A stretch of 64,000 nucleotides of DNA, taken from a virus (taxonomy: Duplodnaviria > Heunggongvirae > Uroviricota > Caudoviricetes). Shown in pieces: positions 1 to 64,000 of this stretch. A program made the translations under genes and the position numbers. The notes beneath the pieces were generated by a model. That model did not search any database, was not told the origin of the DNA, and worked only from the letters and a program-made list of their open reading frames with translations. The stretch lies in the IMG/VR virus record IMGVR_UViG_2703718869_000013, positions 32,001-96,000 of that record; one strand, given 5' to 3'. Every line of letters starts with the position of its first letter. Within the stretch, counting starts at the first letter, position 1.

Positions 1-747
1 AAGCATCAGCAATTTTACCCTGCAATAGGTGTTAGACGGGGTACAGGGAAAATTGAAATTTTGGATGGTTCCCGGCGTCGAGCTTCTGCCATCTTAGAGA
101 ACGTAGGGTTGCGGGTTTTAGTCACGGACCAGGAGATCAGCGTTCAGGAAGCGCAAAATTTAGCGAAAGACGTTCAGACAGCATTGCAGCACAGCATTCG
201 AGAAATAGGTCTGCGTTTGATGCGAATGAAAAATGATGGGATGAGTCAGAAGGATATTGCAGCCAAAGAAGGGCTGTCTCAGGCTAAGGTCACGCGTGCT
301 CTCCAGGCAGCGAGTGCTCCGGAAGAATTAGTCGCCCTTTTCCCTGTGCAGTCGGAATTAACCTTTTCGGACTACAAAACGCTTTGTGCTGTTGGCGACG
401 AAATGGGGAACAAGAATTTAGAGTTTGATCAGCTTATTCAAAACATATCCCCGGAAATAAACGACATCTTATCCATTGAAGAAATGGCCGAAGATGAAGT
501 TAAAAATAAAATCCTGCGCTTGATAACAAAGGAAGCCTCACTACTCACGGATAAAGGTTCTAAAGATAAGTCCGTAGTTACTGAATTATGGAAATTTGAG
601 GACAAGGATCGCTTTGCAAGGAAGCGCGTGAAAGGCCGTGCATTTTCTTATGAGTTTAATCGACTTTCAAAAGAGCTACAGGAAGAACTCGACAGGATGA
701 TTGGGCATATCCTTAGAAAGAGCCTCGATAAAAAGCCGAAGCCTTAA
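1..747 (+). CDS. parB: ParB partition protein, C-terminal part (5' end outside window)
   Basis: Open frame runs in from base 1; translation resembles the P1 ParB C-terminal region as recalled; immediately followed by a parS-like site. Confidence 0.85.
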   Translation, partial: KHQQFYPAIGVRRGTGKIEILDGSRRRASAILENVGLRVLVTDQEISVQEAQNLAKDVQTALQHSIREIGLRLMRMKNDGMSQKDIAAKEGLSQAKVTRALQAASAPEELVALFPVQSELTFSDYKTLCAVGDEMGNKNLEFDQLIQNISPEINDILSIEEMAEDEVKNKILRLITKEASLLTDKGSKDKSVVTELWKFEDKDRFARKRVKGRAFSYEFNRLSKELQEELDRMIGHILRKSLDKKPKP

Positions 748-750
748 ACT

Positions 751-838
751 TTCGCCATTCAAATTTCACTATTAACCTACTGTTTTTAAAGTAAATCCAT
801 CTAAAATTTCAAGGTGAAATCGCCACGATTTCACCTTG
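751..838. other. parS: parS-type plasmid partition site
   Basis: ATTTCAC/ATTTCAA heptamers and TCGCCA hexamers in both orientations around an AT-rich core, directly after the parB stop. Confidence 0.8.
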
Positions 839-894
839 GATTTTACCTTCCTCCCCTACTCCCGAAAAAATAAAAAAATTGCTTGTCACGAGAA

Positions 895-920
895 AGTCAA
901 CAAGTGACTTTCAATAAAAT
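895..920 (+). promoter_or_regulatory. Late-promoter-like motif (AGTCAACAAGTGACTTTCAATAAAAT) upstream of the head gene
   Basis: Same ACAAGTGA(C/T)TT..A(T)TA motif recurs upstream of lyz, the holin gene and the portal gene in this window. Confidence 0.4.
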
Positions 921-971
921 CTCTTCCGAAAAGGGATTCACACAAGTGCCTTGTGTTTAAGGAAGAGTAAA

Positions 972-2678
972 TTGAGTAACTTACGCGAATACCAGAATCG
1001 TATTGCAGATATCGCAAAACGCTCTAAAGCTGTGCTTGGCTGGGCAAGCACTGCGCAGTTCGGTACTGATAACCAATTCATTAAAGATGATGCCGCGCGT
1101 GCCGCATCTATCCTTGAAGCTGCACGTAAAGACCCGGTTTTTGCGGGTATCTCTGATAATGCCACCGCTCAAATCGCTACAGCGTGGGCAAGTGCACTGG
1201 CTGACTACGCCGCAGCACATAAATCTATGCCGCGTCCGGAAATTCTGGCCTCCTGCCACCAGACGCTGGAAAACTGCCTGATTGAGTCCACCCGCAATAG
1301 CATGGATGCCACTAATAAAGCGATGCTGGAATCCGTCGCAGCAGAGATGATGAGCGTTTCTGACGGTGTTATGCGTCTGCCTTTATTCCTCGCGATGATC
1401 CTGCCTGTTCAGTTGGGGGCAGCTACCGCTGATGCGTGTACCTTCATTCCGGTTACGCGTGACCAGTCCGACATCTATGAAGTCTTTAACGTGGCAGGTT
1501 CCTCTTTTGGTTCTTATGCTGCTGGTGATGTTCTGGACATGCAATCCGTTGGTGTGTACAGCCAGTTACGTCGCCGCTATGTGCTGGTGGCAAGCTCCGA
1601 TGGCACCAGCAAAACCGCAACCTTCAAGATGGAAGACTTCGAAGGCCAGAATGTACCAATCCGAAAAGGTCGCACTAACATCTACGTTAACCGTATTAAG
1701 TCTGTTGTTGATAACGGTTCCGGCAGCCTACTTCACTCGTTTACTAATGCTGCTGGTGAGCAAATCACTGTTACCTGCTCTCTGAACTACAACATTGGTC
1801 AGATTGCCCTGTCGTTCTCCAAAGCGCCGGATAAAGGCACTGAGATCGCAATTGAGACGGAAATCAATATTGAAGCCGCACCTGAGCTGATCCCGCTGAT
1901 CAACCACGAAATGAAGAAATACACCCTGTTCCCAAGTCAGTTCGTTATCGCGGCTGAGCACACGGTACAGGCGGCGTATGAAGCACAGCGTGAATTTGGT
2001 CTGGACCTGGGTTCCCTACAGTTCCGCACCCTGAAGGAATACCTGTCTCATGAACAGGATATGCTGCGTCTTCGCATCATGATCTGGCGTACTCTTGCGA
2101 CCGACACCTTTGACATCGCTCTGCCGGTTAACCAGTCCTTTAATGTATGGGCAACCATCATTCGTGGCAAATTCCAGACTGTATATCGCGACATTATTGA
2201 GCGCGTTAAATCTTCTGGTGCGATGGGGATGTTTGCTGGTGCTGATGCAGCATCTTTCTTCAAACAGTTGCCGAAGGATTTCTTCCAGCCAGCCGAAGAC
2301 TATATCCAGACTCCGTATGTTCACTACATCGGTACCCTGTTCGGTAACGTGAAAGTGTACGAAGTACCTGCTGGTATTTGTAAGAACTTAACGACAGAGA
2401 ACATTCAGTTCAGCTCGATGGATGTGCTGTGCTACGTCCGTGATGAAAATCCGGGTAAAGCAGGCTTCGTGACTGGTGATGCTGTCCCGGCTATCCCGTT
2501 CCAGCATCCGACCACTCCGGCGCTGGTCAACCGTACCACACTGTGGGGTTCGGCTATCAACGATATGCACCCACGCAACGGCGCTGATTACTTCACTCGT
2601 GTAACGCTGACAATGGCCAAAAAAGGCGGGCTTAACTTCATAAGCGGCGACACGATTGATGCCGGTGACTCTGAGTAA
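972..2678 (+). CDS. Virion structural protein, probably major head protein (P1 gene 23 position)
   Basis: Long ORF right after parS as in P1; TTG at 972 has an AGGAAG Shine-Dalgarno (the track's upstream TTG at 951 does not); function assigned by position and size only. Confidence 0.5.
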   Translation: MSNLREYQNRIADIAKRSKAVLGWASTAQFGTDNQFIKDDAARAASILEAARKDPVFAGISDNATAQIATAWASALADYAAAHKSMPRPEILASCHQTLENCLIESTRNSMDATNKAMLESVAAEMMSVSDGVMRLPLFLAMILPVQLGAATADACTFIPVTRDQSDIYEVFNVAGSSFGSYAAGDVLDMQSVGVYSQLRRRYVLVASSDGTSKTATFKMEDFEGQNVPIRKGRTNIYVNRIKSVVDNGSGSLLHSFTNAAGEQITVTCSLNYNIGQIALSFSKAPDKGTEIAIETEINIEAAPELIPLINHEMKKYTLFPSQFVIAAEHTVQAAYEAQREFGLDLGSLQFRTLKEYLSHEQDMLRLRIMIWRTLATDTFDIALPVNQSFNVWATIIRGKFQTVYRDIIERVKSSGAMGMFAGADAASFFKQLPKDFFQPAEDYIQTPYVHYIGTLFGNVKVYEVPAGICKNLTTENIQFSSMDVLCYVRDENPGKAGFVTGDAVPAIPFQHPTTPALVNRTTLWGSAINDMHPRNGADYFTRVTLTMAKKGGLNFISGDTIDAGDSE

Positions 2679-2738
2679 TCAGGGGAAGTTCTCCGTTTAA
2701 CATAGCGCCCCCGTGCGGGGCGCATAACAGGGAAAGTT

Positions 2739-4328
2739 ATGTCTCAATATTCAATTCAACAGTCATTAGGTAATGCATCCGGCGTCGCGGTTAGCCCGAT
2801 CAATGCCGATGCGACGTTATCTACCGGTGTTGCATTAAATAGCAGCTTGTGGGCTGGTATTGGCGTATTTGCGCGTGGCAAGCCGTTTACTGTTCTTGCG
2901 GTTACTGAGTCCAATTACAAAGATGTTCTCGGCGAACCGCTGAAGCCGTCTTCCGGCTCACAGTTCGAACCAATTCGCCATGTATACGAAGCTATTCAGC
3001 AAACGTCAGGTTATGTTGTTCGTGCTGTTCCGGATGATGCGAAGTTCCCGATTATTATGTTCGATGAATCAGGCGAACCGGCTTACAGTGCGTTGCCATA
3101 CGGTTCTGAAATTGAACTTGATAGTGGCGAAGCCTTTGCTATCTACGTTGATGATGGTGATCCGTGTATTTCACCTACCCGTGAGTTAACCATCGAAACG
3201 GCAACAGCGGACAGCGCGGGTAATGAACGCTTCCTCTTAAAACTGACCCAGACGACTTCGCTCGGCGTGGTAACGACCCTGGAGACACACACTGTGTCTT
3301 TGGCGGAAGAAGCGAAAGATGACATGGGCCGCTTGTGTTATCTGCCTACGGCTCTGGAAGCCCGTTCTAAATATCTGCGCGCGGTTGTTAATGAAGAGCT
3401 GATTTCGACGGCGAAAGTAACAAATAAAAAATCGCTGGCGTTCACTGGTGGTACCAACGGTGATCAGTCGAAAATCTCAACCGCTGCGTACCTGCGTGCG
3501 GTTAAGGTGCTGAACAATGCGCCGTACATGTACACCGCTGTTCTCGGCCTGGGTTGCTATGACAATGCGGCGATCACCGCGTTAGGTAATATCTGTTCTG
3601 ATCGCCTGATTGATGGCTTCTTTGATGTCAAACCGACATTGACGTATACGGAAGCGCTCTCTGCTGTTGAAGATACCGGTTTACTTGGTACCGATTATGT
3701 AAGCTGTGCTGTCTATCACTACCCGTTCTCCTGCAAAGACAAATGGACCCAATCCCGTGTGGTCTTTGGTCTGTCTGGCGTGGCGTATGCGGCGAAAGCT
3801 CGTGGCGTCAAGAAAAACTCTGATGTCGGCGGTTGGCATTACTCACCGGCTGGTGAAGAACGTGCCGTCATTGCTCGTGCGTCAATTCAACCGCTGTATC
3901 CGGAAGATACCCCGGACGAAGAAGCAATGGTCAAGGGCCGTCTCAATAAAGTATCTGTTGGCACCTCTGGCCAGATGATCATCGACGATGCTTTAACTTG
4001 CTGCACGCAGGATAACTATCTGCACTTCCAGCACGTCCCATCCCTGATGAATGCAATCAGCCGTTTCTTTGTCCAGTTAGCCCGACAGATGAAGCATAGC
4101 CCGGACGGTATTACTGCGGCTGGCCTGACTAAAGGGATGACCAAACTTTTAGATCGCTTTGTCGCCTCCGGCGCTCTGGTGGCTCCTCGTGATCCTGATG
4201 CTGACGGTACAGAACCGTATGTGCTGAAAGTTACGCAGGCGGAATTCGATAAATGGGAAGTAGTCTGGGCCTGCTGCCCGACTGGCGTAGCCCGTCGTAT
4301 CCAGGGCGTACCGCTGCTTATTAAGTAA
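2739..4328 (+). CDS. Putative tail sheath protein (P1 gene 22 position)
   Basis: 529-aa ORF following the head gene; assigned by synteny and size. Confidence 0.45.
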   Translation: MSQYSIQQSLGNASGVAVSPINADATLSTGVALNSSLWAGIGVFARGKPFTVLAVTESNYKDVLGEPLKPSSGSQFEPIRHVYEAIQQTSGYVVRAVPDDAKFPIIMFDESGEPAYSALPYGSEIELDSGEAFAIYVDDGDPCISPTRELTIETATADSAGNERFLLKLTQTTSLGVVTTLETHTVSLAEEAKDDMGRLCYLPTALEARSKYLRAVVNEELISTAKVTNKKSLAFTGGTNGDQSKISTAAYLRAVKVLNNAPYMYTAVLGLGCYDNAAITALGNICSDRLIDGFFDVKPTLTYTEALSAVEDTGLLGTDYVSCAVYHYPFSCKDKWTQSRVVFGLSGVAYAAKARGVKKNSDVGGWHYSPAGEERAVIARASIQPLYPEDTPDEEAMVKGRLNKVSVGTSGQMIIDDALTCCTQDNYLHFQHVPSLMNAISRFFVQLARQMKHSPDGITAAGLTKGMTKLLDRFVASGALVAPRDPDADGTEPYVLKVTQAEFDKWEVVWACCPTGVARRIQGVPLLIK

Positions 4329-4337
4329 GGGAATACA

Positions 4338-5153
4338 ATGAGCAAAAACTTTTTTCAATCCGGGGCATTTTTGGGGAATGGACTGTCTCGTTTCGCTTTG
4401 AACTCTGATCCTGTGCAGCTGATGGAGTCCGCCCGAGCAAGCGCCGAACAGCCAACAGATCCGGTTATTAATAATAATCCGGAACCGGCGGCACAGACTA
4501 ACGATAACGTTCCATCTGATCCGGCTCCTGAGCAAATCCTGGAAGGGAAAGACGGTAAAGAATGGACCGTCGAACAGGCGCACCAGATGATTCTGGAAGC
4601 TGCAAATAGAAGTGCTATGCAGAATGCGTTGAGTGATGCGGCCGACGCCGTTTTCGCCTGGGCTGATAGCGGTGATCTGACTTTCGACTCCCTTGATGGT
4701 TTCGTTCAGGCTATCGCTGGTATCTCTGATGACGACGACTCCGAAGTTACAGAAGAACAGGACGATGCCTATAACGAAGCATGGGCAAATGTTGCTGACT
4801 TCCTCGCAGCATGCGGTGTAGATGATGACCTGATCGAAGCACTGGCTGACGATGAAGACGACGACGCAGCTGCTGATGTTGGTGCCTCTATCGCTGGTTT
4901 AGATAGCGACGACCGCGACGAACTGGAAGCGGCGTTTGTTGTTGCTGGCACTTCTGATGAAATGCTGACTGAAGCATTTAAGAAGGTTGTTCGTAATGGT
5001 GAGATCAAACTCATCCGTAAACGCCTGCGTAAAAAACGTCTGACTGCGGCTCAAAAATCGGCGCTGAAAAAAGCACGCCGTAAAGCCCAGACCGGCGCGG
5101 CAAAACTGGCCCGCAAAAAGTCAATGAAACTGCGCCGTAAGCGCCTTGGCTAA
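4338..5153 (+). CDS. Hypothetical virion-associated protein, acidic body with strongly basic K/R-rich C-terminal tail
   Basis: ORF with biased composition (D/E-rich middle, KRLRKKR-type tail); followed by hairpin terminator. Confidence 0.55.
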   Translation: MSKNFFQSGAFLGNGLSRFALNSDPVQLMESARASAEQPTDPVINNNPEPAAQTNDNVPSDPAPEQILEGKDGKEWTVEQAHQMILEAANRSAMQNALSDAADAVFAWADSGDLTFDSLDGFVQAIAGISDDDDSEVTEEQDDAYNEAWANVADFLAACGVDDDLIEALADDEDDDAAADVGASIAGLDSDDRDELEAAFVVAGTSDEMLTEAFKKVVRNGEIKLIRKRLRKKRLTAAQKSALKKARRKAQTGAAKLARKKSMKLRRKRLG

Positions 5154-5158
5154 AGGAG

Positions 5159-5182
5159 GAGGCCGGAGAACTCCGGCCTTTA
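5159..5182 (+). terminator. Hairpin GGCCGGAG-aa-CTCCGGCC followed by TTT
   Basis: Perfect 8-bp stem directly after stop at 5153. Confidence 0.5.
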
Positions 5183-5188
5183 ACTTGA

Positions 5189-5770
5189 ATGGCACCTATA
5201 CCTTATGGGGTTTACAGCCAGGCTGACGGTGTATCACCATTTCTGAAAGTTACTTTAACGAACTCTCAGTACCAGGTTACCGGATATATCAGCCAGGGAG
5301 CGGCAATGAACATGGCCCAGAATTGGGAAGCGCCGTTTACCGGTATGTCCATGGGATCTGTTTCTGGTGCTCTGGGTGGTTTTGTGCAAGTAGGTACTGA
5401 AACAACGTCGGTTGCCCGTTGGAATAGCTTAATGGTTTGGGAAGGGGGGACTCCGCCGACGTTCACGCTGCCTGTAACTTTCATTGCTTTGAACAATCCA
5501 TTCATTGAAGTTTCAGGCGCTATCGCCGCGTTGACAGCCATGATTAGCCCGGAACTAAAAGCGGCCAATGTTGGTGGTCGAATCCCGGAGCGCGTGACGC
5601 TAAACATTGGTCGCCGGATCAACATCACCGATGTCGCCATCCAGGACTTAAGTTTTGATCTCGATGCGCCAAGGGATAGTAATGGATATTTCCTGAAAAA
5701 CACCGTCAACCTCCAGTTGACCGGTTCTTCGATATATAACAGCTCCGATATTGTTCGGGCGTTCCAGTAA
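5189..5770 (+). CDS. Hypothetical structural-block protein
   Basis: 193-aa ORF in same orientation as flanking late genes; overlapping minus-strand ORF judged spurious. Confidence 0.55.
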   Translation: MAPIPYGVYSQADGVSPFLKVTLTNSQYQVTGYISQGAAMNMAQNWEAPFTGMSMGSVSGALGGFVQVGTETTSVARWNSLMVWEGGTPPTFTLPVTFIALNNPFIEVSGAIAALTAMISPELKAANVGGRIPERVTLNIGRRINITDVAIQDLSFDLDAPRDSNGYFLKNTVNLQLTGSSIYNSSDIVRAFQ

Positions 5771-5781
5771 AAGGATTTTAT

Positions 5782-6291
5782 ATGGGACACAATAACACTA
5801 AGGGAAACCGTAAATTTATTAAGGGCCGCTATACTGCCAACGCGGCCAAAGGCGAACGACTGGTATCTTCTGAATTCCAGCTCACTTTTGCAGGCCGTGA
5901 AGATATCAGCGTACTGGTTCGTACGTCGCAAATTCCTGAAATGACCCGCGAGGATGTGGAGGACTATGGTCCGAATGGTGTGAAGTTCAACCAGCACGGA
6001 CCAATTCGAAACTCTGGGGAAATCCAGGTCCAGTGCGTGGAGACTATCGAAGGCGATATTCTTCAGTTCATCAAGGATCGCATTGCGGCGAAGGACTATG
6101 TTGATATCACGATGGCTGCTACCCCTGAATCCAAATCTTCCGGGGTTAACGCTGTGACAAAAGCTGCTACAACAATTGAAATGTTGGACTGCAAAATCTA
6201 CAGTGATGCAATCGACTTTAGTACCGAAGATGTGACTGCCGCTGTGCGCCCGTCACTTCGTATCGTTTACAACTGGATTGAGTGGGATTAA
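5782..6291 (+). CDS. Hypothetical structural protein (baseplate or tube-like, by position)
   Basis: 169-aa ORF, tight spacing to previous gene, terminator downstream. Confidence 0.55.
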   Translation: MGHNNTKGNRKFIKGRYTANAAKGERLVSSEFQLTFAGREDISVLVRTSQIPEMTREDVEDYGPNGVKFNQHGPIRNSGEIQVQCVETIEGDILQFIKDRIAAKDYVDITMAATPESKSSGVNAVTKAATTIEMLDCKIYSDAIDFSTEDVTAAVRPSLRIVYNWIEWD

Positions 6292-6310
6292 GAGTCACCC
6301 CTTGTATTTT

Positions 6311-6334
6311 AAAGCTCCTACGGGAGCTTTTTTG
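6311..6334 (+). terminator. Rho-independent terminator (AAAGCTCC-tac-GGGAGCTTTTTT)
   Basis: GC stem plus T-run after stop at 6291. Confidence 0.7.
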
Positions 6335-6374
6335 TGCTTAAATTATGCCGGTATAGCGAAATTTTGAGCATATT

Positions 6375-6671
6375 ATGGAAATTGATTTTTCATACTCTCC
6401 TGAAACGATAGAACGAAGATTCGAAATAATTGGATGCAAAACTATTTCAGAGGAGCATTATTGGATTCTCTATGATGCCAATACATGGTTATGTGCCTTA
6501 GCAGAATGTCGGCCATCGTTATGTGCAGGGGAGGGAGGACTTCGACATAAGGTGCTGGCTACACTTGAAGTGAACACGTTACGATATTGGTGTGTCGAAA
6601 TACTTAGGGATAACAAAGAATTACATTTATTATTGCTGAATAAGTGTGCGCCTCTGCGCAGGAAAGCATAA
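6375..6671 (+). CDS. Hypothetical small protein
   Basis: 98-aa ORF in AT-rich segment, no clear Shine-Dalgarno; strong hairpin plus T-run downstream. Confidence 0.4.
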   Translation: MEIDFSYSPETIERRFEIIGCKTISEEHYWILYDANTWLCALAECRPSLCAGEGGLRHKVLATLEVNTLRYWCVEILRDNKELHLLLLNKCAPLRRKA

Positions 6672-6797
6672 GAAAACCCAACCGCCATACTGGAATTATC
6701 AGAAGAATATGTGCGGAAAGTTATAGCTAGCTATTGAAAAGCTAAAGTAGATCGGTTAGATTTACTTTACTCATCTACCATGCGTAGAAAGAGCGAT

Positions 6798-6838
6798 CGA
6801 ACCCGATACATAGCAATATGTGTCGGGTTCAGCTTTTT
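6798..6838 (+). terminator. Long imperfect hairpin followed by TTTTTT
   Basis: GAACCCGA..TCGGGTTC stem with inner ACATA/TATGT pairing then T6. Confidence 0.55.
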
Positions 6839-7317
6839 TATGTCCCAAGTGCTCTTTTTCTGCTTTGTTTGAGTGTTCTGATTTTACTGTCATAGGTTAC
6901 AACATAGGCTGTTTTGAGAAGCCAATAGTCTCTACGTGCGGATAGCACAACAACGTAGTTTTCACACTCGTTCCAGATTACCCACTCTTCAGTTGGTCCT
7001 CGTCTTTCAGACCAACATGATATATCGCAATGGTCATAATTCCTTATCATATGCGCGATCCAGCGGATCCGCTTACACCGTTCAAGATCTGGTATTCGTT
7101 CTTCTTCTATTTTTCCCTCTGATACTAAATGCCAAAATCCGAACTCTTTCCCATCATATTCCGGTGAATAACGTAATCGAACAGGGAGACCCTTAAACGT
7201 TATATTAGAGATTAAAATATCTTCTCTAACAACATCATATACATCGTCTATATACTCTTGCCAACTTCCATTGAAGTACAATAAATCTGGCATTTGAAGC
7301 ATCAGCGAGCCTCCCAC
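6838..7317 (-). CDS. Hypothetical protein, second gene of a two-gene operon next to the lytic replicon
   Basis: 159-aa ORF overlapping the upstream gene by 16 bp (7302-7317); no recognisable motifs. Confidence 0.55.
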   Translation of the reverse strand: MGGSLMLQMPDLLYFNGSWQEYIDDVYDVVREDILISNITFKGLPVRLRYSPEYDGKEFGFWHLVSEGKIEEERIPDLERCKRIRWIAHMIRNYDHCDISCWSERRGPTEEWVIWNECENYVVVLSARRDYWLLKTAYVVTYDSKIRTLKQSRKRALGT

Positions 7318-8006
7318 ACGAAAATATTAAATTTACTTTCTGTTGGAAGAGTGCTTTTTAGTAACTCCCTGTTTGTATGTGATTTTATCCTGTTTATGAC
7401 TTGGATTTTTCCCGCGTTGCTATTCATTCCTCGATGAACGTAGCCTAACGCACCAATGAAAAGATCCGTTAGCTGCAATTGTTGCACTTCATGAGATCGT
7501 ATATGTTGAATTCTGTTTATCGACTCATGATTGTAATCATAGCGATCATTGTGAAGAACTCCTCTTAATTTCTCAATTTTTTCAATACCTAAAGTATCTT
7601 TTATATCTAGGTAGATATTGTATGTGTTGTTACTTTCTATTATGTTTTTTAAGACATAAAAAAACATCTTATAATAGAAAGTATTATGATCTTGATGGAA
7701 TCGAGCATGGTCCAGTTGCTCTTTATCAGGAACAACAACACCTCTAAAGCGCAATGCTGGGTTGCTGAAGAAGTAATCTACGACCTCTAAGTAAAATTCA
7801 ACTTTGGACGCAGATACTTTAGTCCACTTGATTTCGAAATCAGGTTTTAAATTGTGTTTTAATTTTAATCCCTTGATGTCTCTAGCAATTTTTTTTGTGA
7901 TAGTGCCAGGACACCAAAGCGCACCCAATACCATGACTTTATTATGATCATTTAGTAGGTGACAGGATTCATCGCAGAATACATTAAATGTTCTTCGGTT
8001 CAACAT
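7302..8006 (-). CDS. Hypothetical protein with DUF3800-like features
   Basis: N-terminal FCDES motif and C-terminal QLQLTDLFIGAL motif resemble the DUF3800 signatures as I recall them; AT-rich codon usage. Confidence 0.45.
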   Translation of the reverse strand: MLNRRTFNVFCDESCHLLNDHNKVMVLGALWCPGTITKKIARDIKGLKLKHNLKPDFEIKWTKVSASKVEFYLEVVDYFFSNPALRFRGVVVPDKEQLDHARFHQDHNTFYYKMFFYVLKNIIESNNTYNIYLDIKDTLGIEKIEKLRGVLHNDRYDYNHESINRIQHIRSHEVQQLQLTDLFIGALGYVHRGMNSNAGKIQVINRIKSHTNRELLKSTLPTESKFNIFVWEAR

Positions 8007-8174
8007 GTTAACTCCACTTATTGTTAGGTAGAATTGTCCGTTAGTTGTTTATTAATTGCAATAATTGGACGTTCTGATTTGCTAACTACGTCATCTTACC
8101 AGGACGCCTATGAGTTTTCCTCATGGCAAACTAGAGGTGTTGAAAGTATGCATGGTTATAATTAGAGCAATCTA

Positions 8175-9020
8175 TCACCCTCTGAATCCTACCGGTATAC
8201 CCCATTGTTCGTTATCTTTATTTTTGGCTAATACCGCATTAAGAGCTTCGTTTACCGTCATGCAATGCGGTAGATTATCGAAGTTTGATATCCAGCCAAT
8301 ATCAGGAGAACGCTTGTTCTTCAGGTAAGCATATTTCCGCGCTGCCGCCTCTACTTTCTGCTTGAACTCATGTTTTTGAGCGCGTTTTTTGGATAACCGC
8401 AGATTGTCAGCCTTTGCTTTTGCTTCAGCGATCCATGAAGTCAATTTTTTGAGTCTGGTCGTTCCGGCACCGCCGGAAACTGATCTTTTTGTTTTTTTAA
8501 CTTGTGACTTCTTATTCTTTATTGCCACGTCATCCTGACAGGGGGAGGGGGTATCATTTTGACATGGGGGTGTGGATAAAAAATTAAATAAAGCCAATGT
8601 CTTAGCGAGAACAGCTTTAACCTTGGTTGCCGCTGAAGAGATCTTTAATTTGCTTTCAATCAGCGCATTTTTGGCTTGTTGTGCGAAGGCCAAAAAGGAT
8701 GGTGTAAACCGGTACAGGTTAGCGCGACGTTCACGGTGATCGCCGATAACAATCTCTACAGACAGAATTCCTTTGTTTACAGCTTCACGGAATGCACGAA
8801 CGACGGTTGATTGGCTATAACCAGTTTCTGCCGCGATCAGGCGGTGAGGCTTGTGAATGAAGTATTCACTGGTTGTTGCCGCTAGATTTGCACATTGCGA
8901 CAGGATATGCCCGGCGCTACGAGATAGACCGGAGTGTGTTACAAAGCAGGCCAATTCATAGCCAGAAAAAGTAAAATCGCTCATCGTTATACAGCTCAGG
9001 AAAGTGACTTTAGCCAGCAT
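8175..9020 (-). CDS. repL: Lytic replication protein RepL-like
   Basis: 281-aa ORF immediately downstream of kilA-like gene, same strand; size and position match the P1 kilA-repL lytic replicon. Confidence 0.6.
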   Translation of the reverse strand: MLAKVTFLSCITMSDFTFSGYELACFVTHSGLSRSAGHILSQCANLAATTSEYFIHKPHRLIAAETGYSQSTVVRAFREAVNKGILSVEIVIGDHRERRANLYRFTPSFLAFAQQAKNALIESKLKISSAATKVKAVLAKTLALFNFLSTPPCQNDTPSPCQDDVAIKNKKSQVKKTKRSVSGGAGTTRLKKLTSWIAEAKAKADNLRLSKKRAQKHEFKQKVEAAARKYAYLKNKRSPDIGWISNFDNLPHCMTVNEALNAVLAKNKDNEQWGIPVGFRG

Positions 9021-9049
9021 TACAATGCTGGTGGTTCTTACTACGTCTG

Positions 9050-9850
9050 TTAGCGCGTTGCCGCGACAGGTACCAGCACACCAGCATCAAGCAATCGCTT
9101 CATCAGCCACTGCTGACCTTTGCCGGTTATACGAGTCGTGAAAGAAATCCTGCTTCCATTGCTTGTATCGATCACGGTTTCTTTAAGGGTGAAATACCCA
9201 CGGGATATGTATTCTTGTTTGGGGACGTTCCTGCGTTCACCGGTTGCGATCAGAATTCCGTTATCACGCAACCAGGTGAAGAGATAGTTTTGGCCCAGGC
9301 CGAGCACTTTGGCATAGTTGCCGATTAGAACCCCGCTGGCGGTAGCAACGCGTTCGGCGAATTCGACTTTAGGCGCATCCATAAGCATTTTTTGCTCCAG
9401 CCGTTGCTTTTGCTCTGCCAGGTCGGCAGCCAAACGGAGAGCTTCAGGGAGACTCTGCGGAATAGCAGGTTGTAATCTTCCGGCTCGATAGTCGATAAAT
9501 GTCTGGTTTACCTTCAGCCGAAACGCGGGAGAAATCCAGCCTGCGTACTCCACAGCGAGCAATTCATGGGCAAACGTACCGCCGCCACGGCCTTCGAACG
9601 AAACTATGCAATTCTGCATAGTTTCTTTTTCAAGCTCTTCGATGAGCTGTTTAGCTGACAGCGTTCTTAGCCATTGAGCTGGCGCTTTATGGGCACCGAG
9701 TCCGCTCGCTCTGTGTAGAGCATTAAGGTTGTAACGGCCAGCGCGGTCGGTCGTAATTTCAACACCACAAATAACGGGCAGAGTGGTTGAAGGATCGACA
9801 TTTTGATGAAGGTTTGATATATTCATATCCGCATTGAATGTTTGTTGCAT
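9050..9850 (-). CDS. kilA: KilA-like protein (KilA-N domain plus KilAC/ANT C-terminal domain)
   Basis: N-terminal VICGVEITTDRAGRYNLNALHRASG block is KilA-N-like; C-terminal LPEALRLAADLAEQK..PKVEFAERV..GNYAKVLGL block shared with the four Ant proteins; C1-operator-like site upstream. Confidence 0.7.
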   Translation of the reverse strand: MQQTFNADMNISNLHQNVDPSTTLPVICGVEITTDRAGRYNLNALHRASGLGAHKAPAQWLRTLSAKQLIEELEKETMQNCIVSFEGRGGGTFAHELLAVEYAGWISPAFRLKVNQTFIDYRAGRLQPAIPQSLPEALRLAADLAEQKQRLEQKMLMDAPKVEFAERVATASGVLIGNYAKVLGLGQNYLFTWLRDNGILIATGERRNVPKQEYISRGYFTLKETVIDTSNGSRISFTTRITGKGQQWLMKRLLDAGVLVPVAATR

Positions 9851-9919
9851 TTTTTCTCCAAATTTGCATCAACCTTCAATCACCAGCTCGAAATGGTGAT
9901 TCTTTGCACTTAGAAAACG

Positions 9920-9936
9920 AAATTTATTAGAGCAAA
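9920..9936 (-). promoter_or_regulatory. C1-operator-like site upstream of kilA (Op53-like)
   Basis: 16/17 match to ATTGCTCTAATAAATTT on the minus strand. Confidence 0.65.
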
Positions 9937-9968
9937 TTTTTCTGACTCGATCCAGATCGGGTTGGACG

Positions 9969-9998
9969 ATCTGCTCAGAAACCTGCCAGTTTGCTGGC
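9969..9998 (+). terminator. Hairpin AACCTGCCAG-tttg-CTGGCAGGTT followed by T7 (plus-strand orientation)
   Basis: Perfect 10-bp stem; T-run only on plus strand, so orientation is opposite to flanking genes. Confidence 0.4.
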
Positions 9999-10014
9999 AG
10001 GTTTTTTTCTTTTG

Positions 10015-11058
10015 TTAACCTATTGCTACTGGTTTTAACAAACCAGCATCAAGTAGCTTGCGAGTTAACCACTGCTGGCCTTTACCCGTTAATTGGGGCG
10101 TCAGCCGTATCTGGTAGCCATTTTCATCATCCAGCACCACTTCTTTCACCGTGAAATACCCGGCGTTAATGTACTGCTGGCGCGGTACGTTTTTGCGCGC
10201 ACCAAAAGCCATGAGAATGCCGTTCTGGCGCAACCATGAGAAAAGGGCGTTTTGCTTAAGTCCAACGACCTTTGCAAAGTTCCCGATCAGGATTCCATTA
10301 GCCGCTGATACCCGGTCGGCAAAATCGACTTTAGGGGCTGCGGCCACCAGCTGTTGTTCCAACTGCATTTTCTGTTCTGCCAACTCGGCAGCCAGGCGTA
10401 GAGCTTCTGGTAATGTTTGGGGGATCGATGGGGTAGGGGAGTTTGCCTGCTGCAATTCTTCCAGTTTGTCGATCAGCGAACGGCGGACCGCTTTTGACTC
10501 GCGCGCGGCGACTCGCAAGGCTTGTTTGTAGGTCATGGTGATGACCTCAAAAGAGCGCCCAGCCCTTGTGCCATGGGATTTTGCACTTTTTGTGTAAAAT
10601 TCACCTTCAAGTTCATCGAGTATTTTTTCGATGAATTTATTGTTTCTAACCTCTGGTTCTCCACATAACTTGCGTGCCTCATTGACCATCTTCAACAATG
10701 TTTGGCTGTCGATTGTGTCTCCGGTGTTGGGGATGACATTCACGGCTGGTGTTGGCGTAGCTGACGTAACAGGTGCTGGTTTCTCAACATTCAAATTTTT
10801 ACCGGTCACTCTATGTGCCTCCTTTCTCATTTCTGCTGCCACCGTTGCGTAACGTAGACGTCCTTGTTCAATCAAATAATCCCTGATCTCGGCTATCAGT
10901 AGCCTGTTGATCACAGCCTTATCTGTTCGGGTATAAAAACGCCTGGTTATCATGAAATAGTTGGCAATTGCGCCGGGGATCTCCCGTGTCGGCATACAGG
11001 CAGTATGCAGGGCGATTGCTTCGGCTATGTCATTACGGGTGACGAGAGGTTTTTTCAT
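10015..11058 (-). CDS. ant: Antirepressor Ant (module A), KilAC/ANT C-terminal domain
   Basis: 347 aa; start overlaps icd stop; about 93% identical to Ant of module B by eye; C-terminal ANT domain shared with KilA. Confidence 0.8.
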   Translation of the reverse strand: MKKPLVTRNDIAEAIALHTACMPTREIPGAIANYFMITRRFYTRTDKAVINRLLIAEIRDYLIEQGRLRYATVAAEMRKEAHRVTGKNLNVEKPAPVTSATPTPAVNVIPNTGDTIDSQTLLKMVNEARKLCGEPEVRNNKFIEKILDELEGEFYTKSAKSHGTRAGRSFEVITMTYKQALRVAARESKAVRRSLIDKLEELQQANSPTPSIPQTLPEALRLAAELAEQKMQLEQQLVAAAPKVDFADRVSAANGILIGNFAKVVGLKQNALFSWLRQNGILMAFGARKNVPRQQYINAGYFTVKEVVLDDENGYQIRLTPQLTGKGQQWLTRKLLDAGLLKPVAIG

Positions 11059-11276
11059 AAAACCCCCTGAACGTCGGCAGAGAAGGGGAGGTTCCAGTAA
11101 CTAAGTGAATTGCGCGAGTTAGTTGAAAAACGGGCAGTAAAAATGCAGGGGCCATCAGGCAATTGAGAGCGTGCTTCGTCTTCTGTTGCTGCGATAACGA
11201 AGTGATAGTGGTGTTTTTTACAGGAATAGAAACGCCAGATGAATTCTTGGCGTGCGCAAGGATTGGCATTAACCAT
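11055..11276 (-). CDS. icd: Icd-like small protein (module A), translationally coupled to ant
   Basis: 73 codons, stop overlaps ant ATG; paralogous to 39144-39365, 46770-46991 and 53290-53511. Confidence 0.7.
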   Translation of the reverse strand: MVNANPCARQEFIWRFYSCKKHHYHFVIAATEDEARSQLPDGPCIFTARFSTNSRNSLSYWNLPFSADVQGVL

Positions 11277-11289
11277 AGTTACGGCCTCA

Positions 11290-11480
11290 CTAACAGGTTT
11301 AACAACCTGCTACCCGCTGTCAAACAGGTGGCAGGACGTGACAGGGTTGACAGACTGGCGTTAGTGAAACCAGCAGGCCGAAGCCTCCCCATCACGCCCC
11401 ACCATAATTCGGGCGTAACGCGGTTTACGGACACAAAAATACCGCAATATCGGAAATCTGCGGTTGTCCGCACTAACATT
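11290..11480 (-). ncRNA. c4: c4-like antisense RNA region (module A) with flanking target repeats
   Basis: Conserved structured block with GGCTTCGGCC tetraloop hairpin; motif triples TTTGACAG/CTGTCAA and GTTAGTG/CACTAAC; exact RNA ends not determinable. Confidence 0.55.
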
Positions 11481-11589
11481 CAGGCTGTCAAACCTGGTCG
11501 CAGAATTTGCTACGACGGCAGAACTATAAGCCTGAACGATTAAAAGGTCAATATGATGCGAAAAGATAGCATTCGCGACTTAAAAATAC

Positions 11590-11606
11590 AAATTTATTAG
11601 AGCATT
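11590..11606. promoter_or_regulatory. C1-operator-like site upstream of module A (Op51-like)
   Basis: 16/17 match to the operator 17-mer; adjacent TTGTGCA-ATAAA-TGCACAA palindrome. Confidence 0.6.
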
Positions 11607-11701
11607 ATTTGTGCAATAAATGCACAAATGGATCTAATAACCTCTTTTTTTTAAAGGCGAAAATATGTACCCTAAATGGGTTATAAGGCAGGTGAGATTA
11701 T

Positions 11702-11833
11702 AATGAGAAGACTATTACTACCGTTATTATTTATGGCCGGGACTGTTAATGCAGCATCAAGCGTAAAGGAGATTTGTACCGATTATACGAAATACCTTGG
11801 GCACGTTTACGCCTTTGCGATCAATGACTATTA
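11702..11833 (+). CDS. Small secreted peptide (signal peptide then 26-aa mature part)
   Basis: ATG with AGGTGAG Shine-Dalgarno; MRRLLLPLLFMAGTVNA signal-like N-terminus; below the ORF-track size cutoff. Confidence 0.4.
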
Positions 11834-11855
11834 ATCCATGCGTAGGAGTGGATTT

Positions 11856-12173
11856 ATGCTGATTCGTTTGTTTTTAGTGCTTTCCTTTTTAACATTTAAT
11901 GTTTTTGCTGATGAAGTTGACTTTTCGAAGGTAGATTGCAATTCAGTGGAAACAAGAAAAGCTCTTATTGAAGAATATAACGAAATATTATCGTCATATG
12001 GAATAACAGTGGTTGATTCTTATAATCAAAAAACTATTCAGAAAGGAATAAATAAACTGGTTTGTTATGGGGTTTACCAATATTCAGATGGCTCTTCGGA
12101 GTATGTTATTTATAAAGCATACCCAAATAGTCTTGGTGAATTGATTAGTGAGTTTAAACCGATTAATGAGTGA
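11856..12173 (+). CDS. Secreted hypothetical protein
   Basis: ATG at 11856 preceded by AGGAG; MLIRLFLVLSFLTFNVFA signal peptide; track ORF starts at upstream in-frame ATG 11838. Confidence 0.5.
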   Translation: MLIRLFLVLSFLTFNVFADEVDFSKVDCNSVETRKALIEEYNEILSSYGITVVDSYNQKTIQKGINKLVCYGVYQYSDGSSEYVIYKAYPNSLGELISEFKPINE

Positions 12174-12180
12174 ATGGAAA

Positions 12181-12960
12181 ATGAAATTATTTAATGTAAT
12201 AACATTTTGTTGTGCTATTTTTGCTGGAAGCGCGATAGCTGATAATAAATTGCCAGATTGGCTTTCTACTTCAAAAAAAGATTATGATTTAGTAAGGGTG
12301 TTCTATTTGTCTGGATTTGCCTCGAAAGCAATGAATAATCAATTTGGTTATCATTTTCCATCTGAGTTGGTTAATGATTTTAAAGATAATGAATTTGCCG
12401 CTCAGGAAAAATGGAATACAATTTCAATTGTATATGGTGAAATAAAATCCATAAGAATGGTGAATAATGAACCAATTGTAGAGTTATTTACTCCAGGGGA
12501 AAATGCAACGCCACTAAATTATATCAAATTGAAAGTGTTGGATTCAAAACAAAACTCTCTGTTAAAACTAAAAAAAGGGGATGATATATATGCAGTGTGC
12601 TCCGGTGCTAATTTTAGGTTAGTGCCAATTCTGAGCAACTGCACTCCAGCAACTGACGTCATTGATGCTGCACTCTCTTTTTCTGGTGAATATATGTTCC
12701 CTGCTTTTGATTCTTTTTCACCTACTAAGCAAAACGTCAAATATATATTCACAAATCAAGATCCTGTTCAGATGATGAATTTTATAGGGTACCTATCCTT
12801 AGTCGATACAACGAAGGATAAGAATAAAATGGATATGGTTCGTAAGTGTACGCCTTGGAAGCCGGAATGTTCACAACAATTCGTTGATGTAATGGAAGGA
12901 TTTGATAACATCATGTATAAATATGAGAGGGAATTTAAAAATTACATAGAATTAAAATAG
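12181..12960 (+). CDS. Secreted hypothetical protein (possible Sim-like superinfection exclusion, by position only)
   Basis: MKLFNVITFCCAIFAGSAIA signal peptide; AT-rich; divergent from the c4-icd-ant module; track ORF starts at 12148. Confidence 0.5.
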   Translation: MKLFNVITFCCAIFAGSAIADNKLPDWLSTSKKDYDLVRVFYLSGFASKAMNNQFGYHFPSELVNDFKDNEFAAQEKWNTISIVYGEIKSIRMVNNEPIVELFTPGENATPLNYIKLKVLDSKQNSLLKLKKGDDIYAVCSGANFRLVPILSNCTPATDVIDAALSFSGEYMFPAFDSFSPTKQNVKYIFTNQDPVQMMNFIGYLSLVDTTKDKNKMDMVRKCTPWKPECSQQFVDVMEGFDNIMYKYEREFKNYIELK

Positions 12961-12992
12961 TATTTGAAATGATAGTCAATTTAAGTTTTAAC

Positions 12993-13020
12993 AAAACGCC
13001 CATTAAAGGGCGTTTTATTG
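12993..13020 (+). terminator. Rho-independent terminator (AAAACGCCC-attaaa-GGGCGTTTT)
   Basis: Stem-loop with T-run after stop at 12960. Confidence 0.65.
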
Positions 13021-13183
13021 TTTTACTCAAAACAACCTGACTCAAAACAACCTGATTGTGTGATAACCATATGATACTCCTCATTCCATCTACACTACCT
13101 ACTCTAACTTAATGATACCATATTACTCCCGGACGGCAATATTCCCACTCAATGGACAAATGACTACTCGTAGAATCGGGTAA

Positions 13184-13774
<591 letters not shown>

Positions 13775-13784
13775 GGGGGCTGAT

Positions 13785-14396
13785 ATGGGGCTTAATGTTG
13801 CTTCAGTAAAGTCTTATGTATCTTCGGCATTAACGACGACATTATTTGGCTCCGGCGTTGGTGAGCGGGAAGTTGGTAAGCTGACGTCAATCATCATGAA
13901 CAAAATGCTGTTCGCGCAAGGATGGCAGTTCTCTGTCGAAGTTGATGGTCTGGAGGGGGCAGACTTCTTTGCTAAAGACATTACCTACCACGATTACAGC
14001 ATCGAATATGAAACGATTAAAATCGGCGGAGGGAATATCCTTCAGCCAACGGAGCGTTCGCCTGGGCAGATAACAATGATGGTCAGGGACACTGTTGATG
14101 GCCTCGTTTTGGACTGGTTTAAGACGGCAAAAAGTCGGGTGATCAATCCTGACGGTACCGGGAACATACCATCTAAATATTTGCTCAATGTGCGTATTTA
14201 TCGGTTGCTGTCTTCCGGCTTAACCAAACTGGAAAATGAGATGACGGTATTCCCGGTCACTACCGGCGATGTCACCTATGCGCGGGATCAGGTTACGGAA
14301 TTTAAGTCATTCCCAATGACCTTCGCATTGCACAGCACGTTTAACCAATCCTCAAGTTCTTTGGCTTCCCTTCTGGGCTTTAGTTTTTCTCTTTGA
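13785..14396 (+). CDS. Hypothetical tail protein (tube-like position)
   Basis: 203-aa ORF, tight spacing in operon. Confidence 0.55.
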   Translation: MGLNVASVKSYVSSALTTTLFGSGVGEREVGKLTSIIMNKMLFAQGWQFSVEVDGLEGADFFAKDITYHDYSIEYETIKIGGGNILQPTERSPGQITMMVRDTVDGLVLDWFKTAKSRVINPDGTGNIPSKYLLNVRIYRLLSSGLTKLENEMTVFPVTTGDVTYARDQVTEFKSFPMTFALHSTFNQSSSSLASLLGFSFSL

Positions 14397-14410
14397 ATTA
14401 AGGAGCAAGG

Positions 14411-15292
14411 ATGCTTTTACCCCTTTTCCCGCTACCATCGCGGCCAACTGAATTGATCCAGTTCCGTCAGCCAAATATTGCTGATGCGATGCGTTTCAAC
14501 TCGATAACACCGGAGGAACAAGAACAACAGACAACGGCATATTTAAAAGCCTTGCTGGCTGAACCCGTGAAACATGATCCCCTGACATGGACGGCGCAGG
14601 ACCGGATTACCGCGTTATGGTGGATATTTACTGGCTCCCGTGAAACACCGGTCGAGACATTCACCTACACCTGTAAACATTGCGGTAAAGAGCATTATTA
14701 CGATTGTGATATGAATGCTCTGGCTGAAGATATCCAGGTCCTGGAAGTGGAACCTTTCATTGACGATATTGAGGTGTCTGTAGAGGGAGTACCTTATCAA
14801 TGGCGTATCGTGCCGCTTGATGGTTGGGCAATGGAAATGCTGGAGATGCGCCGTGCAGCATTGCCACCTGAAGACGACGCGGAATTCAAAGAAGCGATCG
14901 TTGATTTGCGTTTTTGGGAATTCGCTTATCAGTGTGAGCTTTATAACGATGTTAGTGGTACTCGTGAAGATCAGGCTGAGCGTCGTTATGAAACGATCAA
15001 ACGGATGGCCATTGATACTGAATTTATGAAGCTGGCGGCACACATCCGGCTGGCTCATGAAAAGCTCGAACATGGTTTACCGTGCTACATCGATAAAGGC
15101 GAAATGCGTCTTCGTCTCCCGCCGCACAAATGCCCAAACCAGGATACAAAGGAGTCCACAGAGGGTGCGTACACCCGTCTGTGGGTGCCCTTTCGGGCTA
15201 CCGACTTCATTCCACAGGTGGGGATTGAAAAGCTATCAGACCTTAGTGTCCAACCTGGTTTTGTATGGGGGTATACCGATTCAGGACGCTGA
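14411..15292 (+). CDS. Hypothetical tail-region protein with Cys-rich segment
   Basis: 293-aa ORF; CKHCGKEHYYDCD motif; upstream of sit. Confidence 0.55.
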   Translation: MLLPLFPLPSRPTELIQFRQPNIADAMRFNSITPEEQEQQTTAYLKALLAEPVKHDPLTWTAQDRITALWWIFTGSRETPVETFTYTCKHCGKEHYYDCDMNALAEDIQVLEVEPFIDDIEVSVEGVPYQWRIVPLDGWAMEMLEMRRAALPPEDDAEFKEAIVDLRFWEFAYQCELYNDVSGTREDQAERRYETIKRMAIDTEFMKLAAHIRLAHEKLEHGLPCYIDKGEMRLRLPPHKCPNQDTKESTEGAYTRLWVPFRATDFIPQVGIEKLSDLSVQPGFVWGYTDSGR

Positions 15293-15373
15293 AAGGCTTA
15301 CTGAATCCTATGCGTTTTTCCTGTTGGAGAAACTGGAAGAAAAACTTAAACCGAAACGGTAGGCGATAAGATC

Positions 15374-18300
15374 ATGGAAAGAAAAAACGCCAATATTGAC
15401 GATGTTATAAGGACAGTTGAAACCGCCAGCGCGAAAGAGCTGGAAGAGCTTGCAGGTATTCGGGAAGCTGTTGAAGATTTGAAAGGGGAACGAGTTGCAA
15501 CTGTTGATCCTGTCTCTCGCAGTGTGTCGGCATTAAATCGCACAATCGAAAATTCCCGGCCAGACTTTGTGGCCAATGCGCCATCCGTGGACCCTATTGT
15601 TGAGGCAATGAAACGGCTTAATTTAGGGGACGTTTCTCGTGTAGTTCAGGAGGATGTTGCTCTAGAGGAACCGCAGGCCAAATCAACTACGCGAAAGGGT
15701 AAAAAACGACGCAAGAAGGCTATAACAGAAGATGTAAAGGCGCAACGGACCGAAGCAGCCGAACACGCTCGCGAAATGTTCGGTCAAAAAGGCGGTGCGC
15801 AAAAAAGCCAAAACCAACGCGATGCGCGTGGTCGTTTTATTGGAAAGTCAGGGAGTAAGGCCGCAGCGGAAGATGCCCGTGCTGAACGTGCTGAAAAGGC
15901 CAGGCGCAAAGAGGATGATGAGCGTCTAAATGCTGAATCAGGTTTATTAAAAAAACTGTCAAAAGTAGCTGAAGGCATAGGTAACCCTTCAGAGACTCGT
16001 GCCGTCGATGCGTTAGGTTATGCCGTTGCTGGTCCATTGTGGGCAGCAGGGAAGGAGCTTGGCGGGATATCAAAAGAAGTTGGTGGATCGCTTAATGGTG
16101 CCAGAAAGTCTATTGCCGATGTGATTCGTGGCAATGACGATAACAGCCGTAGAAAAGGTTTTTTTAGGCGTAAATCGCAAAATAGTGCCGATGTCGTTCA
16201 GATTAACACCCAAAAACGGACGGTTCAGGAACTTCAGGATCAGACCAGCGAAATTAAAGAGGGCAATGACAAGATTCTCAGCGCCCTTGATCAGATAGCC
16301 AAAAACACCGGGAAAAAGAAGGGCGGCTTGCTGTCCAAATTATTTAGCCTGTTAGGGAAGGGGGCCGGTGGTATTGCCTCCCTTATTTTTGGCCGTGGGG
16401 CACTAAAGAAAGTTGGCTCGATGGCACTCGGCGCTTTAGGTATTAAGGGGGTAGGGAAACTAGGGATTAAGGCGGTCGCAAAAGGCGCTTTACGTGCAAT
16501 TCCGCTAGTCGGCACGGTGGCTGGAGGTATCTATGATGCGGTAACCGGTTGGAATGATATAGAAGCGCAACGCCGAGCGTTTGGGCTTAAATCAGGACAA
16601 GATCCATCATTCCAGCAAAAAGCCGCTTATACGTTAGCTAATGTTCTTGATATGGGGGGACTGGTATCTGGTATTAGCAGCGCCATTGGTGAGGTTCTCA
16701 AATCACTTGGATTTGAGGATATCGGCAATATGTTGCAATCATTTTCGACGGAAAGTATTGCCCAGGCCATTGATAGCGGGGTTACCAACTTAGAAACATA
16801 TATTTCTAATCTTGGCGACACCATTTCTACCAAGTTCGATGATTATACAGCAAAGATTGGTGATGCTATTTCTGCATGGTTCAGTGACACCACAAAGAAT
16901 CTGAACGAAAAATTAGACGCCATCAAAAACTTCTTTACTGTCGATAACCTGAAACAGGTTTTCAGTGATGCAATTGATAGTGCAATTGATTTCATTAAGA
17001 ATCCTGGGAAATACATTAAAGAGGCTGGCAGTAATCTATGGAGTGCCGCAAAAGAGCTTTCAGGTGAGGTTGCAGATGCCGCTGTTCAGAGCACCCCTGT
17101 GGCCTGGGTTGCATCAAAGCTAGTCAACAAAGCGGATGCGAAAGAGGTTACACCTGAATTAAAAACACCAGCTAAAGAAAGTCAGGAGGACAATGCTCCT
17201 AAGACTGAATATACCCCTAAAAAGGCTAATATTGTCACTCGTGTTGTAAATGCATCCCTAGATACGGCGAAAGATAGCAATAAAACAGTTAAAGAAACTG
17301 CCAATCAGATTATCAATGCAAATGCCGTAGAAACGGGCAATCGCGCGTTGCAGAAAATTGATAATGCTATTGGTCAAAATAGCTCATCATCATCGTCGCT
17401 TAATACTACTGGCACCAGGAATGACATTCAGAAAGCTGCGGATACCTACAACAATGGCAACTTAGATGTAAAAGTCGGAAGCCTTGGCGCTGAAGGTAAG
17501 GCAAATCTCGATAAGTTGGCTCCGTATTTTGCTGAACTAGAGAATAAATATGGCCTTCCTGAAGGTACTCTTTACGCGATCGCTGCAACTGAATCTGGTG
17601 GTGATCCTAACGCAAAATCTACGCTTACAAGATCACCAAATGGAAAGCTAAGTGGTGGCGCTCTCGGAATGTTCCAGTTTACGAGCGTTGCTCGTGAGGA
17701 AACTGGATTATCCCGGGAAGATTCTTTTAATCCGGAAAAATCGGCAGAAGCTGCGGCTCTTCTCATGAGCAAGTATCTGAAGCAAGCCAATGGAGACTTA
17801 AACGAGGCCATCACTGCATATAACGCTGGGTTTGGCACTATCAATAAGTGGAAAAAAGGCACAGGTGACTTATCGAAAGAAAACCGTGAGTACGCGATCA
17901 AGGTCAATACTCATCGTGCTCGCTATTTGGGTGGTGAAATCTATACACCTGGAGCAGGAGCACAGGGTGGGGCGCAATATGGAGTGAGGGGACCACTGCC
18001 TGATAACGCCGTTATCGATCAGTCTACTGGCCTGGCGTTTACCCCTGGTGATAGCCCGTTTGAGAAAGGCGGTCTGGTAGACAAAATCGGCAATGCTGTT
18101 GGCGTTAACGATCTGGTCAACAAATTCATGAATGGCCGGGGGATGCGTCGGGAAGTCGTTCAGGGAACCCTCGAAGAACGTGCACGAGGAAGGGGAACCG
18201 CAACGGCAGCTGGCAATGTGTATGTTGATACACCTATGCCAGTTGAAGAGGCACGTCCGGTAGCAAACAACTCAAGTTACTTTGACCAACTCGGTGCACA

Positions 18301-18706
18301 AATGGGGATTGATGGGCTGTATGACAAACTCATTAATGCCCGGGGAATGCGCTCAAATAATTCTCCTCAACCAGCCTCCACGTCCCAGGTGACGACTGCC
18401 GCCAACGATTTGCAGCAACCAACCGGTCGTATGCAGATAGACGGACAGGTTATTAGTGACCTTGGCGGCTCCGGTGCCAAGCCGACAATGCAGTTGGCTG
18501 ATAATACCGTTTCACTTGATGGTGAAACGAAGCGGCTGTTTGCGCAGATGACCTCATTGCTTGCCAGGATTGAAGAGCACACTAAAGACTCGGCGAAAGG
18601 CCAGGGAACTGTCGTAAAGGTCAGCACGCCTCAACCGGGCGTTATGCGCACGGTGCCACTGTCAATTGATGATCCGTTGATGAATGACTACGCGAGAGTT
18701 GATTGA
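15374..18706 (+). CDS. sit: Sit-like tape-measure / injection transglycosylase
   Basis: 1110 aa; lytic transglycosylase signature AIAATESGGDPNAKS ... GALGMFQF; Gly-rich membrane-like segment; size matches P1 Sit. Confidence 0.85.
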   Translation: MERKNANIDDVIRTVETASAKELEELAGIREAVEDLKGERVATVDPVSRSVSALNRTIENSRPDFVANAPSVDPIVEAMKRLNLGDVSRVVQEDVALEEPQAKSTTRKGKKRRKKAITEDVKAQRTEAAEHAREMFGQKGGAQKSQNQRDARGRFIGKSGSKAAAEDARAERAEKARRKEDDERLNAESGLLKKLSKVAEGIGNPSETRAVDALGYAVAGPLWAAGKELGGISKEVGGSLNGARKSIADVIRGNDDNSRRKGFFRRKSQNSADVVQINTQKRTVQELQDQTSEIKEGNDKILSALDQIAKNTGKKKGGLLSKLFSLLGKGAGGIASLIFGRGALKKVGSMALGALGIKGVGKLGIKAVAKGALRAIPLVGTVAGGIYDAVTGWNDIEAQRRAFGLKSGQDPSFQQKAAYTLANVLDMGGLVSGISSAIGEVLKSLGFEDIGNMLQSFSTESIAQAIDSGVTNLETYISNLGDTISTKFDDYTAKIGDAISAWFSDTTKNLNEKLDAIKNFFTVDNLKQVFSDAIDSAIDFIKNPGKYIKEAGSNLWSAAKELSGEVADAAVQSTPVAWVASKLVNKADAKEVTPELKTPAKESQEDNAPKTEYTPKKANIVTRVVNASLDTAKDSNKTVKETANQIINANAVETGNRALQKIDNAIGQNSSSSSSLNTTGTRNDIQKAADTYNNGNLDVKVGSLGAEGKANLDKLAPYFAELENKYGLPEGTLYAIAATESGGDPNAKSTLTRSPNGKLSGGALGMFQFTSVAREETGLSREDSFNPEKSAEAAALLMSKYLKQANGDLNEAITAYNAGFGTINKWKKGTGDLSKENREYAIKVNTHRARYLGGEIYTPGAGAQGGAQYGVRGPLPDNAVIDQSTGLAFTPGDSPFEKGGLVDKIGNAVGVNDLVNKFMNGRGMRREVVQGTLEERARGRGTATAAGNVYVDTPMPVEEARPVANNSSYFDQLGAQMGIDGLYDKLINARGMRSNNSPQPASTSQVTTAANDLQQPTGRMQIDGQVISDLGGSGAKPTMQLADNTVSLDGETKRLFAQMTSLLARIEEHTKDSAKGQGTVVKVSTPQPGVMRTVPLSIDDPLMNDYARVD

Positions 18707-19062
18707 TGGCCAACAATAACGAAATTGATCCTTTACTGACGCTGGAGTTATCCGGCGTAAAAACGTATGAGTCCCAGGAGGAGGCCTGGGGCGCTCGTTT
18801 ATATGAGTGGCTGAACACTTATCAGGGTGAGGTATACGGGGATCCGTCATGGGGCAATGTTTTACCGCAGTTTAAACACGAACCGACCAACTTGTCGCAT
18901 GTTCAAATTGCGGTTGAGGCAATGCTGTTGCAAAAACTGACGGTAGATTTACCTGACATACCGATTTCTGGCTTGTCAGTAGCCGAGGGAGATGCTTTTG
19001 ATAAGTTGAAAATATCCATTCGTATCAGGGATATAACTATCACACAGGACGTGGTGCTATGA
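18703..19062 (+). CDS. Hypothetical baseplate-region protein
   Basis: 119-aa ORF, 4-bp overlap with sit stop and with the next gene. Confidence 0.55.
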   Translation: MMANNNEIDPLLTLELSGVKTYESQEEAWGARLYEWLNTYQGEVYGDPSWGNVLPQFKHEPTNLSHVQIAVEAMLLQKLTVDLPDIPISGLSVAEGDAFDKLKISIRIRDITITQDVVL

Positions 19063-20492
19063 GTAAAACAACACCGACTAAAGACAGTATTCGTGCAGAG
19101 TTTGAAGAGCTTGTCGAGAAAGATTCATTCTGGTCGAAGTTTGTCGGCTCTCAATTTGTCTCGATGCTGACATTGTTTATTACCCAGATTGTCTACAGGT
19201 GCTTTCAGTATGCCGATGCGGCGCTGGCTGAAGGCTTTATATCGACCGCGACGCGGCGTTCCTCTATCCTGGCAGCGGCAGAAACGAATAGTTACGTTGG
19301 TACCAAGCCAACACCGTCATCGGGGATGATTGAGATCACCGCCACAAGTGAAGATGCCCCAGCGGTAATCCCCAAAAACATGCCTTTAATATCTGACGAC
19401 CAGTACCCTTACATGACTATGGATGTATGCAGGTTGGTTGACGGCACCGGTACGGTAGAAGTGGCACAGTTGGAAATCCAGGAGGTGACATATACCGTTA
19501 CGGCAGCCAAAGAATTTCTGGAAGTCGTGTTATCAAAGGCTCTCACTGCTGTCTGCTATAAGCTGGAAGTATTCGTGACGACCGATGGTAAGACCACGCA
19601 GTGGTCTTCCAGCACTATGTTCCGGTTAGCCGGTAGTAAAAGCCAGGTCTACGTTGAGTTTTATAAGCCATCCGAGCAGTTGGGGGTTCGATTCGGTGAT
19701 GGGCTAATTGGGCAAATACCGCCAGAAGGCTCGACCATTACACTTAAGGTATGGTGCACCAACGGAGATATAACCCTGGTTGCTGGCCAAAATCTGACGC
19801 CTGTCGATTCTGCGGCTAATTTAGCTAATTTGATTTCAGTTAAGACAACGACACCCATAACCGCAGGTACCGATGCCGAAACAACGGAGATCACACGTAA
19901 TCGTGCACAATATTACCTTGCCTATGATGATCAGGTCGTATGGGGCGGGGACTATACGTATTTTCTGGTGCGTAACATCCCGGGACTGTCCTGGGTAAAG
20001 GCATGGGGCGAAGGCCAGCAAGAGAAATTAGATGGTGCTTATAATGTTCGGAATATCAATAAGATATTTATTTCAGGATGGCATCCAAACAAAAGCCAGT
20101 CAGAGCTTGAAGAAATGATCCTGGCTGCCTTTAAGAAGGTGCCGAATGAGTTGAACAAGAAATTCTCGTATAAAGAGGTCAGAAAACTCCCCTTTAAGAT
20201 CACCATCACTGGGCGGATATCGGCAAGCCTGACCATTGAGAATGTGACCGATGAGCTGAAGTCGGCACTGGAAACAAAATTTGGGCGCGACTCAACTTTC
20301 TTTGATCCGAACCGCGTCGGGAAGTACATCCTGATTAAGAAAAAAGACGTTTGGGCGTTTATCGAAACGCTGGGTTATTTCCGCGACTTTTATCTGGAAT
20401 TTGTCGAGTGGAATGAGTCCAACGGCTTTTACGATTTCGTTTATCTGGATACAGAAAACTCCACCTTTAATATTTCGTATGAGGAGGAGTGA
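19059..20492 (+). CDS. Putative baseplate protein
   Basis: 477-aa ORF between tape-measure and tail-fiber genes; by position. Confidence 0.5.
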   Translation: MSKTTPTKDSIRAEFEELVEKDSFWSKFVGSQFVSMLTLFITQIVYRCFQYADAALAEGFISTATRRSSILAAAETNSYVGTKPTPSSGMIEITATSEDAPAVIPKNMPLISDDQYPYMTMDVCRLVDGTGTVEVAQLEIQEVTYTVTAAKEFLEVVLSKALTAVCYKLEVFVTTDGKTTQWSSSTMFRLAGSKSQVYVEFYKPSEQLGVRFGDGLIGQIPPEGSTITLKVWCTNGDITLVAGQNLTPVDSAANLANLISVKTTTPITAGTDAETTEITRNRAQYYLAYDDQVVWGGDYTYFLVRNIPGLSWVKAWGEGQQEKLDGAYNVRNINKIFISGWHPNKSQSELEEMILAAFKKVPNELNKKFSYKEVRKLPFKITITGRISASLTIENVTDELKSALETKFGRDSTFFDPNRVGKYILIKKKDVWAFIETLGYFRDFYLEFVEWNESNGFYDFVYLDTENSTFNISYEEE

Positions 20493-21328
20493 TGCAGCGT
20501 TCCTGGTTTAATAACCGGCTTACATCAGCTAAGCAAAAGTCATTGCTCTATAAATCATTGGCTGATTTGGTTCAGTCAATGATGGACACCTTTGTTGACC
20601 CATGGTTGGAGCGAATTACCAACCGGAAGTCTATTTTCTCCATGAGCAAGGAGGATCTGGAGACCAGGACAAATGAACTTGGCCAGTTCTTTACTATCAG
20701 AACCTCGGACTCATCTTCCGTTCCGATGTTGTTACAACAGCGGCTTGATGAGATCCACTTTAAGGGAACTGAACGTCCTATAAACCAGACAATTTACCGC
20801 GAATTTAACGGTATTTCTGTTTTATGGGATCCGATATATGCACCGGTGGACCTTGAGCGTCATCCCTATGGCACAGTTCTAATACCAGAAAGCACATTGG
20901 AGACTACCGGCGGCACATTCGGCGAGATGTTTCTGACTTCCAGAGGGATGATCAGTATTCCCATAAACGACCTGGCCCGGACAATGGGTATTACTGGCAC
21001 GATAGATCAGTCCGCAATTACAGAAGAAATTCTCAGAAAGTTTAATCAGTTCGTAAAGCCTCTACTGCCACTGCATATAGTGTTTGATGGGCTTACGCTC
21101 TATTTGTCGGTTGTTGTAAATGAACAGGCCGACATGATCACTTTGAACGAGATTTCTGATACCGAAAAAGCATTCTGCTGGTTTGAAACTTCGGATACAA
21201 CTTCGCTTACTGGAGTTACGTCGATTAGCGCCCCGATCACCGCAACGCCTGGTGGCACTATTGTGAAAGCGACACCTACGTTTGATCGCACCCGCGCAGA
21301 TGATTTGTTGCTGGATAGCGACGCCTGA
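20489..21328 (+). CDS. Hypothetical baseplate / tail protein
   Basis: 279-aa ORF, overlapping start; by position. Confidence 0.5.
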   Translation: MMQRSWFNNRLTSAKQKSLLYKSLADLVQSMMDTFVDPWLERITNRKSIFSMSKEDLETRTNELGQFFTIRTSDSSSVPMLLQQRLDEIHFKGTERPINQTIYREFNGISVLWDPIYAPVDLERHPYGTVLIPESTLETTGGTFGEMFLTSRGMISIPINDLARTMGITGTIDQSAITEEILRKFNQFVKPLLPLHIVFDGLTLYLSVVVNEQADMITLNEISDTEKAFCWFETSDTTSLTGVTSISAPITATPGGTIVKATPTFDRTRADDLLLDSDA

Positions 21329-21406
21329 CAATCACCCCGTCCGCAGGGCGGGGTGACAAGTTACTTCTCTTACAATGAGGCTTCACAACAGTGATTAGGG
21401 AAAATC

Positions 21407-21841
21407 ATGTCTGACGTCTCAACAAACCTCTATAAGAGTCAGTTGTTGGACTATTACTATCAGCGGCGCGCTGAATCGTCCATTAACAAAGGCTCTCGAT
21501 TTTTAATCAGCAAGGCCGTTTTCGGTACCAGTTCTCTGGTTACTAAGAAAGGAGATGGCACTTATGAGATTGGAGAACTGCCAAAGGCTTTCGATCTGGC
21601 AGAACTGACCAGCCAATTTTGTACCATCAACCTCGTGCCAACCTACTCAGGTGGGATAATTACTGTCCGAATGGACCTTGATCAAAGCCAGTTGCAGGAA
21701 GGGAAAAACTACCCATTCAACACTCTGGTTGTTCTGGATAACGAGAACAAGCCAATCGCCATTATTTGTGTCCAGGAAGACTCGCTGTATGTGGGCAAAA
21801 CATATACCGCAGTTATGGCCATAAACACGACTACAGCATAA
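21407..21841 (+). CDS. Hypothetical tail protein preceding the tail fiber gene
   Basis: 144-aa ORF; stop immediately before the tail fiber start. Confidence 0.5.
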
Positions 21842-21852
21842 GGATATGCTTG

Positions 21853-24702
21853 ATGAATGACGTTACAGTTGTTACATCGGTTACTTACCCATCACCCGAG
21901 TCGTTGGCTCTGGTTGCTGATGTGCAATACCACGAACCATATCTGTCAGCCGCGCTAAACCGAAAATTCAGGGGGATTGTTGACCCGGGATTTTATGCCG
22001 GTTTCTTACCTAAGCCTGGCGGTGGGATGAACCTGTTAATCACCTCAGTGGATGGAGATAAAACCGCAGGCGCGGCGTCGGTGGATATTGGTGAATTCTA
22101 CCAGGTAACTATTCAGCAATGTACGGATATTCCTCTTGCACTTAGTGCAGGCAAGAAATATGCAATTGTGCTGAAGGGAAGATACCTCCTTGGAGAGGAT
22201 ACCTATCAGGTTAATACCGCGTCACATATTCATGCGGCTGAATTTGTTACCAGAACCTATACCGATTCATATCAGTTAGGAGATGGGGAGCTGCTTGTTT
22301 GTACGGTGAATATCCCTGCTGGAGTATCAGCCATTACCCAGGAGATGATTGATACATCCGAGCGTATTAACCGCACGATCGGCATTGATATCTCAGACTC
22401 TGTAACCAGTAGCAGAAGTGATGTTGCTGCAAGTTCGCTGGCAGTTAAAAAAGCCTACGATCTGGCGAACAGTAAGTATACGGCGCAGGATGCAAGCACA
22501 ACGCAAAAGGGATTAGTTCAGCTCAGTAGCGAAACTAACAGCGACAGCGAAACAATGGCGGCTACCCCTAAAGCCGTTAAGTCTGTAAAAGATCTTGCTG
22601 ATACCAAAGCGCCAATAGAAAGCCCGAGTCTGACAGGAACGCCAACCGCGCCGACGGCAGCGCAAGGTACAAATAGCACGCAGATCGCAAATACAGCCTT
22701 TGTTAAGGCAGCTATAACGGCACTTATCAACGGTGCACCTGGCACACTGGATACGCTTAAAGAAATAGCTGCTGCGATCAATAACGACCCGAATTTCAGC
22801 ACAACTATCAACAATGCTCTGGCTCTTAAAGCTCCTTTAGCAAGTCCTGCATTAACGGGAATACCTACTGCGCCTACCGCTGCACAGGGTACGAATAACA
22901 CGCAGATTGCTACGACCGCTTATGTAAGAGCTGCCATATCCGCATTGGTTGGTTCATCACCAGAAGCTCTTGATACCCTGAATGAGCTTGCCGCAGCACT
23001 TGGTAATGACCCGAACTTTGCGACAACAATGACAAATGCGCTGGCAGGCAAACAGCCTCTGGATGCAACTTTAACCGCGCTTGCTGGTCTTGCTACAGGC
23101 GCAAATAAATTGCCGTACTTTACCGGTACAGACACTATTTCTCAGACTGACTTAACGTCAGTCGGTCGCGATATTCTGGCCAAAACAAGCGTCCTTGCTG
23201 TTATCCAATACCTTGATTTAAGAGAACTTGGCACAAGCGGTGAAAAGATCCCCCTGTTGAGCACGGCTAACAAATGGGGTGCACGCCAGACTTTCAACGG
23301 TGGGATCACCGGGGCGCTGACAGGGAACGCCGACACCGCGACGAAATTAAAAACAGCCATAAACATTAATGGCGTCAGATTCGATGGTTCGGCTGACATT
23401 AATATCAATACTCTGGTATCTCGCGGTCGCGTAACGGCCCTAGAGGCGAATGCACAGGGAACATCCGGGATTCAGCTGTATGAGGCATACAACAATGGCT
23501 ACCCTTCCCCCTATGGCAATGTGCTTCACCTTAAAGGTGCCACCGCTGCTGGCGAAGGTGAGTTATTCATTGGCTGGAGTGGCACGAGCGGTGACCATGC
23601 GCCCGTACATATCCGTTCGCGGCGTGATACTGATTCTGCCAACTGGTCTGAATGGGCGCAGGTCTATACGTCAAAAGATTCAATTCCCGGCGTCAATGCC
23701 AAAGGGGATCAGGACACCTCTGGTAATGCGGCTACAGCGACCAAGTTGCAGACAGCATGTACTATCAATGGCGTCTCGTTTGATGGTTCTACTGATATCA
23801 CTTTAACCGCTGCGCATGTTGCTGCTTTTGCCAGAAGAGCAACGGATACGTATGCCGATGCGGATGGGGGCGTTCCCTGGAATGCCGAATCAGGCGCTTA
23901 CAATGTCATTCGCTCTGCCGACAGCTATATTCTGGTTAACTTCTATACCGGAGTCGGAAGTTGCCCGACCTTGCAGATGAAGGCGCATTACAGAAATGGT
24001 GGTCTGTTCTACCGTTCTTCAAGAGACGGTTATGGTTTTGAGGAAGACTGGGCAGAAGTTTATACCTCGAAAAATCTTCCACCAGAAAGCTACCCAGTCG
24101 GCGCACCAATCCCGTGGCCATCAGATACCGTTCCGTCTGGTTATGCCCTGATGCAGGGGCAGACTTTTGACAAATCTGCATACCCGAAACTTGCAGCGGC
24201 TTATCCGTCAGGCGTTATTCCTGATATGCGTGGCTGGACGATTAAGGGCAAGCCCGGCAGTGGTCGTGCCGTATTGTCTCAGGAACAGGACGGCATTAAA
24301 TCGCACACCCACAGCGCCAGCGCATCCAGTACGGATTTGGGGACGAAAACCACATCGTCGTTTGATTACGGTACTAAAACGACCAGTTCATTTGATTACG
24401 GCACAAAAACTACGAATAGCGCTGGAAATCATTCACACAATATACCTGTTGGTCACACTGGCGCGGGGAATGGTGTATCAGCCGGTTTTAACGCTGCGTT
24501 AGGTACTGGTACCACGTCGAGCGCAGGCGAGCATGCTCACAATGTATATATCGGTGCCCATAACCACACTATCGGCATTGGTGCTCATGCCCATTCTGTC
24601 ATTATTGGTCCCCACGGACACACCATCACCGTTAACGCTACGGGTAACGAAGAAAACACCGTAAAAAACATCGCATTTAACTATATTGTGAGGCTTGCAT
24701 AA
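21853..24702 (+). CDS. Tail fiber protein
   Basis: Repeated SP(S/A)LTG(T/I)[11 protein letters not shown](S/N)TQIA..A(F/Y)V(K/R)AAI collar-type repeats; C-terminal His-rich HxH repeats; ATG at 21853 has an AGGA Shine-Dalgarno (track ORF begins at 21766). Confidence 0.85.
24338..24414 (+). repeat. Three tandem imperfect 30-bp repeats encoding [10 protein letters not shown] inside the tail fiber gene
   Basis: Direct reading of DNA and translation. Confidence 0.7.
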
Positions 24703-25280
24703 TGACATTCAGAATGAGTGAACAATCACGGACCATAAAAATTTATAATCTACTGGCTGGAACCAATGAGTTTATTGGTGAAGGTGATGCATACATTCCA
24801 CCTCATACAGGTCTGCCTGCAAACAGTACCGATATTGCCCCGCCAGATATTCCGGCTGGCTTCGTGGCCGTTTTCAACAGTGATGAGGCATCGTGGAATC
24901 TCGTTGAAGACCATCGGGGAAAAACCGTCTATGACGTGGCTTCCGGCGACGCGTTATTTATTTCTGAACTTGGCCCATTACCGGAAAATGTCACCTGGTT
25001 ATCCCCGGAAGGGGAGTTTCAGAAGTGGAACGGCACAGCCTGGGTGAAAGATGCAGAAGCAGAAAAACTGTTCCGGATCCGGAAGGCGGAAGAAACAAAA
25101 AACAGCCTGATGCAGATGGCCAGTGAGCATATTGCGCCACTTCAGGATGCCGTAGATTTGGATATTGCGACGGAGGAAGAGGCATCGTTACTGACTGCAT
25201 GGAAGACATATCGGGTATTGTTGAATCGTGTTGATACAACAGTAGCATCGGATGTTGAGTGGCCAGTCGCCCCGCAATAA
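24702..25280 (+). CDS. Tail fiber assembly chaperone (U/Tfa family)
   Basis: 192 aa; start overlaps tail fiber stop; U/Tfa-type sequence as recalled. Confidence 0.8.
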
Positions 25281-25323
25281 AAGGATAAAGCCATCGATAG
25301 AAATATTGATGGCTTCATGTACT

Positions 25324-25896
25324 CTATTTATACAATACAACACCGCTCTTTTTTGTTATATATGTGCAGTTCGATGGTATATCTTTATTTATAAAAGACA
25401 TTGCACCTATTTTTACATTATCCCCAATTTTACGTGATAATCCAATGATGCAACAATTAGCTCCGATATCAACGTTATTACCAATTTTTACTCTTGAACC
25501 AGGCATGTCACCATCTACCTGTCCAATGGTAGTATTCTGTCGCAAAACCAGATTTTCACCAGCATCAACAGCAAAATGAACAACAATTCCAGTATGATGG
25601 GGAATTGTTAAACCTTTTCCAATATTTGCGCCCAATCCAATTTCGCAACCAAATCTGTTAATTATATTATTGTTTAACTTTCTGGCTGCTTTCTTATGTA
25701 ATTTATTGCCATTAATATACATTTCATTAGCCAGTCTCCACCAGAAAAGGAAATTCCGATTGCGCTGCTTCTTCTCTCTTAATAGTCGCCAAACATCCAT
25801 TTTTTCACGCCTGATGATTTCAGCCATCCAGTAGCTCAATAGAGCTTTTGAATTCCCGAAGATGACAAAGTGAATAGCTATTAAGTAACATAACAT
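25324..25896 (-). CDS. Hexapeptide-repeat O-acetyltransferase (serine/sugar acetyltransferase-like)
   Basis: Left-handed beta-helix hexapeptide repeats (IGLGANIGKGLTIPHHTGIVV, IGNNVDIGANCCIIG, IGDNVKIGAMS); AT-rich gene; start codon choice uncertain. Confidence 0.75.
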   Translation of the reverse strand: MLCYLIAIHFVIFGNSKALLSYWMAEIIRREKMDVWRLLREKKQRNRNFLFWWRLANEMYINGNKLHKKAARKLNNNIINRFGCEIGLGANIGKGLTIPHHTGIVVHFAVDAGENLVLRQNTTIGQVDGDMPGSRVKIGNNVDIGANCCIIGLSRKIGDNVKIGAMSFINKDIPSNCTYITKKSGVVLYK

Positions 25897-26363
25897 ATTG
25901 CAACTGCCTATATTTTTTGGTTTCTATGTTTATATATTGACATTATAATTAAAACAATAATCATCAGTGTGTTACTGCGTTCCTGCTAAACTAAATCAAC
26001 GCACAATGTAAACACAAATGTTAATTTTAAACTGAGCGCTAAAGGGATGTCAATATTGTATTGATAATGAGTTGCAAGATTGCCAACACTTTCTATATTT
26101 TTGGATGTAATAATTTATATTTTATCTATTTAGTGTTTCTTTAGACTTATTAAGGATGTCATTATTAATTTATGGCTTGCCATTTCTATACATATCTGTT
26201 AAAAATTTTGACTTGTTTGTTGAAAATAGATTTAATTGATTGGTTTATTTTTTACATGACGCTCTTTAATATAGCTTCAGGTATATATAAGCACAATGCA
26301 TTATTTCCAGAGGAAATTAACAAAATTGTTAGCTCTTATTTGTTGAGCTTATAGATATTAATT

Positions 26364-26384
26364 AAGGCCCGATTCCGGGCCTTT
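26364..26384. terminator. Hairpin GGCCCG-attc-CGGGCC with flanking A/T runs
   Basis: Stem-loop between AT-rich island and lysis genes. Confidence 0.45.
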
Positions 26385-26601
26385 CCTCATTCCGGCTTTT
26401 CGGGAAACGTTACTGGAAGGATGGAGGTATCCGTGGATTCGACTTTCTGCGCATAGAGAATCCACTCGGTTAATTTTTGTTTACCCTGAACGGAAATAAT
26501 GCCTAGCCGTAACTGTGAGTCCCAGAGCTGAGTTTTATCCCTGACGAGCTGTAGCAGGCTTTGCTTTTCTTTTTCCGCTTGTTGTCTTTGCATGACCGGT
26601 T

Positions 26602-26623
26602 GAGAAGTTACTTTGCATACCAT
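26602..26623 (+). promoter_or_regulatory. Late-promoter-like motif upstream of holin gene (GAGAAGTTACTTTGCATACCAT)
   Basis: Shares AAGT.A.TTTGCAT.. pattern with motifs upstream of lyz and head gene. Confidence 0.4.
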
Positions 26624-26651
26624 TACCTCCTGACAACGTAGGAGGGAACTT

Positions 26652-26981
26652 GTGCTTGACACACAGGAATTAGCTCCAGTTGCTATTGCGCTCCTGCTTT
26701 CAGTAATTGGTGGGATAGGCACGTTCCTGATGGATGTCCGAGACGGTCGCCAGTCTGGCAATTTGTTGGGATTGGTTACGGAGATCTTTGTTGCAGTGAC
26801 AGCTGGCGCGGTGGCGTACCTATTGGGGCAACACGAGGGCTGGGAGTTATCAATTACGTACTTAATGGTAACGATAGCCAGCAATAACGGTCATGAGGTG
26901 ATTTCAGGGATGAAACGAGTGAATATCGATAGCATTCTGAATGTTCTTACAAGTTTGGTGAAAAAGGGAGGTGGGAAATGA
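26652..26981 (+). CDS. Holin (LydA-like)
   Basis: 109 aa with two to three hydrophobic helices and charged C-terminus; GTG start with GGAGGG Shine-Dalgarno; followed by overlapping antiholin-sized ORF. Confidence 0.6.
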   Translation: MLDTQELAPVAIALLLSVIGGIGTFLMDVRDGRQSGNLLGLVTEIFVAVTAGAVAYLLGQHEGWELSITYLMVTIASNNGHEVISGMKRVNIDSILNVLTSLVKKGGGK

Positions 26982-27421
26982 TTGGCTGGGGTGTATGCGC
27001 TCTTGCGTTAGCCTTAGCCGATCGCTATTTGCTAAAACGCAAGGACATCACGCATTTAGAACTTGGTGATGTGGAAATTAAACCGGGTTTCATCCGGGTG
27101 CCGTTCAAATACCGGTCTAAATTCCCGTTTTTGCGCGGCGCAACGGTCAGATATTGGATCCGCGATGTTCAGAAGCCAACGACAGTGATTGAAGGCGAAC
27201 AACGTTGTCTGACGTCGGCTGAACAGGGCGAAAACAGTGAATGGTTGTACATACCCACTGAATATATGGGTAAAGGAGAACGGCTGTGGCATTTCAACGT
27301 CATGGTTACGCATGGCGACTCGTTCATTAACCCGTTGTATCGGATTTTCCCTGTTACTCAGCAAATCCGCAGAAGTTACGTAATAAATCTCGCACAGGAT
27401 GTGTCAGATGACGAAAAATAA
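26978..27421 (+). CDS. Antiholin-like protein (LydB position)
   Basis: 147-aa ORF overlapping holin stop; by position. Confidence 0.45.
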   Translation: MIGWGVCALALALADRYLLKRKDITHLELGDVEIKPGFIRVPFKYRSKFPFLRGATVRYWIRDVQKPTTVIEGEQRCLTSAEQGENSEWLYIPTEYMGKGERLWHFNVMVTHGDSFINPLYRIFPVTQQIRRSYVINLAQDVSDDEK

Positions 27422-28010
27422 GTATGCAACGGTCGATTTTGACCAGGTTAATGAAAAGGGGCTGAAATCCCTTATCGCGGCGATCAATAAAACCGGTGTT
27501 ACGGTAATTGAGGTTGACTCCAGCAACCGCGCAACAACGAAAGATGGCGTTAAAGTTAAAACCGCAAAGCTGGTTCTTAACGACGGACAAATTCTTGCCA
27601 TACAGGTAAACGATACTGGCGATATATCGTCTGTGAGGCTGAATGGAAAAGCTATTCCTAACGCTCAGTCGCCGGATATCAAGACGCTTGGTACCGTCAT
27701 GGGGCAAGCGGCCCGCAAAAACTCCGCAAAATTCCAGAAATCACTGATCGCCAAAGCGAAACGTGTTGCCAATCCGGTAGACAAGAAACCGGCAGTAAAA
27801 TCCAACTTTCAGCGCCTGCAAGAGGCAAAACAGCGGAATGCTCAGGTGGTTGCCGCTTATAAATCAGCGCAGAACTCGGTGTCTTTCAATCAACAGCAGA
27901 TCACTGATTTGCGGGCGAAGCTGGATAAGGAGACAGGCCGACTCAATAACGAAAAGGCCCGAAATGGCGAACTCAAACGCCGTCTTAAGCAACTGAAAGC
28001 AGGAAATTAA
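27399..28010 (+). CDS. Hdf-like protein (shares NSAKFQ-containing segment with the next, DarA-sized gene)
   Basis: 203 aa; internal similarity to 28012-29931 product (..NSAKFQ(K/R)..); coiled-coil C-terminus. Confidence 0.5.
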   Translation: MCQMTKNKYATVDFDQVNEKGLKSLIAAINKTGVTVIEVDSSNRATTKDGVKVKTAKLVLNDGQILAIQVNDTGDISSVRLNGKAIPNAQSPDIKTLGTVMGQAARKNSAKFQKSLIAKAKRVANPVDKKPAVKSNFQRLQEAKQRNAQVVAAYKSAQNSVSFNQQQITDLRAKLDKETGRLNNEKARNGELKRRLKQLKAGN

Positions 28011-28011
28011 C

Positions 28012-29931
28012 ATGGAACAGTTCAATATCAATAAAGGGGTGGCGATCAAGCCTGGGCTTGACGTGCTTCCCCCGCCAGTGACTGATGATGAATATCGCGC
28101 ATTAATGGCCGGTGAGGACCGCTATCTGATGACGGAATCCAACACCCTGGAGGAAATCGAGGCTACGTTCTTCTATGACACGCCGATCCACTGGTGTGCT
28201 ACGGATTTACTGGAGGCGATTAGTTCTACTCGTTTGCAGCTACACCGGACCATGCAGGCATTTGTCCGGGCATTGAACCAGAAGCTGAATGGTACCGGAA
28301 TCTCTGCGGGGAGTGATAAAACGGGGGACGTGGCCCAGAACGGTGCACGCGCGATCGGCGGGGCTGAAATTGGCCGGGCGCGTAACGTTAACGGGCTGCC
28401 GGTTCTGCCAGCCATTATTCCGCTCAGTGATGGTCAGACTATCAGCATTCTGTTTCATAGCCCGACAGCGGAAAACCGGATCACCAATAGCGATACGCTG
28501 ATTGCTTTCCAGTTCTTACTGAATAAAAAAGACGTTACTCATACCGTTGCTCCGATGAGTGGACGTGATATGACGCTGGCGCAGGTCACCATGAAACTTG
28601 CCAACCTTGCAGAGAAAAACTCGGCAAAATTCCAGCGTGCGCAGAAGAAGAAAAAAGCCCTGGTTGATGAAATAACCCAACTACAGGCTGACAGTGACCA
28701 GAAAGAGGATGCCATGAGCGACCTCGCGGATCAGGTGGCAGCGGTAGAAGGCCAGAAGGCAGATCTGGAGCAGAAAATTAACGTGGTTGCTTCGGAAGCG
28801 GATTCTCTTTATCAAGAAAATGAGCGTTTGCAGGCGGAGATTGATCAGCTCAATCGCACTGGTGGGCGCGATACCATTGCTCCTGCGGGGATGACTGGTG
28901 GGCACTCTCGCGTGCTGACGGATCGCCTTGCCAGTATCAAAAATCGTATGCATATGGACGGGGAAGCGACGCTCAGTAATGGTGCATCAATGAAGCAATT
29001 CATTGGGGATGGCGAAGGGTATATCCAGTTAACCGATCCGGATGGCAGCGTATACATGATCAAGGCTAAATCCATACAGGGTGTGGACATGGCAGATGCG
29101 ATCGGCAAGCTGTTTAAAGCCTATAAAGCGGGTAATGTATCGGAATACCTGGTCCAACCAGAAGAACATAAACCGGAAAACGTCGAACCTGAACCAGCGG
29201 AGGATACCGGTAGCTCTTCGCCTGAACCAGAAGTCTCTGTAGGTGCATATCGATATGCCCTGCAAATGCGTCCGGCGGCCCCTGGCGCAATACCTGAAGG
29301 TAACAAAGCAATTCTGCCGCGCCCTGATGAAGGTGACCCGTATTATGAATATGCACGCTACGGCATTGCTACTTACGATACCCCGCTTTCTGATCAGCAA
29401 ATGAGTGAGTACGACCTGAAGTTATTGCCTCGCGAGGATTCTTTCGACTTCCTGGCGAAGACACTTACTAATGGTCCGTTTGGCAAATATGCACAAAAAG
29501 CTCTGGATCTGGCCACCAGCTCACCAGACGAGTTCCGCGTAATGCTGAAAACTCAGTTTCAAAAAACTTTCCCCAATATTGCGTTTCCGGGGGGCGCTGG
29601 CACCGAGAAAATGGTGCAGAGCATGATCAATGCATTGCAGGCCGAAGTCGGTGAGATTACTCAGCCAGAACCTGCCCCGGCACAGCCTGATGAAACGGTT
29701 AGCGAAGCAGATGCAGAGGCTAATAAAGCCATTGAATATCTCAATAACGTGATGGATATGCAAAGCACTGACATGGCGGAGATCCGTAACGCCCGGGGTA
29801 ATGTCCGGGAAGCGATTGCAGCCCTTCAGGCTGCCGGGCGTTTTGAGGAAAACGAAGAGCTGGTTAATGGCGCTGCTCGCCACCTGGCTGATCTGCTGGT
29901 AGCAATCCAGAAAGCGGGGGTAGCGGCATGA
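28012..29931 (+). CDS. DarA-like antirestriction/head-internal protein
   Basis: 639-aa ORF in the position and size expected for P1 DarA; no catalytic motif recognised. Confidence 0.5.
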   Translation: MEQFNINKGVAIKPGLDVLPPPVTDDEYRALMAGEDRYLMTESNTLEEIEATFFYDTPIHWCATDLLEAISSTRLQLHRTMQAFVRALNQKLNGTGISAGSDKTGDVAQNGARAIGGAEIGRARNVNGLPVLPAIIPLSDGQTISILFHSPTAENRITNSDTLIAFQFLLNKKDVTHTVAPMSGRDMTLAQVTMKLANLAEKNSAKFQRAQKKKKALVDEITQLQADSDQKEDAMSDLADQVAAVEGQKADLEQKINVVASEADSLYQENERLQAEIDQLNRTGGRDTIAPAGMTGGHSRVLTDRLASIKNRMHMDGEATLSNGASMKQFIGDGEGYIQLTDPDGSVYMIKAKSIQGVDMADAIGKLFKAYKAGNVSEYLVQPEEHKPENVEPEPAEDTGSSSPEPEVSVGAYRYALQMRPAAPGAIPEGNKAILPRPDEGDPYYEYARYGIATYDTPLSDQQMSEYDLKLLPREDSFDFLAKTLTNGPFGKYAQKALDLATSSPDEFRVMLKTQFQKTFPNIAFPGGAGTEKMVQSMINALQAEVGEITQPEPAPAQPDETVSEADAEANKAIEYLNNVMDMQSTDMAEIRNARGNVREAIAALQAAGRFEENEELVNGAARHLADLLVAIQKAGVAA

Positions 29932-30293
29932 CACTATCAGCTATTGAGTTAATGGACCTCAGCGATAAGTTGGATGCTCTGATGTCCAAAGCGGCTACCG
30001 CGAGTGGCATGGAGTTGCTGGATATCAGCGATGAAATTGACCAGATCATGCAACAGATGGGGTACGGCGCGTCTGGCGACGGTAGTGGCGAGGAGAAACA
30101 ACCTTCGGAACATGATGGTGTGCCAAAACTGGTTGCTGATTTCCTGGCTGATAAATTCGTCGATCAGAGCACCGATGCATTTATCGGTACGTTGCAGGAC
30201 TTGAGTCAATATGTTGGCACATACATCGATCTGGACCAGGTTAAACAGCACACGGCGGCATGGATAGCCGCCAACATTAAAGAGGCAGCGTGA
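29928..30293 (+). CDS. Hypothetical acidic protein (DdrA position)
   Basis: 121-aa ORF overlapping previous stop; by position. Confidence 0.45.
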   Translation: MTLSAIELMDLSDKLDALMSKAATASGMELLDISDEIDQIMQQMGYGASGDGSGEEKQPSEHDGVPKLVADFLADKFVDQSTDAFIGTLQDLSQYVGTYIDLDQVKQHTAAWIAANIKEAA

Positions 30294-31625
30294 CATCCTC
30301 CACGCCCCGAAGGGCGTGGATTCCTGCTACGTTCAGGCTGTCGCCTGAATCATTTCGGTGGGTTCCTGCTTCAACGGGCGGCCTGACTGCACCATCCCTC
30401 CACAGGCAAGTACGGCGTGTCCCGCCGCTAAAATGTTACGAGCGCCGTTTACATCGGCGTTCGCTGTATATCCACATACCTGGCATCTGAATTTACTTTG
30501 TGACAGGCGATTTTCTTTCGCTGTATGACCACAGCACGCGCAACGCTGGCTTGTGTACGCTGGCGGAACAGCAAGCACCTGACCGCCACGCCAGAGCTGC
30601 TTGTACTCAAGCTGGCGGCGCATTTCATACCAGCCCTGATCCAGTATCGAACGGTTTAAACCTGATTTTGCCCGGACATTGCGACCCGGATGACTTATCG
30701 TTCCCGCCGCTGACTTTGACATGTATTTAACCTTCAAATCCTCAATGACAATCATTGCGTGGTTTTTGCTGATGATCGTTGTGACTTTATGAAGGTAGTC
30801 TCTGCGGATATTTGCGATACGAAAATGCAGTCGCTGTATTTTGCGTTTCTGCTTCTGCCAGTTGTTGCTGAATTTGACCTTGCGGCTTAACTGTCGCTGA
30901 AGTCTCGCCAGCTTCTTCTGGTTTTTCTGAAAACTGTTTACAGGCTCAAAGACTGTGCCATCTGACAGCGTGGCGAGTTTAGCCACGCCAGCATCCAGCC
31001 CGATCATTGATGCTGAAGGGTGAACCGGAGTGGATATTTCACTTTCTGTCTGAATACTGATGTACCACTTACCGCAGGACTGGCTGACAGTGACATTTTT
31101 CACAACTCCCGTGACCTGACGGCTATTCCGGTAGCGCATCCAGCCCAGTTTCGGCAGAAAAATACGGCTGTTTTCCTGATCGAGCTTAACGCCCTGCGGG
31201 TAGCGAAATGCATCATTCTGTCCCCGCTTTTTGAATCGGGGAAAAGCAGCCCGATTCTGGAAGAAGTTTTTGTAAGCCCGCTCAAGGTCTTTCAGTGACT
31301 GTTGCAATGGCTGTGAGGGAGAATCTATAAGCCATTCGGTTTCAGTGTCTTTTTTCCACTCAACCAACCAGGAAGCCATTTTCGTGTAAGGGATGTATTT
31401 TTTACCGGCCTCATGATTCTCATTCTGAAGCGCCAGAGCACGGTTGAAAACGAAACGACAAGCTCCGGCAAAGTGCCTCATTTGACACTCCTGTTGACCA
31501 TCTGGTTTTAACCGGAATTTGAATGACACCTGTTGTTTCATGTCACTATTTTAAGCAAAAATAGCCGGGAGGAAAACTGTGCCTTATATCCCCACTATGA
31601 GGAGCGTAGGGGGCGGCACATTGGA
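30294..31625 (-). mobile_element. TnpB-only IS200/IS605-family element (approximate ends)
   Basis: Single tnpB gene, no tnpA; perfect hairpin CCACGCCC-cgaa-GGGCGTGG at about 30300-30319 next to the tnpB 3' end; imperfect hairpin near the other end; element ends are inferred. Confidence 0.6.
30333..31541 (-). CDS. tnpB: TnpB (RuvC-like, zinc-ribbon) transposon-associated nuclease
   Basis: 402 aa; C-terminal CACCGH..C..CGY zinc-ribbon and RuvC-like segments typical of OrfB/TnpB. Confidence 0.85.
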
Positions 31626-31640
31626 TAAGGCGTAACAGGG

Positions 31641-34628
31641 ATGAGCTTAAGCGATCAGGTGGTAATGGCCACCAGCATAGAAACGCTGATCGAGCTGCTA
31701 AAGAACCTGCCCGATTATGGGCGGGTTTCGTATGTGGTGACAGCGAAGGGAGACGAGGTAAAAACAGCGTTTGATATCGTCGATGCCTCAGTTCTTTTGG
31801 TATCCAATACTCTGGATGGGAAAATTAATCCAGACTATCCCCAGGAACTTCAGCCGCGCGACCGGACCCGCGCATCCAGCCTTCTTCAGGTTAACCAGAT
31901 ATCCAAAGATTTGCGGCCTGCTCAGCTTACCGATTCCGGTTTATCCAGCCATGGCGCGCCGATAATTGGTGAGGACAATGCCGTTGAGTCAGGTAATGGA
32001 CGGACCATGGGGATCATCAAAGCCTATCAGGACGGCAATGCGGATCGGTATCGTGAGTACCTGATTGATCATGCGACCGAATTCGGCATACGACCTGAAA
32101 AGGTTGAATCAATGACGGCTCCGGTACTGGTGCGCCGCCGGTTAACTAAGGTTGACCGCGTTCAGTTTGCCAAGGACTCAAATATTTCTGATCTTCAGGA
32201 AATGGCAGCCAGTGAAAAGGCTTTTGTTGATGCCGACAGCATAACACCGGCGATGATGGCGCTTTTTAACCCGTCAGAAAGCGGAGATCTGCTTAGCCGC
32301 AGTAATGACGCGTTTATTCGCGGATTTATGACGCAAGTTGGTGCCACACAGGCGGCTGGCCTTGTAACTGAAGATGGGCGACCAACACGGCAACTTGTTG
32401 ACCGTATACAAAACGCGATCTTTGCCAAGGCATATAAGGATGCGCGCCTGGTAAGGATGGTTGCAGAAGAACCTGATCCGGATATGCGTAATGTTCTGAC
32501 GGCGCTTAATGCGGCAGCCAATGATTTTGTCCAGATGCAGGCTTTATCAGGAGAAGCGCACAAGCAGGCTGTGACAACTATTGTTGATGGCATTGAGACA
32601 GCGGATAGCCTCGATAAAAAGGCGCTGGCGGCATTGAAAGATGCGGTAGACCTGGTAAGGCAATCGAAGGAGTCAGGCCAGCATATTACCGATGTTATTG
32701 CTCAGGGGGATATGTTCAGCGAAACGGCCCCGGAAGTGAAAGCACTCGCGTTGTTCATCGTCGCGAATAACCGTAGCGCGAAGCGTATGGCCACCGCCTT
32801 TAAGTTGATGGCGCAACGTATCAATGATGAGTTACAGCACCAGGGCCAGGCGCTCGGGGATATGTTTGGCGGCGGCGATGTGTCGTTACAGGATATCCTT
32901 CGCCAAGTATCTCAGGAACTGGAAAACGAAGGTATGCAAGGGATATCTGGCGGTCTTTTCGAGTCAGCTTCTGGCGGTAGTTACAACGGTGTTGCTCCAT
33001 ATACCAGCTTGCTATTACATCGGGCATCCGGCATCAAAGACATTATTCATCTGATCAGGCTGCTTTCCCGTACAGATCCCCAGGATGAACAGCTTGTTCA
33101 AGTGCTTGCGCATTTTGTTCGAATGCCTGTTGCCGACGTGAAAAAATGGTGCCGATTATTCGGTATCAGCAATTCGTTACTTCGCGGCTTGTTAAATCAC
33201 GCATCCTCCCTTGGGCGCGATGGCTTTGACGAGATAGCGCAGGCGATAAAAAACGGAGATATGCCACCAGCTATTGACTGGTTTTCCATTCGCCCAACCA
33301 GGGTGAAAGCATTCCTTAGCGCGGCGCATTCGGCATCACCATTGGCAGAAATGGTTCAGAGGTTATCGCTCATATTCACAGACCATACCGCGTTGGGTGA
33401 TCTGACTCTGGACGAGATGAAAGAAGCCTCCATTCAGTGGGCCGATCAACAAAATGAGGTTAACTCAGACTTCTTGCCAGCATTCAGGAAGGCCGTTAGT
33501 AAAGCGGATGATGCCCGTGGAATTCTGAAGGCATTTAAGGCATTGCAAAGTCGGGTTAATAAACATGTCGGTGATATCGATGGGGTAACGGCGGAAGGCA
33601 GGGATATCCTTAAAGAGCACGGCATAACGCCAGAGTTTATTGATGAGATCAGGACGGATATGCAGCGTGAGGTCGTATCGTCCCTGCAAATTGTAGTCAG
33701 AGCGTTGGCGGATGCTAATCCGAAGAGTGCGGCCATTGTTAACCGGGTTATTGGTGATATTGAAGCATCGGAGGGCATGGGGGCGCTGAAACACTTCCTT
33801 TCGCGAGCGTTTAATCCTAACGGCAATATTCTCCCCGGCATTATTGGTGAGGCTAAAAAGTATGTCAGCGAAGAAGAACTTGAGCATCTTGACCAACTAC
33901 TTAAGCGATTCTCATATAACCCGCAGACACGCTGGCAAATGAATCAGCGAAGTATGGGTTCGGTCCACGAGAAAGTGTTATCCGCCATGAACAGTGCGAT
34001 CGCCAACTCATCCGTATCTGAAGAAAAAGCTCTTGAGTGGGCCGACTCTTTTATCACGGAAGAAGTGGAAGAAGCCCGCGCTGGACAGAATGGTGGGATA
34101 GACCTGCGCAAGGAACTTGCTGATATTTATCGCCTGACCGGCGGTAAAATTTCGACCTTATCAAAGGTGGTTCACCACCAGGGAAGGGCATATGCAAATC
34201 TTAATGGTGTTGTTGCTGTCAATTTGAACGATGAAAATGCAAGTGCACTGTGGCACGAGCTGGGTCATCATCTTGAGTACAGTAACCCAGGTTTGTTAGA
34301 GAAAGCCCGGTCATTCCTGAAGGCCAATGTTGAAGGGGATAAGCCATCTTTCGTCAATATCGGTGGGCGTGGCAAGCCTGAATGGTGCTTCAGATCTCGA
34401 TTGAGTAATATTTATATGGCGAAGGTATACCCGCCAGCCTCAGTAAGTAACACCGGGAAAATTCGGCAGAAATCACCGACTATTTCCAAAACGTCAGCAA
34501 CGGAAGTATTCTCTATGGCTCTTCAGTTGTATCATGGCAAAGAGGCCGCTGCCGCATCACTGATGAATGGTGACGGATTGCTGGAACTGTTATTAGGTGT
34601 GGCAAAGGAGCTAAATAATGCAGATTAA
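31641..34628 (+). CDS. Large hypothetical protein (DdrB position in Dar-like operon)
   Basis: 995-aa ORF; by position and size only. Confidence 0.45.
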   Translation: MSLSDQVVMATSIETLIELLKNLPDYGRVSYVVTAKGDEVKTAFDIVDASVLLVSNTLDGKINPDYPQELQPRDRTRASSLLQVNQISKDLRPAQLTDSGLSSHGAPIIGEDNAVESGNGRTMGIIKAYQDGNADRYREYLIDHATEFGIRPEKVESMTAPVLVRRRLTKVDRVQFAKDSNISDLQEMAASEKAFVDADSITPAMMALFNPSESGDLLSRSNDAFIRGFMTQVGATQAAGLVTEDGRPTRQLVDRIQNAIFAKAYKDARLVRMVAEEPDPDMRNVLTALNAAANDFVQMQALSGEAHKQAVTTIVDGIETADSLDKKALAALKDAVDLVRQSKESGQHITDVIAQGDMFSETAPEVKALALFIVANNRSAKRMATAFKLMAQRINDELQHQGQALGDMFGGGDVSLQDILRQVSQELENEGMQGISGGLFESASGGSYNGVAPYTSLLLHRASGIKDIIHLIRLLSRTDPQDEQLVQVLAHFVRMPVADVKKWCRLFGISNSLLRGLLNHASSLGRDGFDEIAQAIKNGDMPPAIDWFSIRPTRVKAFLSAAHSASPLAEMVQRLSLIFTDHTALGDLTLDEMKEASIQWADQQNEVNSDFLPAFRKAVSKADDARGILKAFKALQSRVNKHVGDIDGVTAEGRDILKEHGITPEFIDEIRTDMQREVVSSLQIVVRALADANPKSAAIVNRVIGDIEASEGMGALKHFLSRAFNPNGNILPGIIGEAKKYVSEEELEHLDQLLKRFSYNPQTRWQMNQRSMGSVHEKVLSAMNSAIANSSVSEEKALEWADSFITEEVEEARAGQNGGIDLRKELADIYRLTGGKISTLSKVVHHQGRAYANLNGVVAVNLNDENASALWHELGHHLEYSNPGLLEKARSFLKANVEGDKPSFVNIGGRGKPEWCFRSRLSNIYMAKVYPPASVSNTGKIRQKSPTISKTSATEVFSMALQLYHGKEAAAASLMNGDGLLELLLGVAKELNNAD

Positions 34629-34938
34629 AATCGCAGCGCCATTAGGTGGAGATGCCATTATCGAATTTGATGATAATGAAGAAGTTTCCGGGCGTTTAAG
34701 CATTATCTCCGGTGACATTACCGAGGACATGATCGCTGAAGCCATAGCTGGGGCAAATCCCAATAGCTATATGGGATTCGTTAACACCCTTGATGCTCCC
34801 GCAAGTGATGTTCTCCGAACGCTGCATCTTTACGCTGGCTGGTTTGTTGATTGGCCAGCAGTAGATGGTGGCGATGAGGATGATGATGACGATGAAGAGG
34901 GTTTTAGTGATGAAACAGTCAACCAACTCTTGTATTGA
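34618..34938 (+). CDS. Hypothetical acidic protein (poly-D/E tail)
   Basis: 106-aa ORF overlapping the previous stop; DEDDDDDEEG tail. Confidence 0.5.
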   Translation: MQIKIAAPLGGDAIIEFDDNEEVSGRLSIISGDITEDMIAEAIAGANPNSYMGFVNTLDAPASDVLRTLHLYAGWFVDWPAVDGGDEDDDDDEEGFSDETVNQLLY

Positions 34939-35068
34939 CAGGAATTGGCATAGAATTGATTGTTCAAATTTCATCCATCACATAGACGACTTCATGTTAT
35001 TTGCCTGATAATTATGGCCTTAATAACCCATGTATATCTTTTGGGTTATATTCTTATCTTTAACAAGG

Positions 35069-35112
35069 TTATAAGAGCGACAATGATAAATTTATCACTA
35101 TCGCTCTTATAA
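35069..35112. repeat. 44-bp near-perfect AT-rich palindrome (TTATAAGAGCGA..GATAAATTTATC..TCGCTCTTATAA)
   Basis: Arms differ only at the caat/tagt positions; lies between convergent genes. Confidence 0.6.
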
Positions 35113-35141
35113 CTCTTTGTTAGCTATAGCTTTAAACAAAT

Positions 35142-35429
35142 TTAGTTTTGAGGCAATGCAACAAAAGTCAGCTCTTGATCTTTGATTAATGCTTTTGTTT
35201 GTTTGGATGTAATTCCCACTTTAGTTTTTACATCATTGTGGAGCTTCTTATACGCTTTTATTTCATCTGCTGTATATCGGAAGCCATTTGCACTGTTACT
35301 GGACAGTTGAAGTGCGATTACGTCATCACTGACACCCGCATCGCTTAGCTTAGCTATGCGGGTAATAGTGTGGCCTGCGCGAGTGTTTGTGGTGGATATT
35401 TTGTCTAAGAAATTGTTCAGTTTTTCCAT
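35142..35429 (-). CDS. Hypothetical protein
   Basis: 95-aa ORF with ATG start; no motif recognised. Confidence 0.5.
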   Translation of the reverse strand: MEKLNNFLDKISTTNTRAGHTITRIAKLSDAGVSDDVIALQLSSNSANGFRYTADEIKAYKKLHNDVKTKVGITSKQTKALIKDQELTFVALPQN

Positions 35430-35647
35430 TGTTTACAACCTCTTACTTGAGTTTATTGCCAGTAGAATTGCCACTATTCTTTTGCCTCAACGAATCACAA
35501 TGTACTGGAATAAGAAACTATGAGCAATACTTACGCTTTGCGAATACAGAAGATGAATAATCAACTTATTACTAAAATGTTAATAATATTATTCTGTTAC
35601 ATAGTGTTCGCTATAACAATCGGGAGTTGAATGCTAATTCAATAAAT

Positions 35648-35677
35648 AAAGAACCCGCCAATTGGCGGGTTCTTTTT
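35648..35677. terminator. Bidirectional-type terminator (AAAGAACCCGCC-aatt-GGCGGGTTCTTTTT)
   Basis: Perfect stem flanked by A-run and T-run. Confidence 0.7.
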
Positions 35678-36458
35678 AATCACTTTCCACTTCTTCCGTG
35701 GTGTTTTCTTGCAGTTCTGTTAATGCAGCACGACATAGGTTCCGGGCATTGGCTATAGCCACACTTTTGACTTCATCCGTCATCGTGCAGGTAATGTACT
35801 GATCGAGTTCTTCAGCGCGGATGATGCTTTTGCCAATCAGAAACTGTATTTGCCAGAGCAGATCGGCATCCATAATCAGAATTTCTGCCGGGCCTTCAGG
35901 GCCAGCCGGGAAGGAAACATAAGACTGTTTGCCCAGGCCGACAACTCGACAACTTGCTTCAAGAATTGCGCGCTTGAGGTCTGACTTTATAACGGAAACA
36001 GGTTGATTTTCACCAGTGATTACGCCGTTGACATGGAAAGGCATGTAGCTTGAAATACGCTCCACTTTCCACACACCAGCAAGCGATCCTTCATGCAGCA
36101 CAATGGGGGTAACCGCGAGTTTCATCTCACCATATAGCTGCTGGCAGATAGCTGGATTGCTGAATACATCTAAAGGCTCACATTCAAACAGCGGCGCAAT
36201 CTGCATGAGGTCCATCATGGTCATCCCTGGGGTACGAGCAGTAATGAATCTGCGCATACCAGTATCCATTGCGCTCCAGATTGCTACACCATGCTTTTTG
36301 CTCACTTCTTCAGTAAAGCCAAGGTGGCACATGATGGTTTTTTCGATAGCCAGATCAGAGATCGAAACCTTTTCGCCAGGCACACCATCATTATTGATGG
36401 TCACTTCGACACTCTGACCATTACGCAGGCGGTATTGAATTGCTTTAGTATTTTCCAC
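35676..36458 (-). CDS. Hypothetical protein
   Basis: 260-aa ORF, GTG start, co-oriented with upstream DUF2829-like gene. Confidence 0.55.
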   Translation of the reverse strand: MENTKAIQYRLRNGQSVEVTINNDGVPGEKVSISDLAIEKTIMCHLGFTEEVSKKHGVAIWSAMDTGMRRFITARTPGMTMMDLMQIAPLFECEPLDVFSNPAICQQLYGEMKLAVTPIVLHEGSLAGVWKVERISSYMPFHVNGVITGENQPVSVIKSDLKRAILEASCRVVGLGKQSYVSFPAGPEGPAEILIMDADLLWQIQFLIGKSIIRAEELDQYITCTMTDEVKSVAIANARNLCRAALTELQENTTEEVESD

Positions 36459-36464
36459 GTTAAA

Positions 36465-37142
36465 TCACTCCACTACAAACCAGTCACATGCCAGTAAGTC
36501 GCCTACAGAAGGAACCCACGGAACAACTACACCTTGTGCATTTTTTAAGGCGAAATAAGCACCATACGGAACGAGGTCGCCGGGGAAATATCCCTTAATG
36601 GCTTCCATTCGTGCCGGGTACTGTCCTTCAGGAACCAGCCAGCAGAATTGGTTTTCGCCGTTCCACCCGCGTCGGGCAACTTTCTTGCCATCCTTCAGCC
36701 ACATCAGCGCGTCAGAAAAGTCGGCTGCTTCAAGGTCGATTTCTTCTTGTAGAGTAGCGATACCGCCAGCAGAAATAGTTACGTCCCTGGCTGTAATGAA
36801 TGTCACCCCATTGTGACCTTCAATGCTGAGCGATACCCCATTTTCGAAGAAGTCGTTAGTCCGACTAAAGCCTTCTTCAAATGTTTTTTCTGGCGAATAG
36901 GACAGAGATCCGTCCTCATAAGCGACCAGATATCCGCCAATTTCTGGTCGGTGTTTTTGCAAAAATATTTTATCAACATGGACTTTTACCCCTTCTGGCT
37001 CAACGACTTCGATGTTGCAAAAAAGGACCACATCCATTAGGGCGATAATTTCGATATCTTTGATTTTTGAGGCGCGAACTGTTTTATGGCTTTTGTATTT
37101 TGGAAGTGCCGTCAAAAGCTCTTTCGTTGTCATGTTATTCAT
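36465..37142 (-). CDS. Hypothetical protein with C-terminal DUF2829-like (Tad2-type) domain
   Basis: C-terminal FSDALMWLKDGKKVARRGWNGENQF...DWFVVE matches the DUF2829 pattern as recalled; N-terminal 130 aa unassigned. Confidence 0.5.
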   Translation of the reverse strand: MNNMTTKELLTALPKYKSHKTVRASKIKDIEIIALMDVVLFCNIEVVEPEGVKVHVDKIFLQKHRPEIGGYLVAYEDGSLSYSPEKTFEEGFSRTNDFFENGVSLSIEGHNGVTFITARDVTISAGGIATLQEEIDLEAADFSDALMWLKDGKKVARRGWNGENQFCWLVPEGQYPARMEAIKGYFPGDLVPYGAYFALKNAQGVVVPWVPSVGDLLACDWFVVE

Positions 37143-37339
37143 AGTCTTTCCTCTGCTTAAAACCTGATGTATTGCGCCTTCAGGTGGGTCAGGAATGTTT
37201 TCCCACCAGCGAACGCAATATCTCGGGGTGTTCTATTCGTTAAAAGCGCGTGCCATTGCCAACTTTGGCGTTTTTGAGCGAGTTCGTGCTTTTGTCGGCG
37301 TCTGGACCACCGCTTTTTTTTCAGTCGTTTTTTACACAT

Positions 37340-37828
37340 TCAAAACGGAATATCGTCGTCAAAGTCCATTGGAGGTTCGTTATTAGCGTTGCTCTGAGGT
37401 TTACCGCCACCACTGTATTGCTGGTGGTTTTGAGGTTGGTTTGATTGCCCCCAGCCATTTGTGGACTGTGAATCGTCGCGACGAGCGCCGATCATTTGCA
37501 TGGTGCCGCCCTGGCTGACGATAATTTCCGTCGTGTAACGTTCTACACCGGCGTCATCTGTCCACTTACGGGTTTTAAGTTTCCCTTCGATGTAGACCTG
37601 AGAACCTTTTCGTAAATACTCACTCGCAATTTCAGCAAGTTTTCCGAACAAAACGACTTTATGCCATTCTGTTTGCTCTTTCTGTTGGCCCGTTTGCTTG
37701 TCGCGCCATGATTCATTCGTTGCGATGCTGAGTCTTCCGACCGCTCCGCCATTTGGTATATACCTGATCTCCGGGTCTTGCCCCAGGGTACCAATCAGGA
37801 TGACTTTGTTTACACCGCGTTGTGCCAC
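37340..37828 (-). CDS. ssb: Single-stranded DNA-binding protein
   Basis: OB-fold SSB sequence with Gly/Gln-rich linker and acidic DDDIPF tail. Confidence 0.95.
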
Positions 37829-37846
37829 TTATCTTACCTAATAAAA

Positions 37847-37863
37847 TAAATTAATTAGAGCAA
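37847..37863. promoter_or_regulatory. C1-operator-like site between ssb and lyz
   Basis: 16/17 match to the operator 17-mer. Confidence 0.55.
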
Positions 37864-37886
37864 TAATGTATATCTTTGAAACGTAG

Positions 37887-37910
37887 CTAACAAGTGATTT
37901 GCATTATCCT
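37887..37910 (+). promoter_or_regulatory. Late-promoter-like motif upstream of lyz (CTAACAAGTGATTTGCATTATCCT)
   Basis: Shares ACAAGTGA(C/T)TT core with the motif upstream of the head gene. Confidence 0.45.
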
Positions 37911-37997
37911 GTGCCTTCTAAAGGGATCGAGTCAGTCGGTATTGGCTGTGAATGGGTGTTTGTCCTGGAGCGTAAAAAATTCGCTTATGAGGTCTTT

Positions 37998-38555
37998 ATG
38001 AAGGGAAAAACAGCCGCAGGAGGCGGTGCAATTTGCGCTATCGCGATGATGATTACCATCGTGATGGATAATGGCAATGTGCGAACCAACCAGGCGGGGC
38101 TTGAGCTTATCGGAAACGCTGAAGGTTGCCGACGTGATCCATACAAGTGCCCGGCGGGTGTATGGACCGACGGGATCGGTAATACACACGGGGTAACGCC
38201 TGGCGTGCGAAAAACCGACCAGCAAATCGCCGCTGATTGGGAAAAGAATATCCTGATCGCTGAACGCTGTATTAACCAGCACTTCCGGGGCAAAGACATG
38301 CCCGATAATGCCTTCAGCGCAATGACAAGCGCGGCATTCAATATGGGATGCAATAGTTTACGGACCTACTACAGCAAAGCGCGAGGCATGCGAGTCGAAA
38401 CGTCCATCCACAAGTGGGCGCAGAAAGGGGAATGGGTGAATATGTGTAACCATCTCCCTGATTTTGTGAACAGTAACGGCGTCCCCCTGCCCGGGTTAAA
38501 GATTCGCCGTGAAGAAGAACGCCAGCTTTGCCTGACGGGGCTTGTCAATGAATAA
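37998..38555 (+). CDS. lyz: SAR endolysin (T4-lysozyme-like, signal-anchor-release type)
   Basis: N-terminal Gly/Ala-rich weakly hydrophobic segment followed by lysozyme catalytic region, as in P1 Lyz; internal ATG at 37998 gives the 185-aa product, track start 37899 rejected. Confidence 0.9.
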   Translation: MKGKTAAGGGAICAIAMMITIVMDNGNVRTNQAGLELIGNAEGCRRDPYKCPAGVWTDGIGNTHGVTPGVRKTDQQIAADWEKNILIAERCINQHFRGKDMPDNAFSAMTSAAFNMGCNSLRTYYSKARGMRVETSIHKWAQKGEWVNMCNHLPDFVNSNGVPLPGLKIRREEERQLCLTGLVNE

Positions 38556-38799
38556 ACTCCGGCAGCTCCGCCGACTTTCGACAATGAAGTTATCGCTGGC
38601 GGCGATAGTTTTTGACTCGATTTTCATGGCGGTATATGTGCTCAATGAGACGTGGCCACTGGAACCACTATTATATGCCGGGCTTCGGCTGTGCCTGACA
38701 TTTTTGAGCATGGCTGCAAGATTGATGCAGCAGAAAGAAACCGCTTCAGATTGCCCACGTCGCGCGGTGCGCAAATATATGGCACGCAGGCGAAGATGA
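38542..38799 (+). CDS. Small membrane protein with basic C-terminus (holin/antiholin-like topology)
   Basis: 85-aa ORF overlapping lyz stop; two hydrophobic segments and RKYMARRRR tail; may be spurious. Confidence 0.35.
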   Translation: MSMNKLRQLRRLSTMKLSLAAIVFDSIFMAVYVLNETWPLEPLLYAGLRLCLTFLSMAARLMQQKETASDCPRRAVRKYMARRRR

Positions 38800-38809
38800 T
38801 TTAACCATT

Positions 38810-38843
38810 ATTGCTCTAATAAATTTGATTTATTAGAGCAAAT
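38810..38843. promoter_or_regulatory. Tandem inverted C1 operators (ATTGCTCTAATAAATTT / GATTTATTAGAGCAAAT) upstream of module B
   Basis: First half is a 17/17 match to the operator 17-mer, second half 15/17 in inverted orientation. Confidence 0.75.
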
Positions 38844-38924
38844 AACCTACCATCGAACACGGCTCTATTGATCTCATCGTCGTTCAGGCTTATAGTTCCA
38901 CCGTCGTAGCAAATTCTGCGACCA

Positions 38925-39125
38925 GGTTTGACAGCCTGAATACTTGTGCGGACAACCGCAGATTTCCGATATTGCGGTATTTTTGTGTCCGTAAAACCGC
39001 GTTACGCCCGAATTATGGTGGGGCGTGATGGGGAGGCTTCGGCCTGCTGGTTTCACAAGTGCCAGTCTGTCAACCCTGTCACGTCCTGCCACCTGTTTGA
39101 CAGCGGGTAGCAGGTTGTTAATTCA
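38925..39125 (+). ncRNA. c4: c4-like antisense RNA region (module B) with flanking target repeats
   Basis: Triples GTTTGACAG / CTGTCAACC / GTTTGACAG and ACTTGTG / CACAAGT / ACTTGTGAGG; GGCTTCGGCC hairpin; downstream target overlaps the icd Shine-Dalgarno. Confidence 0.6.
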
Positions 39126-39143
39126 ACTTGTGAGGCCGTAACT

Positions 39144-39365
39144 ATGGTTAATGCCAATCCTTGCGCACGCCAAGAATTCATCTGGCGTTTCTATTCCTGT
39201 AAAAAACACCACTATCACTTCGTTATCGCAGCAACTGAAGACGAAGCACGCTCTCAATTGCCTGATGGCCCCTGCATTTTTACTGCCCGTTTTTCAACTA
39301 ACTCGCGCAATTCACTTAGTTACTGGAGCCTCCCCTTCTCTGCCGACGTTCAGGGGGGTTTATGA
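39144..39365 (+). CDS. icd: Icd-like small protein (module B)
   Basis: 73 codons; stop overlaps ant ATG (ATGA). Confidence 0.75.
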   Translation: MVNANPCARQEFIWRFYSCKKHHYHFVIAATEDEARSQLPDGPCIFTARFSTNSRNSLSYWSLPFSADVQGGL

Positions 39366-40405
39366 AAAAACCTCTCGTCACCCGTAATGACATAGCCGAA
39401 GCGATCGCCCTGCATACTGCCTGTATGCCGACACGGGAGATCCCCGGCGCAATTGCCAACTATTTCATGATAACCAGGCGTTTTTATACCCGAACAGATA
39501 AGGCTGTGATCAACAGGCTACTGATAGCCGAGATCAGGGATTATTTGATTGAACAAGGACGTCTACGTTACGCAACGGTGGCAGCAGAAATGAGAAAGGA
39601 GGCACATAGAATGACCAGTAATAATTTGAATGTTAAAAAACCAGCATCTGTTGCTTCAGCTACGCCATCACCAGCTGTGAATGTTATCTCCAACACTGGA
39701 GATACAATCGACAGCCAGACGCTGTTAAAGATGGTTAATGAGGCGCGCAAGCTATGTGGGGAAAATGAGATCCGCAATAACGATTTTCTCAATAGAATTA
39801 AGGATGAACTTGATGGGGAATTTTACGAAACTTTCGTAAAATCCCATGGCACAAGGGCCGGGCGCTCTTTTGAGGTCATAACCATGACCTACAAACAAGC
39901 CCTGCGAGTCGCCGCGCGCGAGTCAAAAGCGGTCCGCCGTTCGCTGATCGACAAACTGGAAGAATTGCAGCAGGCAAACTCCCCTACCCCATCGATCCCC
40001 CAAACATTACCAGAAGCCCTACGTCTGGCTGCCGAGTTAGCAGAACAGAAAATGCAGTTGGAACAACAGCTGGTGGCCGCAGCCCCTAAAGTCGATTTTG
40101 CTGACCGGGTATCAGCGGCTAATGGAATCCTGATCGGGAACTTTGCAAAGGTCGTTGGACTTAAGCAAAACGCCCTTTTCTCATGGTTGCGCCAGAACGG
40201 CATTCTCATGGCTTTTGGTGCGCGCAAAAACGTACCGCGCCAGCAATACATCAACGCCGGGTATTTCACGGTGAAAGAAGTGGTGCTGGATGATGAAGAT
40301 GGTTACCAGATACGGCTGACGCCCCAATTAACGGGTAAAGGCCAGCAGTGGTTGACGCGTAAACTGCTCGATGCAGGTTTATTAAAGCCTGTAGCGGCTG
40401 AGTGA
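39362..40405 (+). CDS. ant: Antirepressor Ant (module B)
   Basis: 347 aa; ANT/KilAC C-terminal domain; translational coupling to icd. Confidence 0.8.
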   Translation: MKKPLVTRNDIAEAIALHTACMPTREIPGAIANYFMITRRFYTRTDKAVINRLLIAEIRDYLIEQGRLRYATVAAEMRKEAHRMTSNNLNVKKPASVASATPSPAVNVISNTGDTIDSQTLLKMVNEARKLCGENEIRNNDFLNRIKDELDGEFYETFVKSHGTRAGRSFEVITMTYKQALRVAARESKAVRRSLIDKLEELQQANSPTPSIPQTLPEALRLAAELAEQKMQLEQQLVAAAPKVDFADRVSAANGILIGNFAKVVGLKQNALFSWLRQNGILMAFGARKNVPRQQYINAGYFTVKEVVLDDEDGYQIRLTPQLTGKGQQWLTRKLLDAGLLKPVAAE

Positions 40406-40417
40406 TTAAATTAAAAA

Positions 40418-40436
40418 GGCGGCCTTTCGGCCGCCA
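40418..40436 (-). terminator. Hairpin GGCGGCC-tttc-GGCCGCC with T-run on the minus strand
   Basis: Lies between convergent ant (plus) and the head-protein gene (minus); same hairpin recurs after module C ant near 48108. Confidence 0.55.
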
Positions 40437-40480
40437 GTGATTTCAGATACCCCGGCAGCCGCCGGGGTTATTTTTGGTGG

Positions 40481-43211
<2,731 letters not shown>

Positions 43212-43246
43212 TTAATTAGAACAATTCACATCATGTTTGAACGGAA

Positions 43247-43268
43247 TTTAACACTAGTCACTTGTTAA
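43247..43268 (-). promoter_or_regulatory. Late-promoter-like motif on the minus strand (TTAACAAGTGACTAGTGTTAAA) upstream of the portal gene
   Basis: ACAAGTGAC core as upstream of the head gene and lyz. Confidence 0.4.
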
Positions 43269-43513
43269 GGATTACCAATGAACAAGCTATCTATGTGGTG
43301 TTTCGCTGTTCAAGTGTCAGCGAAATATTGAAATATATTAGTGCAATAACATTTCATCGGGCGCCGATTAGATACGGCGTGGAAAAGGTGGAAGGCAAAA
43401 GCTATGACCGACTACGCCGGACGTGAAATAATATGTCCACACTATCTGATACAATAAAACCGAATAGGACATAACTTCGACGTCAAAGCCTTGGCACAGG
43501 CTGGAGAGAAAAC

Positions 43514-43762
43514 TTGAAAAAGCGATACTACACAGTAAAGCATGGGACGCTACGAGCATTACAAGAGTTTGCTGACAAGCATAACGTTGAGGTGCGCAGG
43601 GAAGGGGGAAGTAAAGCTCTGCGCATGTACCGTCCGGACGGGAAATGGCGTACGGTCGTCGATTTCAAAACTAACAGTGTTCCCCAGGGCGTCCGCGATC
43701 GGGCATTCGAAGAATGGGAGCAGATCATCATAGATAATGCTCTGCTACTAAATGCTGACTGA
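43514..43762 (+). CDS. Hypothetical small protein (weak HicA-like pattern)
   Basis: 82 aa, TTG start with GGAGAG Shine-Dalgarno; GGSKALRMYRPDGK resembles a HicA GSxH region but with Lys in place of His. Confidence 0.35.
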   Translation: MKKRYYTVKHGTLRALQEFADKHNVEVRREGGSKALRMYRPDGKWRTVVDFKTNSVPQGVRDRAFEEWEQIIIDNALLLNAD

Positions 43763-43800
43763 GTTTAATATTACAATATTATCTGGGAGATAAATGCATA

Positions 43801-44535
43801 TTATTTTCCAGATAATAACTGATGTTTTGCATATTCACGTGGCGTGCAATTATAATATTGCCTGAACAGGCACACAAAGTACGATGTACTACTAAAGCCA
43901 CAGCTTTCTGATACTTGTTTGACTGAATGATTTTGCTTTAGTAATTTAATAGCGAAAGCCATCCGTGTATCAAGTAATAACTTACTGAAGGAGGTGTTTT
44001 CCAATAATAGTTTTTTCTTTATTAAGCTTTCACTCATGTAGAGATAATCGGTTAGGTCTCTTAGTTTCCAGTGTTTAGATACATCTGAAAGAAATATGCT
44101 GCGCACTTTCCCTGAGAAAGTGGGCATACCAGACGTAAGAAATGCTCTAAAGTTATCAACATCATTAAAAATTGAGAGTAATGAAAAAGTTACTGCCTCC
44201 CTAAAATCAGAATGGATATGATTTTGGTCGCTTATATTATCGATCATCCTGATTAATAAATCAGGATAGGCAAAAGACTTTTTTAGCAAATGTGGACACT
44301 TATCCAGCGATTGGTTTCCAAGGTTGTTGCTGCATAATAAATAGTTTCTTACGGTATTATCATTGAGTTCGAATTCTATATATTTGTCTGAATACATTTT
44401 TAAGCATTCATGCTCAGAATGCTTAAGCAACAACACATCACCGTAATTTAATATCAAGAAATCCTTAAGAAATTGAAAGCTTATAGGTTTCTTTATGAGT
44501 ATGAAGTAACAAACTGCTGACATGGCCACCACCAT
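43801..44535 (-). CDS. AraC/XylS-family transcriptional regulator
   Basis: C-terminal HTH signature VKQVSESCGFSSTSYFVCLFRQYYNCTPREY; very AT-rich gene. Confidence 0.85.
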   Translation of the reverse strand: MVVAMSAVCYFILIKKPISFQFLKDFLILNYGDVLLLKHSEHECLKMYSDKYIEFELNDNTVRNYLLCSNNLGNQSLDKCPHLLKKSFAYPDLLIRMIDNISDQNHIHSDFREAVTFSLLSIFNDVDNFRAFLTSGMPTFSGKVRSIFLSDVSKHWKLRDLTDYLYMSESLIKKKLLLENTSFSKLLLDTRMAFAIKLLKQNHSVKQVSESCGFSSTSYFVCLFRQYYNCTPREYAKHQLLSGK

Positions 44536-44661
44536 TCTAAAGAGGCTTTGAATAAGAATAGAGATAGCCAGGCTCAGAAATCAAGAAGTTGTGTAAAAAT
44601 AAAATTATTGATTTATGTCACATTTTTTGATTGTTTTAATTGATGTTTTTCAATATTATCA

Positions 44662-44685
44662 CAAACAAACAAACAAACAAACAAA
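44662..44685. repeat. (CAAA)6 tetranucleotide repeat next to a TTGACA hexamer
   Basis: Direct reading; about 100 bp upstream of the EAL gene start, in the divergent intergenic region. Confidence 0.9.
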
Positions 44686-44787
44686 TAAATTGACATTTAA
44701 TCTACAAAAGTAGAGTGTAACTCTTGTAAATATAGGGGGCTCGTTATCTGAGCAAAATCAAGCAATTTAAAACTTGAGGGTGGGGAT

Positions 44788-45477
44788 ATGGAAGTTATCT
44801 ACATTGCAGAACCAATCATTTCTACGAGCACGAACAAGTTGATTGCAGTAGAAGTGTTAAGCAGATTTCGCTCCAAAGATGGTGTCGCTCTTCCTACTCA
44901 AAGAGTATTGGGTATGTTTACCAATAAGATGAAGATTAATTTACTTAAATCACAACTTAACACAATAATGAAATACAAGTGTTTTTTTGAACGCCATAAT
45001 ATACTATGTTCTATTAATGTAGATTATGATACATGTATATATATATACAGTAATAAACAAACTCAAGAGTTAATTAAAAACAATAAATTTATAGCTCTTG
45101 AGATATCAGAAAACTACCCTGATTTAAGCGATGAGGATTACGTTATACCCTTTCTCCTGACTTTGACAGACTATGTTTGGCTTGATGATTTTGGAAGTGG
45201 CAACACCACCATGAAAACATTAATTAAAAATAAATACCATGCAATAAAACTTGATAAGGCCTTTTTCCAAGAATATGGGACTAATCCTCATTTTGATGTC
45301 ATTATTAGTAATTTAAAAAAATTATGCCCGAATATCATCGCTGAAGGTGTTGAAAACATTGAGTGTCATAAGCTATCAAAAGGGATAGGGCTATGGGGTG
45401 CCCAGGGATATTTTTTTCCATCAATTCCTCTGGTGGAGATTGAGTCCATAGATAGTAAGTGGCTATCAGATTTATGA
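44788..45477 (+). CDS. Stand-alone EAL-domain protein, predicted cyclic-di-GMP phosphodiesterase
   Basis: EVL(SRF) motif, E..E.NY, DDFGSG, KLDKAF, AEGVE and GAQGYFF motifs all present. Confidence 0.8.
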   Translation: MEVIYIAEPIISTSTNKLIAVEVLSRFRSKDGVALPTQRVLGMFTNKMKINLLKSQLNTIMKYKCFFERHNILCSINVDYDTCIYIYSNKQTQELIKNNKFIALEISENYPDLSDEDYVIPFLLTLTDYVWLDDFGSGNTTMKTLIKNKYHAIKLDKAFFQEYGTNPHFDVIISNLKKLCPNIIAEGVENIECHKLSKGIGLWGAQGYFFPSIPLVEIESIDSKWLSDL

Positions 45478-45530
45478 GATGCAGAGAGTTAGGATATTGA
45501 TATGAACGTCTAAGCACCTCATTACCATGC

Positions 45531-46175
45531 TTAAAAGATGTTATCCTTACCTGTTAATTTACCTTGAGGAACTTTAGCGAGCTCCATCCGATAAAATGCT
45601 CTTATCATATTTACAAATGGTTCATATGGTGAATATCTGTTGTCTTGTTCAGTAATGGTGTTTGTCATTGTCCTGATGAAGTCTGCGCTTGCCACGTTGT
45701 TGTATTCCGTTGCGAAGCAGCATAACAACGTCAGAACGTGCTCTGTCGTTATTTCGCTCCAGTTGATGTTGAAAAACTCATCGCCTTTTTTATCGTGTTC
45801 GGAATCGAAGATGCTTTGGTGGAGGATGTATTTGCCGGATTCCTTGCGCGGTAACTTGATTGCTTTCTGGCGTTCCAGCTCCTTATAAATCTGCATTGCC
45901 TCAATTAGTACCGGCCTGCCGTTCATGAAGGGATCGCGCAACCTTACACGCTGGCCAACTCGACCAGTAATAAAGCTGTTTTCCTCTTCCACCAGCACGA
46001 TAAAACCCTTCTCCTCTTTTTCTCGCAATTCGCGCAGCAGCTGGAGTTCCATATCGCGGCGGCGTTCAGGGTAGCTGGTCCGCTCAGCCATTATCAGCTC
46101 GTTATTGATCCATGCAGCAGTCATTGACGCCGGTTTGCCGACGCTCATCGAAACAACGCATATTTTCTTATCCAT
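45531..46175 (-). CDS. Hypothetical protein
   Basis: Start moved to internal ATG at 46175 (AGGGGGAG Shine-Dalgarno); track ORF extends to 46322 without a ribosome-binding site. Confidence 0.5.
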   Translation of the reverse strand: MDKKICVVSMSVGKPASMTAAWINNELIMAERTSYPERRRDMELQLLRELREKEEKGFIVLVEEENSFITGRVGQRVRLRDPFMNGRPVLIEAMQIYKELERQKAIKLPRKESGKYILHQSIFDSEHDKKGDEFFNINWSEITTEHVLTLLCCFATEYNNVASADFIRTMTNTITEQDNRYSPYEPFVNMIRAFYRMELAKVPQGKLTGKDNIF

Positions 46176-46435
46176 AGCTCCCCCTACAAAAAAGAAAAGC
46201 CACCAGCGGCGGCTTAGCAATACAACTGAAGGTAGCGCCCGGTACTCAGACTGTGCCGTCCATGGAATATTTGAAAAGGGATCCATCCGTACCGGGCGTG
46301 TGATGATTTTGACTGAAGTCACTTGTCAGTTGTCAATTATTTATTATTAAAAATAATATATTTATTAGTGCATACAAATAATACACTAAGTGTGCACATT
46401 GCAACCTCAGAGAGGAAACATTCAACCAGATTGTT

Positions 46436-46469
46436 ATTGCTCTAATAAATTTGATTTATTGGGGCAAAT
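46436..46469. promoter_or_regulatory. Tandem inverted C1 operators upstream of module C
   Basis: ATTGCTCTAATAAATTT exact, followed by inverted degenerate copy. Confidence 0.7.
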
Positions 46470-46549
46470 AAACTACTATTGGACGCCAGACTATTGATCT
46501 TCCTGTTGTTCAGGCTTATAGTTCCTACGCCGTAGCAAATTCTGCGACC

Positions 46550-46752
46550 GGGTTTAGCAGCCTGAATGTACATGCGGACAACCGCAGATTTCCGATATTG
46601 CGGTATTTTTATGTCCGTAAAACCGCGTTACGCCCGAATTATGGTGGGGCGTGATGGGGAGGCTTCGGCCTGCTGGTTTCATGTACGCCAGTCTGCTAAC
46701 CCCGTCACGTCCTGCCACCCGTTTAGCAGCGGGTAGCAGGTTGTTAAACCTG
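46550..46752 (+). ncRNA. c4: c4-like antisense RNA region (module C), different specificity
   Basis: Same scaffold as module B but triples are TTTAGCAG / CTGCTAA and GTACATG / CATGTAC, changed in a compensatory way. Confidence 0.6.
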
Positions 46753-46769
46753 TACATGAGGCCGTAACT

Positions 46770-46991
46770 ATGGTTAATGCCAATCCTTGCGCACGCCCTG
46801 AATTTATCTGGCGCTTTTACTCCTGCCAGAAACGCCACTATCACTTCGTTATTGCACCGACAGAAGATGAGGCACGTTCTCAGCTTCCGGATGCTCCCTG
46901 CATTTTCTCCGCACGCTTTTCTACTGACTCGCGCAATTCTCTCAGTTACTGGTGCCTCCCTGTTAACGCTTCTGTTCAGGAGGGGCTATGA
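46770..46991 (+). CDS. icd: Icd-like small protein (module C)
   Basis: 73 codons; stop overlaps ant ATG. Confidence 0.75.
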   Translation: MVNANPCARPEFIWRFYSCQKRHYHFVIAPTEDEARSQLPDAPCIFSARFSTDSRNSLSYWCLPVNASVQEGL

Positions 46992-48100
46992 GAACGTCAT
47001 TAGTCACCCGTGAAGAGATGATCGAGGCAATTGAACAGCACACAATCTGTATCAGCACCAGGGATATACCAGGCGTTATTGCCAACTACTTCATGATCAC
47101 CAAACAACTTTACCGGAGAAAGGACAAGAACGCGGTTCACCGTATCCTGTTGTCTGATATCCGCGAATACCTGCTCGAACAGGGTCATCTGAATTACGCA
47201 ACCGTCGCAGCCGAAGCACGCAAGGAGGCACACAGAATGAAAGCAACTAACGTTAAATCAGAAAAAATTTATGCACCTTCAGTTCAGGAATCGGAACTGG
47301 TGGTTGTTCAGAATCAGCCGGATGAAATTCCCGTTCTGGAATGGCAGGGAGTACGTGTCGTAACAACCGAAACTCTTGCTAGAGGGTATGGGGTCGATGA
47401 AGCCAATATTCGCAACAATTTGTCTCGCAACCTTGACCGCTTTGAAGAAGGTAAGCATTACTTTCTTCTAACTGGTTTAAAATTAAGAGAATTTAAGAAC
47501 AGAGTAACCGGAAGTTACTCTGTTGGTAAGAACGCCAGAAGCCTTACACTCTGGACAGAGCGCGGCGCTGCACGCATGTCTAAGATCGTGGACACAAATG
47601 AAGCATGGGCATTCTTTGAAAAACTGGAAGACAGCTACTTCCGGCAAAAAGAACAGCAACCGGTCGCAATCCCTCAGACGCTTCCCGAAGCTCTGCGCCT
47701 GGCTGCCGAGCTGGCTGAACAAAAGCAACTTCTGGAACAGAAAGCCCACCAGCTAAATCAGCAGCTGGTGGCCGCCGCCCCTAAAGTCGATTTTGCCGAC
47801 CGGGTATCAGGGGCCAAGGGGATCCTGATTGGAAATTTTGCAAAGGTTGTTGGGCTTAAGCAAAACGCGTTGTTTGCCTGGTTACGGGGGAACGGCATCC
47901 TGATAGCGTCCGGTGGACGTAAAAATGTGCCGTTCCAGCAATACATCAACGCCGGGTATTTCACGGTGAAAGAAGTGGTGCTGGATGATGAAGATGGTTA
48001 CCAGATACGGCTGACGCCCCAATTAACGGGTAAAGGCCAGCAGTGGTTGACGCGTAAACTGCTCGAAGCTGGCTTGTTAAAACCGGTGGCGGCTGAATGA
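46988..48100 (+). CDS. ant: Antirepressor Ant (module C), with extra Bro-N/AntA-like central domain
   Basis: 370 aa; C-terminal ANT/KilAC domain; central WQGVRVVTTETLARGYG..LTLWTERGAARM block. Confidence 0.8.
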   Translation: MRTSLVTREEMIEAIEQHTICISTRDIPGVIANYFMITKQLYRRKDKNAVHRILLSDIREYLLEQGHLNYATVAAEARKEAHRMKATNVKSEKIYAPSVQESELVVVQNQPDEIPVLEWQGVRVVTTETLARGYGVDEANIRNNLSRNLDRFEEGKHYFLLTGLKLREFKNRVTGSYSVGKNARSLTLWTERGAARMSKIVDTNEAWAFFEKLEDSYFRQKEQQPVAIPQTLPEALRLAAELAEQKQLLEQKAHQLNQQLVAAAPKVDFADRVSGAKGILIGNFAKVVGLKQNALFAWLRGNGILIASGGRKNVPFQQYINAGYFTVKEVVLDDEDGYQIRLTPQLTGKGQQWLTRKLLEAGLLKPVAAE

Positions 48101-48339
48101 TTAAAAAAGGCGGCCTTTCGGCCGCCAATGATGTCACGGAGTCTATAATGGCAATGTCTTCGTAGTTGACTAAAGCCACAACTCAATTATAACAATTAAT
48201 TATAGCAATAGTGGCTATTTTATTTATCGCGAATCACATTTTTTCTCTTCAGTACATGTGTGCTATACTCCTTCTTGATTGATTGGATGCGGAATACAAA
48301 CCCGCTCTTTTGTGCAGCCTGGCTCCTTGCCAGGCTTTT

Positions 48340-48651
48340 TTATTTCATCATGGAAGCTGTTAACGCTTTGGACCTTGCTGAACTGATTGAGAGGGCTTTG
48401 TCAACGTGCCCCAAAAATTCGCCAAACTCAGACATCACTTTAGCAAAACCGCGCCGTGCTTCTTCCTCGGTGGCGTTCATCACGAAATGTTCAGCACCAC
48501 GCATACTTTTGACAGGGAACGCAACGGATATTGAGTCAATATCAGGCATTCTATCGCTCAGCTTTACAGTGACAATGACGGCTGGCGACTGAATATTAGT
48601 GCTTACAGACAGCACTACATATTTTCCGTCGATGTTGAAATCCTTTCTCAT
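48340..48651 (-). CDS. Hypothetical protein (cre-adjacent)
   Basis: 103-aa ORF downstream of cre, same strand; weak C1-operator-like site upstream. Confidence 0.5.
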   Translation of the reverse strand: MRKDFNIDGKYVVLSVSTNIQSPAVIVTVKLSDRMPDIDSISVAFPVKSMRGAEHFVMNATEEEARRGFAKVMSEFGEFLGHVDKALSISSARSKALTASMMK

Positions 48652-48667
48652 ATGTCACCATAAATAT

Positions 48668-48684
48668 CAAAGAATTAGAGCAAT
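48668..48684. promoter_or_regulatory. Weak C1-operator-like site
   Basis: 13/17 match including the TTAGAGCAAT core. Confidence 0.35.
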
Positions 48685-48701
48685 CATTTACGCGTTGATG
48701 G

Positions 48702-49733
48702 CTAATCGCCATCTTCCAGCAGGCGCACCATTGCCCCTGTTTCACTATCCAGGTTACGAATGTAGTTCATGACAATATTTACGTTGGTCCAGCCACCAGC
48801 TTGCATGATCTCCGGTATTGAAACTCCGGCGCGGGCCATATCTCGCGCGGCACCGACACGGGCACTATGTCCAGACCAGGCCAGGTATCGCTGACCAGAG
48901 TCATCTTTTGCCCCGTAAATCAATCGGTGAGTTGCTTCAAAAATCCCTTCCAGGGCGCGAGTTGATAGCTGGCTGGTGGATGATGGCGCGGCAACACCAT
49001 TTTTTCTGACGCGGCAAAACAGGTAGTTATTCGGATCATCAGCTACACCAGAGACAGAAATCCATCGCTCAACCAGTTTAGTTACCCCCAGGCTAAGTGC
49101 CTTCTCTACACCAGCGGTGCTAACCAGCGTTTTCGTTCTGCCAATATGGATTAACATTCTCCCACCGTCAGTACGTGAGATATCTTTAACCCTGATCCTA
49201 GAAATTTCGGCTATACGTAACAGGGTGTTATAAGCAATCCCCAGAAATGCCAGATTACGTATATCCTGGCAGCGATCGCTATTTTCCATGAGTGAACGAA
49301 CCTGGTCGAAATCAGTGCGTTCGAACGCCAGCGCCTGTTTTGCACGCTCACCGGCATCAACGTTTTCTTTTCGGATCCGTCGCATGACCAGTGAAACAGC
49401 ATTGCTGTCACTTGGTCGTGGCAGCCCGGACCGACGATGAAGCATGTTTAGCTGGCCCAAATGTTGCTGGATAGTTTTTACTGCCAGACCACGCGCCTGA
49501 AGATATAGAAGGTAATCGCGAACATCTTCAGGTTCTGCGGGAAACCATTTCCGGTTATTCAACATGCACCATGCCGCCCACGACCGGCAAACGGACAGAA
49601 GCATTTTCCAGGTATGATCAGAAAACGCCTGGCGATCCCTGAACATGTCCATCAGGTTCTTGCGAACCTCATCACTCGTTGCATCGACCGGCAATGCAGG
49701 CAAATTTTGGTGAACGGTTAACGAATTAGTCAT
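48702..49733 (-). CDS. cre: Cre site-specific tyrosine recombinase
   Basis: 343 aa, near-identical to P1 Cre as recalled (differences at residues 2-5 and a few internal positions); loxP about 820 bp upstream. Confidence 0.97.
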   Translation of the reverse strand: MTNSLTVHQNLPALPVDATSDEVRKNLMDMFRDRQAFSDHTWKMLLSVCRSWAAWCMLNNRKWFPAEPEDVRDYLLYLQARGLAVKTIQQHLGQLNMLHRRSGLPRPSDSNAVSLVMRRIRKENVDAGERAKQALAFERTDFDQVRSLMENSDRCQDIRNLAFLGIAYNTLLRIAEISRIRVKDISRTDGGRMLIHIGRTKTLVSTAGVEKALSLGVTKLVERWISVSGVADDPNNYLFCRVRKNGVAAPSSTSQLSTRALEGIFEATHRLIYGAKDDSGQRYLAWSGHSARVGAARDMARAGVSIPEIMQAGGWTNVNIVMNYIRNLDSETGAMVRLLEDGD

Positions 49734-50125
49734 TTATTATGCGTGATTTTAACAGTTAAGCCTTGTTCATGAAGTATCTCATCAATAATTCGAATCACAT
49801 CCCCTGGTAGATCATCGTTCTCGAAATATCTGTGATCGGGGATTTCTACAGTGATTGGGGTTGCTGCTTTATGCAAAATCCGAACAATCTTTTTTTCTTT
49901 TTTGCATGTTGCATATTCAGCCTCTTCGATATCTATCCAGCTCGCACCATCAAATTGCTGGTAAACCCGAGTGTATAGTAAGCGGTTTCGCTTTACTTCT
50001 TCTGCTAACTCCCAAATTGCAACAGCCATAGCACGTTCATTTTCATTCGTTCCAGGGTTAGCAGCTTTTTGTTTTGCGTCGTTCAGTAAGGCGTTTACCT
50101 TGGCATCTGTCAGGCCATTAAACAT
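49730..50125 (-). CDS. Hypothetical protein, stop overlaps cre start (ATGA)
   Basis: 131-aa ORF with ATG start; TGA overlaps the cre ATG. Confidence 0.55.
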   Translation of the reverse strand: MFNGLTDAKVNALLNDAKQKAANPGTNENERAMAVAIWELAEEVKRNRLLYTRVYQQFDGASWIDIEEAEYATCKKEKKIVRILHKAATPITVEIPDHRYFENDDLPGDVIRIIDEILHEQGLTVKITHNK

Positions 50126-50144
50126 TCATCACCTCATGATCAAG

Positions 50145-50366
50145 TTAAATTATTGTTTTCAGCAGAGTGTACAGGATTGGCTCTGCCTTTACCTGGTTAT
50201 GGTTCTCGTCATAGAAACGCCAGCGACCGCGCGTGCGTTCTATTTTCTCTTCACCGCGAGATAATGACTGTTGGTAACTATCACGCTCAAACCATTTTGC
50301 CCGCCAGTAACCACGGTTTTTCTCAAGCTCAAGATGAGTGGACACTTTAGCAGCTGAATATCCCAT
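50145..50366 (-). CDS. Hypothetical small basic protein
   Basis: 73-aa ORF upstream of the 131-aa ORF, same strand. Confidence 0.4.
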   Translation of the reverse strand: MGYSAAKVSTHLELEKNRGYWRAKWFERDSYQQSLSRGEEKIERTRGRWRFYDENHNQVKAEPILYTLLKTII

Positions 50367-50398
50367 TTTTCACCTCTGATTGATTGGTGGTGCTAAGT

Positions 50399-50484
50399 GC
50401 GCTACGCGAAATCTGGAGCACTAACACTGCCAACATTTCGCAGATTTTACGTAGCGCAACCTTGATCAAATGATCAAGTGATCA
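50399..50484. promoter_or_regulatory. 17-bp inverted repeat pair plus three TGATCA hexamers (GATC cluster) between loxP and the small ORFs
   Basis: GCGCTACGCGAAATCTG ... CAGATTTTACGTAGCGC; TGATCAAATGATCAAGTGATCA. Confidence 0.4.
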
Positions 50485-50555
50485 CTATTTGACCTGATAA
50501 GGTATTGAACTGTATGGATTTACAGGTAAATTAATCATGTTCAATAACCCTTAAG

Positions 50556-50589
50556 ATAACTTCGTATAATGTATGCTATACGAAGTTAT
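50556..50589. other. loxP: loxP site (13-bp inverted repeats around 8-bp spacer)
   Basis: ATAACTTCGTATA-ATGTATGC-TATACGAAGTTAT read directly. Confidence 0.97.
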
Positions 50590-50632
50590 TAGGTCCGAAG
50601 AGGAGTTTACGTCCAGCTACGCATAAAAATCA

Positions 50633-50649
50633 AGAATTATTAGAGCAAT
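50633..50649. promoter_or_regulatory. C1-operator-like site in the coi-c1 control region
   Basis: 15/17 match to the operator 17-mer. Confidence 0.55.
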
Positions 50650-50709
50650 AAATTTTGAGAGAAAAATCCCACTCCACCAGCCAAAAACTGGATTGTTTTT
50701 CATAGTTGT

Positions 50710-50732
50710 TTGACAATTGCTCTAATAAATTA
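50710..50732 (+). promoter_or_regulatory. TTGACA -35 hexamer abutting a C1 operator (ATTGCTCTAATAAATTA)
   Basis: 16/17 operator match overlapping the promoter spacer; upstream of coi and c1. Confidence 0.65.
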
Positions 50733-50970
50733 TAGTTTTGCCGCCGTTACGTAATACGACTTTGGATTCACTATTTAATGTGTCTTCAGCGTTGTAGAGC
50801 GGCTCAGAAGGAAATGAGCAAACAGGGAAACCTTATACAACGGCATTACAGCTATGCATTGCTCATCTTACACACAGCGCAATGTTGTTAGATTACCCCA
50901 GCATGGATCATGGGTGAAACAGTAGGTCAGAGCTTCAGGCTCTGTGTTGTCAATACAGTGAGGCATAATT

Positions 50971-51180
50971 ATGGCTTTCATTCAACCAACCATCGACGAC
51001 GTTAGACATTGCTCTAACGCTTTATCTGTAGACCCTGCCGAAACCGACGCTGCCCGCGCCATTGCTGAACACTACTCAAAGATATCCAATCAGGAGTACC
51101 GCATCACCCAAGACGACCTGGATGATCTCACTGACACAATCGAATATCTCATGGCCACTAACCAGCCAGACTCACAATAA
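50971..51180 (+). CDS. coi: Coi-like C1 inactivator
   Basis: 69-aa acidic protein immediately upstream of c1, downstream of operator-controlled promoter. Confidence 0.75.
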   Translation: MAFIQPTIDDVRHCSNALSVDPAETDAARAIAEHYSKISNQEYRITQDDLDDLTDTIEYLMATNQPDSQ

Positions 51181-51290
51181 ATGCACTAATAAATCTATTA
51201 TTTTCGTTGGATCCTTCTATAATGGTGGCCAACAACTCCCAGTGTAATCCGCTGTGAGTTGTTGGCCATGTCAATTCTGGAGGAGGATCA

Positions 51291-52142
51291 ATGATAAATT
51301 ATGTCTACGGCGAACAACTGTACCAGGAGTTCGTCAGCTTCAGGGATCTCTTTCTAAAAAAAGCTGTTGCACGCGCCCAACACGTTGATGCCGCCAGCGA
51401 CGGTCGTCCTGTACGCCCGGTTGTCGTTCTGCCGTTCAAAGAAACGGACAGCATTCAGGCTGAAATTGATAAATGGACTTTAATGGCGCGGGAACTGGAA
51501 CAGTACCCAGACCTCAATATCCCAAAGACTATTTTATATCCAGTGCCTAACATCCTTCGCGGTGTGCGTAAGGTTACAACTTATCAGACAGAAGCTGTGA
51601 ACAGCGTCAACATGACCGCTGGCCGCATTATTCATCTGATTGATAAGGACATTCGCATCCAGAAAAGCGCGGGGATCAATGAGCACAGTGCGAAATACAT
51701 AGAGAACCTGGAAGCAACAAAAGAGCTAATGAAGCAGTACCCGGAGGATGAAAAATTCCGTATGCGTGTACACGGCTTTAGCGAAACAATGCTGCGCGTC
51801 CATTACATTTCCAGTAGCCCTAACTACAATGATGGTAAATCAGTTAGTTACCATGTGCCGCTGTGTGGTGTGTTTATCTGCGATGAAACTCTCCGTGATG
51901 GAATCATCATCAACGGTGAATTCGAGAAAGCAAAATTTAGCCTTTATGACTCTATAGAACCGATCATCTGCGACCGCTGGCCGCAGGCAAAAATATATCG
52001 CCTGGCAGATATTGAAAATGTAAAAAAACAAATTGCCATCACTCGCGAAGAGAAAAAGGTTAAGTCAGCCGCATCAGTTGCGCGCAGCCGTAAAACCAAG
52101 AAGGGGCAGCCAGTAAACGACAACCCCGAAAGCGCGCAATAA
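51291..52142 (+). CDS. c1: C1 master repressor of lysis
   Basis: 283 aa beginning MINYVYGEQLYQEF as recalled for P1 C1; operator sites throughout the window. Confidence 0.9.
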   Translation: MINYVYGEQLYQEFVSFRDLFLKKAVARAQHVDAASDGRPVRPVVVLPFKETDSIQAEIDKWTLMARELEQYPDLNIPKTILYPVPNILRGVRKVTTYQTEAVNSVNMTAGRIIHLIDKDIRIQKSAGINEHSAKYIENLEATKELMKQYPEDEKFRMRVHGFSETMLRVHYISSSPNYNDGKSVSYHVPLCGVFICDETLRDGIIINGEFEKAKFSLYDSIEPIICDRWPQAKIYRLADIENVKKQIAITREEKKVKSAASVARSRKTKKGQPVNDNPESAQ

Positions 52143-52145
52143 ATT

Positions 52146-52168
52146 ATGCCCGGCATCAACCGGGCATT
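52146..52168. terminator. Hairpin ATGCCCGG-catcaa-CCGGGCAT between convergent c1 and ant
   Basis: 8-bp stem directly after c1 stop. Confidence 0.5.
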
Positions 52169-52174
52169 CTTCCA

Positions 52175-53293
52175 TTATTCAGCCGCCACCGGTTTTAACA
52201 AGCCAGCATCGAGCAGTTTACGCGTCAACCACTGCTGGCCTTTACCCGTTAATTGAGGCGTCAACCGTATCTGGTAGCCATCTTCATCATCCAGCACCAC
52301 TTCTTTCACCGTGAAATACCCGGCGTTGATGTACTGCTGGAACGGCACATTTTTACGTCCACCGGACGCTATCAGGATGCCGTTCTCCCGTAACCAGACA
52401 AACAGCGCGTTTTGCTTAAGTCCAACAACCTTTGCAAAATTCCCAATCAGGATCCCTTTAGCTACTGATACCCGGTCGGCAAAATCGACTTTAGGAGCGG
52501 CGGCCACCAGCTGCTGATTTAGCTGGTGGGCTTTCTGTTCCAGAAGTTGCTTTTGTTCAGCCAGTTCGGCAGCCAGGCGTAGGACTTCAGGAAGCGTCTG
52601 GGGGATTGCGATCGGTTGCTGTTCTTTTTGTCGGAAGTAGCTGTCTTCCAGTTTTTCAAAGAATGCCCATGCCTGATCGGTTTCGAGCATTTTAGCGTGG
52701 CGGGCTGCGCCGCGTTCTGTCCAGAGGGTGAGTGAGCGAACATTGCGAGCAATTTTTACAGAGTAGTTTAAAGCTACTCTGTGCTTCAACTCGCGCAATG
52801 ATTCTCCTTCAACTTTGAAAAAGTGCTTCCCTTCAACAAAGCGTACTTTGTTCTCATGATGATTTTGGCGAATACGGATTGTTTCTGTCCCATACCCTCT
52901 CGCAAGAGTCTCGGTTGTCACTACACGCACTCCCTGCCATTCCAGAACGGGAATTTCATCAGACTGATTCTGAACAACCACCAGCTCCGATTCCTGAACT
53001 GAAGGTGCATGAATTTTTTCTAATTTAACGTTATTTGCTTTCATTCTGTGTGCCTCCTTGCGTGCTTCGGCTGCGACGGTTGCGTAATTCAGATGACCCT
53101 GTTCGAGCAGGTATTCGCGGATATCAGACAACAGGATACGGTGAACCGCGTTCTTGTCCTTTCTCCGGTAAAGTTGTTTGGTGATCATGAAGTAGTTGGC
53201 AATAACGCCAGGTATATCCCTGGTGCTGATACAGATTGTGTGCTGTTCAATTGCCTCGATCATCTCTTCACGGGTGACTAATGACGTTCTCAT
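52175..53293 (-). CDS. ant: Antirepressor Ant (module D), with Bro-N/AntA-like central domain
   Basis: 372 aa; paralogous to module C Ant; ANT/KilAC C-terminus. Confidence 0.8.
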   Translation of the reverse strand: MRTSLVTREEMIEAIEQHTICISTRDIPGVIANYFMITKQLYRRKDKNAVHRILLSDIREYLLEQGHLNYATVAAEARKEAHRMKANNVKLEKIHAPSVQESELVVVQNQSDEIPVLEWQGVRVVTTETLARGYGTETIRIRQNHHENKVRFVEGKHFFKVEGESLRELKHRVALNYSVKIARNVRSLTLWTERGAARHAKMLETDQAWAFFEKLEDSYFRQKEQQPIAIPQTLPEVLRLAAELAEQKQLLEQKAHQLNQQLVAAAPKVDFADRVSVAKGILIGNFAKVVGLKQNALFVWLRENGILIASGGRKNVPFQQYINAGYFTVKEVVLDDEDGYQIRLTPQLTGKGQQWLTRKLLDAGLLKPVAAE

Positions 53294-53511
53294 AGTCCCT
53301 CCTGAGCAGAAGCGTTAACAGGGAGGCACCAGTAACTGAGAGAATTGCGTGAATCAGTGGAAAAACGGGCAGAGAAAATACATGGGGCGTCAGGAAGCTG
53401 AGAGCGAGCCTCATCTTCTGTTGGTGCAATAACGAAGTGATAGTGACGTTTTTGGCAGGAGTAAAAGCGCCAGATAAATTCAGGATGAGTTGGGGTAGGG
53501 ATAGTAGCCAT
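53290..53511 (-). CDS. icd: Icd-like small protein (module D)
   Basis: 73 codons from ATG at 53511 with GGAGG Shine-Dalgarno; track ORF continues upstream without a start signal. Confidence 0.7.
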   Translation of the reverse strand: MATIPTPTHPEFIWRFYSCQKRHYHFVIAPTEDEARSQLPDAPCIFSARFSTDSRNSLSYWCLPVNASAQEGL

Positions 53512-53519
53512 ATTGGCAG

Positions 53520-53700
53520 CCTCCTTAGACGTTGGTATGTAACCACCGCAGAAGAGACCAATCTTGCTGGCGGTGGACTGTACGGAGTTGGCCTTACTGG
53601 CGTCCAAGGTAACCAGCCTACCCGAAGGTAGCCCCATACAGCCCACCATTGTAGAGGTGTGCGTGTACGCCGATACAAAAAAAGACGCGAGCGGCGTCTG
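53520..53700 (-). ncRNA. c4: Divergent c4-like antisense RNA region (module D)
   Basis: Homologous hairpin with same TTCG loop but different stem (CTACC/GGTAG versus AGGC/GCCT); candidate triple GTCTAAGG (upstream, downstream at SD) with CCTTGGAC in the core; terminator hairpin upstream. Confidence 0.5.
53676..53699 (-). terminator. Hairpin AGACGC-cgctc-GCGTCT followed by T7 on the minus strand
   Basis: Direct reading of the reverse complement. Confidence 0.55.
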
Positions 53701-53829
53701 TATCGCCTTAGACTTAAGCGGGAGGCCAATCCCGGCACCCGTTTTAATGAGGTGCCTGATAAGCATAAACCGAAAATGCCTCAAGGCGCAAGAGGTCAGG
53801 CTCAATGTAACATCGGTAGTTAAAAAACA

Positions 53830-53846
53830 CAATTTATTAGAGCAAA
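53830..53846. promoter_or_regulatory. C1-operator-like site upstream of module D
   Basis: 15/17 match; between pacB stop and the module D control region. Confidence 0.6.
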
Positions 53847-53849
53847 TAT

Positions 53850-55334
53850 TCATTCATTAAGCCATGCCAGAGCTTCATCAACCTGCGCTTCGTCTTCGAC
53901 GCTAAGCACTTCATCCTGGGGAACATAATCCGCCAGCATAGCGAAACAATATGTATCCCAATGGTCTGGTGAGTGCAGGTTGAGTTTTTTCTTCATATCC
54001 TCCTTACTCATCACTTTCCATTGACCTGCGGAGTTAATCCCTACAGGGATTTTCGACGCTTCCTCAATAGTTTCATTACCCTTATCCAGTCTCATACGAC
54101 CAGATTTTACGGCCTCTGCGGCTTGAACGTTGGCATAAGCACGTTTATCAAAGTACAGGCTCTTATCTTCACGGCTATGCATCTTTTTACCCCAGCGTAT
54201 ACGCTGTACGGTAATACCATAATACTCGTACATCAGATCCGCCGTTGCTTTACCCAGGCCATCGCCGTCTATCGCTATGGTGATATTTGGGAATCGCTCA
54301 GGATTACATTCTGCGAAAATTTTGGCGGCAAGCTGCGTTTCTGTAACGTCTGTGTATTCCAGCATTCGATAGTTGATTACACGGCGTTTATTTCGCTGGC
54401 CGGACACCATCATGATATTAATAACGGACTTATCTCGTCCTGTGCCACCAGCAACGTCAACACATGCAACCCAGCCCCATCCTTTGGCAATCTTGACTTT
54501 CCGCCGCGTTGCACGTTCAACCTCATCACGTCCAAGAAGGAAGCCATCCTGTGATTTAGGAAATAGGCCGCGTACCTTAATCATGTACATAGGGTTATCA
54601 CGCCCGCCGTACTCCGCCAGCTTCATTTTGATAAATGCTGGCGTTACCAGCGGTGATTCCTCACTGTTAAGCGTGATCGCCGTATAAACGCCATCAGGGT
54701 TACCAGGCCGCTTGGCCAGTTTATGGTGAGTATCGTAGAAATAGCCGCTTGGGCGTGTAGGCTGTGACAGCAATAAGATGCGGTTATCCTGTCCGGTAAG
54801 AGCACCGGTGATGATACCGAAAGCTCTATCACTGACACCGGAGGCTTCATCGATAATATACAGAAGATGATCTGCGTGTTCACCTGCGAGAGCTTCTTCA
54901 CTTCCCAGACGAAAGCCCTTCGGTACTACAGTCCATACACCTTTACCAGTAACTTCATAAAAAGCGGTTTCTGTCAGAACAAAATAATCCGCAAGCCATG
55001 GAAAACGGCTGGTGGCCGTAGCCCAGTTTATCTTGATGTACTTGAATATACCGGTCATTACCTGCTGAATTTTGTTCGCAACGATAATGGCACGGGCACC
55101 GGGATACATGATTATGAACAACATGATCATGATAGAAGTCATGTCTGATTTCCCGGTACCGTGACCAGACGAAACAGATGTCTTGCTACCCTGTTCCTGC
55201 ACAGACTCAATAATCAGATCCTGCTGCCAGGTAGGTGTTTTGCCGAACAAAACATCAGCGGCCGCAATCCAGTCATAACGATATAGCGCCACCAGCTCGC
55301 GCCAACGTGGATCCGTTACGCAACTTCTGGCCAT
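53850..55334 (-). CDS. pacB: Terminase large subunit PacB
   Basis: 494 aa; Walker A-like GHGTGKS; follows pacA with overlapping stop/start. Confidence 0.8.
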
Positions 55335-56527
55335 TAATCATCATCCCCGTATAGCTTGCGGGTAACTTCTTCGTCTTCCTCCTCGTCTTCGTCCAGGTCT
55401 TGTTCCAGCCATGGTTCGTTTGATACACCTTCAGTATCAACATCTCCATAACCGCCTGTATCAACGATATCGGCGATTTCTTCCCTACGTTGCTCAATCC
55501 ACAATGCAGCATCGGCGCGGCGGTTGGCGGCCCGTTCTCGCGCAACTTTGTCCAGATCTTCAAGAGAAGGGCCACCGACGGCAGTTTGCCTTTCCTCATC
55601 ATCGGTATTTGTCTTAGGAGCACGCAGATCGGCTTTGATTTGTTCCAGCATCAGGGGCGGCACTTTCCCTCCATGCGCCTCGATGAATTCAGCCGCTTCC
55701 AGCACTGACCAGTTATTTTCACGCTTTCGTTCGTATGCCAGCTTAACAATGCCAGCTTGCCCCATAGATAAAGCGTGCTTTTCCGCCTCCCGGCTTTCTT
55801 TTCGATAGTTATTCCGGATGCTGTAAATGGTGTTGATCAGGCTGCTTATCTGCGCGGAACAGCTGTTTAGCATGCTCGCGATACGGTATTCAGGCGGAGT
55901 ACCTTCATCATCGGCTTTTTGCTGATCGCGCATTTCCTGCACCAAGCGAATACACGTATCCCTGGCGTTCTCCAGCATAAGGAGATGAGAAAGAGACTTT
56001 TCAAGAAGAGTGGTTTCCAGAACATCGGCCCCGGACCGACGCAACATAGCGCGCGCGGCCTTCCGCGCTTCAACGTTATCTATCAGGTAATCGCCAGCTT
56101 CAAATTCAAAGCGTTCACCATCATCATCCAGGGTGTCGCGTTCCAGGCGATCACGTAAGGTCCGGTGGGCGCGGGTGATCACGTCATGATCATCTGAACG
56201 ATCATTTATGCGCTTATTTTGGCGCTTCGCATTCTCTACTGCGGCACTGACAACGGCATTAACTCTTTGTTTTTCCGCTATTTCCGCCGCAATGTGATCA
56301 CCTGAATGTTGATCATTAGAGTGATCAATGATCATGCTTTTTAGTGGCTTCCTGACTGGCTTATTTGGCTTGCGGCTGTCCGCAGTCCTGGTGTCTTCTT
56401 TGAAGGCACGGAGATAACGACGTGCGGTATTAGGGTTAAGATTAAACTCGGCGGCATACTGTGCGATGGTGTAACCACCATCTCGCGCCAGGCGAGCAAA
56501 ATTCTTTTTGTGATCGTCCCAGGTCAC
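55334..56527 (-). CDS. pacA: Terminase small subunit PacA (contains pac site)
   Basis: 397 aa; pac hexamer clusters inside its 5' part; acidic C-terminus. Confidence 0.8.
56176..56334. other. pac: pac packaging site: two clusters of TGATCA hexamers (3 + 4) with GATC Dam sites
   Basis: TGATCACGTCATGATCATCTGAACGATCA and TGATCACCTGAATGTTGATCATTAGAGTGATCAATGATCA, about 100 bp apart, inside pacA. Confidence 0.85.
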
Positions 56528-56564
56528 TTATGCTTCCTTTCGTAAAAACTCTTTTTGACGCGAG

Positions 56565-56585
56565 GGTAACGAAAGTCACATGTCA
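56565..56585 (-). promoter_or_regulatory. Late-promoter-like motif upstream of pacA (minus strand GACATGTGACTTTCGTTAC)
   Basis: GTGACTTTC core similar to the other late motifs. Confidence 0.3.
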
Positions 56586-56612
56586 AAAGGCCCGGAACGG
56601 GCAAGCAATCAA

Positions 56613-57065
56613 TCAGATACGTGCAGATGTGGCATTACCGTAATGACGGTGCTGACGGGCCACCTTATTGAAAAGTTGACGCGCCATTACCCAAGGCTGG
56701 TGCTCCCGGCGTTCCTTTTCGTCCTGCGTCATATAGAGTTCGTTCTGGAGTTTTTCATCAAACCGGCGCGGAGCGCGGCTACGGCGAAAGAATTCAGGAT
56801 TCAGAGAGTGGATCTGAAATCTACGTGGGCGTGTACTGTCATCAATCAAAACAGACGAATACTTAGACACAGCGATAGCCTTTAAGCGCAGATAAACATC
56901 GCGCTTATCGACATCCAGATGCGGGTATTCCTTTTCAAGAATTGCTGCGAGTTCTTTCGCTGATAGAAGAGATTTAGTGCGGATCATGTAATCCGCAATC
57001 TCGTACGATGTTATTCGTGAGTGATTTATTTCCATGAAGTGGCGTCCCTGCCAGTTAAGTAACAT
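56613..57065 (-). CDS. lpa: Late promoter activator Lpa-like
   Basis: 150-aa ORF at the position of P1 lpa, preceded by operator-like site. Confidence 0.55.
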   Translation of the reverse strand: MLLNWQGRHFMEINHSRITSYEIADYMIRTKSLLSAKELAAILEKEYPHLDVDKRDVYLRLKAIAVSKYSSVLIDDSTRPRRFQIHSLNPEFFRRSRAPRRFDEKLQNELYMTQDEKERREHQPWVMARQLFNKVARQHRHYGNATSARI

Positions 57066-57135
57066 CCTGTCACCTACTGATTAGCCCATGTCAACTAATC
57101 AACGTCGAATATAATACCCTCGATTAAAGAAATAG

Positions 57136-57152
57136 CAATACATTAGAGCAAT
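57136..57152. promoter_or_regulatory. C1-operator-like site upstream of lpa
   Basis: 13/17 match including the TTAGAGCAAT core. Confidence 0.45.
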
Positions 57153-57153
57153 T

Positions 57154-58197
57154 TTATCTAACGCTCGACGAGTGACTTGTGATAGCGCCAACTCCAAGCG
57201 CGTAATCAAAGAACAATCGTTGATGCATCGCCAGCCTACCGTGCGTCTTCTCCCAATTATCGCGGTCACGCTCAATATCACGCTGGCATGACTGGCACAG
57301 AGGAATAGCATAAATGTCATGCGCGCATAATCGACTATGACGAACGATATAAGGCGTAATGTGAGCGACAGCTCCCGCAGCTCCACAGCCACAGCATGGA
57401 CGGGAAGCCACAAAGTCCATGTACTCGGGCAATTTTAGCGATTGAAGTTTTGGTATTTTGAAATGCGCCATGCCAGGGTCGGAGTCAACATCCACAGGGC
57501 ATACTTTTGCACGCATCGGCGCGGCGCGTTCTTCCATCATCTGAACATATGCTGTAGCGCGATCGTCATACGGGCGAATATCCGCCTCTTTCAGAGGTCC
57601 GCTATCCTGCGTTGCGGCTTTCATCTTATTTATTGATATACGGCAAACTTCTTCCGGCATCAGGTGCATCATGTTGCGCATGAAAGCCCACCAGCACAGT
57701 TCCTGAATACTTAAATCATGGCCATCTGAAAGCCCCATTTCCTGACGGGCGACATCCAGTATCCAGTTAACGCGATTATTATGCAGCGTTTCTTTCAGCT
57801 CATTAAAACCACGCATCCGGTAATGGTTATCGTGATGCCAGCACAACAACACCGCGCTATTGTCTCGTTCTGCGTGGACAATATGGTTGTCACACCAGCT
57901 ACGATCTGCGGCCTGGCATTGTCCCTCTTTCCTGCGCAACCACGCCACCAGCGCGTCAATTCCACCAATACGGCGAAACAGTTCATCGCTGTTAAAAAAC
58001 GGCTGCAACGCCTCATTTGTTGCCATGGTTTGCTCGGTAACAACGAGGCCGTCTTCCATGTGCTCGATTAACTCACGCGGCACCGGCTCCATAATAAATT
58101 TACGGCCAGCCTCCACCAGCTTTCTGACCTCCTGATCCACTTTGAACGTGGCGAGGCCAAGCTCTTTCTGTACAAAGGGAGTAATTACGGCTTTCAC
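57154..58197 (-). CDS. Hypothetical Cys/His-rich protein (PdcB position)
   Basis: 347-aa ORF with CWHHDNHY and PCCGCG..C..C motifs. Confidence 0.5.
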
Positions 58198-58224
58198 ATC
58201 ACACCTTTCATCACTGATTGGGCT

Positions 58225-58425
58225 TTATCTGCTGCCCGGCATTCTCTGTTTAAGCACAACCATTTCCTGACGGCATAACACAGCAATAGCGGTCCTGGCA
58301 CCAATTTGCTTACCAACCAGGTATTGCTTTACCTTGCGGCGACTCACGCCATCAAGAAGCATCTTTAACGCTTCACGGGACAATTTGTTGTATTTGCGTG
58401 CCATTAATCTACTCCGCAGAGCCAT
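58225..58425 (-). CDS. Hypothetical small basic protein (PdcA position)
   Basis: 66-aa ORF downstream of doc. Confidence 0.4.
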
Positions 58426-58789
58426 ACAATCTACGTAACGTGTCGGCGACAGAAGATACAGATATCTCGCCAGTCGCAGCGCCTACAGTAAGGTCTGCCA
58501 GTTCAGGTGAATCAAATACCTGCACCCCGTTACGGCGTAGAAATAGCAGCGCACTGTTTAGCGCGGTACGCTTATTGGCATCATTGAATATATGCCCTCT
58601 CGCTGTAGCCACAAGGTAGGTGGCGGAGACTTCGAAAAGGTCGGTGATCTCTTCGTAGGCAACTCTGGCCTGAACTCTCCCGATAATGGCCTCTGCCCTA
58701 CCCGGATCTGACATTCCCGGCAGGCCGCCGTAGCGGCTTATATTCGCATCATGAAGCGCAATAAGTTCTTCCGGTGATATATGCCTCAT
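58409..58789 (-). CDS. doc: Doc toxin (Fic-fold kinase)
   Basis: 126 aa matching P1 Doc as recalled, including [11 protein letters not shown]ic-like motif; overlaps phd stop. Confidence 0.95.
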
Positions 58790-59010
58790 TATCGGTTAAC
58801 CAGTTCCTTGTTGGTGGAGTCCAGGGTGTCAAACAGGGATGCAAATTCAGCATCCAGCGCCGCTTTTTTGTAGGCTTCGAAAGTAGCCTTGCTGACAATT
58901 ACTGCTGGCTCACGGCCTCTGCGGGTGATTTCAACCTCTTCCCCGGCTTCAACATTGTTGAGCACTTCAGAAAGGTTGCCGCGCGCGGTACGGAAGTTAA
59001 TGGATTGCAT
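58789..59010 (-). CDS. phd: Phd antitoxin
   Basis: 73 aa [39 protein letters not shown]... as recalled for P1 Phd; track ORF has 2 extra N-terminal codons. Confidence 0.95.
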
Positions 59011-59082
59011 AAACACCTCGTGTACTCGTTATGTGTACACAATTATAAACTTCACAGGCATAAAGCACCAGCACTTTGCAGC

Positions 59083-59472
59083 TTAAATCACCGGACAATC
59101 ATCAAATTCCCCACTTCGGGCATCATTGATGACATGAGTGATCACACCAAAAACAGCATTACTGCACGTGTATCCATCGTCATCTACTGGTAATGCCTCT
59201 TTCTTCCCGGTGCTTAAATCCTCCAGGTGCTGGCGCGGATACTTCCTGTATCTCTTTATGCGATATTCACCCTCCATAGCGCACACAAGCAGAGAACCAT
59301 CAACCGGAGTAAGCGAGGAATCAACCACCAGCAAAGCACCCCGCAATATTCCCTCACGGTGATGGCTATCAGCTGCCCGCATGAAGTAGGTTGCTGATGG
59401 ATGCCTGATTAGTTGCTGATCAAGAGAAATTCGGCTTTCAACATAATCCGCCGCAGGAGAAGGGAAGCCCAT
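59083..59472 (-). CDS. humD: HumD (UmuD homologue, LexA-like S24 peptidase fold)
   Basis: 129 aa with UmuD-like C-terminal domain; position next to phd-doc as in P1. Confidence 0.85.
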   Translation of the reverse strand: MGFPSPAADYVESRISLDQQLIRHPSATYFMRAADSHHREGILRGALLVVDSSLTPVDGSLLVCAMEGEYRIKRYRKYPRQHLEDLSTGKKEALPVDDDGYTCSNAVFGVITHVINDARSGEFDDCPVI

Positions 59473-59646
59473 AGCGTTTTCACCTCAATAATACTGTTCA
59501 TTTATACAGTATACATTAAAGAGACACCTTTGGTGCAAACGCGTTACGTACATCAACCACCGCTGATGATTTTGTGCTCTTTGCTACTATTCATCACCAA
59601 CGGATCAGCGTAACCTCGTTGCCAATCAGTTAATAAGGAATTAGCT

Positions 59647-60057
59647 ATGCCTAATCGCATTCCTCTCGATCCTGTATTGCCCAAAAATTTTGACTGCACT
59701 CCTAACGAGAAACGCTCTAAAGCTCAGCTGGACGCCTGGTGGGACCATCCCTATGGGGTTACAGAACATGACGGGAAAATTGTTGTTTATTGTCTGAATG
59801 GTGGTGCGTGGGACCGTCCATCCGTGCTTGGTTTGGCAAATAACTATGATGAAGCCTGTGAACTTGCCGAAAGACAGCAGGCTAGATGGGTGAAAACACG
59901 GTCACAGCCGACATTCATGTTTTCAAAAGAACCGCCATTTATACTGGCGAGGATGCCGCAGCGACCGGATCATCAACAAGAAATTGTTGCTGAATTTTCC
60001 TCAAGGGATGAGATGAATCTCTTCTCATTAAAGCAGGAAGAAAGGGAGCGCGTCTAA
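59647..60057 (+). CDS. Hypothetical protein
   Basis: 136-aa ORF with ATG start; no motif recognised. Confidence 0.5.
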   Translation: MPNRIPLDPVLPKNFDCTPNEKRSKAQLDAWWDHPYGVTEHDGKIVVYCLNGGAWDRPSVLGLANNYDEACELAERQQARWVKTRSQPTFMFSKEPPFILARMPQRPDHQQEIVAEFSSRDEMNLFSLKQEERERV

Positions 60058-60222
60058 GTGTCTCCAACTCTCGACCACAACCGGATGAACATGGCCCAGC
60101 TCGCCTGGTACAGCAAAGAATTAGATATGTCTATTGCCCGGCTTGAAAACGAAAAAGCCGCTATCCAAGCCCAGCATGAAGGGGTAGTAACCGGGTAGCT
60201 ACGAGAACTGCCAACTATTCGG

Positions 60223-60252
60223 AAAAACGTACGCTAATTAGCGTACGTTTTC
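60223..60252. terminator. Bidirectional terminator (AACGTACGC-taatt-AGCGTACGTT flanked by A5 and T4)
   Basis: Perfect stem with runs on both sides, between convergent genes. Confidence 0.7.
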
Positions 60253-60293
60253 ATTCCATTGGGCTTCAGACGCCTTCACCGTCTTGTTCTTTG

Positions 60294-61223
60294 CTACGGA
60301 TATTCGTAATGCATGTTTTCATCCGGATAAGGGTTGTCAAACGCATTTGCAGAAACACGGATCGTCAAATTATCCGATAATCCTTCGATCATCTCCAAAA
60401 TCTCAGGCGGACAACTTTTGTCAAAGGTCAACACAAAGTCATAGATCAAACCGTCATCACTACTGTTTTCCTGTGTGTCCCATTCCAGCAATTCAAGATC
60501 TTCGTCTGTTATGCCAAGCTCCGCTGCCAGTCTGCTCTGAGGAGGTTTGCCATACTTTAGCTCCGGGTCAACCCTGTCGTCATTGACGCAGCCTCCAGCT
60601 TCAAGCTCGAAATCGTAAAAACCGCGCTTGCCAGCCATGCGGGGCAATATCACCTTCACAACTATATCAAGGGTGTCACCACAGAACGGCCTATCGTCCA
60701 GTGTCTCGCCCTTGTACTGGATTTTGGCAATAGCCACCAATTTGTCACCACGATCCTCGATTTGCACATCGTCATAATAAGCATCGAAAAATTCCGCATT
60801 GGTTTCAGCCATCAAACCGGAAAGCTGGTCATCTATAAGAGATTGGCAATCGGGTAGTAAGACTTCGACAATATAGTTTTCCAGTGTGTCATGGATCCAG
60901 ACATTTCCACCACATAGCCCTTCACTGGTAAGCATGTCTGATAGAAGCCTGGCGAGGTCAATTGACTGGGTAAGGTCATTTGGCAAACCGTTGAGTTTCG
61001 AGCGTCTGTCATTCATCAACGGTATATCAGGAATGAAGATATATGCCTCTTCGAGCTGAACCAGCGGGTAGGTCTTCTCGGCCATGAGTGCCGCATGGCT
61101 CTTGTAACCGAAAAATGCTGCAACCAGCTCTCTTGCATGTGAAGCTTTTAGTTTTTCAGTGGATTGGGAAACATGATTTTGACGTAGGAAATCTGCGCAA
61201 AGTTTTGAGAGATCGGTACTCAT
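60294..61223 (-). CDS. Hypothetical acidic protein
   Basis: 309-aa ORF, no motif recognised. Confidence 0.55.
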   Translation of the reverse strand: MSTDLSKLCADFLRQNHVSQSTEKLKASHARELVAAFFGYKSHAALMAEKTYPLVQLEEAYIFIPDIPLMNDRRSKLNGLPNDLTQSIDLARLLSDMLTSEGLCGGNVWIHDTLENYIVEVLLPDCQSLIDDQLSGLMAETNAEFFDAYYDDVQIEDRGDKLVAIAKIQYKGETLDDRPFCGDTLDIVVKVILPRMAGKRGFYDFELEAGGCVNDDRVDPELKYGKPPQSRLAAELGITDEDLELLEWDTQENSSDDGLIYDFVLTFDKSCPPEILEMIEGLSDNLTIRVSANAFDNPYPDENMHYEYP

Positions 61224-61717
61224 AGTAGTGATCCTGTCTTAACAATGCTGGACTTTAAAAGTAGTGGTAAGTGTTTAAGTCACTACGCTTGCCAGCATGG
61301 TTAATAAAGATCAACTGTCATTGGCAGGTAGTTCGATTTGCTGTCTTTTAGGTCACTTACAGCCTTGGCAATCAGCTCCGATACCTAAGATACCAGAATG
61401 GCCGATTTTAGCAAGACGAATAAATGATGCTTTCAGCTAGCCATGTCCTAGCATGGCCAGATTTTGGGTGTTCGTATTTATTTCATTGACCAGCAATATA
61501 ATCGTTAATCTGGTTACTCGGAGACGGGCTGCAACATCGAGCGCAGCGCGTGAAGGTGGAAGGATAAAAGTTGGCAGTTATCTCAGCTACCCGGTCACTC
61601 TCCCATGAAGTAGTTCTGAACCGGATTAGAGAAATGCAAAACGATAACAGAGGCTAAATCGAGGTAGAAAACACATTATTTAAGGCCACTAATTGTGGCC
61701 TTAAAGGGGAGAGATGC

Positions 61718-62272
61718 TTATTGGCTATGGCTAAAAATCAAATGAGACACTTCATTTGGTTGTAGCTCGTCAAGATCCGGGGCCACAAAACCTTTTCCGA
61801 AAGACTTCACAAGAGATTCACCAGCCGCATCATTGTCACCTATTACACGAAAGTCATACGGCAGCATCGCAAGTTGACGGCGTAATCCTGCGGAGAAAGT
61901 CGAACCTAACAGCGCCCACGAATTGCCGCCCGCATTGTGTACAGCTGCGCTCTTAAAAATAGACTCAGTTATCCATATTGGGCCATCTTTTAAAGGAAGA
62001 TAGGTTCCCCAAAGTAACTGTCTGCCGTGTGATCGCGTGAAATACCGGGCCATCTTCGGATTGCTATGCTGCTTAGGAGCACCTGGTCTATATGTCTGAT
62101 ACCCAGCCAACATCCCATCAAACCTGTATAGAGGGAATGTAACTACTCCTTCGCTTTCATCGATCCACTGTCTATATGGGTGTATATCATGGCGGTAGTT
62201 ACGAGTTAGCAAATGAGCTTCCAGCTTTCCAAATTTTGTCATAATTCCGTTCTTCCTGGCTTTTAGCTGCAA
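61718..62272 (-). CDS. Hypothetical protein with Toprim-like motifs
   Basis: ITESIFKSAAVHNAG ... WALLGS ... VIGDNDAAG resembles Toprim motifs (E..., DxDxxG). Confidence 0.45.
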   Translation of the reverse strand: MQLKARKNGIMTKFGKLEAHLLTRNYRHDIHPYRQWIDESEGVVTFPLYRFDGMLAGYQTYRPGAPKQHSNPKMARYFTRSHGRQLLWGTYLPLKDGPIWITESIFKSAAVHNAGGNSWALLGSTFSAGLRRQLAMLPYDFRVIGDNDAAGESLVKSFGKGFVAPDLDELQPNEVSHLIFSHSQ

Positions 62273-62290
62273 TATTGCAGTTGCTCATGT

Positions 62291-62563
62291 TTAAAGCTCA
62301 CATTTCCAGATGGTATTCTGAACACCCGAACCGGGAGCGAGATGGGGATTAGCATTCGCGCTATGCTGATATACAGCTTTAGACTTCCCATATTGCTGAC
62401 AGGCTTTATCTGCGGTTTTTTGCAGGCTATCCAGGCCATACCAACCATCTGACTGTATGCTTACCTTTTCACCGTCGTTGTATTGCACCATTGCGCACCC
62501 AGATATAGCCAGTATCGCGCCGACAATAACGCTTTTCCATAAAACTCTATGCAACATATACAA
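62291..62563 (-). CDS. Small lipoprotein
   Basis: Signal peptide ending in lipobox AISGC, mature part with four Cys. Confidence 0.55.
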   Translation of the reverse strand: MYMLHRVLWKSVIVGAILAISGCAMVQYNDGEKVSIQSDGWYGLDSLQKTADKACQQYGKSKAVYQHSANANPHLAPGSGVQNTIWKCEL

Positions 62564-62602
62564 AAATCCCCTCTGTGAATTGAGGGGATTTTAGCATGGT
62601 GA

Positions 62603-62863
62603 TCAGACATCAGCTTTATGCAGAATTTTATCCACCAGCGATGTGATTTTTTCTGCCAGGTCATCATTACTTACCCAATCCTGGCGGGCAGCCAGAACGG
62701 GCGACAAGGCTAATATTAACTCTCGTCGTAATGATACGTTCCTTGCTACAGGCGGAATACGTGGTGCTGGTGGTGGTTTAAGCCCCTCACTCCCTTGTAT
62801 TTCTGGAGTATTCGGCTGATAGCCATTAGTTATTTTCGGCGGTATTGGACGAGGACGAAACAT
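62603..62863 (-). CDS. Hypothetical proline-rich protein
   Basis: Start moved to ATG at 62863 (TAGGAGGT Shine-Dalgarno); track ORF extends to 62983. Confidence 0.45.
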   Translation of the reverse strand: MFRPRPIPPKITNGYQPNTPEIQGSEGLKPPPAPRIPPVARNVSLRRELILALSPVLAARQDWVSNDDLAEKITSLVDKILHKADV

Positions 62864-62867
62864 CGCG

Positions 62868-63152
62868 CTACCTCCTACACTCAGGGCAAGTGTTCCCTTC
62901 CGCAAAGTAGGGGAAACTGCTATCAAGTTCATCACACCATCTGCGATGCTCGTAGCACCAAAAAGCCTCCCACGGTAAACCAAAAGACTTCATCCACCGG
63001 GACACTCGATCTGGTATATCTGCTGGTGGCAGTTCTTCTGGCAATAATTTGCCTGATAATTCCCTTTCCGCCCGCGCCAGCATTCCTTTTAGACTCGCAT
63101 TCTCTTTTTCAAGAATCTCTATGCGCGCCTGTAACTCAGCTTTCGTTGGCAT
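62868..63152 (-). CDS. Hypothetical coiled-coil protein with C-terminal Cys pairs
   Basis: Internal ATG chosen; track ORF extends to 63233; start uncertain. Confidence 0.4.
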   Translation of the reverse strand: MPTKAELQARIEILEKENASLKGMLARAERELSGKLLPEELPPADIPDRVSRWMKSFGLPWEAFWCYEHRRWCDELDSSFPYFAEGNTCPECRR

Positions 63153-63786
63153 GGTCCGCCTCATGCTTTTCAGCCGCCAGCGGCAATAAAGCCCTGGCCA
63201 TCTTATGAACCAATAGTGCATCAATAATGCCAAGCGTATGCCCTGGCTTAATGTTTAATGCCGCCTCGAGGTGACATCTTTCCAGGCCACTTTTCTCGAC
63301 TTGTTTATGATGATCTGGCGTAATAACGTCGCCCAAAACACGGCTAATTCTTTCTCGTAATTGCTGGGTGCCAGCACACTTGATCGCTGTATCGTGGAGA
63401 CGGTTAACCAGTTCGCGATAAACATGCGGCTTAATGCGGATACGTTCACCGGTGACGCCCTTTCCTGGCGCTGGCACCGAACTATCCGGAATATCCGGAT
63501 AGTTGCCAGCCTCGTAAGCTACCCGCAGCCAGTGCATGAATGTTTCAGTGGACACACAACCACAGTCCACATCGATTTTTCCGCGTTGCTGTTCCAGCCA
63601 CTGCTCAAAATTCAATCTACACGTATTACTTTCATGTTGCTCTTTTTGTCTCAAGGCCAGCATCTGCTGGGCTATTTCCAATACTTCATCTGCCGTATAT
63701 CCAGCACCGTGACCATACATTTCGATACGGGAAATAATCTCTGATATACGCTCTTCAGTGATTCTGGTCATTTCTTTTTGCGCCAT
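63136..63786 (-). CDS. Hypothetical protein
   Basis: 216-aa ORF with ATG start. Confidence 0.5.
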   Translation of the reverse strand: MAQKEMTRITEERISEIISRIEMYGHGAGYTADEVLEIAQQMLALRQKEQHESNTCRLNFEQWLEQQRGKIDVDCGCVSTETFMHWLRVAYEAGNYPDIPDSSVPAPGKGVTGERIRIKPHVYRELVNRLHDTAIKCAGTQQLRERISRVLGDVITPDHHKQVEKSGLERCHLEAALNIKPGHTLGIIDALLVHKMARALLPLAAEKHEADHANES

Positions 63787-63962
63787 TTCTTTTCACATTC
63801 CTTAGTCCATTTTTCAATGTTCATTTTGGCAATATCAGTCATTCCATCACCTAAGAAATACTTTTTCCGGTATGTCTTACACTTAAACCACACTACAACA
63901 GCCACCAGCCAGAAAATAAAAGGCCATACAGCAATACCAACGACAGCCGCGATAAAGCCCAA
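63768..63962 (-). CDS. Small membrane protein
   Basis: 64 aa with one long hydrophobic helix and K-rich tail. Confidence 0.4.
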   Translation of the reverse strand: MGFIAAVVGIAVWPFIFWLVAVVVWFKCKTYRKKYFLGDGMTDIAKMNIEKWTKECEKKWRKKK

Positions 63963-64000
63963 TATCCATAAATGAAGCTCTCCAACTTCTGTTTCCGGCA

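What the first reader, a model, noticed from the sequence alone, without database searches (positions are those of the whole stretch)
6838..8006. Two-gene overlapping operon with a DUF3800-like protein between the structural block and the lytic replicon
A 234-aa protein with FCDES near the N-terminus and QLQLTDLFIGAL near the C-terminus (DUF3800-like, by recall) is followed, with a 16-bp overlap, by a 159-aa protein with no recognisable motifs, both AT-rich and co-oriented with repL. These may correspond to the P1 replication-linked rlf genes of unknown function. Compact operons of this kind beside a replication module are candidate abortive-infection or replication-interference functions.
Basis: partly seen in the sequence, partly recalled or inferred. 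Interest (0 to 1): 0.45.

Follow-up and report, generated by a model that had tools for sequence, protein, structure and literature searches.

The report
P1 rlfA-rlfB: restriction-linked nuclease gene pair
The two overlapping genes are the long-known but uncharacterised rlfA and rlfB genes of phage P1; they are optional cargo that in other bacteria usually sits inside restriction-enzyme operons, so they are probably a nuclease-based conflict or defence module and not part of phage replication.

Summary
Both ORFs lie on the minus strand. They are rlfA (7302-8006, 234 aa) and rlfB. The window is 99.9% identical to phage-plasmid JL22 and 97% to P1. rlfB most likely starts at the ATG at 7302, giving 154 aa and a TGATG junction, not the 16-nt overlap reported.

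Both match PADLOC candidate system PDC-M04 (2e-95, 1e-51), which I found no test of.

In 80 loci from other bacteria:
- 79 keep the pair adjacent.
- None has repL.
- 44 have same-strand type I restriction genes, typically hsdM-hsdS-[pair]-hsdR.

Only about 20-23% of P1-like elements with a near-identical repL carry the pair. P1 CRISPRi scored it non-essential.

So the link to replication is positional. The best reading is a mobile, restriction-linked nuclease module (defence, abortive infection or exclusion). The mechanism is inferred, not shown. The genes are already known; interest is modest.

The parts
7302..8006 (-). rlfA (P7 rapA): 234-aa DUF3800 protein with an RNase H2-like fold. Conserved D12, E13, D134, D137, Q178 and D181.
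6838..7302 (-). rlfB (P7 rapB): 154 aa from the ATG at 7302; the alternative GTG at 7317 would give 159 aa. It is an orphan family by sequence. The model has helices followed by a four-stranded sheet. Invariant residues are F56, H58, R69, D72, R75, C76, R78, W81 and R123.
7300..7315 (-). Translational-coupling junction: GGGAGG (7315-7310), a 7-nt spacer, then TGATG, in which the rlfA stop (7304-7302) and the rlfB start (7302-7300) share one base.
   Evidence: Read from the sequence. 73 of 79 homologous loci have overlapping ORFs, 58 of them of the ATGA or 1-nt type.
8012..8017 (-). Shine-Dalgarno sequence GTGGAG, 5 nt upstream of the rlfA ATG.
   Evidence: Read from the sequence.
8155..8171 (-). 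C1 repressor operator (P1 'Orlf', formerly Op55), ATTGCTCTAATTATAAC, starting 4 nt after the repL stop codon.
   Evidence: P1 RefSeq annotation mapped onto the window. Perfect 11-nt operator core at 8161-8171. The core occurs 17 times in the window against 1.6 expected.
8033..8061 (-). Position of the weak predicted promoter PrlfA of the P1 annotation (TTGCAA, 17 nt, GACAAT). It is prediction only.
   Evidence: P1 annotation and sequence. It was not found by the consensus scan, which also finds no terminator between repL and rlfA.
6799..6830 (.). 14-bp hairpin 8 nt after the rlfB stop. On the plus strand it is followed by a T-run and so terminates pmgF. It may also end the rlfAB transcript, which would make it bidirectional.
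   Evidence: Terminator scan and sequence.

Best explanation
rlfA-rlfB is an optional, horizontally acquired two-gene nuclease module. It belongs to the family PADLOC lists as the untested defence candidate PDC-M04. It lies in a variable cargo slot between repL and the tail genes and is not a component of the P1 lytic replicon.

Shown here:
- The two genes form an obligate pair across many bacterial phyla, and their ORFs almost always overlap in a way consistent with translational coupling.
- RlfA has an RNase HII-like fold with a conserved D-E-D-D carboxylate set.
- The pair's usual home is inside or directly after type I restriction-modification operons, on the same strand, typically as hsdM-hsdS-[rlfA-rlfB]-hsdR.

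Inferred:
- The two proteins act as one complex in conflicts with invading DNA or phages (defence, abortive infection or exclusion).
- RlfA is a metal-dependent nuclease acting on RNA:DNA hybrids or structured nucleic acid.
- RlfB, with its invariant His and Arg cluster and a possible RelE/colicin D-like core, is either a second, RNA-directed nuclease or the regulator or sensor of RlfA.
- Because the pair occupies the same operon position as the anticodon nuclease gene prrC, the chromosomal versions may be a second line of defence tied to the state of the restriction enzyme.
- In P1 the pair stands alone. It lies downstream of kilA-repL with a C1 operator and no terminator in between, so it is probably switched on with the early lytic genes. 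There it could exclude competitors or act on host or foreign nucleic acid during lytic growth.
For: Family membership: PDC-M04A 2.2e-95 and PDC-M04B 1.1e-51. PDC systems come from 'guilt by embedding' in BREX, DISARM and type I RM loci, and 145 of them were left untested (bioRxiv 10.1101/2024.01.29.577857).

Independent context analysis:
- 79 of 80 genome loci found with RlfB have an RlfA homologue directly upstream on the same strand; the eightieth is cut by a contig end. None of the 80 has RepL or KilA.
- 73 of 79 ORF junctions overlap.
- 44 of 80 loci have type I RM genes on the same strand, 19 embedded and 25 adjacent. The pair often starts 3-28 nt after hsdS.
- Among 127 nearest-neighbour ORFs from 39 loci, the commonest families are type I methyltransferase (14) and type I restriction enzyme (11).
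- Examples: hsdR-mazE-PIN-A-B-hsdM-hsdS; RhuM-A-B-SymE, and a copy in a P4-like satellite; hsdMS-RT-A-B-hsdR-pAgo.

Cargo status in P1:
- G+C is 34-37% against about 50% in the flanks.
- rlfA-rlfB-pmgF is a known variable region (PMC9603915; PMC6906374).
- repL is present in 517 of 5426 E. coli genomes, the pair in 121. In PLSDB the counts are 515 against 103.
- The slot holds hok/mok-like MokW or IS605 tnpB in other P1-like phages.
- rlfA and rlfB were non-essential in a P1 CRISPRi screen (PMC10695390).

Regulation: C1 operator and no predicted terminator between repL and rlfA. The genes are induced with repL during P1vir infection (bioRxiv 10.64898/2025.12.28.696737).
Against: No anti-phage, toxic or exclusion phenotype has been measured for this family. 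'PDC-M04' occurs in no searchable paper. Of the PDC candidates whose tests I read, some protected and some did not.

In P1 there is no type I RM next to the pair, so any restriction-linked mechanism cannot apply there as such. If the C1 operator really represses the pair in lysogens, it cannot protect the lysogen in the usual way.

Confidence: 0.6

Rival explanations
1. Replication-linked function, the original P1 naming. RlfA would be an RNase H-like enzyme, helped by RlfB, that processes the transcript or R-loop at oriL inside repL and so assists RepL-driven lytic replication.
For: The pair lies immediately downstream of repL and is co-oriented with it. No terminator lies between them and a C1 operator is present. 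It is co-induced with repL. An RNase H2-like fold would suit primer or R-loop processing.
Against: None of 80 homologous loci has repL. Only about 20-23% of elements with a repL at least 95% identical carry the pair, and functional P1-like phages lack it. It was non-essential in CRISPRi. P1-derived vector segments listed in the P1 record end just before rlfA. The pair has a foreign G+C content.
Confidence: 0.07
2. Toxin-antitoxin or addiction module that stabilises the P1 plasmid prophage. RlfB would be a RelE/colicin D-like RNase toxin, neutralised by RlfA encoded upstream.
Against: RlfA has no DNA-binding antitoxin domain and keeps an intact catalytic set. The fold match is weak and seen by one method only. 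P1 already has phd-doc. Expression appears tied to the lytic programme. P1-like contigs keep an intact RlfA with a truncated RlfB, which says nothing about toxicity. This rival overlaps with abortive-infection versions of the main explanation.
Confidence: 0.15
3. Counter-defence or host take-over function used by P1 early in lytic growth, for example degrading host or defence-related nucleic acids.
For: It lies in the C1-controlled early region and is induced on infection. Phages often carry nucleases for take-over.
Against: Chromosomal homologues are co-directional parts of host type I RM operons and defence islands. That points to working with host defences, not against them. Most P1-like phages do without the pair.
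Confidence: 0.1

Closest known systems
Phage P1 rlfA/rlfB (P7 rapA/rapB)
   Same: 97-98.5% nucleotide identity, the same gene order kilA-repL-rlfA-rlfB-pmgF-bplB, and the same C1 operator. This is the same locus; the nearest record is phage-plasmid JL22 at 99.9%.
   Different: Nothing of substance. The names 'replication-linked' and the PHROG label 'replication protein' are positional guesses with no functional test behind them.
PADLOC phage-defence candidate PDC-M04 (A and B)
   Same: Both proteins match the family HMMs at full length (2.2e-95, 1.1e-51), and the pair is adjacent, on one strand, in A-then-B order.
   Different: PDC-M04 was defined from copies embedded in restriction or BREX-type loci and has not been tested. 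The P1 copy stands alone on a phage-plasmid under the phage repressor network.
PrrC anticodon nuclease in the EcoprrI type I restriction locus
   Different: There is no sequence or domain relation: PrrC is an ABC-ATPase fused to a nuclease domain. This module has two proteins, one of them RNase H2-like. Latency, trigger and tRNA cleavage are untested here. That prrC lies between hsdS and hsdR is from my own knowledge.
Other DUF3800 contexts: retron type VII, TPR-DUF3800 next to Cas12a2/Cas12a3, Csx32 of Cas13-associated loci, and DUF3800-associated RNA motifs
   Same: The same Pfam domain, the RNase H-like fold, the N-terminal DE motif, and recurrent linkage to immune systems (PMC7736814, PMC10910872, PMC13594972, bioRxiv 10.64898/2026.08.25.746378).
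   Different: The partner here is the small RlfB protein, not a reverse transcriptase, TPR domain or Cas protein. RlfA keeps the QxxD motif that retron-linked copies lack. No DUF3800 RNA motif was found in the window or in 20 homologous loci. None of these DUF3800 proteins has a demonstrated activity in the papers read.
RNase HII / RNase H2A
   Different: 7-13% identity and no sequence-level hit to any solved structure. The substrate-recognition features of RNase H2 were not examined, and there is extra conserved Cys and His near the DE motif.

Membership tests
DUF3800 (Pfam PF12686) | Match to the family HMM above the gathering score | tested here: met
   53.1 bits against a cut-off of 21, E 7.6e-14, covering profile positions 1-148 of 149.
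DUF3800 (Pfam PF12686) | N-terminal DE motif and C-terminal QxxD motif (as described in PMC7736814) | tested here: met
   D12-E13 and Q178-x-x-D181 are present in the window protein. They are conserved in 77-79 of 79 homologues.
DUF3800 (Pfam PF12686) | RNase H-like fold | tested here: met
PADLOC candidate system PDC-M04 | Both component HMMs matched, genes adjacent on one strand | tested here: met
   PDC-M04A 2.2e-95 and PDC-M04B 1.1e-51. The ORFs overlap.
PADLOC candidate system PDC-M04 | Embedding in type I RM, BREX or DISARM loci, the basis on which candidates were chosen | tested here: not met
   The window copy lies between repL and pmgF/bplB with no hsd genes nearby. At family level the feature holds: 44 of 80 loci have same-strand type I RM genes.
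PADLOC candidate system PDC-M04 | Protection against phage infection | not testable with these tools
   The source paper lists the 145 PDC systems as untested, and no paper in the library mentions PDC-M04.
P1 lytic replicon (repL/oriL accessory) | Co-inheritance with repL and a requirement for lytic growth | tested here: not met
   repL is in 517 E. coli genomes against 121 for the pair. None of 80 homologous loci has repL. CRISPRi scored the genes non-essential (PMC10695390).
RelE/ParE and colicin D-type (BECR-fold) RNase toxins, for RlfB | Shared fold | tested here: inconclusive
RelE/ParE and colicin D-type (BECR-fold) RNase toxins, for RlfB | Sequence-profile relation to a known toxin family | tested here: not met
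   No Pfam hit for RlfB. There is no recurrent family among 150 representatives at E up to 1. The PDB profile search was empty. hhalign against RelE gave probability 0.2%.
Type II toxin-antitoxin module | Toxicity of one partner neutralised by the other, with a DNA-binding antitoxin | not testable with these tools
   Only the operon layout fits. RlfA carries no detected DNA-binding domain.

The most novel reading that the evidence does not exclude
rlfAB, and with it the whole PDC-M04 family (about 1,800 clusters of RlfB at 50% identity), is a new two-nuclease immune module that backs up restriction enzymes. The RNase H2-like RlfA would read a nucleic-acid signal of invasion or of a disabled restriction complex. 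It would then release or cooperate with RlfB, a divergent colicin D/RelE-like RNase, to stop translation, as PrrC does. P1 would have captured the module and wired it to its C1 repressor so that it fires during lytic development. That would make P1 a ready genetic model for the family.
Probability: 0.2. Interest if true: 0.6.

Novelty: already known. Interest (0 to 1): 0.3.

Why it matters
P1 is one of the most used phages in genetics, yet rlfA and rlfB have carried a placeholder name since the genome was annotated. This work shows that the 'replication-linked' label is only positional. It also shows that the pair belongs to a widespread family embedded in restriction operons, which gives a concrete and cheap experiment: express or delete the pair in P1 or E. 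coli and challenge with phages.

A positive result would validate one of the untested PADLOC candidates. It would also give a first activity for a DUF3800 protein, a domain that recurs beside retrons and CRISPR effectors with no known function. A negative result would correct database labels such as 'replication protein' and 'oxidoreductase'.

Tried and rejected
- DUF3800-associated structured RNAs: the Rfam scan of 5000-11000 at E up to 10 gave only chance-level hits. A gathering-threshold scan of 20 homologous loci gave only tRNAs.
- Sequence-level identity of RlfB: nothing came from Pfam, NCBIfam, the PDB sequence or profile searches, a Pfam scan of 150 family representatives, or hhalign against RelE.
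- Gene fusions of RlfA and RlfB: two longer RlfB-family proteins have unrelated N-termini.
- Using natural truncations to decide which partner is toxic: P1-like contigs exist with an intact RlfA and a truncated RlfB. The truncated-RlfA cases had lost rlfB as well or were uninformative.
- Published tests: no paper mentions PDC-M04. The papers I read that tested PDC candidates covered other members. The Lobocka 2004 P1 genome paper could not be opened.
- A sigma-70 promoter for rlfA: the consensus scan finds none upstream of rlfA, so the P1-annotated PrlfA is weak and prediction only.

Full report
**1. What is in the sequence**

The window holds two minus-strand ORFs at the stated coordinates: 7302..8006 (234 aa) and 6838..7317 (159 aa from a GTG), sharing 16 nt. 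Upstream on the same strand are repL (8175..9020), kilA (9050..9850) and ant1. Downstream on the other strand are pmgF (6375..6671), bplB and the tail genes.

The stretch 6700-8200 is 99.9% identical to phage-plasmid JL22, 98.5% to P7 (rapA/rapB) and 97.2% to P1 (rlfA/rlfB). So the pair is the known rlfA-rlfB locus.

The second gene most likely starts at the ATG at 7302-7300, giving 154 aa:
- P1 is annotated that way.
- The PHROG profile aligns from residue 6.
- GGGAGG lies 7 nt upstream of this ATG, while the GTG has no ribosome-binding site.

The stop of rlfA and the start of rlfB then share one base (TGATG).

**2. Regulation signals**

A C1 operator (ATTGCTCTAATTATAAC, 8171-8155) starts 4 nt after the repL stop. 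P1 annotates it as Orlf/Op55. Its 11-nt core occurs 17 times in the window against 1.6 expected.

No terminator-like site lies between repL and rlfA. The only one in 6500-8400 is a hairpin at 6799-6830, just past the rlfB stop. The promoter that P1 annotates for rlfA is weak and prediction only.

Transcription together with kilA-repL from the C1-controlled promoter is therefore plausible. A P1vir transcriptome preprint groups rlfA/B with repL among induced early replication genes. This part is inference.

**3. The proteins**

RlfA:
- It matches Pfam DUF3800 (53.1 bits, cut-off 21).
- D12, E13, D134, D137, Q178 and D181 are conserved in at least 77 of 79 homologues from very different bacteria. 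They sit at the elements where RNase H enzymes carry their carboxylates.
- It therefore looks like an active metal-dependent nuclease.
- No DUF3800 protein has a demonstrated activity in the papers I read.

RlfB:
- It has no Pfam or NCBIfam match and no sequence relative among solved structures.
- Its model is confident (pLDDT 91).
- The invariant residues F56, H58, R69, D72, R75, C76, R78, W81 and R123 (80 of 80) suggest a binding or catalytic site.

**4. What the relatives say**

Both proteins match the PADLOC candidate PDC-M04. It is one of 145 systems proposed because they are embedded in restriction-type loci, and it was left untested.

I checked this independently. RlfB relatives number about 1,800 clusters at 50% identity. 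There are 477 hits in one-genome-per-species contigs across many phyla.

In the best 80 loci:
- 79 have an RlfA homologue directly upstream on the same strand, and the other is cut by a contig end.
- 73 of 79 junctions overlap.
- None has RepL or KilA.
- 44 have type I restriction genes on the same strand, 19 of them on both sides. The usual order is hsdM-hsdS-[pair]-hsdR, and the pair often begins 3-28 nt after hsdS.

A PADLOC and Pfam scan of the 127 nearest-neighbour ORFs from 39 loci gave type I methyltransferase (14) and restriction subunit (11) as the commonest families.

Individual loci show other defence-type settings:
- MazE-PIN beside the pair inside an hsd operon.
- RhuM and SymE neighbours, and a copy in a P4-like satellite.
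- A reverse transcriptase and a pAgo in the same island.
- Prophage locations away from any fixed function.

**5. Is it part of the lytic replicon?**

The evidence says no.
- A repL at least 95% identical occurs in 517 of 5,426 complete E. coli genomes and 515 PLSDB plasmids. The pair occurs in 121 and 103 respectively.
- Other P1-like phages carry small ORFs in the same slot, including a hok/mok-like gene, or an IS605 tnpB.
- Two comparative papers list rlfA-rlfB-pmgF as a variable, low-G+C region. I measured 34-37% G+C against about 50% in the flanks.
- A P1 CRISPRi screen scored rlfA and rlfB non-essential.
- Vector segments listed in the P1 record stop just before rlfA.

**6. Best explanation and limits**

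The pair is mobile cargo of a restriction-linked nuclease family. Most likely the two proteins act together in conflicts with phages or other invading DNA.

If C1 keeps the pair off in lysogens, its role in P1 would be during lytic growth, not in protecting the lysogen. No phenotype exists for this family in the literature I could search.

**7. Verdict**

The feature is already known and already flagged by a defence-prediction database. What this analysis adds:
- the quantitative case against a replication role;
- the strong same-strand linkage to type I restriction operons;
- the RNase H2-like assignment with conserved catalytic residues;
- a tentative fold for RlfB.

Interest is modest, but the question is directly testable in a classic model phage.

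Noticed in passing
window 8161-8171, 9926-9936, 11596-11606 and 14 further sites: The C1-operator core ATTGCTCTAAT (up to 1 mismatch) occurs 17 times in the window against 1.6 expected. This traces the P1 repressor network, including the sites at the kilA promoter and at c4.
   Followed up: partly
window 8175-9020 and 6838-7302: Database names are misleading. RefSeq often calls RepL a 'MarR family transcriptional regulator'. It calls RlfB an 'oxidoreductase' or leaves it unannotated. The PHROG label 'replication protein' for RlfB probably derives from P1's positional gene name.
   Followed up: partly
L126 3382-3537 (MH422554) and L090 2253-4357 (RCS47): In other P1-like phages the slot between repL and bplB holds a hok/mok-like gene (MokW), or an IS605-family tnpB plus a 198-aa ORF, in place of rlfA-rlfB-pmgF.
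   Followed up: partly
L127 3183-14708: A metagenome contig carries hsdM/S, a reverse transcriptase, the DUF3800-RlfB pair, hsdR, a 325-aa ORF, a Piwi-domain Argonaute and a helicase in one co-directional block.
   Followed up: no
L128 7001-8192: In a Serratia rubidaea lambdoid prophage the pair sits antisense between the DnaB-type replication genes and the Q antiterminator region, a typical moron position.
   Followed up: no
L106 and L107, about 8001-8246: Two P1-like viral contigs keep RlfA intact (100% identical) while the RlfB match ends after residue 82, so a full RlfB is not needed to tolerate rlfA in those elements.
   Followed up: partly
window 7302-8006 (RlfA residues 11-32): C11 and H16 are conserved across the 79-sequence genome-locus set. 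C15 and C32 are invariant among the 45 closer homologues. All four lie beside the DE motif and could form a metal or redox site.
   Followed up: no
window 6799-6830: A 14-bp hairpin lies between the convergent genes pmgF and rlfB. It has a T-run only on the pmgF side, so it may act as a bidirectional terminator.
   Followed up: no

Follow-up and report, generated by a model that had tools for sequence, protein, structure and literature searches.

The closest described system is the immI region of bacteriophage P1 (Oc4/Op51, P51a/b, a1 b1, c4, a2 b2, icd, ant1/ant2), which lies between sim and kilA-repL. In P7, the classical heteroimmune partner of P1, the c4 RNA differs from that of P1 in both a' and b', and specificity is shifted by compensatory changes in the loops and in the four targets. 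A small RNA also restrains an antirepressor in the lysogen in P22 immI (sar/ant) and in N15 (antA-C with CB RNA); these systems belong to other RNA families than the cassettes described here, and they are present as a single copy per genome. In Salmonella Gifsy-1 (isrK-orf45-anrP), antirepressor translation is coupled to an upstream ORF under RNA-pairing control, and the role described for IsrK is activation in trans (PMC4825925). Extra copies of ant or icd were mentioned only in passing in the literature that we searched.

The window analysed here (the whole stretch of DNA, 64,000 nt) is a plasmid prophage of the P1 kind and is collinear with P1. Its 1.5-kb repeats are four paralogous, complete cassettes of the immI type, each predicted to encode an antirepressor controlled by a C4 antisense RNA, whereas P1 has one such cassette. 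They are located between sim and kilA (A), lydE and pro (B), mat and cre (C) and pacB and c1 (D), and each is headed by a C1 operator and a promoter, continues with a leader (a1/b1), the C4 antisense RNA and the a2/b2 sites where icd starts, and closes with icd and ant1/ant2. We favour, with a probability of about 0.72, the reading that four cassettes at fixed sites carry their own RNA codes and serve as largely non-cross-reacting switches, inversion of the blocks between them being a rare by-product. The features are as follows.

9996-11553, minus strand: repeat arm A, the P1-canonical immI cassette (leader, c4, icd, ant1/2), adjoining kilA and repL, 98% identical to P1 immI
10015-11058, minus strand: ant1 of A, 347 aa, KilAC domain, nested ant2 start GTG at 10809
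10810-11016, minus strand: longest A/B identical run, 207 bp, ant codons 15-83 (B copy 39404-39610)
11055-11276, minus strand: icd of A, 73 aa, 4-nt overlap with the ant1 start
11288-11323, minus strand: targets of A just 5' of the icd start (a2 11317-11323, b2 11288-11294)
11324-11409, minus strand: C4 antisense RNA of A, P1 type (RF01695, 68.8 bits; b' CACUAAC, 11360-11366; a' CUGUCAA, 11347-11353)
11471-11491, minus strand: target sites of A (a1 11485-11491, b1 11471-11477; RF03163 match)
11590-11606, minus strand: C1 operator (Oc4/Op51) at the head of module A
11554-38865: segment between arms A and B, 27.3 kb, with sim, tail, dar, ssb, lyz and lydD/E, collinear with P1
38796-40448, plus strand: cassette B insertion, 1653 bp in place of 19 bp of P1 (20066-20084), from lydE to the pro terminator
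38810-38843: two-part C1 operator of B (38810-38826, plus strand; inverted second site 38827-38843, minus strand)
38866-40424, plus strand: repeat arm B, inside cassette 38796-40448 (limits by alignment to the P1 lydE/pro junction)
38890-38948, plus strand: leader of B (RF03163, 57.1 bits; a1 38928-38934, b1 38942-38948 ACTTGTG)
39011-39096, plus strand: C4 RNA of B (RF01695, 68.6 bits; b' CACAAGU, 39054-39060; a' CUGUCAA, 39067-39073)
39097-39132, plus strand: a2/b2 of B (a2 39097-39103, b2 39126-39132 ACTTGTG)
39144-39365, plus strand: icd of B
39362-40405, plus strand: ant1 of B, 347 aa, ant2 start ATG at 39611
46436-48111, plus strand: module C, mat to cre (operator 46436-46452)
46637-46722, plus strand: c4 of C (b' CAUGUAC, a' CUGCUAA)
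46770-46991, plus strand: icd of C
46988-48100, plus strand: ant of C, ORF6N and KilAC domains
48702-49733: cre, between C and D
50556-50589, plus strand: loxP, sole copy in the window, within the C-D interval
51291-52142: c1, between C and D
52164-53846, minus strand: module D, c1 to pacB (operator 53830-53846)
52175-53293, minus strand: ant of D, ORF6N and KilAC domains
53290-53511, minus strand: icd of D
53566-53653, minus strand: c4 of D
53678-53755, minus strand: isrK-like leader of D (Rfam isrK, 60.8 bits)

The four C4 RNAs matched Rfam RF01695 with 68.6-75.9 bits (gathering score 45). In A, B and C the a'/b' loops are perfect complements of a2/b2, which lie at the ribosome-binding site of icd; in D the complementarity includes G-U pairs. 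A second target pair, a1/b1, lies upstream of c4; it was detected by RF03163 in A and B and by sequence in C, while in D it falls within the isrK-like leader and b1 is one mismatch short. In every cassette icd (73 aa) shares 4 nt with ant, and the internal ant2 start is at codon 84 (GTG in A; ATG in B, C and D). A match to the C1 operator (ATTGCTCTAATAAATTT, 0-2 mismatches) heads every cassette; the window has nine such matches, where 0.04 would be expected. The annotated immI regions of P1 and P7 can be aligned with the operators, the promoters, the a1/b1 and a2/b2 sites, icd and ant. Module A is the orthologue of P1 immI (98%, identical a/b sites), with the same neighbours, sim and kilA-repL. 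The P1 architecture is wholly shared by B and C, although the lydE-pro site of B has no intergenic space in P1. Module D resembles Gifsy-1 in that an isrK-like leader precedes a C4-family RNA, a short ORF and a predicted antirepressor; it differs in belonging to a P1-like plasmid prophage and in being headed by a C1 operator.

An earlier, sequence-only reading had described modules A and B as near-identical inverted repeats, and alignment bears this out. Arms 9996-11553 (minus strand) and 38866-40424 (plus strand) are 93.7% identical over 1530 columns of the pairwise alignment and lie 27.3 kb apart; the repeat search of the window resolved them into a main inverted part (9996-11426 / 38994-40424, 1431 nt, 93%) and an adjoining one (11424-11553 / 38866-38995, 130 nt, 92%). 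AntA (10015-11058, minus strand) and AntB (39362-40405, plus strand) are 93% identical over 347 aa, 3 of 218 nt differ in icd and 15 of 260 nt in the leader/c4 region, as that reading had broadly proposed. Repeats of 1.5 kb at 93% identity cannot have arisen by chance. The second inverted pair that it had noted, C and D, is also present (46797-47419 / 52862-53484, 623 nt, 93%; 47543-48111 / 52164-52732, 569 nt, 92%); it spans icd and ant only, since the c4/leader parts are of different subtypes, and the outer limits given for it (46436 and 53846) fall on the C1 operators at the heads of modules C and D. The gene content assigned to the enclosed blocks was likewise confirmed (simB/C, tail genes, dar, ssb and lyz between A and B; cre, loxP, coi and c1 between C and D).

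What the sequence-only reading missed is the main point: the few differences between A and B sit on the determinants of RNA specificity. Nine of the 15 differences in the 260-nt regulatory region fall within b1, b' and b2, which together make up 21 nt (binomial P = 5e-7); there are three in each, and they are mutually compensatory. Changes in a'/b' are always mirrored in a1, b1, a2 and b2. By type, A is P1-like, B carries a rare new b, C has the a of P7 together with a new b, and D is the isrK-led subtype; the b specificity of B (ACTTGTG / CACAAGU) is missing from P1 and P7. A and B differ in b only, whereas P1 and P7 differ in a' and b', and P1 and P7 are separate phages, whereas cassettes of heteroimmune type occur here together in one genome. 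Among 115 c4 genes (IMG/VR plus the compared loci) we found five b types, two a types and nine combinations, and targets covaried perfectly with loops in every parsed case. Where a genome had two or more typed c4 genes (12 genomes), the types were always distinct (naive P = 0.009, ignoring the association of type with site). Predicted loop-target duplexes, calculated for loop against site, as folding whole C4 against whole target gave uninformative energies, reached -21 to -24 kcal/mol with the own target and -6 to -14 kcal/mol with that of another cassette; the corresponding cross duplexes of P1 and P7, an experimentally heteroimmune pair, were -9 to -12 kcal/mol. As each cassette has its own a/b sequences and matching targets, the four switches should be largely non-cross-reacting, a prediction from sequence complementarity. 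Because A and B share the a site and form a stronger predicted cross duplex (-14 kcal/mol) than P1/P7, these two may partly cross-repress.

Cassette B is a clean insertion; 11 plasmids of PLSDB and 15 complete E. coli genomes have it at the same site. The 93% identity and the equal gene order and length of A and B might suggest that B is a recent duplicate of A (and D of C), which would make the copies redundant and raise Ant dosage. This is very improbable: A and B are as diverged as P1 and P7 (92.9% vs 92.8%), the c4 region of B and that of a cassette from a different genome (L086) are one difference apart, and the KilAC end of B is nearest to the B-site cassette of plasmid p08_4358-1, so that both the level of divergence and the affinities of B contradict recent duplication. 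Moreover, the A/B differences at b1, b' and b2 are compensatory, and the B site is occupied by four different types in other genomes. In p08_4358-1 the P7 type is at site A and the P1 type at site B, which shows that types move between sites. The cassettes are mosaic, with break points around icd and ant1, and residues 84-160 of AntB are dissimilar to all other Ant proteins in the comparison. Signs of gene conversion between these two copies were also sought. In icd plus the N-terminal part of ant1, A and B differ at 4 of 467 nt, but P7 is equally close (5 differences), so there is no genome-specific signal.

Under the favoured reading, and by analogy with P1 and P7, each C4 RNA would pair through its a'/b' loops with a2/b2 of its own transcript, blocking translation of icd and with it expression of ant. 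A lysogen would then silence incoming relatives of any of the four types, and the same phage, on infecting a lysogen, would express those Ants that the resident C4 RNAs do not cover. The similarity within A/B and C/D would reflect common descent, together with strong conservation of icd and the N-terminal part of ant1, and this stretch would be the place where cassettes recombine, giving mosaics across genomes. Tentatively, and at somewhat less than even odds, arrays of up to five interchangeable cassettes with an a x b RNA code (at least five b and two a, plus the isrK-led subtype) may be kept non-redundant as a combinatorial barcode of immunity and anti-immunity, icd/ant1 being the shuffling point for RNA addresses and Ant domains, with moves between sites and occasional inversion or deletion. 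If so, the array would come into play when related phage-plasmids compete. E. coli, E. albertii and Salmonella commonly harbour P1-like phage-plasmids, which carry resistance genes, and immunity specificity decides which of these elements coexist, exclude or induce one another. If each extra c4-icd-ant adds an immunity type, the complement could be read from sequence, and networks of cross-immunity, as well as the induction of prophages by superinfection, could be predicted from it.

The sequence-only reading had seen in the repeats a built-in source of genome isomers. Carried further, the repeats would act mainly as a recombination substrate, with lysogen populations as a mixture of two (or four) isomers produced by RecA-dependent flip-flop of the 27-kb and 4-5-kb blocks. 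The substrate exists. The A/B alignment has one gap and nine identical runs of at least 50 bp, the longest of 207, 143, 115 and 106 bp, and the longest C/D run is 175 bp. RecA-dependent exchange in E. coli needs a minimum of roughly 25 bp; the A/B runs are far above this and recombination is therefore feasible. Given the inverted orientation of A and B, such exchange can occasionally flip the 27-kb block, and since no operon seems to cross either repeat, both isomers should be viable. In plastid and herpesvirus flip-flop, rrn chromosomal inversions and the P1 Cin/C-segment, inverted repeats likewise flank a block that can be inverted without gene breakage; in those systems, however, the repeats match fully or almost fully and both isomers are easily observed, while here identity is 93% and closed genomes show one orientation. 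Site-specific inversion of the Cin/Hin or Cre/lox kind was rejected: the window has no invertase or crossover sites and only one loxP, the repeat ends are the cassette boundaries, and cin is absent, its position being occupied by a hexapeptide-transferase-like ORF.

The inverted state is not common. Isomers were searched for with chimeric queries (kilA, repeat and reversed lyz; mat, C and reversed c1). The inverted A/B isomer was found in none of the 787 PLSDB records or 759 E. coli complete genomes that matched the junction query, among them about 21 distinct closed records with a B-site cassette. The inverted C/D junction was absent from 827 PLSDB records, and the 13 AntC and 26 AntD contigs that were read were all canonical. 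Orientation was canonical in all closed relatives, and in all nine other exact-AntB neighbourhoods among the matches listed. Neutral and frequent inversion would have left lineages 3-5% diverged in either orientation. Moreover, mismatch repair suppresses recombination between diverged sequences, and 7% divergence would invite this. An isomer mixture in lysogens is thus unlikely. With the standard orientation predominant, inversion is at most a rare by-product, with no designed switch.

One draft contig carries the joint that such a mixture predicts. L123 (GCA_020315155.1) reads from a sim/tail flank through an A-type c4 and icd into an exact AntB and then pro-prt, which is exactly the predicted recombinant, with a single switch inside the 207-bp identical run. 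The other path of a short-read assembler through the repeat would give the same contig, so the joint may be a real inversion or an assembler path choice. Isomers may be commoner in populations than consensus assemblies show, given this one inverted joint. Searches for the reciprocal junction of the L123 genome went through exact matches to Lyz (2014 blocks) and IcdB (12,581 blocks), proteins too widespread to single it out, and returned canonical neighbourhoods only, among the matches listed.

The warning of misassembly was apt, as IMG/VR contig 2534681832_000025 looks like a path switch within a repeat: it is a 45.5-kb circle closed at loxP without a plasmid replicon, its sister contig terminates inside the 5' part of icd/ant, and its junction occurs in 0 of 822 PLSDB records. 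It is an even call whether this joint and that of L123 are both assembler path switches in the shared icd/ant1 stretch, with no recombination between cassettes of one genome having been observed. The switch point of L123 falls right within the longest identical run, the very place at which de Bruijn graphs collapse, and recombinant joints were present in draft assemblies only, never in closed ones; on the other hand, some 19 further drafts that contain this AntB are canonical, so assemblers are usually right, and mosaicism across genomes indicates natural exchange in this stretch. The cassettes are repeats of 1.3-1.6 kb with identical cores of 175-207 bp, direct and inverted, which allows draft mis-joins as well as real rearrangements, and structural calls across cassette sites require spanning reads. 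The window itself comes from a draft contig (positions 4015-17058 are 100% identical to LPWX01000068.1), but the chance that its repeat is an assembly artefact is close to nil: the copies differ in sequence, the gene order is collinear with P1, and the same four-cassette layout is present in the closed plasmids p08_4358-1 and pEA18_2.

The window carries four complete immI-type cassettes (modules A to D), whose RNA recognition sequences are distinct and matched within each cassette. Alignment to annotated P1/P7 immI revealed the operator, promoter elements, a1/b1, c4, a2/b2, icd and ant in each module, and an Rfam search detected the C4 antisense RNA in all four as well as, for A and B, the a1/b1 target motif. 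In every module, a2/b2 lies directly 5' of the icd start codon, icd has 73 aa and overlaps ant by 4 nt, and the internal start of ant is at codon 84. AntA and AntB contain the KilAC domain only, and AntC and AntD contain ORF6N plus KilAC. At 38796-40448, cassette B forms a clean insertion of 1653 bp between lydE and the terminator common to pro, where it replaces 19 bp of P1. Module C is chimeric (leader and c4 87% like A/B; icd-ant 89-93% like D). The module D leader (53678-53755, minus strand) matches Rfam isrK (60.8 bits), a leader type studied in Gifsy-1 (PMC4825925), and harbours a1/b1-like sites with a terminator-like hairpin after them, suggesting that the Gifsy-1 IsrK RNA and the P1 a1/b1 leader are elements of one kind. 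C1 operator matches to ATTGCTCTAATAAATTT (0-2 mismatches) were found at nine sites in the window, compared to 0.04 expected. Module B has two overlapping inverted operator sites (38810-38843), module C one intact site and a degenerate second (46436-46470), and modules A and D one each, so that C1 control may differ among the cassettes.

The P1/P7 immI mechanism is textbook. Heteroimmunity between P1 and P7 is determined by C4 loops a' and b' together with the sites they target, and the record annotations agree with this. Loop, leader sites and ribosome-binding-site sites covary in every module of the window.

C4 target sites of the four modules
A (sim/kilA, minus strand): a TTGACAG; b GTTAGTG; P1 type
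B (lydE/pro, plus strand): a TTGACAG, as P1; b ACTTGTG (loop CACAAGU); new b
C (mat/cre, plus strand): a TTAGCAG, as P7; b GTACATG; P7 a with new b
D (pacB/c1, minus strand): a ATTGGYC; b GTCTAAGG; different C4 subtype

The 260-nt regulatory region has 15 differences between modules A and B. Nine of these differences are compensatory, three each in b1, b' and b2 (binomial P = 5e-7), and three more adjoin b2. The computed loop-site duplex energy was -21 to -24 kcal/mol with a cassette's own target, but only -6 to -14 kcal/mol with that of another cassette. The A x B duplex (-14 kcal/mol) compares with computed values of -9 to -12 kcal/mol for P1 x P7, which are experimentally heteroimmune. On these energies A and B are probably, though not certainly, independent switches.

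Each C4 would repress its own ant only, and the array would then widen the immunity of the lysogen; an infecting phage would escape a resident in which the matching C4 is missing. Recombination within the icd/ant1 core could reassort RNA recognition regions with Ant domains. As this crossover zone lies 3' of c4 and all of its targets, each C4 would stay matched to its own sites, and recombinants would thus be functional. Between inverted copies, a core exchange could also flip the DNA in between.

Scanning IMG/VR for the exact pattern, with the loops masked, gave 110 stretches; the window and one plasmid brought the number of c4 genes to 115. Among these, the b types CAATC, CTAAC, TTCGT, TGTAC and CAAGT were crossed with the a types CT and TC, and covariation was perfect in every parsed target set. 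There are at least five cassette sites, and types shift between them; in plasmid p08_4358-1, for example, site A has the P7 type and site B the P1 type. The c4 types were distinct in 12 of the 12 genomes with at least two typed c4 (P = 0.009, a naive value that ignores type-site association). The conserved 3' end of ant was present in 1031 copies across 677 E. coli complete genomes (median 1, maximum 5 per genome). B-site cassettes were present in 15 of 761 E. coli complete genomes and in 11 PLSDB plasmids.

Segment-wise comparison demonstrated that the cassettes are mosaic, and that the conserved core is where they mosaic: icd and the ant1 N-terminus are near-invariant throughout the cassettes compared. 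The module B c4 region shows one difference from a cassette of another genome (L086, in IMGVR_UViG_2534681832_000025), AntB residues 84-160 resemble no other Ant compared, and the AntB KilAC end is nearest to the p08_4358-1 B cassette. A recent origin of B as a copy of A was ruled out, since A-B divergence (92.9%) equals P1-P7 divergence (92.8%). Loci L158-L160 of related plasmids (e.g. GCA_020382455.1) are 99.8-99.9% identical to the window over 10-13 kb and have, at the D site, a 344-aa Ant of the A/B family, where the window has a 372-aa ORF6N Ant; replacement of the cassette at a given site thus happens between near-identical plasmids.

Published work mentions additional ant or icd-ant copies of P1-like plasmids only in passing: those of RCS47 and pTZ20_1P lie between pacB and c1, pSvP1 has them in RD-1 (PMC6906374), and a D6-like plasmid carries a second c4-icd (PMC6799933). 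In the literature searched, we found no description of arrays with mutually distinct a/b types, of a B-site cassette or the CAAGT b type, or of inversion between cassettes.

The sequence-only reading had described A and B as inverted repeats about 27 kb apart with Ant proteins about 93% identical, and C and D as a second inverted pair; a repeat scan and pairwise alignment bore this out.

Inverted repeat arms (repeat scan)
9996-11426 / 38994-40424: A/B, main part, 1431 nt, 93%
11424-11553 / 38866-38995: A/B, adjoining part, 130 nt, 92%
46797-47419 / 52862-53484 and 47543-48111 / 52164-52732: C/D

The A/B arms are separated by 27.3 kb and are 93.7% identical over 1530 columns with one gap (longest identical runs 207, 143, 115 and 106 bp); AntA and AntB are 93% identical across 347 aa. 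The 207-bp run occupies 10810-11016 in A and 39404-39610 in B. C and D are 89% identical over 1315 columns (longest identical run 175 bp). A fifth copy of the ant 3' end, a distant one, is formed by the KilAC part of kilA (9063-9463); with 62-69% identity to A, it is too diverged for homologous exchange.

It had also been proposed that recombination between A and B would invert the segment between them. The repeats, with their 207-bp identical run, are an adequate recombination substrate, but the closed genomes are canonical. Inverted-isomer junctions were built as queries, and a match had to cover at least 80% of the junction; the inverted A/B junction was not found in the 787 PLSDB records and 759 E. 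coli genomes that matched the query at all, nor the inverted C/D junction in 827 PLSDB records. Approximately 21 distinct closed records with a B-site cassette were all canonical. For the exact AntB protein, 24 contigs were covered, and nine of the ten neighbourhoods listed were canonical, as were all those of AntC (13 contigs) and AntD (26 contigs).

The single exception among the ten, L123 (GCA_020315155.1, ABCYRX010000023.1, 55433-68476, on a 94-kb draft contig), shows the A-site upstream flank (sit, tail genes, sim) followed by a P1-type c4, icd, the exact AntB and pro-prt. It is A-like up to window position 11017 and B-like at 159 consecutive distinguishing sites from 10809 on, indicating a single A-to-B switch within the 207-bp identical run. 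This joint is exactly the predicted recombinant. It reflects a genuine inversion between A and B or else the path chosen by the assembler through a collapsed repeat; an assembler taking the other path would yield exactly this joint, and the resulting circle is self-consistent under both readings. Inversion is a rare or unproven event, and the proposal stands in part.

A second odd joint was present in IMGVR_UViG_2534681832_000025 (L086 and L089), where the A-site upstream flank is joined via a cassette to c1. This record (45.5 kb) has loxP at both ends, where it closes a circle, and is without kilA, repL, head genes and a plasmid replicon; its sister contig stops within icd/ant. As the joint was not found in 822 PLSDB records, it is most likely a mis-join in the common icd/ant stretch. 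The repeats are a genuine assembly hazard, as the sequence-only reading had warned.

The window is collinear with P1 in gene order. Over repL, kilA, ant1/2, icd, c4 and sim, the A region shares 98.4% identity with P1; the B flanks match P1 ssb-lyz and pro-prt, and for the C-D region the match is to P1-like mat, cre, c1 and pacB. The draft contig LPWX01000068.1 (GCA_001607105.1, 97,126 bp) shares 100% identity with window 4015-17058 and is the sole record with the exact AntA protein; the window therefore probably comes from a short-read draft assembly. The nearest closed relative, E. coli plasmid p08_4358-1 (NZ_CP074905.1), has the same layout, and E. albertii plasmid pEA18_2 likewise harbours cassettes at B, C and D.

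The stretch 25045-25896 showed no Cin invertase, and inversion of the tail-fibre C segment may thus be impossible in this element. At 43300-45500, an AraC-family HTH gene and an EAL-domain gene take the place of P1 res/mod/darB, and relatives harbour type III R-M, SIR2 or HipA genes close to this position.

Other features of the window
25045-25243: Rfam IS009 RNA match, 192 bits
25324-25896, minus strand: ORF at the P1 cin position, hexapeptide-acetyltransferase-like, below the Pfam cut-off
30333-31541, minus strand: IS605-family TnpB (OrfB_IS605 and Cas12f-like TNB domain), between darA-region genes and ddrB
43801-44535, minus strand: AraC-family HTH gene at the P1 res/mod/darB position
44788-45477, plus strand: EAL-domain gene at the P1 res/mod/darB position

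What the first reader, a model, noticed from the sequence alone, without database searches (positions are those of the whole stretch)
11702..12960. Three consecutive signal-peptide proteins divergent from the immI module
A 43-aa, a 105-aa and a 259-aa ORF each begin with a typical cleavable signal peptide, lie in very AT-rich DNA, and end with a clean terminator. Their position beside c4-icd-ant is where P1 has the sim superimmunity genes, so they may be exclusion factors acting in the periplasm, but I cannot confirm similarity to Sim from memory.
Basis: partly seen in the sequence, partly recalled or inferred. Interest (0 to 1): 0.45.

Follow-up and report, generated by a model that had tools for sequence, protein, structure and literature searches.

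The report
Phage P1 sim exclusion operon

Summary
The window is a P1-like phage-plasmid, about 97% identical to P1 over 24 kb. Positions 11550-13040 are 97.5% identical to P1 46706-48196, which GenBank annotates as simA, simB and simC. Compared with P1, SimB is identical, SimC differs at 9 of 264 residues, and SimA at 3 of 52.

- Three co-directional ORFs each start with an n-h-c signal peptide and an AXA-type cleavage site.
- GC is 33%, against 47% for the window.
- A hairpin plus T-run terminator sits at 12993-13016.
- The operon is divergent from c4-icd-ant, across the C1 operator at 11590-11606.

The interpretation (P1 sim, periplasmic exclusion) is supported. sim is published as a superinfection-exclusion gene whose product is processed. 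It is not new.

Three side results are modest:
- simA here, as in P1, is a 5' stump of a 179-215-aa gene that is intact in other P1-like elements. The intact protein carries a motif copied from the tail protein Sit.
- The family is almost confined to P1-like plasmids, and the locus swaps cassettes of secreted proteins.

The molecular target of SimC remains unknown.

The parts
11590..11606 (-). C1 repressor operator (Op51/Oc4) in the divergent control region between c4-icd-ant and sim
   Evidence: One mismatch to the consensus ATTGCTCTAATAAATTT. Nine such sites in the window against 0.04 expected. Same position as P1's annotated operator Oc4.
11612..11638 (+). Position of P1's predicted sigma-70 promoter PsimA, transferred from the P1 annotation. 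It is weak and unproven. The -35 region differs from P1 here and lies inside a variant-specific inverted repeat.
   Evidence: P1 annotation at L001 4063-4089, offset +7549. Not found by the consensus scan. Sequence differences shown.
11703..11834 (+). simA: 43-aa ORF (52 aa from the ATG at 11676 used in P1's annotation) with a predicted signal peptide of 17 aa (11703-11753). It is the 5' remnant of a longer gene.
   Evidence: Homology to P1 SimA. Signal peptide rules. Matches only positions 1-41 of the 213-position phrog_3933. 90% identical over 41 aa to the N-terminus of the 215-aa Ro157c2YLVW gp35. The stop TAA at 11832-11834 aligns with a GAA codon of the long genes, and DNA homology continues to about 11849. 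tblastn with the long protein aligns residues 1-48 in many plasmids.
11856..12173 (+). simB: 105-aa secreted protein (111 aa from the P1-annotated ATG at 11838). Predicted signal peptide of 18 aa (11856-11909). Two cysteines conserved in a 59%-identical homologue.
   Evidence: 100% amino-acid identity to P1 SimB. phrog_14329 at E = 3e-71. AGGAG Shine-Dalgarno sequence and VFA|D cleavage site. dN/dS 0 against P1 and 0.16 against L007. Homologue P0013/L005 at 59% identity sits in a syntenic operon.
12181..12960 (+). simC (the original 'sim' gene): 259-aa precursor (264 aa from the P1-annotated ATG at 12166). Predicted signal peptide of 20 aa (12181-12240). Mature periplasmic protein of 239 aa with four conserved cysteines.
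   Evidence: Differs from P1 SimC at 9 of 264 residues. phrog_14355 at E = 1e-184. AIA|D cleavage site. Cysteines conserved in all full-length relatives. dN/dS 0.17 against P1 and 0.38 against L007.
12349..12645 (+). Central OB-fold domain of SimC (about residues 57-155 of the 259-aa precursor). Contains the Cys140 and Cys154 pair.
12993..13026 (+). Intrinsic terminator ending the sim operon
   Evidence: 9-bp stem with 5 GC pairs, 6-nt loop and a T-run. MFE -16.5 kcal/mol for 12961-13030, z = -3.25. Conserved in P1 and 673R5.
11324..11409 (-). c4 antisense RNA of the immI module (context: the divergent neighbour)
   Evidence: Rfam RF01695, 68.8 bits against a gathering score of 45.

Best explanation
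This is the simA-simB-simC operon of a P1-type phage-plasmid. It is an AT-rich accessory cassette lying between the immI module (c4-icd-ant) and the late tail operon (pmgC-tub-pmgB-sit).

Shown here or in the literature: SimC is made as a precursor with a Sec-type signal peptide and is processed. sim causes superinfection exclusion of P1 and is dispensable for lytic growth.

Inferred mechanism: mature SimC is a soluble periplasmic protein. It has a short N-terminal helical region, an OB-fold domain, a C-terminal helical domain and probably two disulfide bonds. It intercepts the ejection machinery of an incoming P1 between the two membranes. Its most likely target is the tail-tip/tape-measure transglycosylase Sit, or the conduit Sit builds. 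The result is that the DNA never reaches the cytoplasm.

SimB is a conserved, co-inherited secreted partner of unknown role. SimA in this element, as in P1, is a truncated stump and probably contributes nothing.
For: Identity:
- 97.5% nucleotide identity to the annotated P1 sim locus, with the same flanking genes.
- Protein identities; PHROG matches.

Export:
- Three rule-conforming signal peptides.
- Conserved cysteine pairs in SimB and SimC, as expected for periplasmic proteins.
- The published title 'purification of the processed protein' (Maillou & Dreiseikelmann 1990, cited in PMC2409434).

Function:
[quoted passage not shown] - simA, simB and simC scored non-essential by CRISPRi (PMC10695390).

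Selection:
- dN/dS 0.17-0.38 for simC and 0-0.16 for simB.
- The same simB-simC pair occurs at 59% and 47% identity in a diverged P1-like element.

Hint towards Sit as the target: the intact form of the neighbouring gene simA carries a copy of a Sit motif. The E-value is 8e-9 for a single pairwise comparison and 4e-7 against all ORFs of the window. Two positions of the motif vary together with the cognate Sit.
Against:
- From memory of Devlin et al. 1982, the Sim phenotype was seen with multicopy clones, so its strength from a single-copy prophage is uncertain.
- The molecular target is unknown. The Sit connection comes from long SimA, which this element lacks, not from SimC.
- The SimC model has low confidence (mean pLDDT 44.8), and SimC itself scores below Pfam's cut-off for PF12869.
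- No promoter was confirmed.
Confidence: 0.9

Rival explanations
1. SimC works like T4 Sp. It inhibits the peptidoglycan-cleaving (SLT) activity of the incoming Sit protein, so the tail tube cannot cross the murein layer.
For: Sit carries an SLT transglycosylase domain (P1 annotation; PF01464 on Sit homologues). SimC is periplasmic by prediction. The T4 Sp precedent is established knowledge; T-even exclusion is mentioned in PMC13128918.
Against: SimC shows no similarity to Sp or to known lysozyme or transglycosylase inhibitors: no Pfam, NCBIfam or PADLOC hits. The Sit-like motif in long SimA lies at Sit residues 907-949, downstream of the stretch that reads as the SLT domain (the GMFQ motif near residue 765). 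The domain boundary was judged by eye and not mapped with a tool.
Confidence: 0.15
2. SimC binds the incoming phage DNA itself in the periplasm through its OB fold and stalls or exposes it.
Against: Ejected DNA is normally shielded inside a protein conduit. The nucleic-acid label on PF12869 and 3f1z is a prediction, not a test. OB folds also bind proteins and sugars. DNA binding would not explain the narrow P1 specificity.
Confidence: 0.1
3. SimC, with or without SimB, blocks a host envelope component that P1 needs for DNA passage across the inner membrane, rather than binding any phage part.
For: Several exclusion proteins of other phages work this way. DicB acting on inner-membrane receptor proteins is one example (PMC6832061). 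Alternative cassettes at this locus encode a lipoprotein and a membrane protein (P7 upf50.5 and upf50.0).
Against: No host inner-membrane factor for P1 entry is known to me. The copy of a Sit motif in long SimA would fit either a decoy for such a host factor or direct interference with the phage, so it does not discriminate.
Confidence: 0.2
4. The three genes are simply horizontally acquired 'moron' cargo with a host-directed role, such as envelope or fitness functions. On this view, exclusion is a multicopy artefact.
For: Low GC (33%), its own terminator and replaceability by unrelated cassettes. The region is listed among the eight variable low-GC regions of P1-like plasmids (PMC9603915).
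Against: Exclusion of P1 is published. The family is almost confined to P1-like elements: 14 hits among 1.84 billion representatives. That pattern argues for a phage-specific role rather than a general host function.
Confidence: 0.07

Closest known systems
Phage P1 simABC operon (SimC = Sim; GenBank NC_005856 46786-48070; M34382)
   Same: Same locus, same gene order and same flanks. 97.5% nucleotide identity. SimB identical; SimC differs at 9 of 264 residues and SimA at 3 of 52. Same terminator and C1 operator.
   Different: Nine substitutions in SimC (A45V, L64F, P87S, K102E, I124V, D130N, S151R, S248N, G255R in P1 numbering), seven of them in or near the OB-fold region. Five base differences in the predicted PsimA -35 region. 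Downstream of the terminator there is a 15-bp duplication and a 23-bp insertion. The allele is 99.5-99.9% identical to those of many E. coli P1-like plasmids and of phages 673R5 and 813R1.
T4 Sp and Imm (superinfection exclusion at the DNA-entry step)
   Same: Phage-encoded, envelope-located, narrow-spectrum blocks acting after adsorption and before DNA reaches the cytoplasm. Sp acts in the periplasm against the tail lysozyme.
   Different: No sequence or domain similarity was detected. Sp and Imm are membrane proteins, whereas SimC is predicted to be soluble after signal-peptide cleavage.
PF12869 tRNA_anti-like OB-fold proteins (for example PDB 3f1z, a Klebsiella putative nucleic acid-binding lipoprotein; Enterobacter 'OB-fold protein' P0025)
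   Different: SimC itself is below the threshold (19.1 against 23.5 bits). It also has an extra N-terminal helical segment and a C-terminal helical domain of about 100 aa with a second cysteine pair. No function is known for the family.
Alternative cassettes at the same locus in other P1-like phages (P7 upf50.5/upf50.0; Ro157c2YLVW gp35/gp34)
   Same: Same position between immI and pmgC, same orientation, and all encode proteins with signal peptides.
   Different: The sequences are unrelated, except that Ro157c2YLVW gp35 is the intact version of simA. Their functions are untested.

Membership tests
P1 Sim/SimC superinfection-exclusion protein | Sequence homology to P1 SimC over its full length | tested here: met
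   255 of 264 residues identical. phrog_14355 at E = 1e-184, covering 1-264 of 264 positions.
P1 Sim/SimC superinfection-exclusion protein | Location in a three-gene operon between immI (c4-icd-ant) and pmgC, divergent from c4 | tested here: met
   The window genes are colinear with P1 kilA-ant-icd-c4 | simA-simB-simC | pmgC-tub-pmgB-sit.
P1 Sim/SimC superinfection-exclusion protein | Cleavable N-terminal signal peptide (the protein is processed) | tested here: met
   Rule-based analysis: n-h-c regions and an AIA|D site after residue 20. The signal-peptide codons are identical to P1. Processing of P1 Sim is published (Maillou & Dreiseikelmann 1990, cited). No SignalP run or experiment was possible.
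P1 Sim/SimC superinfection-exclusion protein | Confers exclusion of superinfecting P1 after adsorption | not testable with these tools
   This needs cloning and plating or transduction assays. It is known for the P1 allele only.
P1 SimB | Sequence homology and position upstream of simC | tested here: met
   100% amino-acid identity. phrog_14329 at E = 3e-71.
P1 SimA (as annotated in P1) | Sequence homology and position as the first gene of the operon | tested here: met
   49 of 52 residues identical.
Long SimA family (phrog_3933; 179-215 aa; 'simA domain protein') | Full-length protein including the C-terminal Sit-like GMR..V.GTLE.RARG motif | tested here: not met
   The window ORF stops after 43 aa. 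It matches only profile positions 1-41 of 213, and a TAA replaces a GAA codon. The motif is absent.
Pfam PF12869 tRNA_anti-like (OB fold) | Score at or above the gathering threshold (23.5 bits) | tested here: inconclusive
Catalogued anti-phage defence systems (PADLOC-DB 2.0) | Match to any defence-protein model | tested here: not met
   No hits for SimA, SimB, SimC or the alternative cassette proteins.

The most novel reading that the evidence does not exclude
The slot between immI and pmgC in P1-type phages may be an exchange point for periplasmic anti-entry factors that target the phage's own injection protein Sit. On this reading, intact SimA (lost in P1 and in this window) is a secreted decoy carrying a copy of a Sit C-terminal motif that tracks the cognate Sit sequence. 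SimC would be an OB-fold protein that binds the same ejection intermediate. If so, the decades-old question of how Sim blocks P1 DNA entry becomes directly testable as a SimC/SimA-Sit interaction. It would also mean that P1 itself carries a degraded version of an originally three-component system.
Probability: 0.25. Interest if true: 0.5.

Novelty: already known. Interest (0 to 1): 0.12.

Why it matters
As a finding it adds nothing. The sim operon has been mapped, sequenced and named since 1982-2004, and this copy is a near-identical allele that is common in E. coli P1-like plasmids.

Its remaining value is as a pointer. How Sim blocks entry is still unknown at the molecular level. Three comparative results narrow the experiments needed: the OB fold in SimC, the conserved disulfide cysteines, and an intact SimA elsewhere that carries a Sit motif.

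There is also a practical side. sim alleles on resident P1-like plasmids (about 136 of 454 matching PLSDB records) could reduce P1 transduction or P1-based delivery into natural isolates.

Tried and rejected
- Sequence searches of the PDB with SimC, with the SimC-family profile, with SimB and with P0025 found nothing significant. The CD94 match at E = 0.09 and the sortase match at E = 0.095 were rejected as noise.
- Pfam, NCBIfam and PADLOC gave no family for SimA or SimB. The TcpS and eut_hyp hits are far below their cut-offs and were rejected.
- I looked for paralogy among SimA, SimB and SimC, and for similarity of SimB or SimC to any other ORF in the window. There is none. One SimC hit at E = 0.007 to a minus-strand ORF at 51947-52174 was judged to be chance.
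- The P1 genome paper (PMC523184) is not held, so Lobocka et al.'s own text on simABC could not be read. Details of the 1982-1990 Virology papers beyond their titles rest on my memory and on secondary citations.
- The perfect inverted repeat at 11608-11628 was checked against P1, Ro157c2YLVW, P7 and L007. It is not conserved, so I did not treat it as a regulatory site.
- The diverged operon in L008 has no match in the phage collection by megablast.

Full report
**What is there.** On the + strand, listing ORFs and reading the sequence shows three tightly spaced ORFs. They are 11703-11834 (43 aa), 11856-12173 (105 aa) and 12181-12960 (259 aa). Each also has an upstream in-frame start, at 11676, 11838 and 12166. 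The segment is 33.4% GC against 46.8% for the window.

- A hairpin with a 9-bp stem, 5 GC pairs and a T-run follows at 12993-13016. It was the only terminator-like site in the 1.8 kb scanned, and the surrounding 70 nt fold at -16.5 kcal/mol (z = -3.25).
- Upstream on the other strand, Rfam finds the C4 antisense RNA (11324-11409) and its a1b1 target (11477-11529).
- icd and ant lie further upstream at 10015-11276.
- A C1 operator sits at 11590-11606.

**Signal peptides.** No dedicated predictor was available, so I applied the classical rules.

- The cleavage predictions are SimA MRRLLLPLLFMAGTVNA|ASS, SimB MLIRLFLVLSFLTFNVFA|DEV and SimC MKLFNVITFCCAIFAGSAIA|DNK.
- Each has a basic n-region, a hydrophobic core, small residues at -3 and -1, and no further hydrophobic segment. 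All three are therefore predicted to be exported and released, not membrane-anchored.
- Mature SimB keeps two cysteines in its 59%-identical homologue. Mature SimC keeps four cysteines in every full-length relative, including one at 27% identity. Conserved cysteine pairs are typical of periplasmic proteins.

**Identity.**

- Megablast of 11550-13100 hits phage P1 (NC_005856 46706-48196) at 97.5% identity over 96% of the query, under the features simA, simB and simC. It also hits the original sim sequence entry M34382.
- The P1 record shows the same neighbourhood: repL, kilA, ant1/2, icd, c4, Oc4 | simA, simB, simC | LPsit, pmgC, tub, pmgB, sit.
- The first 24 kb of the window is 97% identical to P1 overall, so the window is a P1-type phage-plasmid.
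- SimB is identical to P1's. SimC has 9 substitutions and SimA has 3.
- Closer alleles (99.5-99.9%) occur in phages 673R5 and 813R1 and in many E. coli plasmids.
- In PLSDB, 454 plasmids match the query and 136 of them carry at least 80% of it. Roughly a third of P1-like plasmids therefore have this operon.

**What is known.** sim was defined genetically by Devlin, Baumstark & Scott (1982). Kliem & Dreiseikelmann (1989) showed that it causes superinfection exclusion. Maillou & Dreiseikelmann (1990) sequenced it and purified the processed protein. These papers are cited in PMC8546580, PMC2409434 and PMC9177967.

- A genome-wide CRISPRi screen scored simA, simB and simC as non-essential (PMC10695390).
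- A survey of P1-like phage-plasmids lists simABC among eight variable, low-GC regions (PMC9603915).

**Extra anatomy 1: simA is a stump.**

- PHROGs matched SimA only to positions 1-41 of a 213-position family.
- In phage Ro157c2YLVW the same upstream DNA leads into a 215-aa gene, gp35. It is 90% identical to window SimA over the first 41 residues.
- A diverged P1-like contig (GCA_053108235.1; loci L005 and L008) has a complete operon: long SimA (179 aa), SimB (59% identity) and SimC (47% identity).
- A metagenomic contig (L007) has simB, simC (83% identity), long simA and a yfjT-like gene in tandem.
- DNA alignment shows that window homology to the long genes runs to about 11849. The window's stop codon TAA (11832-11834) aligns with a GAA codon. 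The ATG at 11838 that P1 annotates as the simB start is the Met codon of the long protein's DESMRK.
- tblastn with the long protein finds 84 plasmids with the full gene. In the plasmids sampled lower in the ranking, only residues 1-48 align, which is the stump.

**Extra anatomy 2: a Sit motif in long SimA.**

- Long SimA residues 122-168 match residues 907-949 of the window's Sit at 49% identity. Sit is the 1110-aa tape-measure/transglycosylase encoded at 15374-18706. The E-value is 8e-9 for a single pairwise comparison and 4e-7 against all ORFs of the window.
- The motif GMR..V(Q/E)GTLE.RARG.G(T/V) is present in three long SimA proteins and three Sit proteins.
- At two positions SimA matches its own phage's Sit: Q and T in Ro157c2YLVW, E and V in L008.
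- This suggests a periplasmic decoy of a Sit segment. The motif is not present in this window, because simA is truncated here.

**Extra anatomy 3: SimC fold and family size.**

- An exhaustive HMMER scan of 1.84 billion representatives found only 14 hits. Three or four are full length, at 83%, 39% and 27% identity.
- SimC itself scores 19.1 bits on PF12869 (tRNA_anti-like OB fold), below the 23.5-bit cut-off. Its relatives P0025 (53.8 bits; named 'OB-fold protein' at NCBI) and P0027 (25.9 bits) pass.
- AlphaFold models are poor (pLDDT 31.7 and 44.8). The stretch at residues 55-140 reaches 54-68 and shows a helix, three strands, a helix and a strand.
- I take the OB fold as likely but not proven.
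- simB and simC are under purifying selection, with dN/dS between 0 and 0.38.

**Mechanism.**

- *Shown, here or in the literature:* the identity of the locus, an exported and processed product, exclusion of P1, and dispensability.
- *Inferred:* mature SimC sits in the periplasm and interferes with the ejection apparatus of an incoming P1, so that its DNA does not reach the cytoplasm. I favour Sit, or the conduit it forms, as the target. The reasons are the Sit-motif copy in the neighbouring ancestral gene and the narrow distribution of the family. This step is speculative, at about 0.3.
- *Rivals:* inhibition of Sit's muralytic activity as with T4 Sp; direct DNA binding by the OB fold; blocking of a host inner-membrane factor; or a host-directed cargo function.

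**Comparison and verdict.** The operon is a member of the P1 sim family by every feature that could be tested. Only the phenotype could not be tested. It works like other entry-blocking exclusion systems such as T4 Imm and Sp, but shares no sequence with them or with any PADLOC model. Novelty: already known. Interest is low. The side observations are small leads for anyone wishing to solve Sim's mechanism.

Noticed in passing
window 11703-11849; compare L003 3154-3801, L007 1921-2568, L005 3411-3950: simA of P1 and of this window is the 5' remnant of a 179-215-aa gene that is intact in other P1-like elements. The stop codon TAA at 11832-11834 aligns with a GAA codon. The ATG that P1 annotates as the simB start (11838) is an internal Met codon of the long gene. 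In PLSDB, 84 plasmids carry the long form. In the plasmids sampled lower in the ranking, only residues 1-48 align.
   Followed up: yes
window 18092-18220 (Sit residues 907-949); L003 3154-3801 residues 122-168; L008 9411-9950 residues 140-167: Long SimA proteins, which are secreted, carry a copy of a Sit C-terminal motif, GMR..V(Q/E)GTLE.RARG.G(T/V). Identity to Sit is 49-63%, with E = 8e-9 for a single pairwise comparison. Two positions co-vary with the cognate Sit. This may be a periplasmic decoy of the injection protein.
   Followed up: partly
locus between immI and pmgC: window 11650-13200; L004 3839-4903 (P7); L003 3154-4329 (Ro157c2YLVW); L007 209-3109: This slot is a cassette exchange point, and every alternative cassette encodes proteins with signal peptides. 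P7 has lipoprotein upf50.5 plus the DUF5384 protein upf50.0. Ro157c2YLVW has long SimA plus a 158-aa protein; its 92%-identical L007 homologue has a precomputed PF27224 (YfjT) hit, though my own Pfam scan of the Ro157c2YLVW protein found nothing. L007 has a 107-aa hydrophobic protein, simB, simC, long simA and the yfjT-like gene. L005 has an IS605-family tnpB inserted between icd and the operon.
   Followed up: partly
window 11608-11628: A perfect 8-bp inverted repeat, TTTGTGCA-ATAAA-TGCACAAA, overlaps the position of P1's predicted PsimA -35, next to the C1 operator. It is shared with 673R5. In P1 it is degraded (TTTGTTTA...TACACAGT), and it is not conserved in Ro157c2YLVW, P7 or L007. It is probably of no significance.
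   Followed up: yes
window 13025-13054 and about 13103-13125: Compared with P1, there is a 15-bp tandem duplication (ACTCAAAACAACCTG twice) just after the sim terminator. There is also a 23-bp insertion in the spacer before the late promoter LPsit. Both are shared with phage 673R5.
   Followed up: no
L002 (ON470615.2, phage vB_EcoM-673R5), simC region: That record has two single-base deletions in homopolymer runs within simC and annotates the gene as two fragments. These are probably sequencing errors, because the window and the plasmid alleles are intact.
   Followed up: no
window simC and the simA/simB junction (P1 positions 47270 and 47906): A published in-silico scan reports high-scoring ArgR boxes within simC and at the simA-simB junction of P1 (PMC2409434). 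They are untested, and I did not check them in this allele.
   Followed up: no
window 9050-9850 (kilA) and 10015-11058 (ant1): The C-terminal halves of KilA and Ant1 are visibly paralogous (…PQSLPEALRLAA-LAEQK…GKGQQWL…). This is known for P1 and unrelated to the finding.
   Followed up: no

Follow-up and report, generated by a model that had tools for sequence, protein, structure and literature searches.

The window (the whole 64-kb stretch of DNA that we analysed) is from a P1-like phage-plasmid, whose host is E. coli. EHEC plasmids such as pO111 are 100% identical to the window at the locus described here, and the backbone gene order (R, S, ..., lydA, lydB, hdf, darA) is common to the window and P1. 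From S to lydB, we identified these features:

21766..24702, plus strand: tail fibre gene S (open reading frame; Pfam Phage_fiber_2, Collar and gp37_C)
23204..23223, no strand: orphan cix site TCCAATACCTTGATTTAAGA (fuzzy search with the P1 cixL and cixR sites)
24702..25280, plus strand: tfa, encoding a lambda Tfa-type tail-fibre assembly chaperone (Pfam Caudo_TAP, 8e-43)
25288..25315, no strand: 12-bp stem-loop, on which the stops of tfa and of the acetyltransferase gene converge (RNA fold)
25324..25896, minus strand: acetyltransferase of 190 amino acids (open reading frame, profiles, alignment and AlphaFold model)
25897..26363, no strand: AT-rich spacer on the upstream side of the acetyltransferase gene (467 bp)
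26024..26053, minus strand: sigma-70-like promoter candidate, TTGACA-18-TAAAAT (consensus scan, 11 of 12 matches)
26364..26383, no strand: P1-type hairpin AAGGCCCG-ATTC-CGGGCCTT (fold, -15.8 kcal/mol)
26387..26623, minus strand: U' remnant, the C-terminal 78 codons in 237 nt (phrog_3792, 2e-32; phrog_136, positions 102-177 of 178)
26570..26591, no strand: deletion junction (blastn and alignment against JL22)
26652..27421, plus strand: lydA (holin) and lydB, P1 backbone (Pfam Phage_holin_3_3; LydB, 4.6e-103)

The N-terminal part of S is P1-like (positions 21000-23791 are 96% identical to P1 by blastn), and the tip is foreign from about 23792. At 24091-24702, the tip is common to a P2-like prophage (blastn, locus L018) and is about 90% identical to lambda stf; the DNA of tfa is likewise about 90% identical to lambda tfa. 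Furthermore, positions 24091-25888 are 93.5% identical to a P2-like prophage of O111 across 1,798 bp (blastn). Judging from these alignments, the Sv-U part of P1 was exchanged for a foreign block that comprises the fibre tip, tfa and the acetyltransferase gene, and the last of these is a passenger of the swapped fibre-tip/chaperone cassette.

At the other end, the hairpin at 26364..26383 is the right boundary of the inserted block. In P1, the same hairpin occupies the 28-bp gap between the convergent genes U' and U, and the order after U is U', Sv' and then cin. The lineage of the window retains the hairpin, but a block of about 1.1 kb lies in the place of that gap. Beyond the hairpin, the U' remnant is 86% identical to P1 U' at the DNA level (blastn), and its counterpart is named "U'" in the annotation of Ro157. 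The similarity to P1 identifies this remnant as a vestige of the inverted Sv'-U' cassette. The lydA/lydB region is 99.8% identical to P1; normally, cin and lydC precede these genes.

The initial annotation described an AT-rich island directly after the tail-fibre chaperone, and this description fits: the acetyltransferase gene, which is convergent with tfa, lies 43 bp beyond the tfa stop, and the GC content is 26-35% (35.1% for the gene and 26.2% for its upstream spacer; it is 46.8% across the whole window). The accompanying reading of the minus-strand frame as a 190-residue left-handed beta-helix acetyltransferase is borne out by the open reading frame and by the NCBIfam, AlphaFold and Foldseek results. 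The protein matched 23 NCBIfam families of the left-handed beta-helix (LbH) type, and its match to Pfam Hexapep (24.6 bits, 1.9e-5) is just below the gathering score of 27. The AlphaFold model (pLDDT 91.7) has five N-terminal helices, followed by beta-helix strands from residue 84. Foldseek gave a probability of 1.0 to serine acetyltransferases and other LbH enzymes, and the closest folds among the best 50 matches listed were CysE structures (TM 0.68-0.75). Residues 13-190 also align with positions 3-181 (of 185) of PHROG 2154 (E = 1.9e-83), which is listed as "unknown function."

We found 363 homologues at E <= 1e-5. In an alignment of 24 family members that are 43-87% identical to the window protein, His100, which corresponds to His158 of CysE, is present in at least 90% of the homologues, and every one of them has Glu or Asp at position 85 (Glu85 in the window protein, Asp143 in CysE). 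The active-site loop at residues 126-135 varies in both sequence and length among close homologues. Across five copies of the gene, the 190-codon frame is intact and dN/dS is 0.15-0.21, which indicates purifying selection. Together, the alignment and the structural model place the protein in the hexapeptide/left-handed beta-helix acyltransferase superfamily, with the catalytic His/acidic pair present, and by these measures the gene is real and conserved.

The gene's surroundings suggest how it might be expressed. The stem-loop at 25288..25315 (-17 kcal/mol; z-scores of -2.8 and -3.6) is followed by a U-rich tail on the minus strand and looks like a bidirectional terminator; its inverted repeat is also found in JL22 (I8). 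The promoter candidate at 26024..26053 lies 128 nt 5' of the acetyltransferase ATG, and JL22 and Ro157 keep both hexamers. The total of 11 promoter-like sites that we found does not much exceed the 6.2 +/- 2.6 expected from shuffling; these are consensus matches only, in AT-rich DNA. The spacer itself is present in 65 of 5,426 complete E. coli genomes, every time on a plasmid, and is confined to P1-like plasmids. Its sole sizeable open reading frame (26172..26354, plus strand, 60 amino acids) is not a gene, as it is frameshifted in JL22 and Ro157. An Rfam scan of 25000-26800 returned nothing credible in the spacer; the single strong match was IS009, within tfa.

In JL22, the same island lies within an intact Cin-invertible segment, with 602-nt repeat arms and cin, and the acetyltransferase gene is co-oriented with U'-Sv' inside this segment. 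The window lacks both cin and a long inverted repeat. Of the Cin switch of P1 and JL22, the window keeps the U'-U hairpin as well as the left repeat arm and cix site in S: one of the two 0.6-kb arms survives at 23203-23791, and the orphan cix site has one mismatch to P1 cixR, within the central CCTTGG core. A fuzzy search of the window for a second cix-like site returned 23204-23223 alone. Relative to JL22, about 2.9 kb has been lost, comprising the 5' part of U', Sv', the right repeat arm and the cix site in it, cin, and lydC. By blastn, the ends of the deletion are at window position 26569, which matches position 7968 of locus L002, and at 26592, which matches L002 position 10867. The U' remnant now adjoins the upstream region of lydA. 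Because of this deletion, the segment is frozen, and the lambda-type fibre would be its expressed form.

These comparisons change part of the initial annotation. It stated that there is no recombinase, and this was correct, as tblastn of P1 Cin against all 64 kb gave a best E value of 3.7. It also stated that there is no inverted duplicate tail-fibre segment, which holds for a long inverted repeat, but the 237-nt U' remnant, the orphan cix site, and one arm persist. To say that the island is where P1 has cin is loose, as P1 has U' directly after U and the island lies midway within what was once the invertible segment. It is also wrong in detail to see the acetyltransferase gene as a replacement for cin or for this segment, because JL22 has both the gene and cin, along with an intact segment. 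From the alignments, the loss of cin was a separate deletion event.

Is the enzyme a serine acetyltransferase? CysE (PDB 1t3d, 7ra4 and 6wye) has the same N-terminal helices, left-handed beta-helix, and catalytic His/acidic residues, and it gives the best sequence matches among solved proteins. However, CysE as the closest match is a biased result, because no solved WcaB or EpsC chain is among the PDB matches. CysE is also longer (about 270 amino acids), and the window protein ends about 10 residues past the beta-helix (...GVVLYK) and lacks the C-terminal tail that binds CysK. Although there was no Pfam match to SATase_N, the model's five N-terminal helices superpose on the SAT N-domain. The serine-binding positions are not kept: Asp157 of CysE aligns with Pro99, His193 faces a gap, and Arg192 corresponds to Arg135 in a variable column, where family members have R, H, I, C, K, Y, N or V. 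For Asp92, the alignment gave no assignable counterpart.

When we compared the protein to profiles for CysE and for WcaB-type enzymes, as had been suggested, it missed the cut-offs of every CysE, WcaB and EpsC equivalog. For cysE (TIGR01172), the score was 65.6 versus a cut-off of 210.65, and for PRK11132, it was 42.2 versus 397. The best NCBIfam match was to EpsC (NF041874; 77.5 versus 150, E = 9.6e-22), and WcaB (TIGR04016) scored 56.5 versus 194.65 (E = 2.2e-15). WcaB (from colanic acid clusters) and EpsC (from exopolysaccharide loci) resemble the window protein in size and domain layout, but they are encoded in polysaccharide clusters, whereas the gene in the window lies between phage tail-fibre genes, and its family makes up a separate phage group (PHROG 2154). 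By profile scores and aligned residues, the protein is a short SAT-like or WcaB/EpsC-like form, of the kind found in polysaccharide loci, and does not look like an ordinary cysteine-pathway enzyme. The earlier leaning towards a WcaB or sugar type over CysE is supported by the missed cut-offs, the unconserved serine-binding positions and the glycan contexts of relatives that we describe below.

Copies at roughly 90% identity or above are present in 530 of 5,426 complete E. coli genomes (about 10%), including O157:H7, O111, O26 and O104:H4 lineages. All of these copies are in prophage or phage-plasmid DNA beside genes for receptor binding, and nearly all adjoin a tail-fibre assembly gene. The gene is directly after the tail-fibre assembly gene in phiNP, yong2, 613R2, a Salmonella remnant and the P2-like prophages of O157 and O111. 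Among 24 non-redundant viral loci, we found 16 Caudo_TAP and 5 DUF4376 proteins within two genes of the homologue, with sheath and tube genes (Phage_sheath_1 and Phage_tube) on the side opposite the tail-fibre assembly gene. (For all neighbour counts, genes were called crudely, as the longest ORFs, and Pfam matches were pooled, which makes these figures approximate.) In P2-like prophages, copies that are 88-94% identical occupy the Z/fun slot, with the tail-fibre assembly gene (G) on one side and the sheath/tube or tail operon on the other, and close copies are usually antisense. Z/fun is a hotspot of P2-like phages at which fibre genes and invertases also exchange (10.1101/2024.10.15.618418). 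The acetyltransferase is not similar to Z/fun itself, and in the window this P2-like slot has come to lie in a genome of the P1 type. As judged from these loci, temperate myoviruses have a conserved slot that directly follows the tail-fibre assembly gene, and the accessory gene in this slot is convergent with the latter.

Some of the homologues are beside genes for glycan synthesis, and in prophages these are genes for LPS enzymes. A Xenorhabdus prophage has a homologue paired with a Glyco_transf_25 gene, and two viral loci pair one with an HtrL_YibB gene. In Pseudomonas abyssi, a 43%-identical homologue has hldE-msbA on one side and NeuB/GNAT/GT28 genes on the other; Leminorella has a homologue that adjoins a Wzy_C gene. 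Among 118 immediate neighbours of distant homologues, we counted 19 GT1/GT4, 9 GT2 and 3 Wzy_C genes, as well as 4 tRNA-synt_1e and 3 PALP genes (CysS/CysK-like). Many of the distant homologues from polysaccharide clusters match residues 82-190 or so only, and these may belong to other LbH subfamilies. In species-representative genomes, some full-length homologues are in LPS/nonulosonic-acid or Wzy loci and many are orphans between housekeeping genes; similarly, many full-length homologues at 40-50% identity are orphans in unrelated chromosomal contexts. We saw no cysteine-pathway neighbours in any of the phage contexts that we examined.

The gene does not seem to be tied to a particular fibre. 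Across 14 loci, the divergence of the acetyltransferase correlated weakly with that of the adjacent Tfa (Spearman rho = 0.24, Mantel p of about 0.11), which makes it less likely that the enzyme is a dedicated partner of the fibre beside it. In 613R2, for example, Tfa is 77% identical to that of the window, and the acetyltransferase is 32% identical only. Furthermore, about 450 of roughly 485 P1-like plasmids do not have the gene, so it must be dispensable for virion production.

Public records already annotate the gene, as a serine acetyltransferase, and the literature mentions it; as a sequence feature, it is an ordinary accessory gene. According to the paper on JL22, it is not known why the gene is there (PMC9603915), and in another study it appears only as "fitness" cargo (PMC6456863). 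Our search of the literature for phage "serine acetyltransferase" yielded no functional data, as these two papers mention the gene without a function. We also found no mention of acetyltransferases in the papers on P2/P4 hotspots that we consulted.

The best functional analogue for a role at the cell surface is NeuO. NeuO is encoded by prophage CUS-3 of E. coli K1, where it O-acetylates the polysialic acid of the K1 capsule and raises survival when challenged with a K1 capsule-specific phage (PMC3046976, PMC13001214). It is likewise a prophage-borne accessory gene for a soluble left-handed beta-helix acetyltransferase. Although a structure of NeuO is in the PDB (PMC3046976), it was not among the 34 PDB sequence matches (E <= 0.001) or among the best 50 Foldseek matches listed, and we thus detected no relationship to it in sequence. 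The two genes differ in their carriers and hosts (P22-like and K1 for NeuO; P1-like or P2-like and EHEC serotypes for the gene in the window). Also, NeuO has a 5' heptanucleotide VNTR that gives phase variation, whereas we found no tandem repeats in 25200-26700 at a minimum score of 30.

We propose, at a probability of roughly 45%, that this is an accessory gene that is expressed in the lysogen and whose product O-acetylates a surface glycan. The alignments show that it came as a passenger of a swapped-in cassette, with the deletion happening later. The enzyme would be a soluble, cytoplasmic, acetyl-CoA-dependent O-acetyltransferase, presumably trimeric. It is encoded by a "moron" in the slot beside the tail-fibre assembly gene, which in P2-like prophages is the Z/fun hotspot. 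The gene arrived with the fibre-tip and tfa cassette that replaced Sv-U inside the Cin-invertible C segment, and a deletion of about 2.9 kb then took most of U' together with Sv', one cix site, cin and lydC. In the lysogen, transcription might start at the candidate sigma-70 promoter in the AT-rich spacer and end at the hairpin that is shared with tfa. Its product's target is probably a sugar of the cell surface, as suggested by the glycan contexts of relatives and by the precedent of NeuO: the substrate would be a glycan intermediate on the cytoplasmic face, rather than L-serine, and candidate acceptors are the LPS core, an Und-PP-linked O-unit, ECA and colanic acid. An altered cell surface could lead to lysogenic conversion and perhaps to lower adsorption of other phages. 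Guilt by association and the precedent of NeuO make it plausible that the gene acts in receptor modification, lysogenic conversion or exclusion. A link to the receptor of the adjacent fibre is not obvious, because that tip is of the lambda Stf type, and the receptor of lambda Stf is a protein, OmpC.

A bolder form of this proposal is that the enzyme is the receptor-editing partner in mobile modules of temperate myoviruses that combine a fibre tip, a chaperone and a glycan acetyltransferase. The lysogen would mask the glycan that phages with related fibres use, and inversion as in JL22 would couple this editing to the choice of fibre, as late read-through out of the fibre operon would reach the enzyme's gene in one orientation only. 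The weak co-divergence with Tfa, the hairpin, and the separate promoter candidate speak against such tight coupling, and we consider it improbable.

Two competing explanations concern the acceptor. As cargo of the tail-fibre/Z-fun hotspot, the gene might serve in defence against phages or in competition through an acceptor that is not a glycan. This acceptor could be a small molecule, a compound resembling an antibiotic, or a protein of a phage or of the host, and protection would come without any change in a receptor. The P2 Z/fun slot that it occupies is a classical hotspot for accessory genes, homologues elsewhere have an Abi-family gene, hicAB or hok as neighbouring cargo, and an AT-rich gene with its own promoter candidate would suit this role. 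However, a scan against PADLOC-DB matched no defence family, even at E <= 1, the hotspot literature that we searched did not mention acetyltransferases, and the associations with glycan enzymes favour a sugar as the acceptor, so we view this explanation as unlikely. We doubt even more that the protein is a true, minimal serine O-acetyltransferase, which would be an auxiliary metabolic gene that boosts the supply of O-acetylserine and cysteine and which, without the C-terminal tail, could escape both feedback by cysteine and binding by CysK. Among solved proteins, CysE accounts for all of its best matches in sequence and in structure, the catalytic pair is conserved, public records annotate it this way, and a minority of distant homologues have CysS/CysK-like neighbours. 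But the CysE matches are skewed by which proteins have been solved, every CysE cut-off is far from being reached, and the residues that correspond to Asp157, Arg192 and His193 are replaced by Pro, variable, or at a gap. Neither the variation in the 126-135 loop, which one would not expect if the substrate were small and fixed, nor the phage contexts without cysteine-pathway neighbours fit this explanation.

We give very little credence to a role in the phage's own fibre biology, either by acetylating the receptor glycan late in infection, which would spare progeny from binding to debris, or by modifying the fibre or its chaperone. The linkage of fibre tip, tfa and acetyltransferase gene as a 1.8-kb block common to P2-like and P1-like elements, and the gene's position in JL22, inside the invertible fibre segment and co-oriented with U'-Sv', are as such a role would predict. 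Yet the gene is convergent with the expressed fibre operon, with a hairpin between them and a separate promoter candidate, its alleles are reshuffled relative to those of Tfa (as in 613R2, and rho of just 0.24), and most P1-like plasmids do without it. The gene's transfer in one block together with fibre tip and tfa, into surroundings that are decaying (the U' remnant, the lost cin, and the orphan cix site), might instead suggest a functionless hitch-hiker of the fibre cassette. This is highly improbable given the intact frame and low dN/dS of the five copies, the catalytic residues that are kept across the 24 aligned members, and the gene's retention by about one complete E. coli genome in ten.

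The locus illustrates both the exchange of tail-fibre cassettes, with their passengers, between P2-like and P1-like elements and the way in which the host-range switch of P1 is lost by deletion. If the LPS core, O-antigen, ECA or colanic acid is O-acetylated by this enzyme, then it would be a widespread and unrecognised lysogenic-conversion factor. Susceptibility to phages would be affected, which would bear on phage therapy and on the phage typing of EHEC, and serology and immune recognition might be affected as well.

The P1-like phage-plasmid carries an uncharacterised, prophage-borne left-handed beta-helix (LbH) acetyltransferase accessory gene beside its tail-fibre chaperone gene. It is an ordinary feature that poses a testable functional question.

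Features around the acetyltransferase gene (window coordinates)
23204-23223: the single cix-like site in the window (a fuzzy match to cix)
5' of tfa, plus strand: tail-fibre ORF of 978 aa (Pfam Phage_fiber_2, Collar and gp37_C)
24702..25280, plus strand: tfa, Caudo_TAP tail-fibre assembly protein (Pfam, 8e-43)
25288-25315: predicted 12-bp hairpin between the convergent tfa and acetyltransferase stops, with a U-rich stretch after it on the minus strand
25324..25896, minus strand: acetyltransferase, 190 aa (ORF listing)
26053 to 26024, minus strand: best sigma-70-like match, TTGACA-18-TAAAAT (11/12 positions), 128 nt upstream of the ATG
Between the acetyltransferase and the next hairpin: spacer of 467 bp, 26% GC
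26364-26383: P1-type U'-U hairpin, adjoining the U' remnant
26387..26623, minus strand: U' remnant of 237 nt (phrog_136 positions 102-177/178; 86% identical to P1 U')

The gap between the tfa stop and the acetyltransferase ORF is 43 bp. GC content drops from ~48% to 27-37% across window 25250-26450; it is 35.1% in the acetyltransferase gene and 26.2% in the upstream spacer, as compared to 46.8% for the whole window. Judged by the ORF listing and the GC profile, the initial annotation was correct as to the gene's coordinates, strand, length and base composition.

The hexapeptide repeats of the protein score just below the Pfam threshold (24.6 vs. 27 bits), and PHROG 2154 ("unknown function") matches it from end to end (1.9e-83). 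We found 363 homologues at E ≤ 1e-5, and the best-scoring ones are mostly ~190 aa long, with matches that span almost the entire query. An AlphaFold model with 24 homologues as input (pLDDT 91.7, pTM 0.85) has five N-terminal helices (residues 2-82) and then the beta-helix. When this model was compared to the PDB with Foldseek, the 50 matches listed were solely serine acetyltransferases (TM 0.68-0.75, 19-29% identity), and a PDB sequence search ranks serine acetyltransferases likewise (best E 1e-13). In HMMER alignments, His100 corresponds to the catalytic His158 of CysE and Glu85 to Asp143. From the sequence and the model, we conclude that this is a predicted active acetyl-CoA-dependent LbH O-acetyltransferase of the serine acetyltransferase-like clade.

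All of the clues to its substrate are associative. In Xenorhabdus prophages, the acetyltransferase is followed by a Glyco_transf_25 gene, with the integrase on one side and the tail fibre on the other (X. bovienii locus L013, 5001-6393). An HtrL_YibB gene pairs with a homologue in two viral loci (IMG/VR contigs L162, 912-2442, and L163, 3074-4607); the LPS core cluster of E. coli has htrL next to it. These prophage pairs suggest two-gene surface-modification modules. Pseudomonas abyssi has a homologue, 43% identical and almost full-length, with hldE-msbA on one side and NeuB/GNAT/GT28 genes on the other, and a Leminorella homologue adjoins a Wzy_C gene. Of the 118 genes directly next to more distant homologues, some match GT1/GT4 (19), GT2 (9), Wzy_C (3) and Acyl_transf_3 (3), and others CysS (4) and CysK-like PALP (3); the last two point to a minority of true CysE genes. 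Many of the distant matches span residues ~82-190 only and may be other LbH subfamilies. Several homologues of 40-50% identity are orphan genes with unrelated surroundings.

The DNA on both sides is P1 backbone, with 96-99.8% identity to P1 in R, the N-terminal part of S, lydA, lydB, hdf, darA and ddrA. The P1 genes U' and U converge and are only 28 bp apart, and the gap is a hairpin (AAGGCCCG-ATAG-CGGGCCTT). In the window, foreign DNA (a new fibre tip, tfa, the acetyltransferase and the spacer) lies between the P1-like part of S (to 23791) and this hairpin. The island is 100% identical in ~16 EHEC plasmids with sizes of 87-100 kb, among them NC_013370.1 (E. coli O111:H- 11128), and 97% identical to the Punavirus phage vB_EcoM-Ro157c2YLVW (Ro157). 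Furthermore, the fibre tip, tfa and acetyltransferase (24091-25888) match an E. coli O111 prophage of the P2-like type at 93.5% identity across 1798 contiguous bases. This match indicates that the acetyltransferase moved as a passenger gene with a fibre-tip/chaperone cassette. The spacer is confined to plasmids (present in 65 of 5426 complete E. coli genomes, with 0 chromosomal copies).

The 3' part of tfa also contains a full-length match to Rfam IS009 (RF02111; 25045-25243, plus strand; 192 bits vs. a gathering threshold of 117); this "RNA family" match coincides with a conserved segment of the tail-fibre-assembly gene. A 60-aa hydrophobic ORF in the AT-rich spacer (26172-26354, plus strand) is probably not a gene, as JL22 (ON018986.2) and Ro157 have a frameshift in its C-terminal third. 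An IS200/IS605-type TnpB of 402 aa (30333-31541, minus strand; OrfB_IS605, Cas12f1-like_TNB and HTH_OrfB_IS605) lies directly after ddrA, at the position of P1 ddrB, and appears to have inserted into the region of the dar operon. The window's darA (28012-29931) is intact, while that of the near-identical EHEC plasmid pE2865-1 (locus L099, 7732-9650) is annotated as frameshifted.

JL22 has the same island (95-96% identical) within a complete P1-type C segment (stf > tfa > < acetyltransferase < U' < Sv' < cin, followed by lydC and lydA), with 602-nt inverted repeats (99% complementary) and two cix sites. The window has no long inverted repeat, and we found no Cin homologue anywhere in its 64 kb. 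The initial annotation had noted the lack of a recombinase and of an inverted duplicate; this holds for the recombinase, but the vestige of U' was overlooked. The alignment jumps from JL22 locus position 7968 (window 26569) to 10867 (window 26592), so ~2.9 kb was deleted in the window, with the junction at ~26570-26591. The deletion took out cin, lydC, Sv', the 5' portion of U' and the right arm, including the cix site of that arm. In the remaining, orphan cix site, the central CCTTGG crossover core differs from that of P1 and JL22 by a G-to-A change; with this change and the loss of cin, inversion is impossible twice over. The acetyltransferase did not replace cin: JL22 carries both, and cin was lost here by deletion. 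Acquisition of the acetyltransferase and loss of cin are independent events. Among ~485 P1-like plasmid records in PLSDB, 20 have the window's deleted arrangement, 13 have the island with an intact U', and the rest lack the island. The deletion also took the holin-like lydC and left ~60 bp upstream of lydA, the region of the P1 late promoter LPdar (26570-26651).

Copies at ~90% identity or more are present in 530 of the 5426 E. coli genomes (533 chromosomal places and 66 on plasmids). In O157:H7 and O111, the gene is in P2-like prophages, with a tail-fibre assembly gene on one side and the tail operon on the other. The location corresponds to the Z/fun accessory slot, a hotspot of P2-like phages where fibre genes and invertases swap too (10.1101/2024.10.15.618418); we found no mention of acetyltransferases in the P2/P4 hotspot literature examined. 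Homologues of 32-54% identity are likewise placed in Citrobacter phage phiNP, Hafnia phage yong2, E. coli phage 613R2 and a Salmonella prophage remnant. Within two genes on each side in 24 non-redundant IMG/VR loci, we found Caudo_TAP (16), Collar (12), Phage_fiber_2 (9), DUF4376 (5), sheath (5) and tube (3). Divergence of the acetyltransferase tracks that of Tfa weakly (rho 0.24, Mantel p ~0.11), and in 613R2 (locus L006, 283-1427) Tfa is 77% identical to the window's and the acetyltransferase 32%. The slot is conserved, but the pairing is not, and the alleles are exchanged independently. In E. coli chromosomal prophages (L008-L010, about 4660-4803), a hok/gef-type toxin gene lies ~200 bp upstream of a 55%-identical homologue, at the prophage end and adjoining a heavy-metal P-type ATPase gene.

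RefSeq/GenBank records annotate the protein as "serine O-acetyltransferase," but a minimal true serine acetyltransferase with a metabolic role is disfavoured by the family cut-offs, the binding residues and the context. The homology check between CysE and WcaB types that the initial annotation had proposed, run with NCBIfam, gave matches to 23 LbH families, and the best scores were all under the curated cut-offs (EpsC, 77.5 of 150 bits; cysE, 65.6 of 210.65; WcaB, 56.5 of 194.65). The position of CysE Asp157 is Pro99 here, the Arg192 column is variable across the family, and His193 is opposite a gap. The loop with the equivalents of these last two (126-135) differs in sequence and length even between close homologues. 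From the missed cut-off, Pro99 and the unconserved Arg192/His193 positions, we conclude that the protein is not a CysE orthologue. The protein also lacks a C-terminal tail.

A role for the phage itself, in its fibre or assembly biology, would fit poorly with the gene's orientation, its dispensability in ~450 P1-like plasmids and the reshuffling of alleles, and is disfavoured. So is a functionless hitch-hiker, given purifying selection (pairwise dN/dS of 0.15-0.21 over five copies, except 0.07 for the O111/O157 pair); the acetyltransferase is a real gene under selection. It is possible that the gene is hotspot cargo acting on a non-glycan acceptor, but no PADLOC model matches the acetyltransferase, so this idea lacks support from that side. 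A homologue was listed as "fitness" cargo in phiNP (PMC6456863), and the JL22 paper states that the reason for the gene's presence "is still unknown" (PMC9603915). We found no functional study of it in the literature searched.

O-acetylation of a surface glycan in the lysogen is the most likely mechanism. We infer that the gene would be transcribed from its own promoter. The candidate, a consensus match on the same strand as the gene, scores best among the sigma-70-like matches of the region, and JL22 and Ro157 keep both hexamers unaltered despite ~6% divergence of the spacer; the number of promoter-like sites (11 vs. 6.2 ± 2.6 after shuffling) is not far above expectation. The enzyme would be soluble and presumably trimeric, and would transfer acetyl from acetyl-CoA to a hydroxyl with His100 as the general base. 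The acceptor would be a glycan intermediate accessible from the cytoplasm: lipid A-core before flipping, an Und-PP-linked O-unit, or an intermediate of ECA or colanic acid. NeuO, encoded by prophage CUS-3, sets a functional precedent, as this LbH enzyme acetylates the capsule of K1 strains and improves their survival against K1 phage (PMC3046976, PMC13001214). In contrast to NeuO, the window gene has no phase-variable repeat (tandem-repeat search), and we found no sequence relation between the two proteins among the matches listed by the PDB sequence and Foldseek searches. The surface of the lysogen would gain a new O-acetyl group, which may change antigenicity and the adsorption of other phages.
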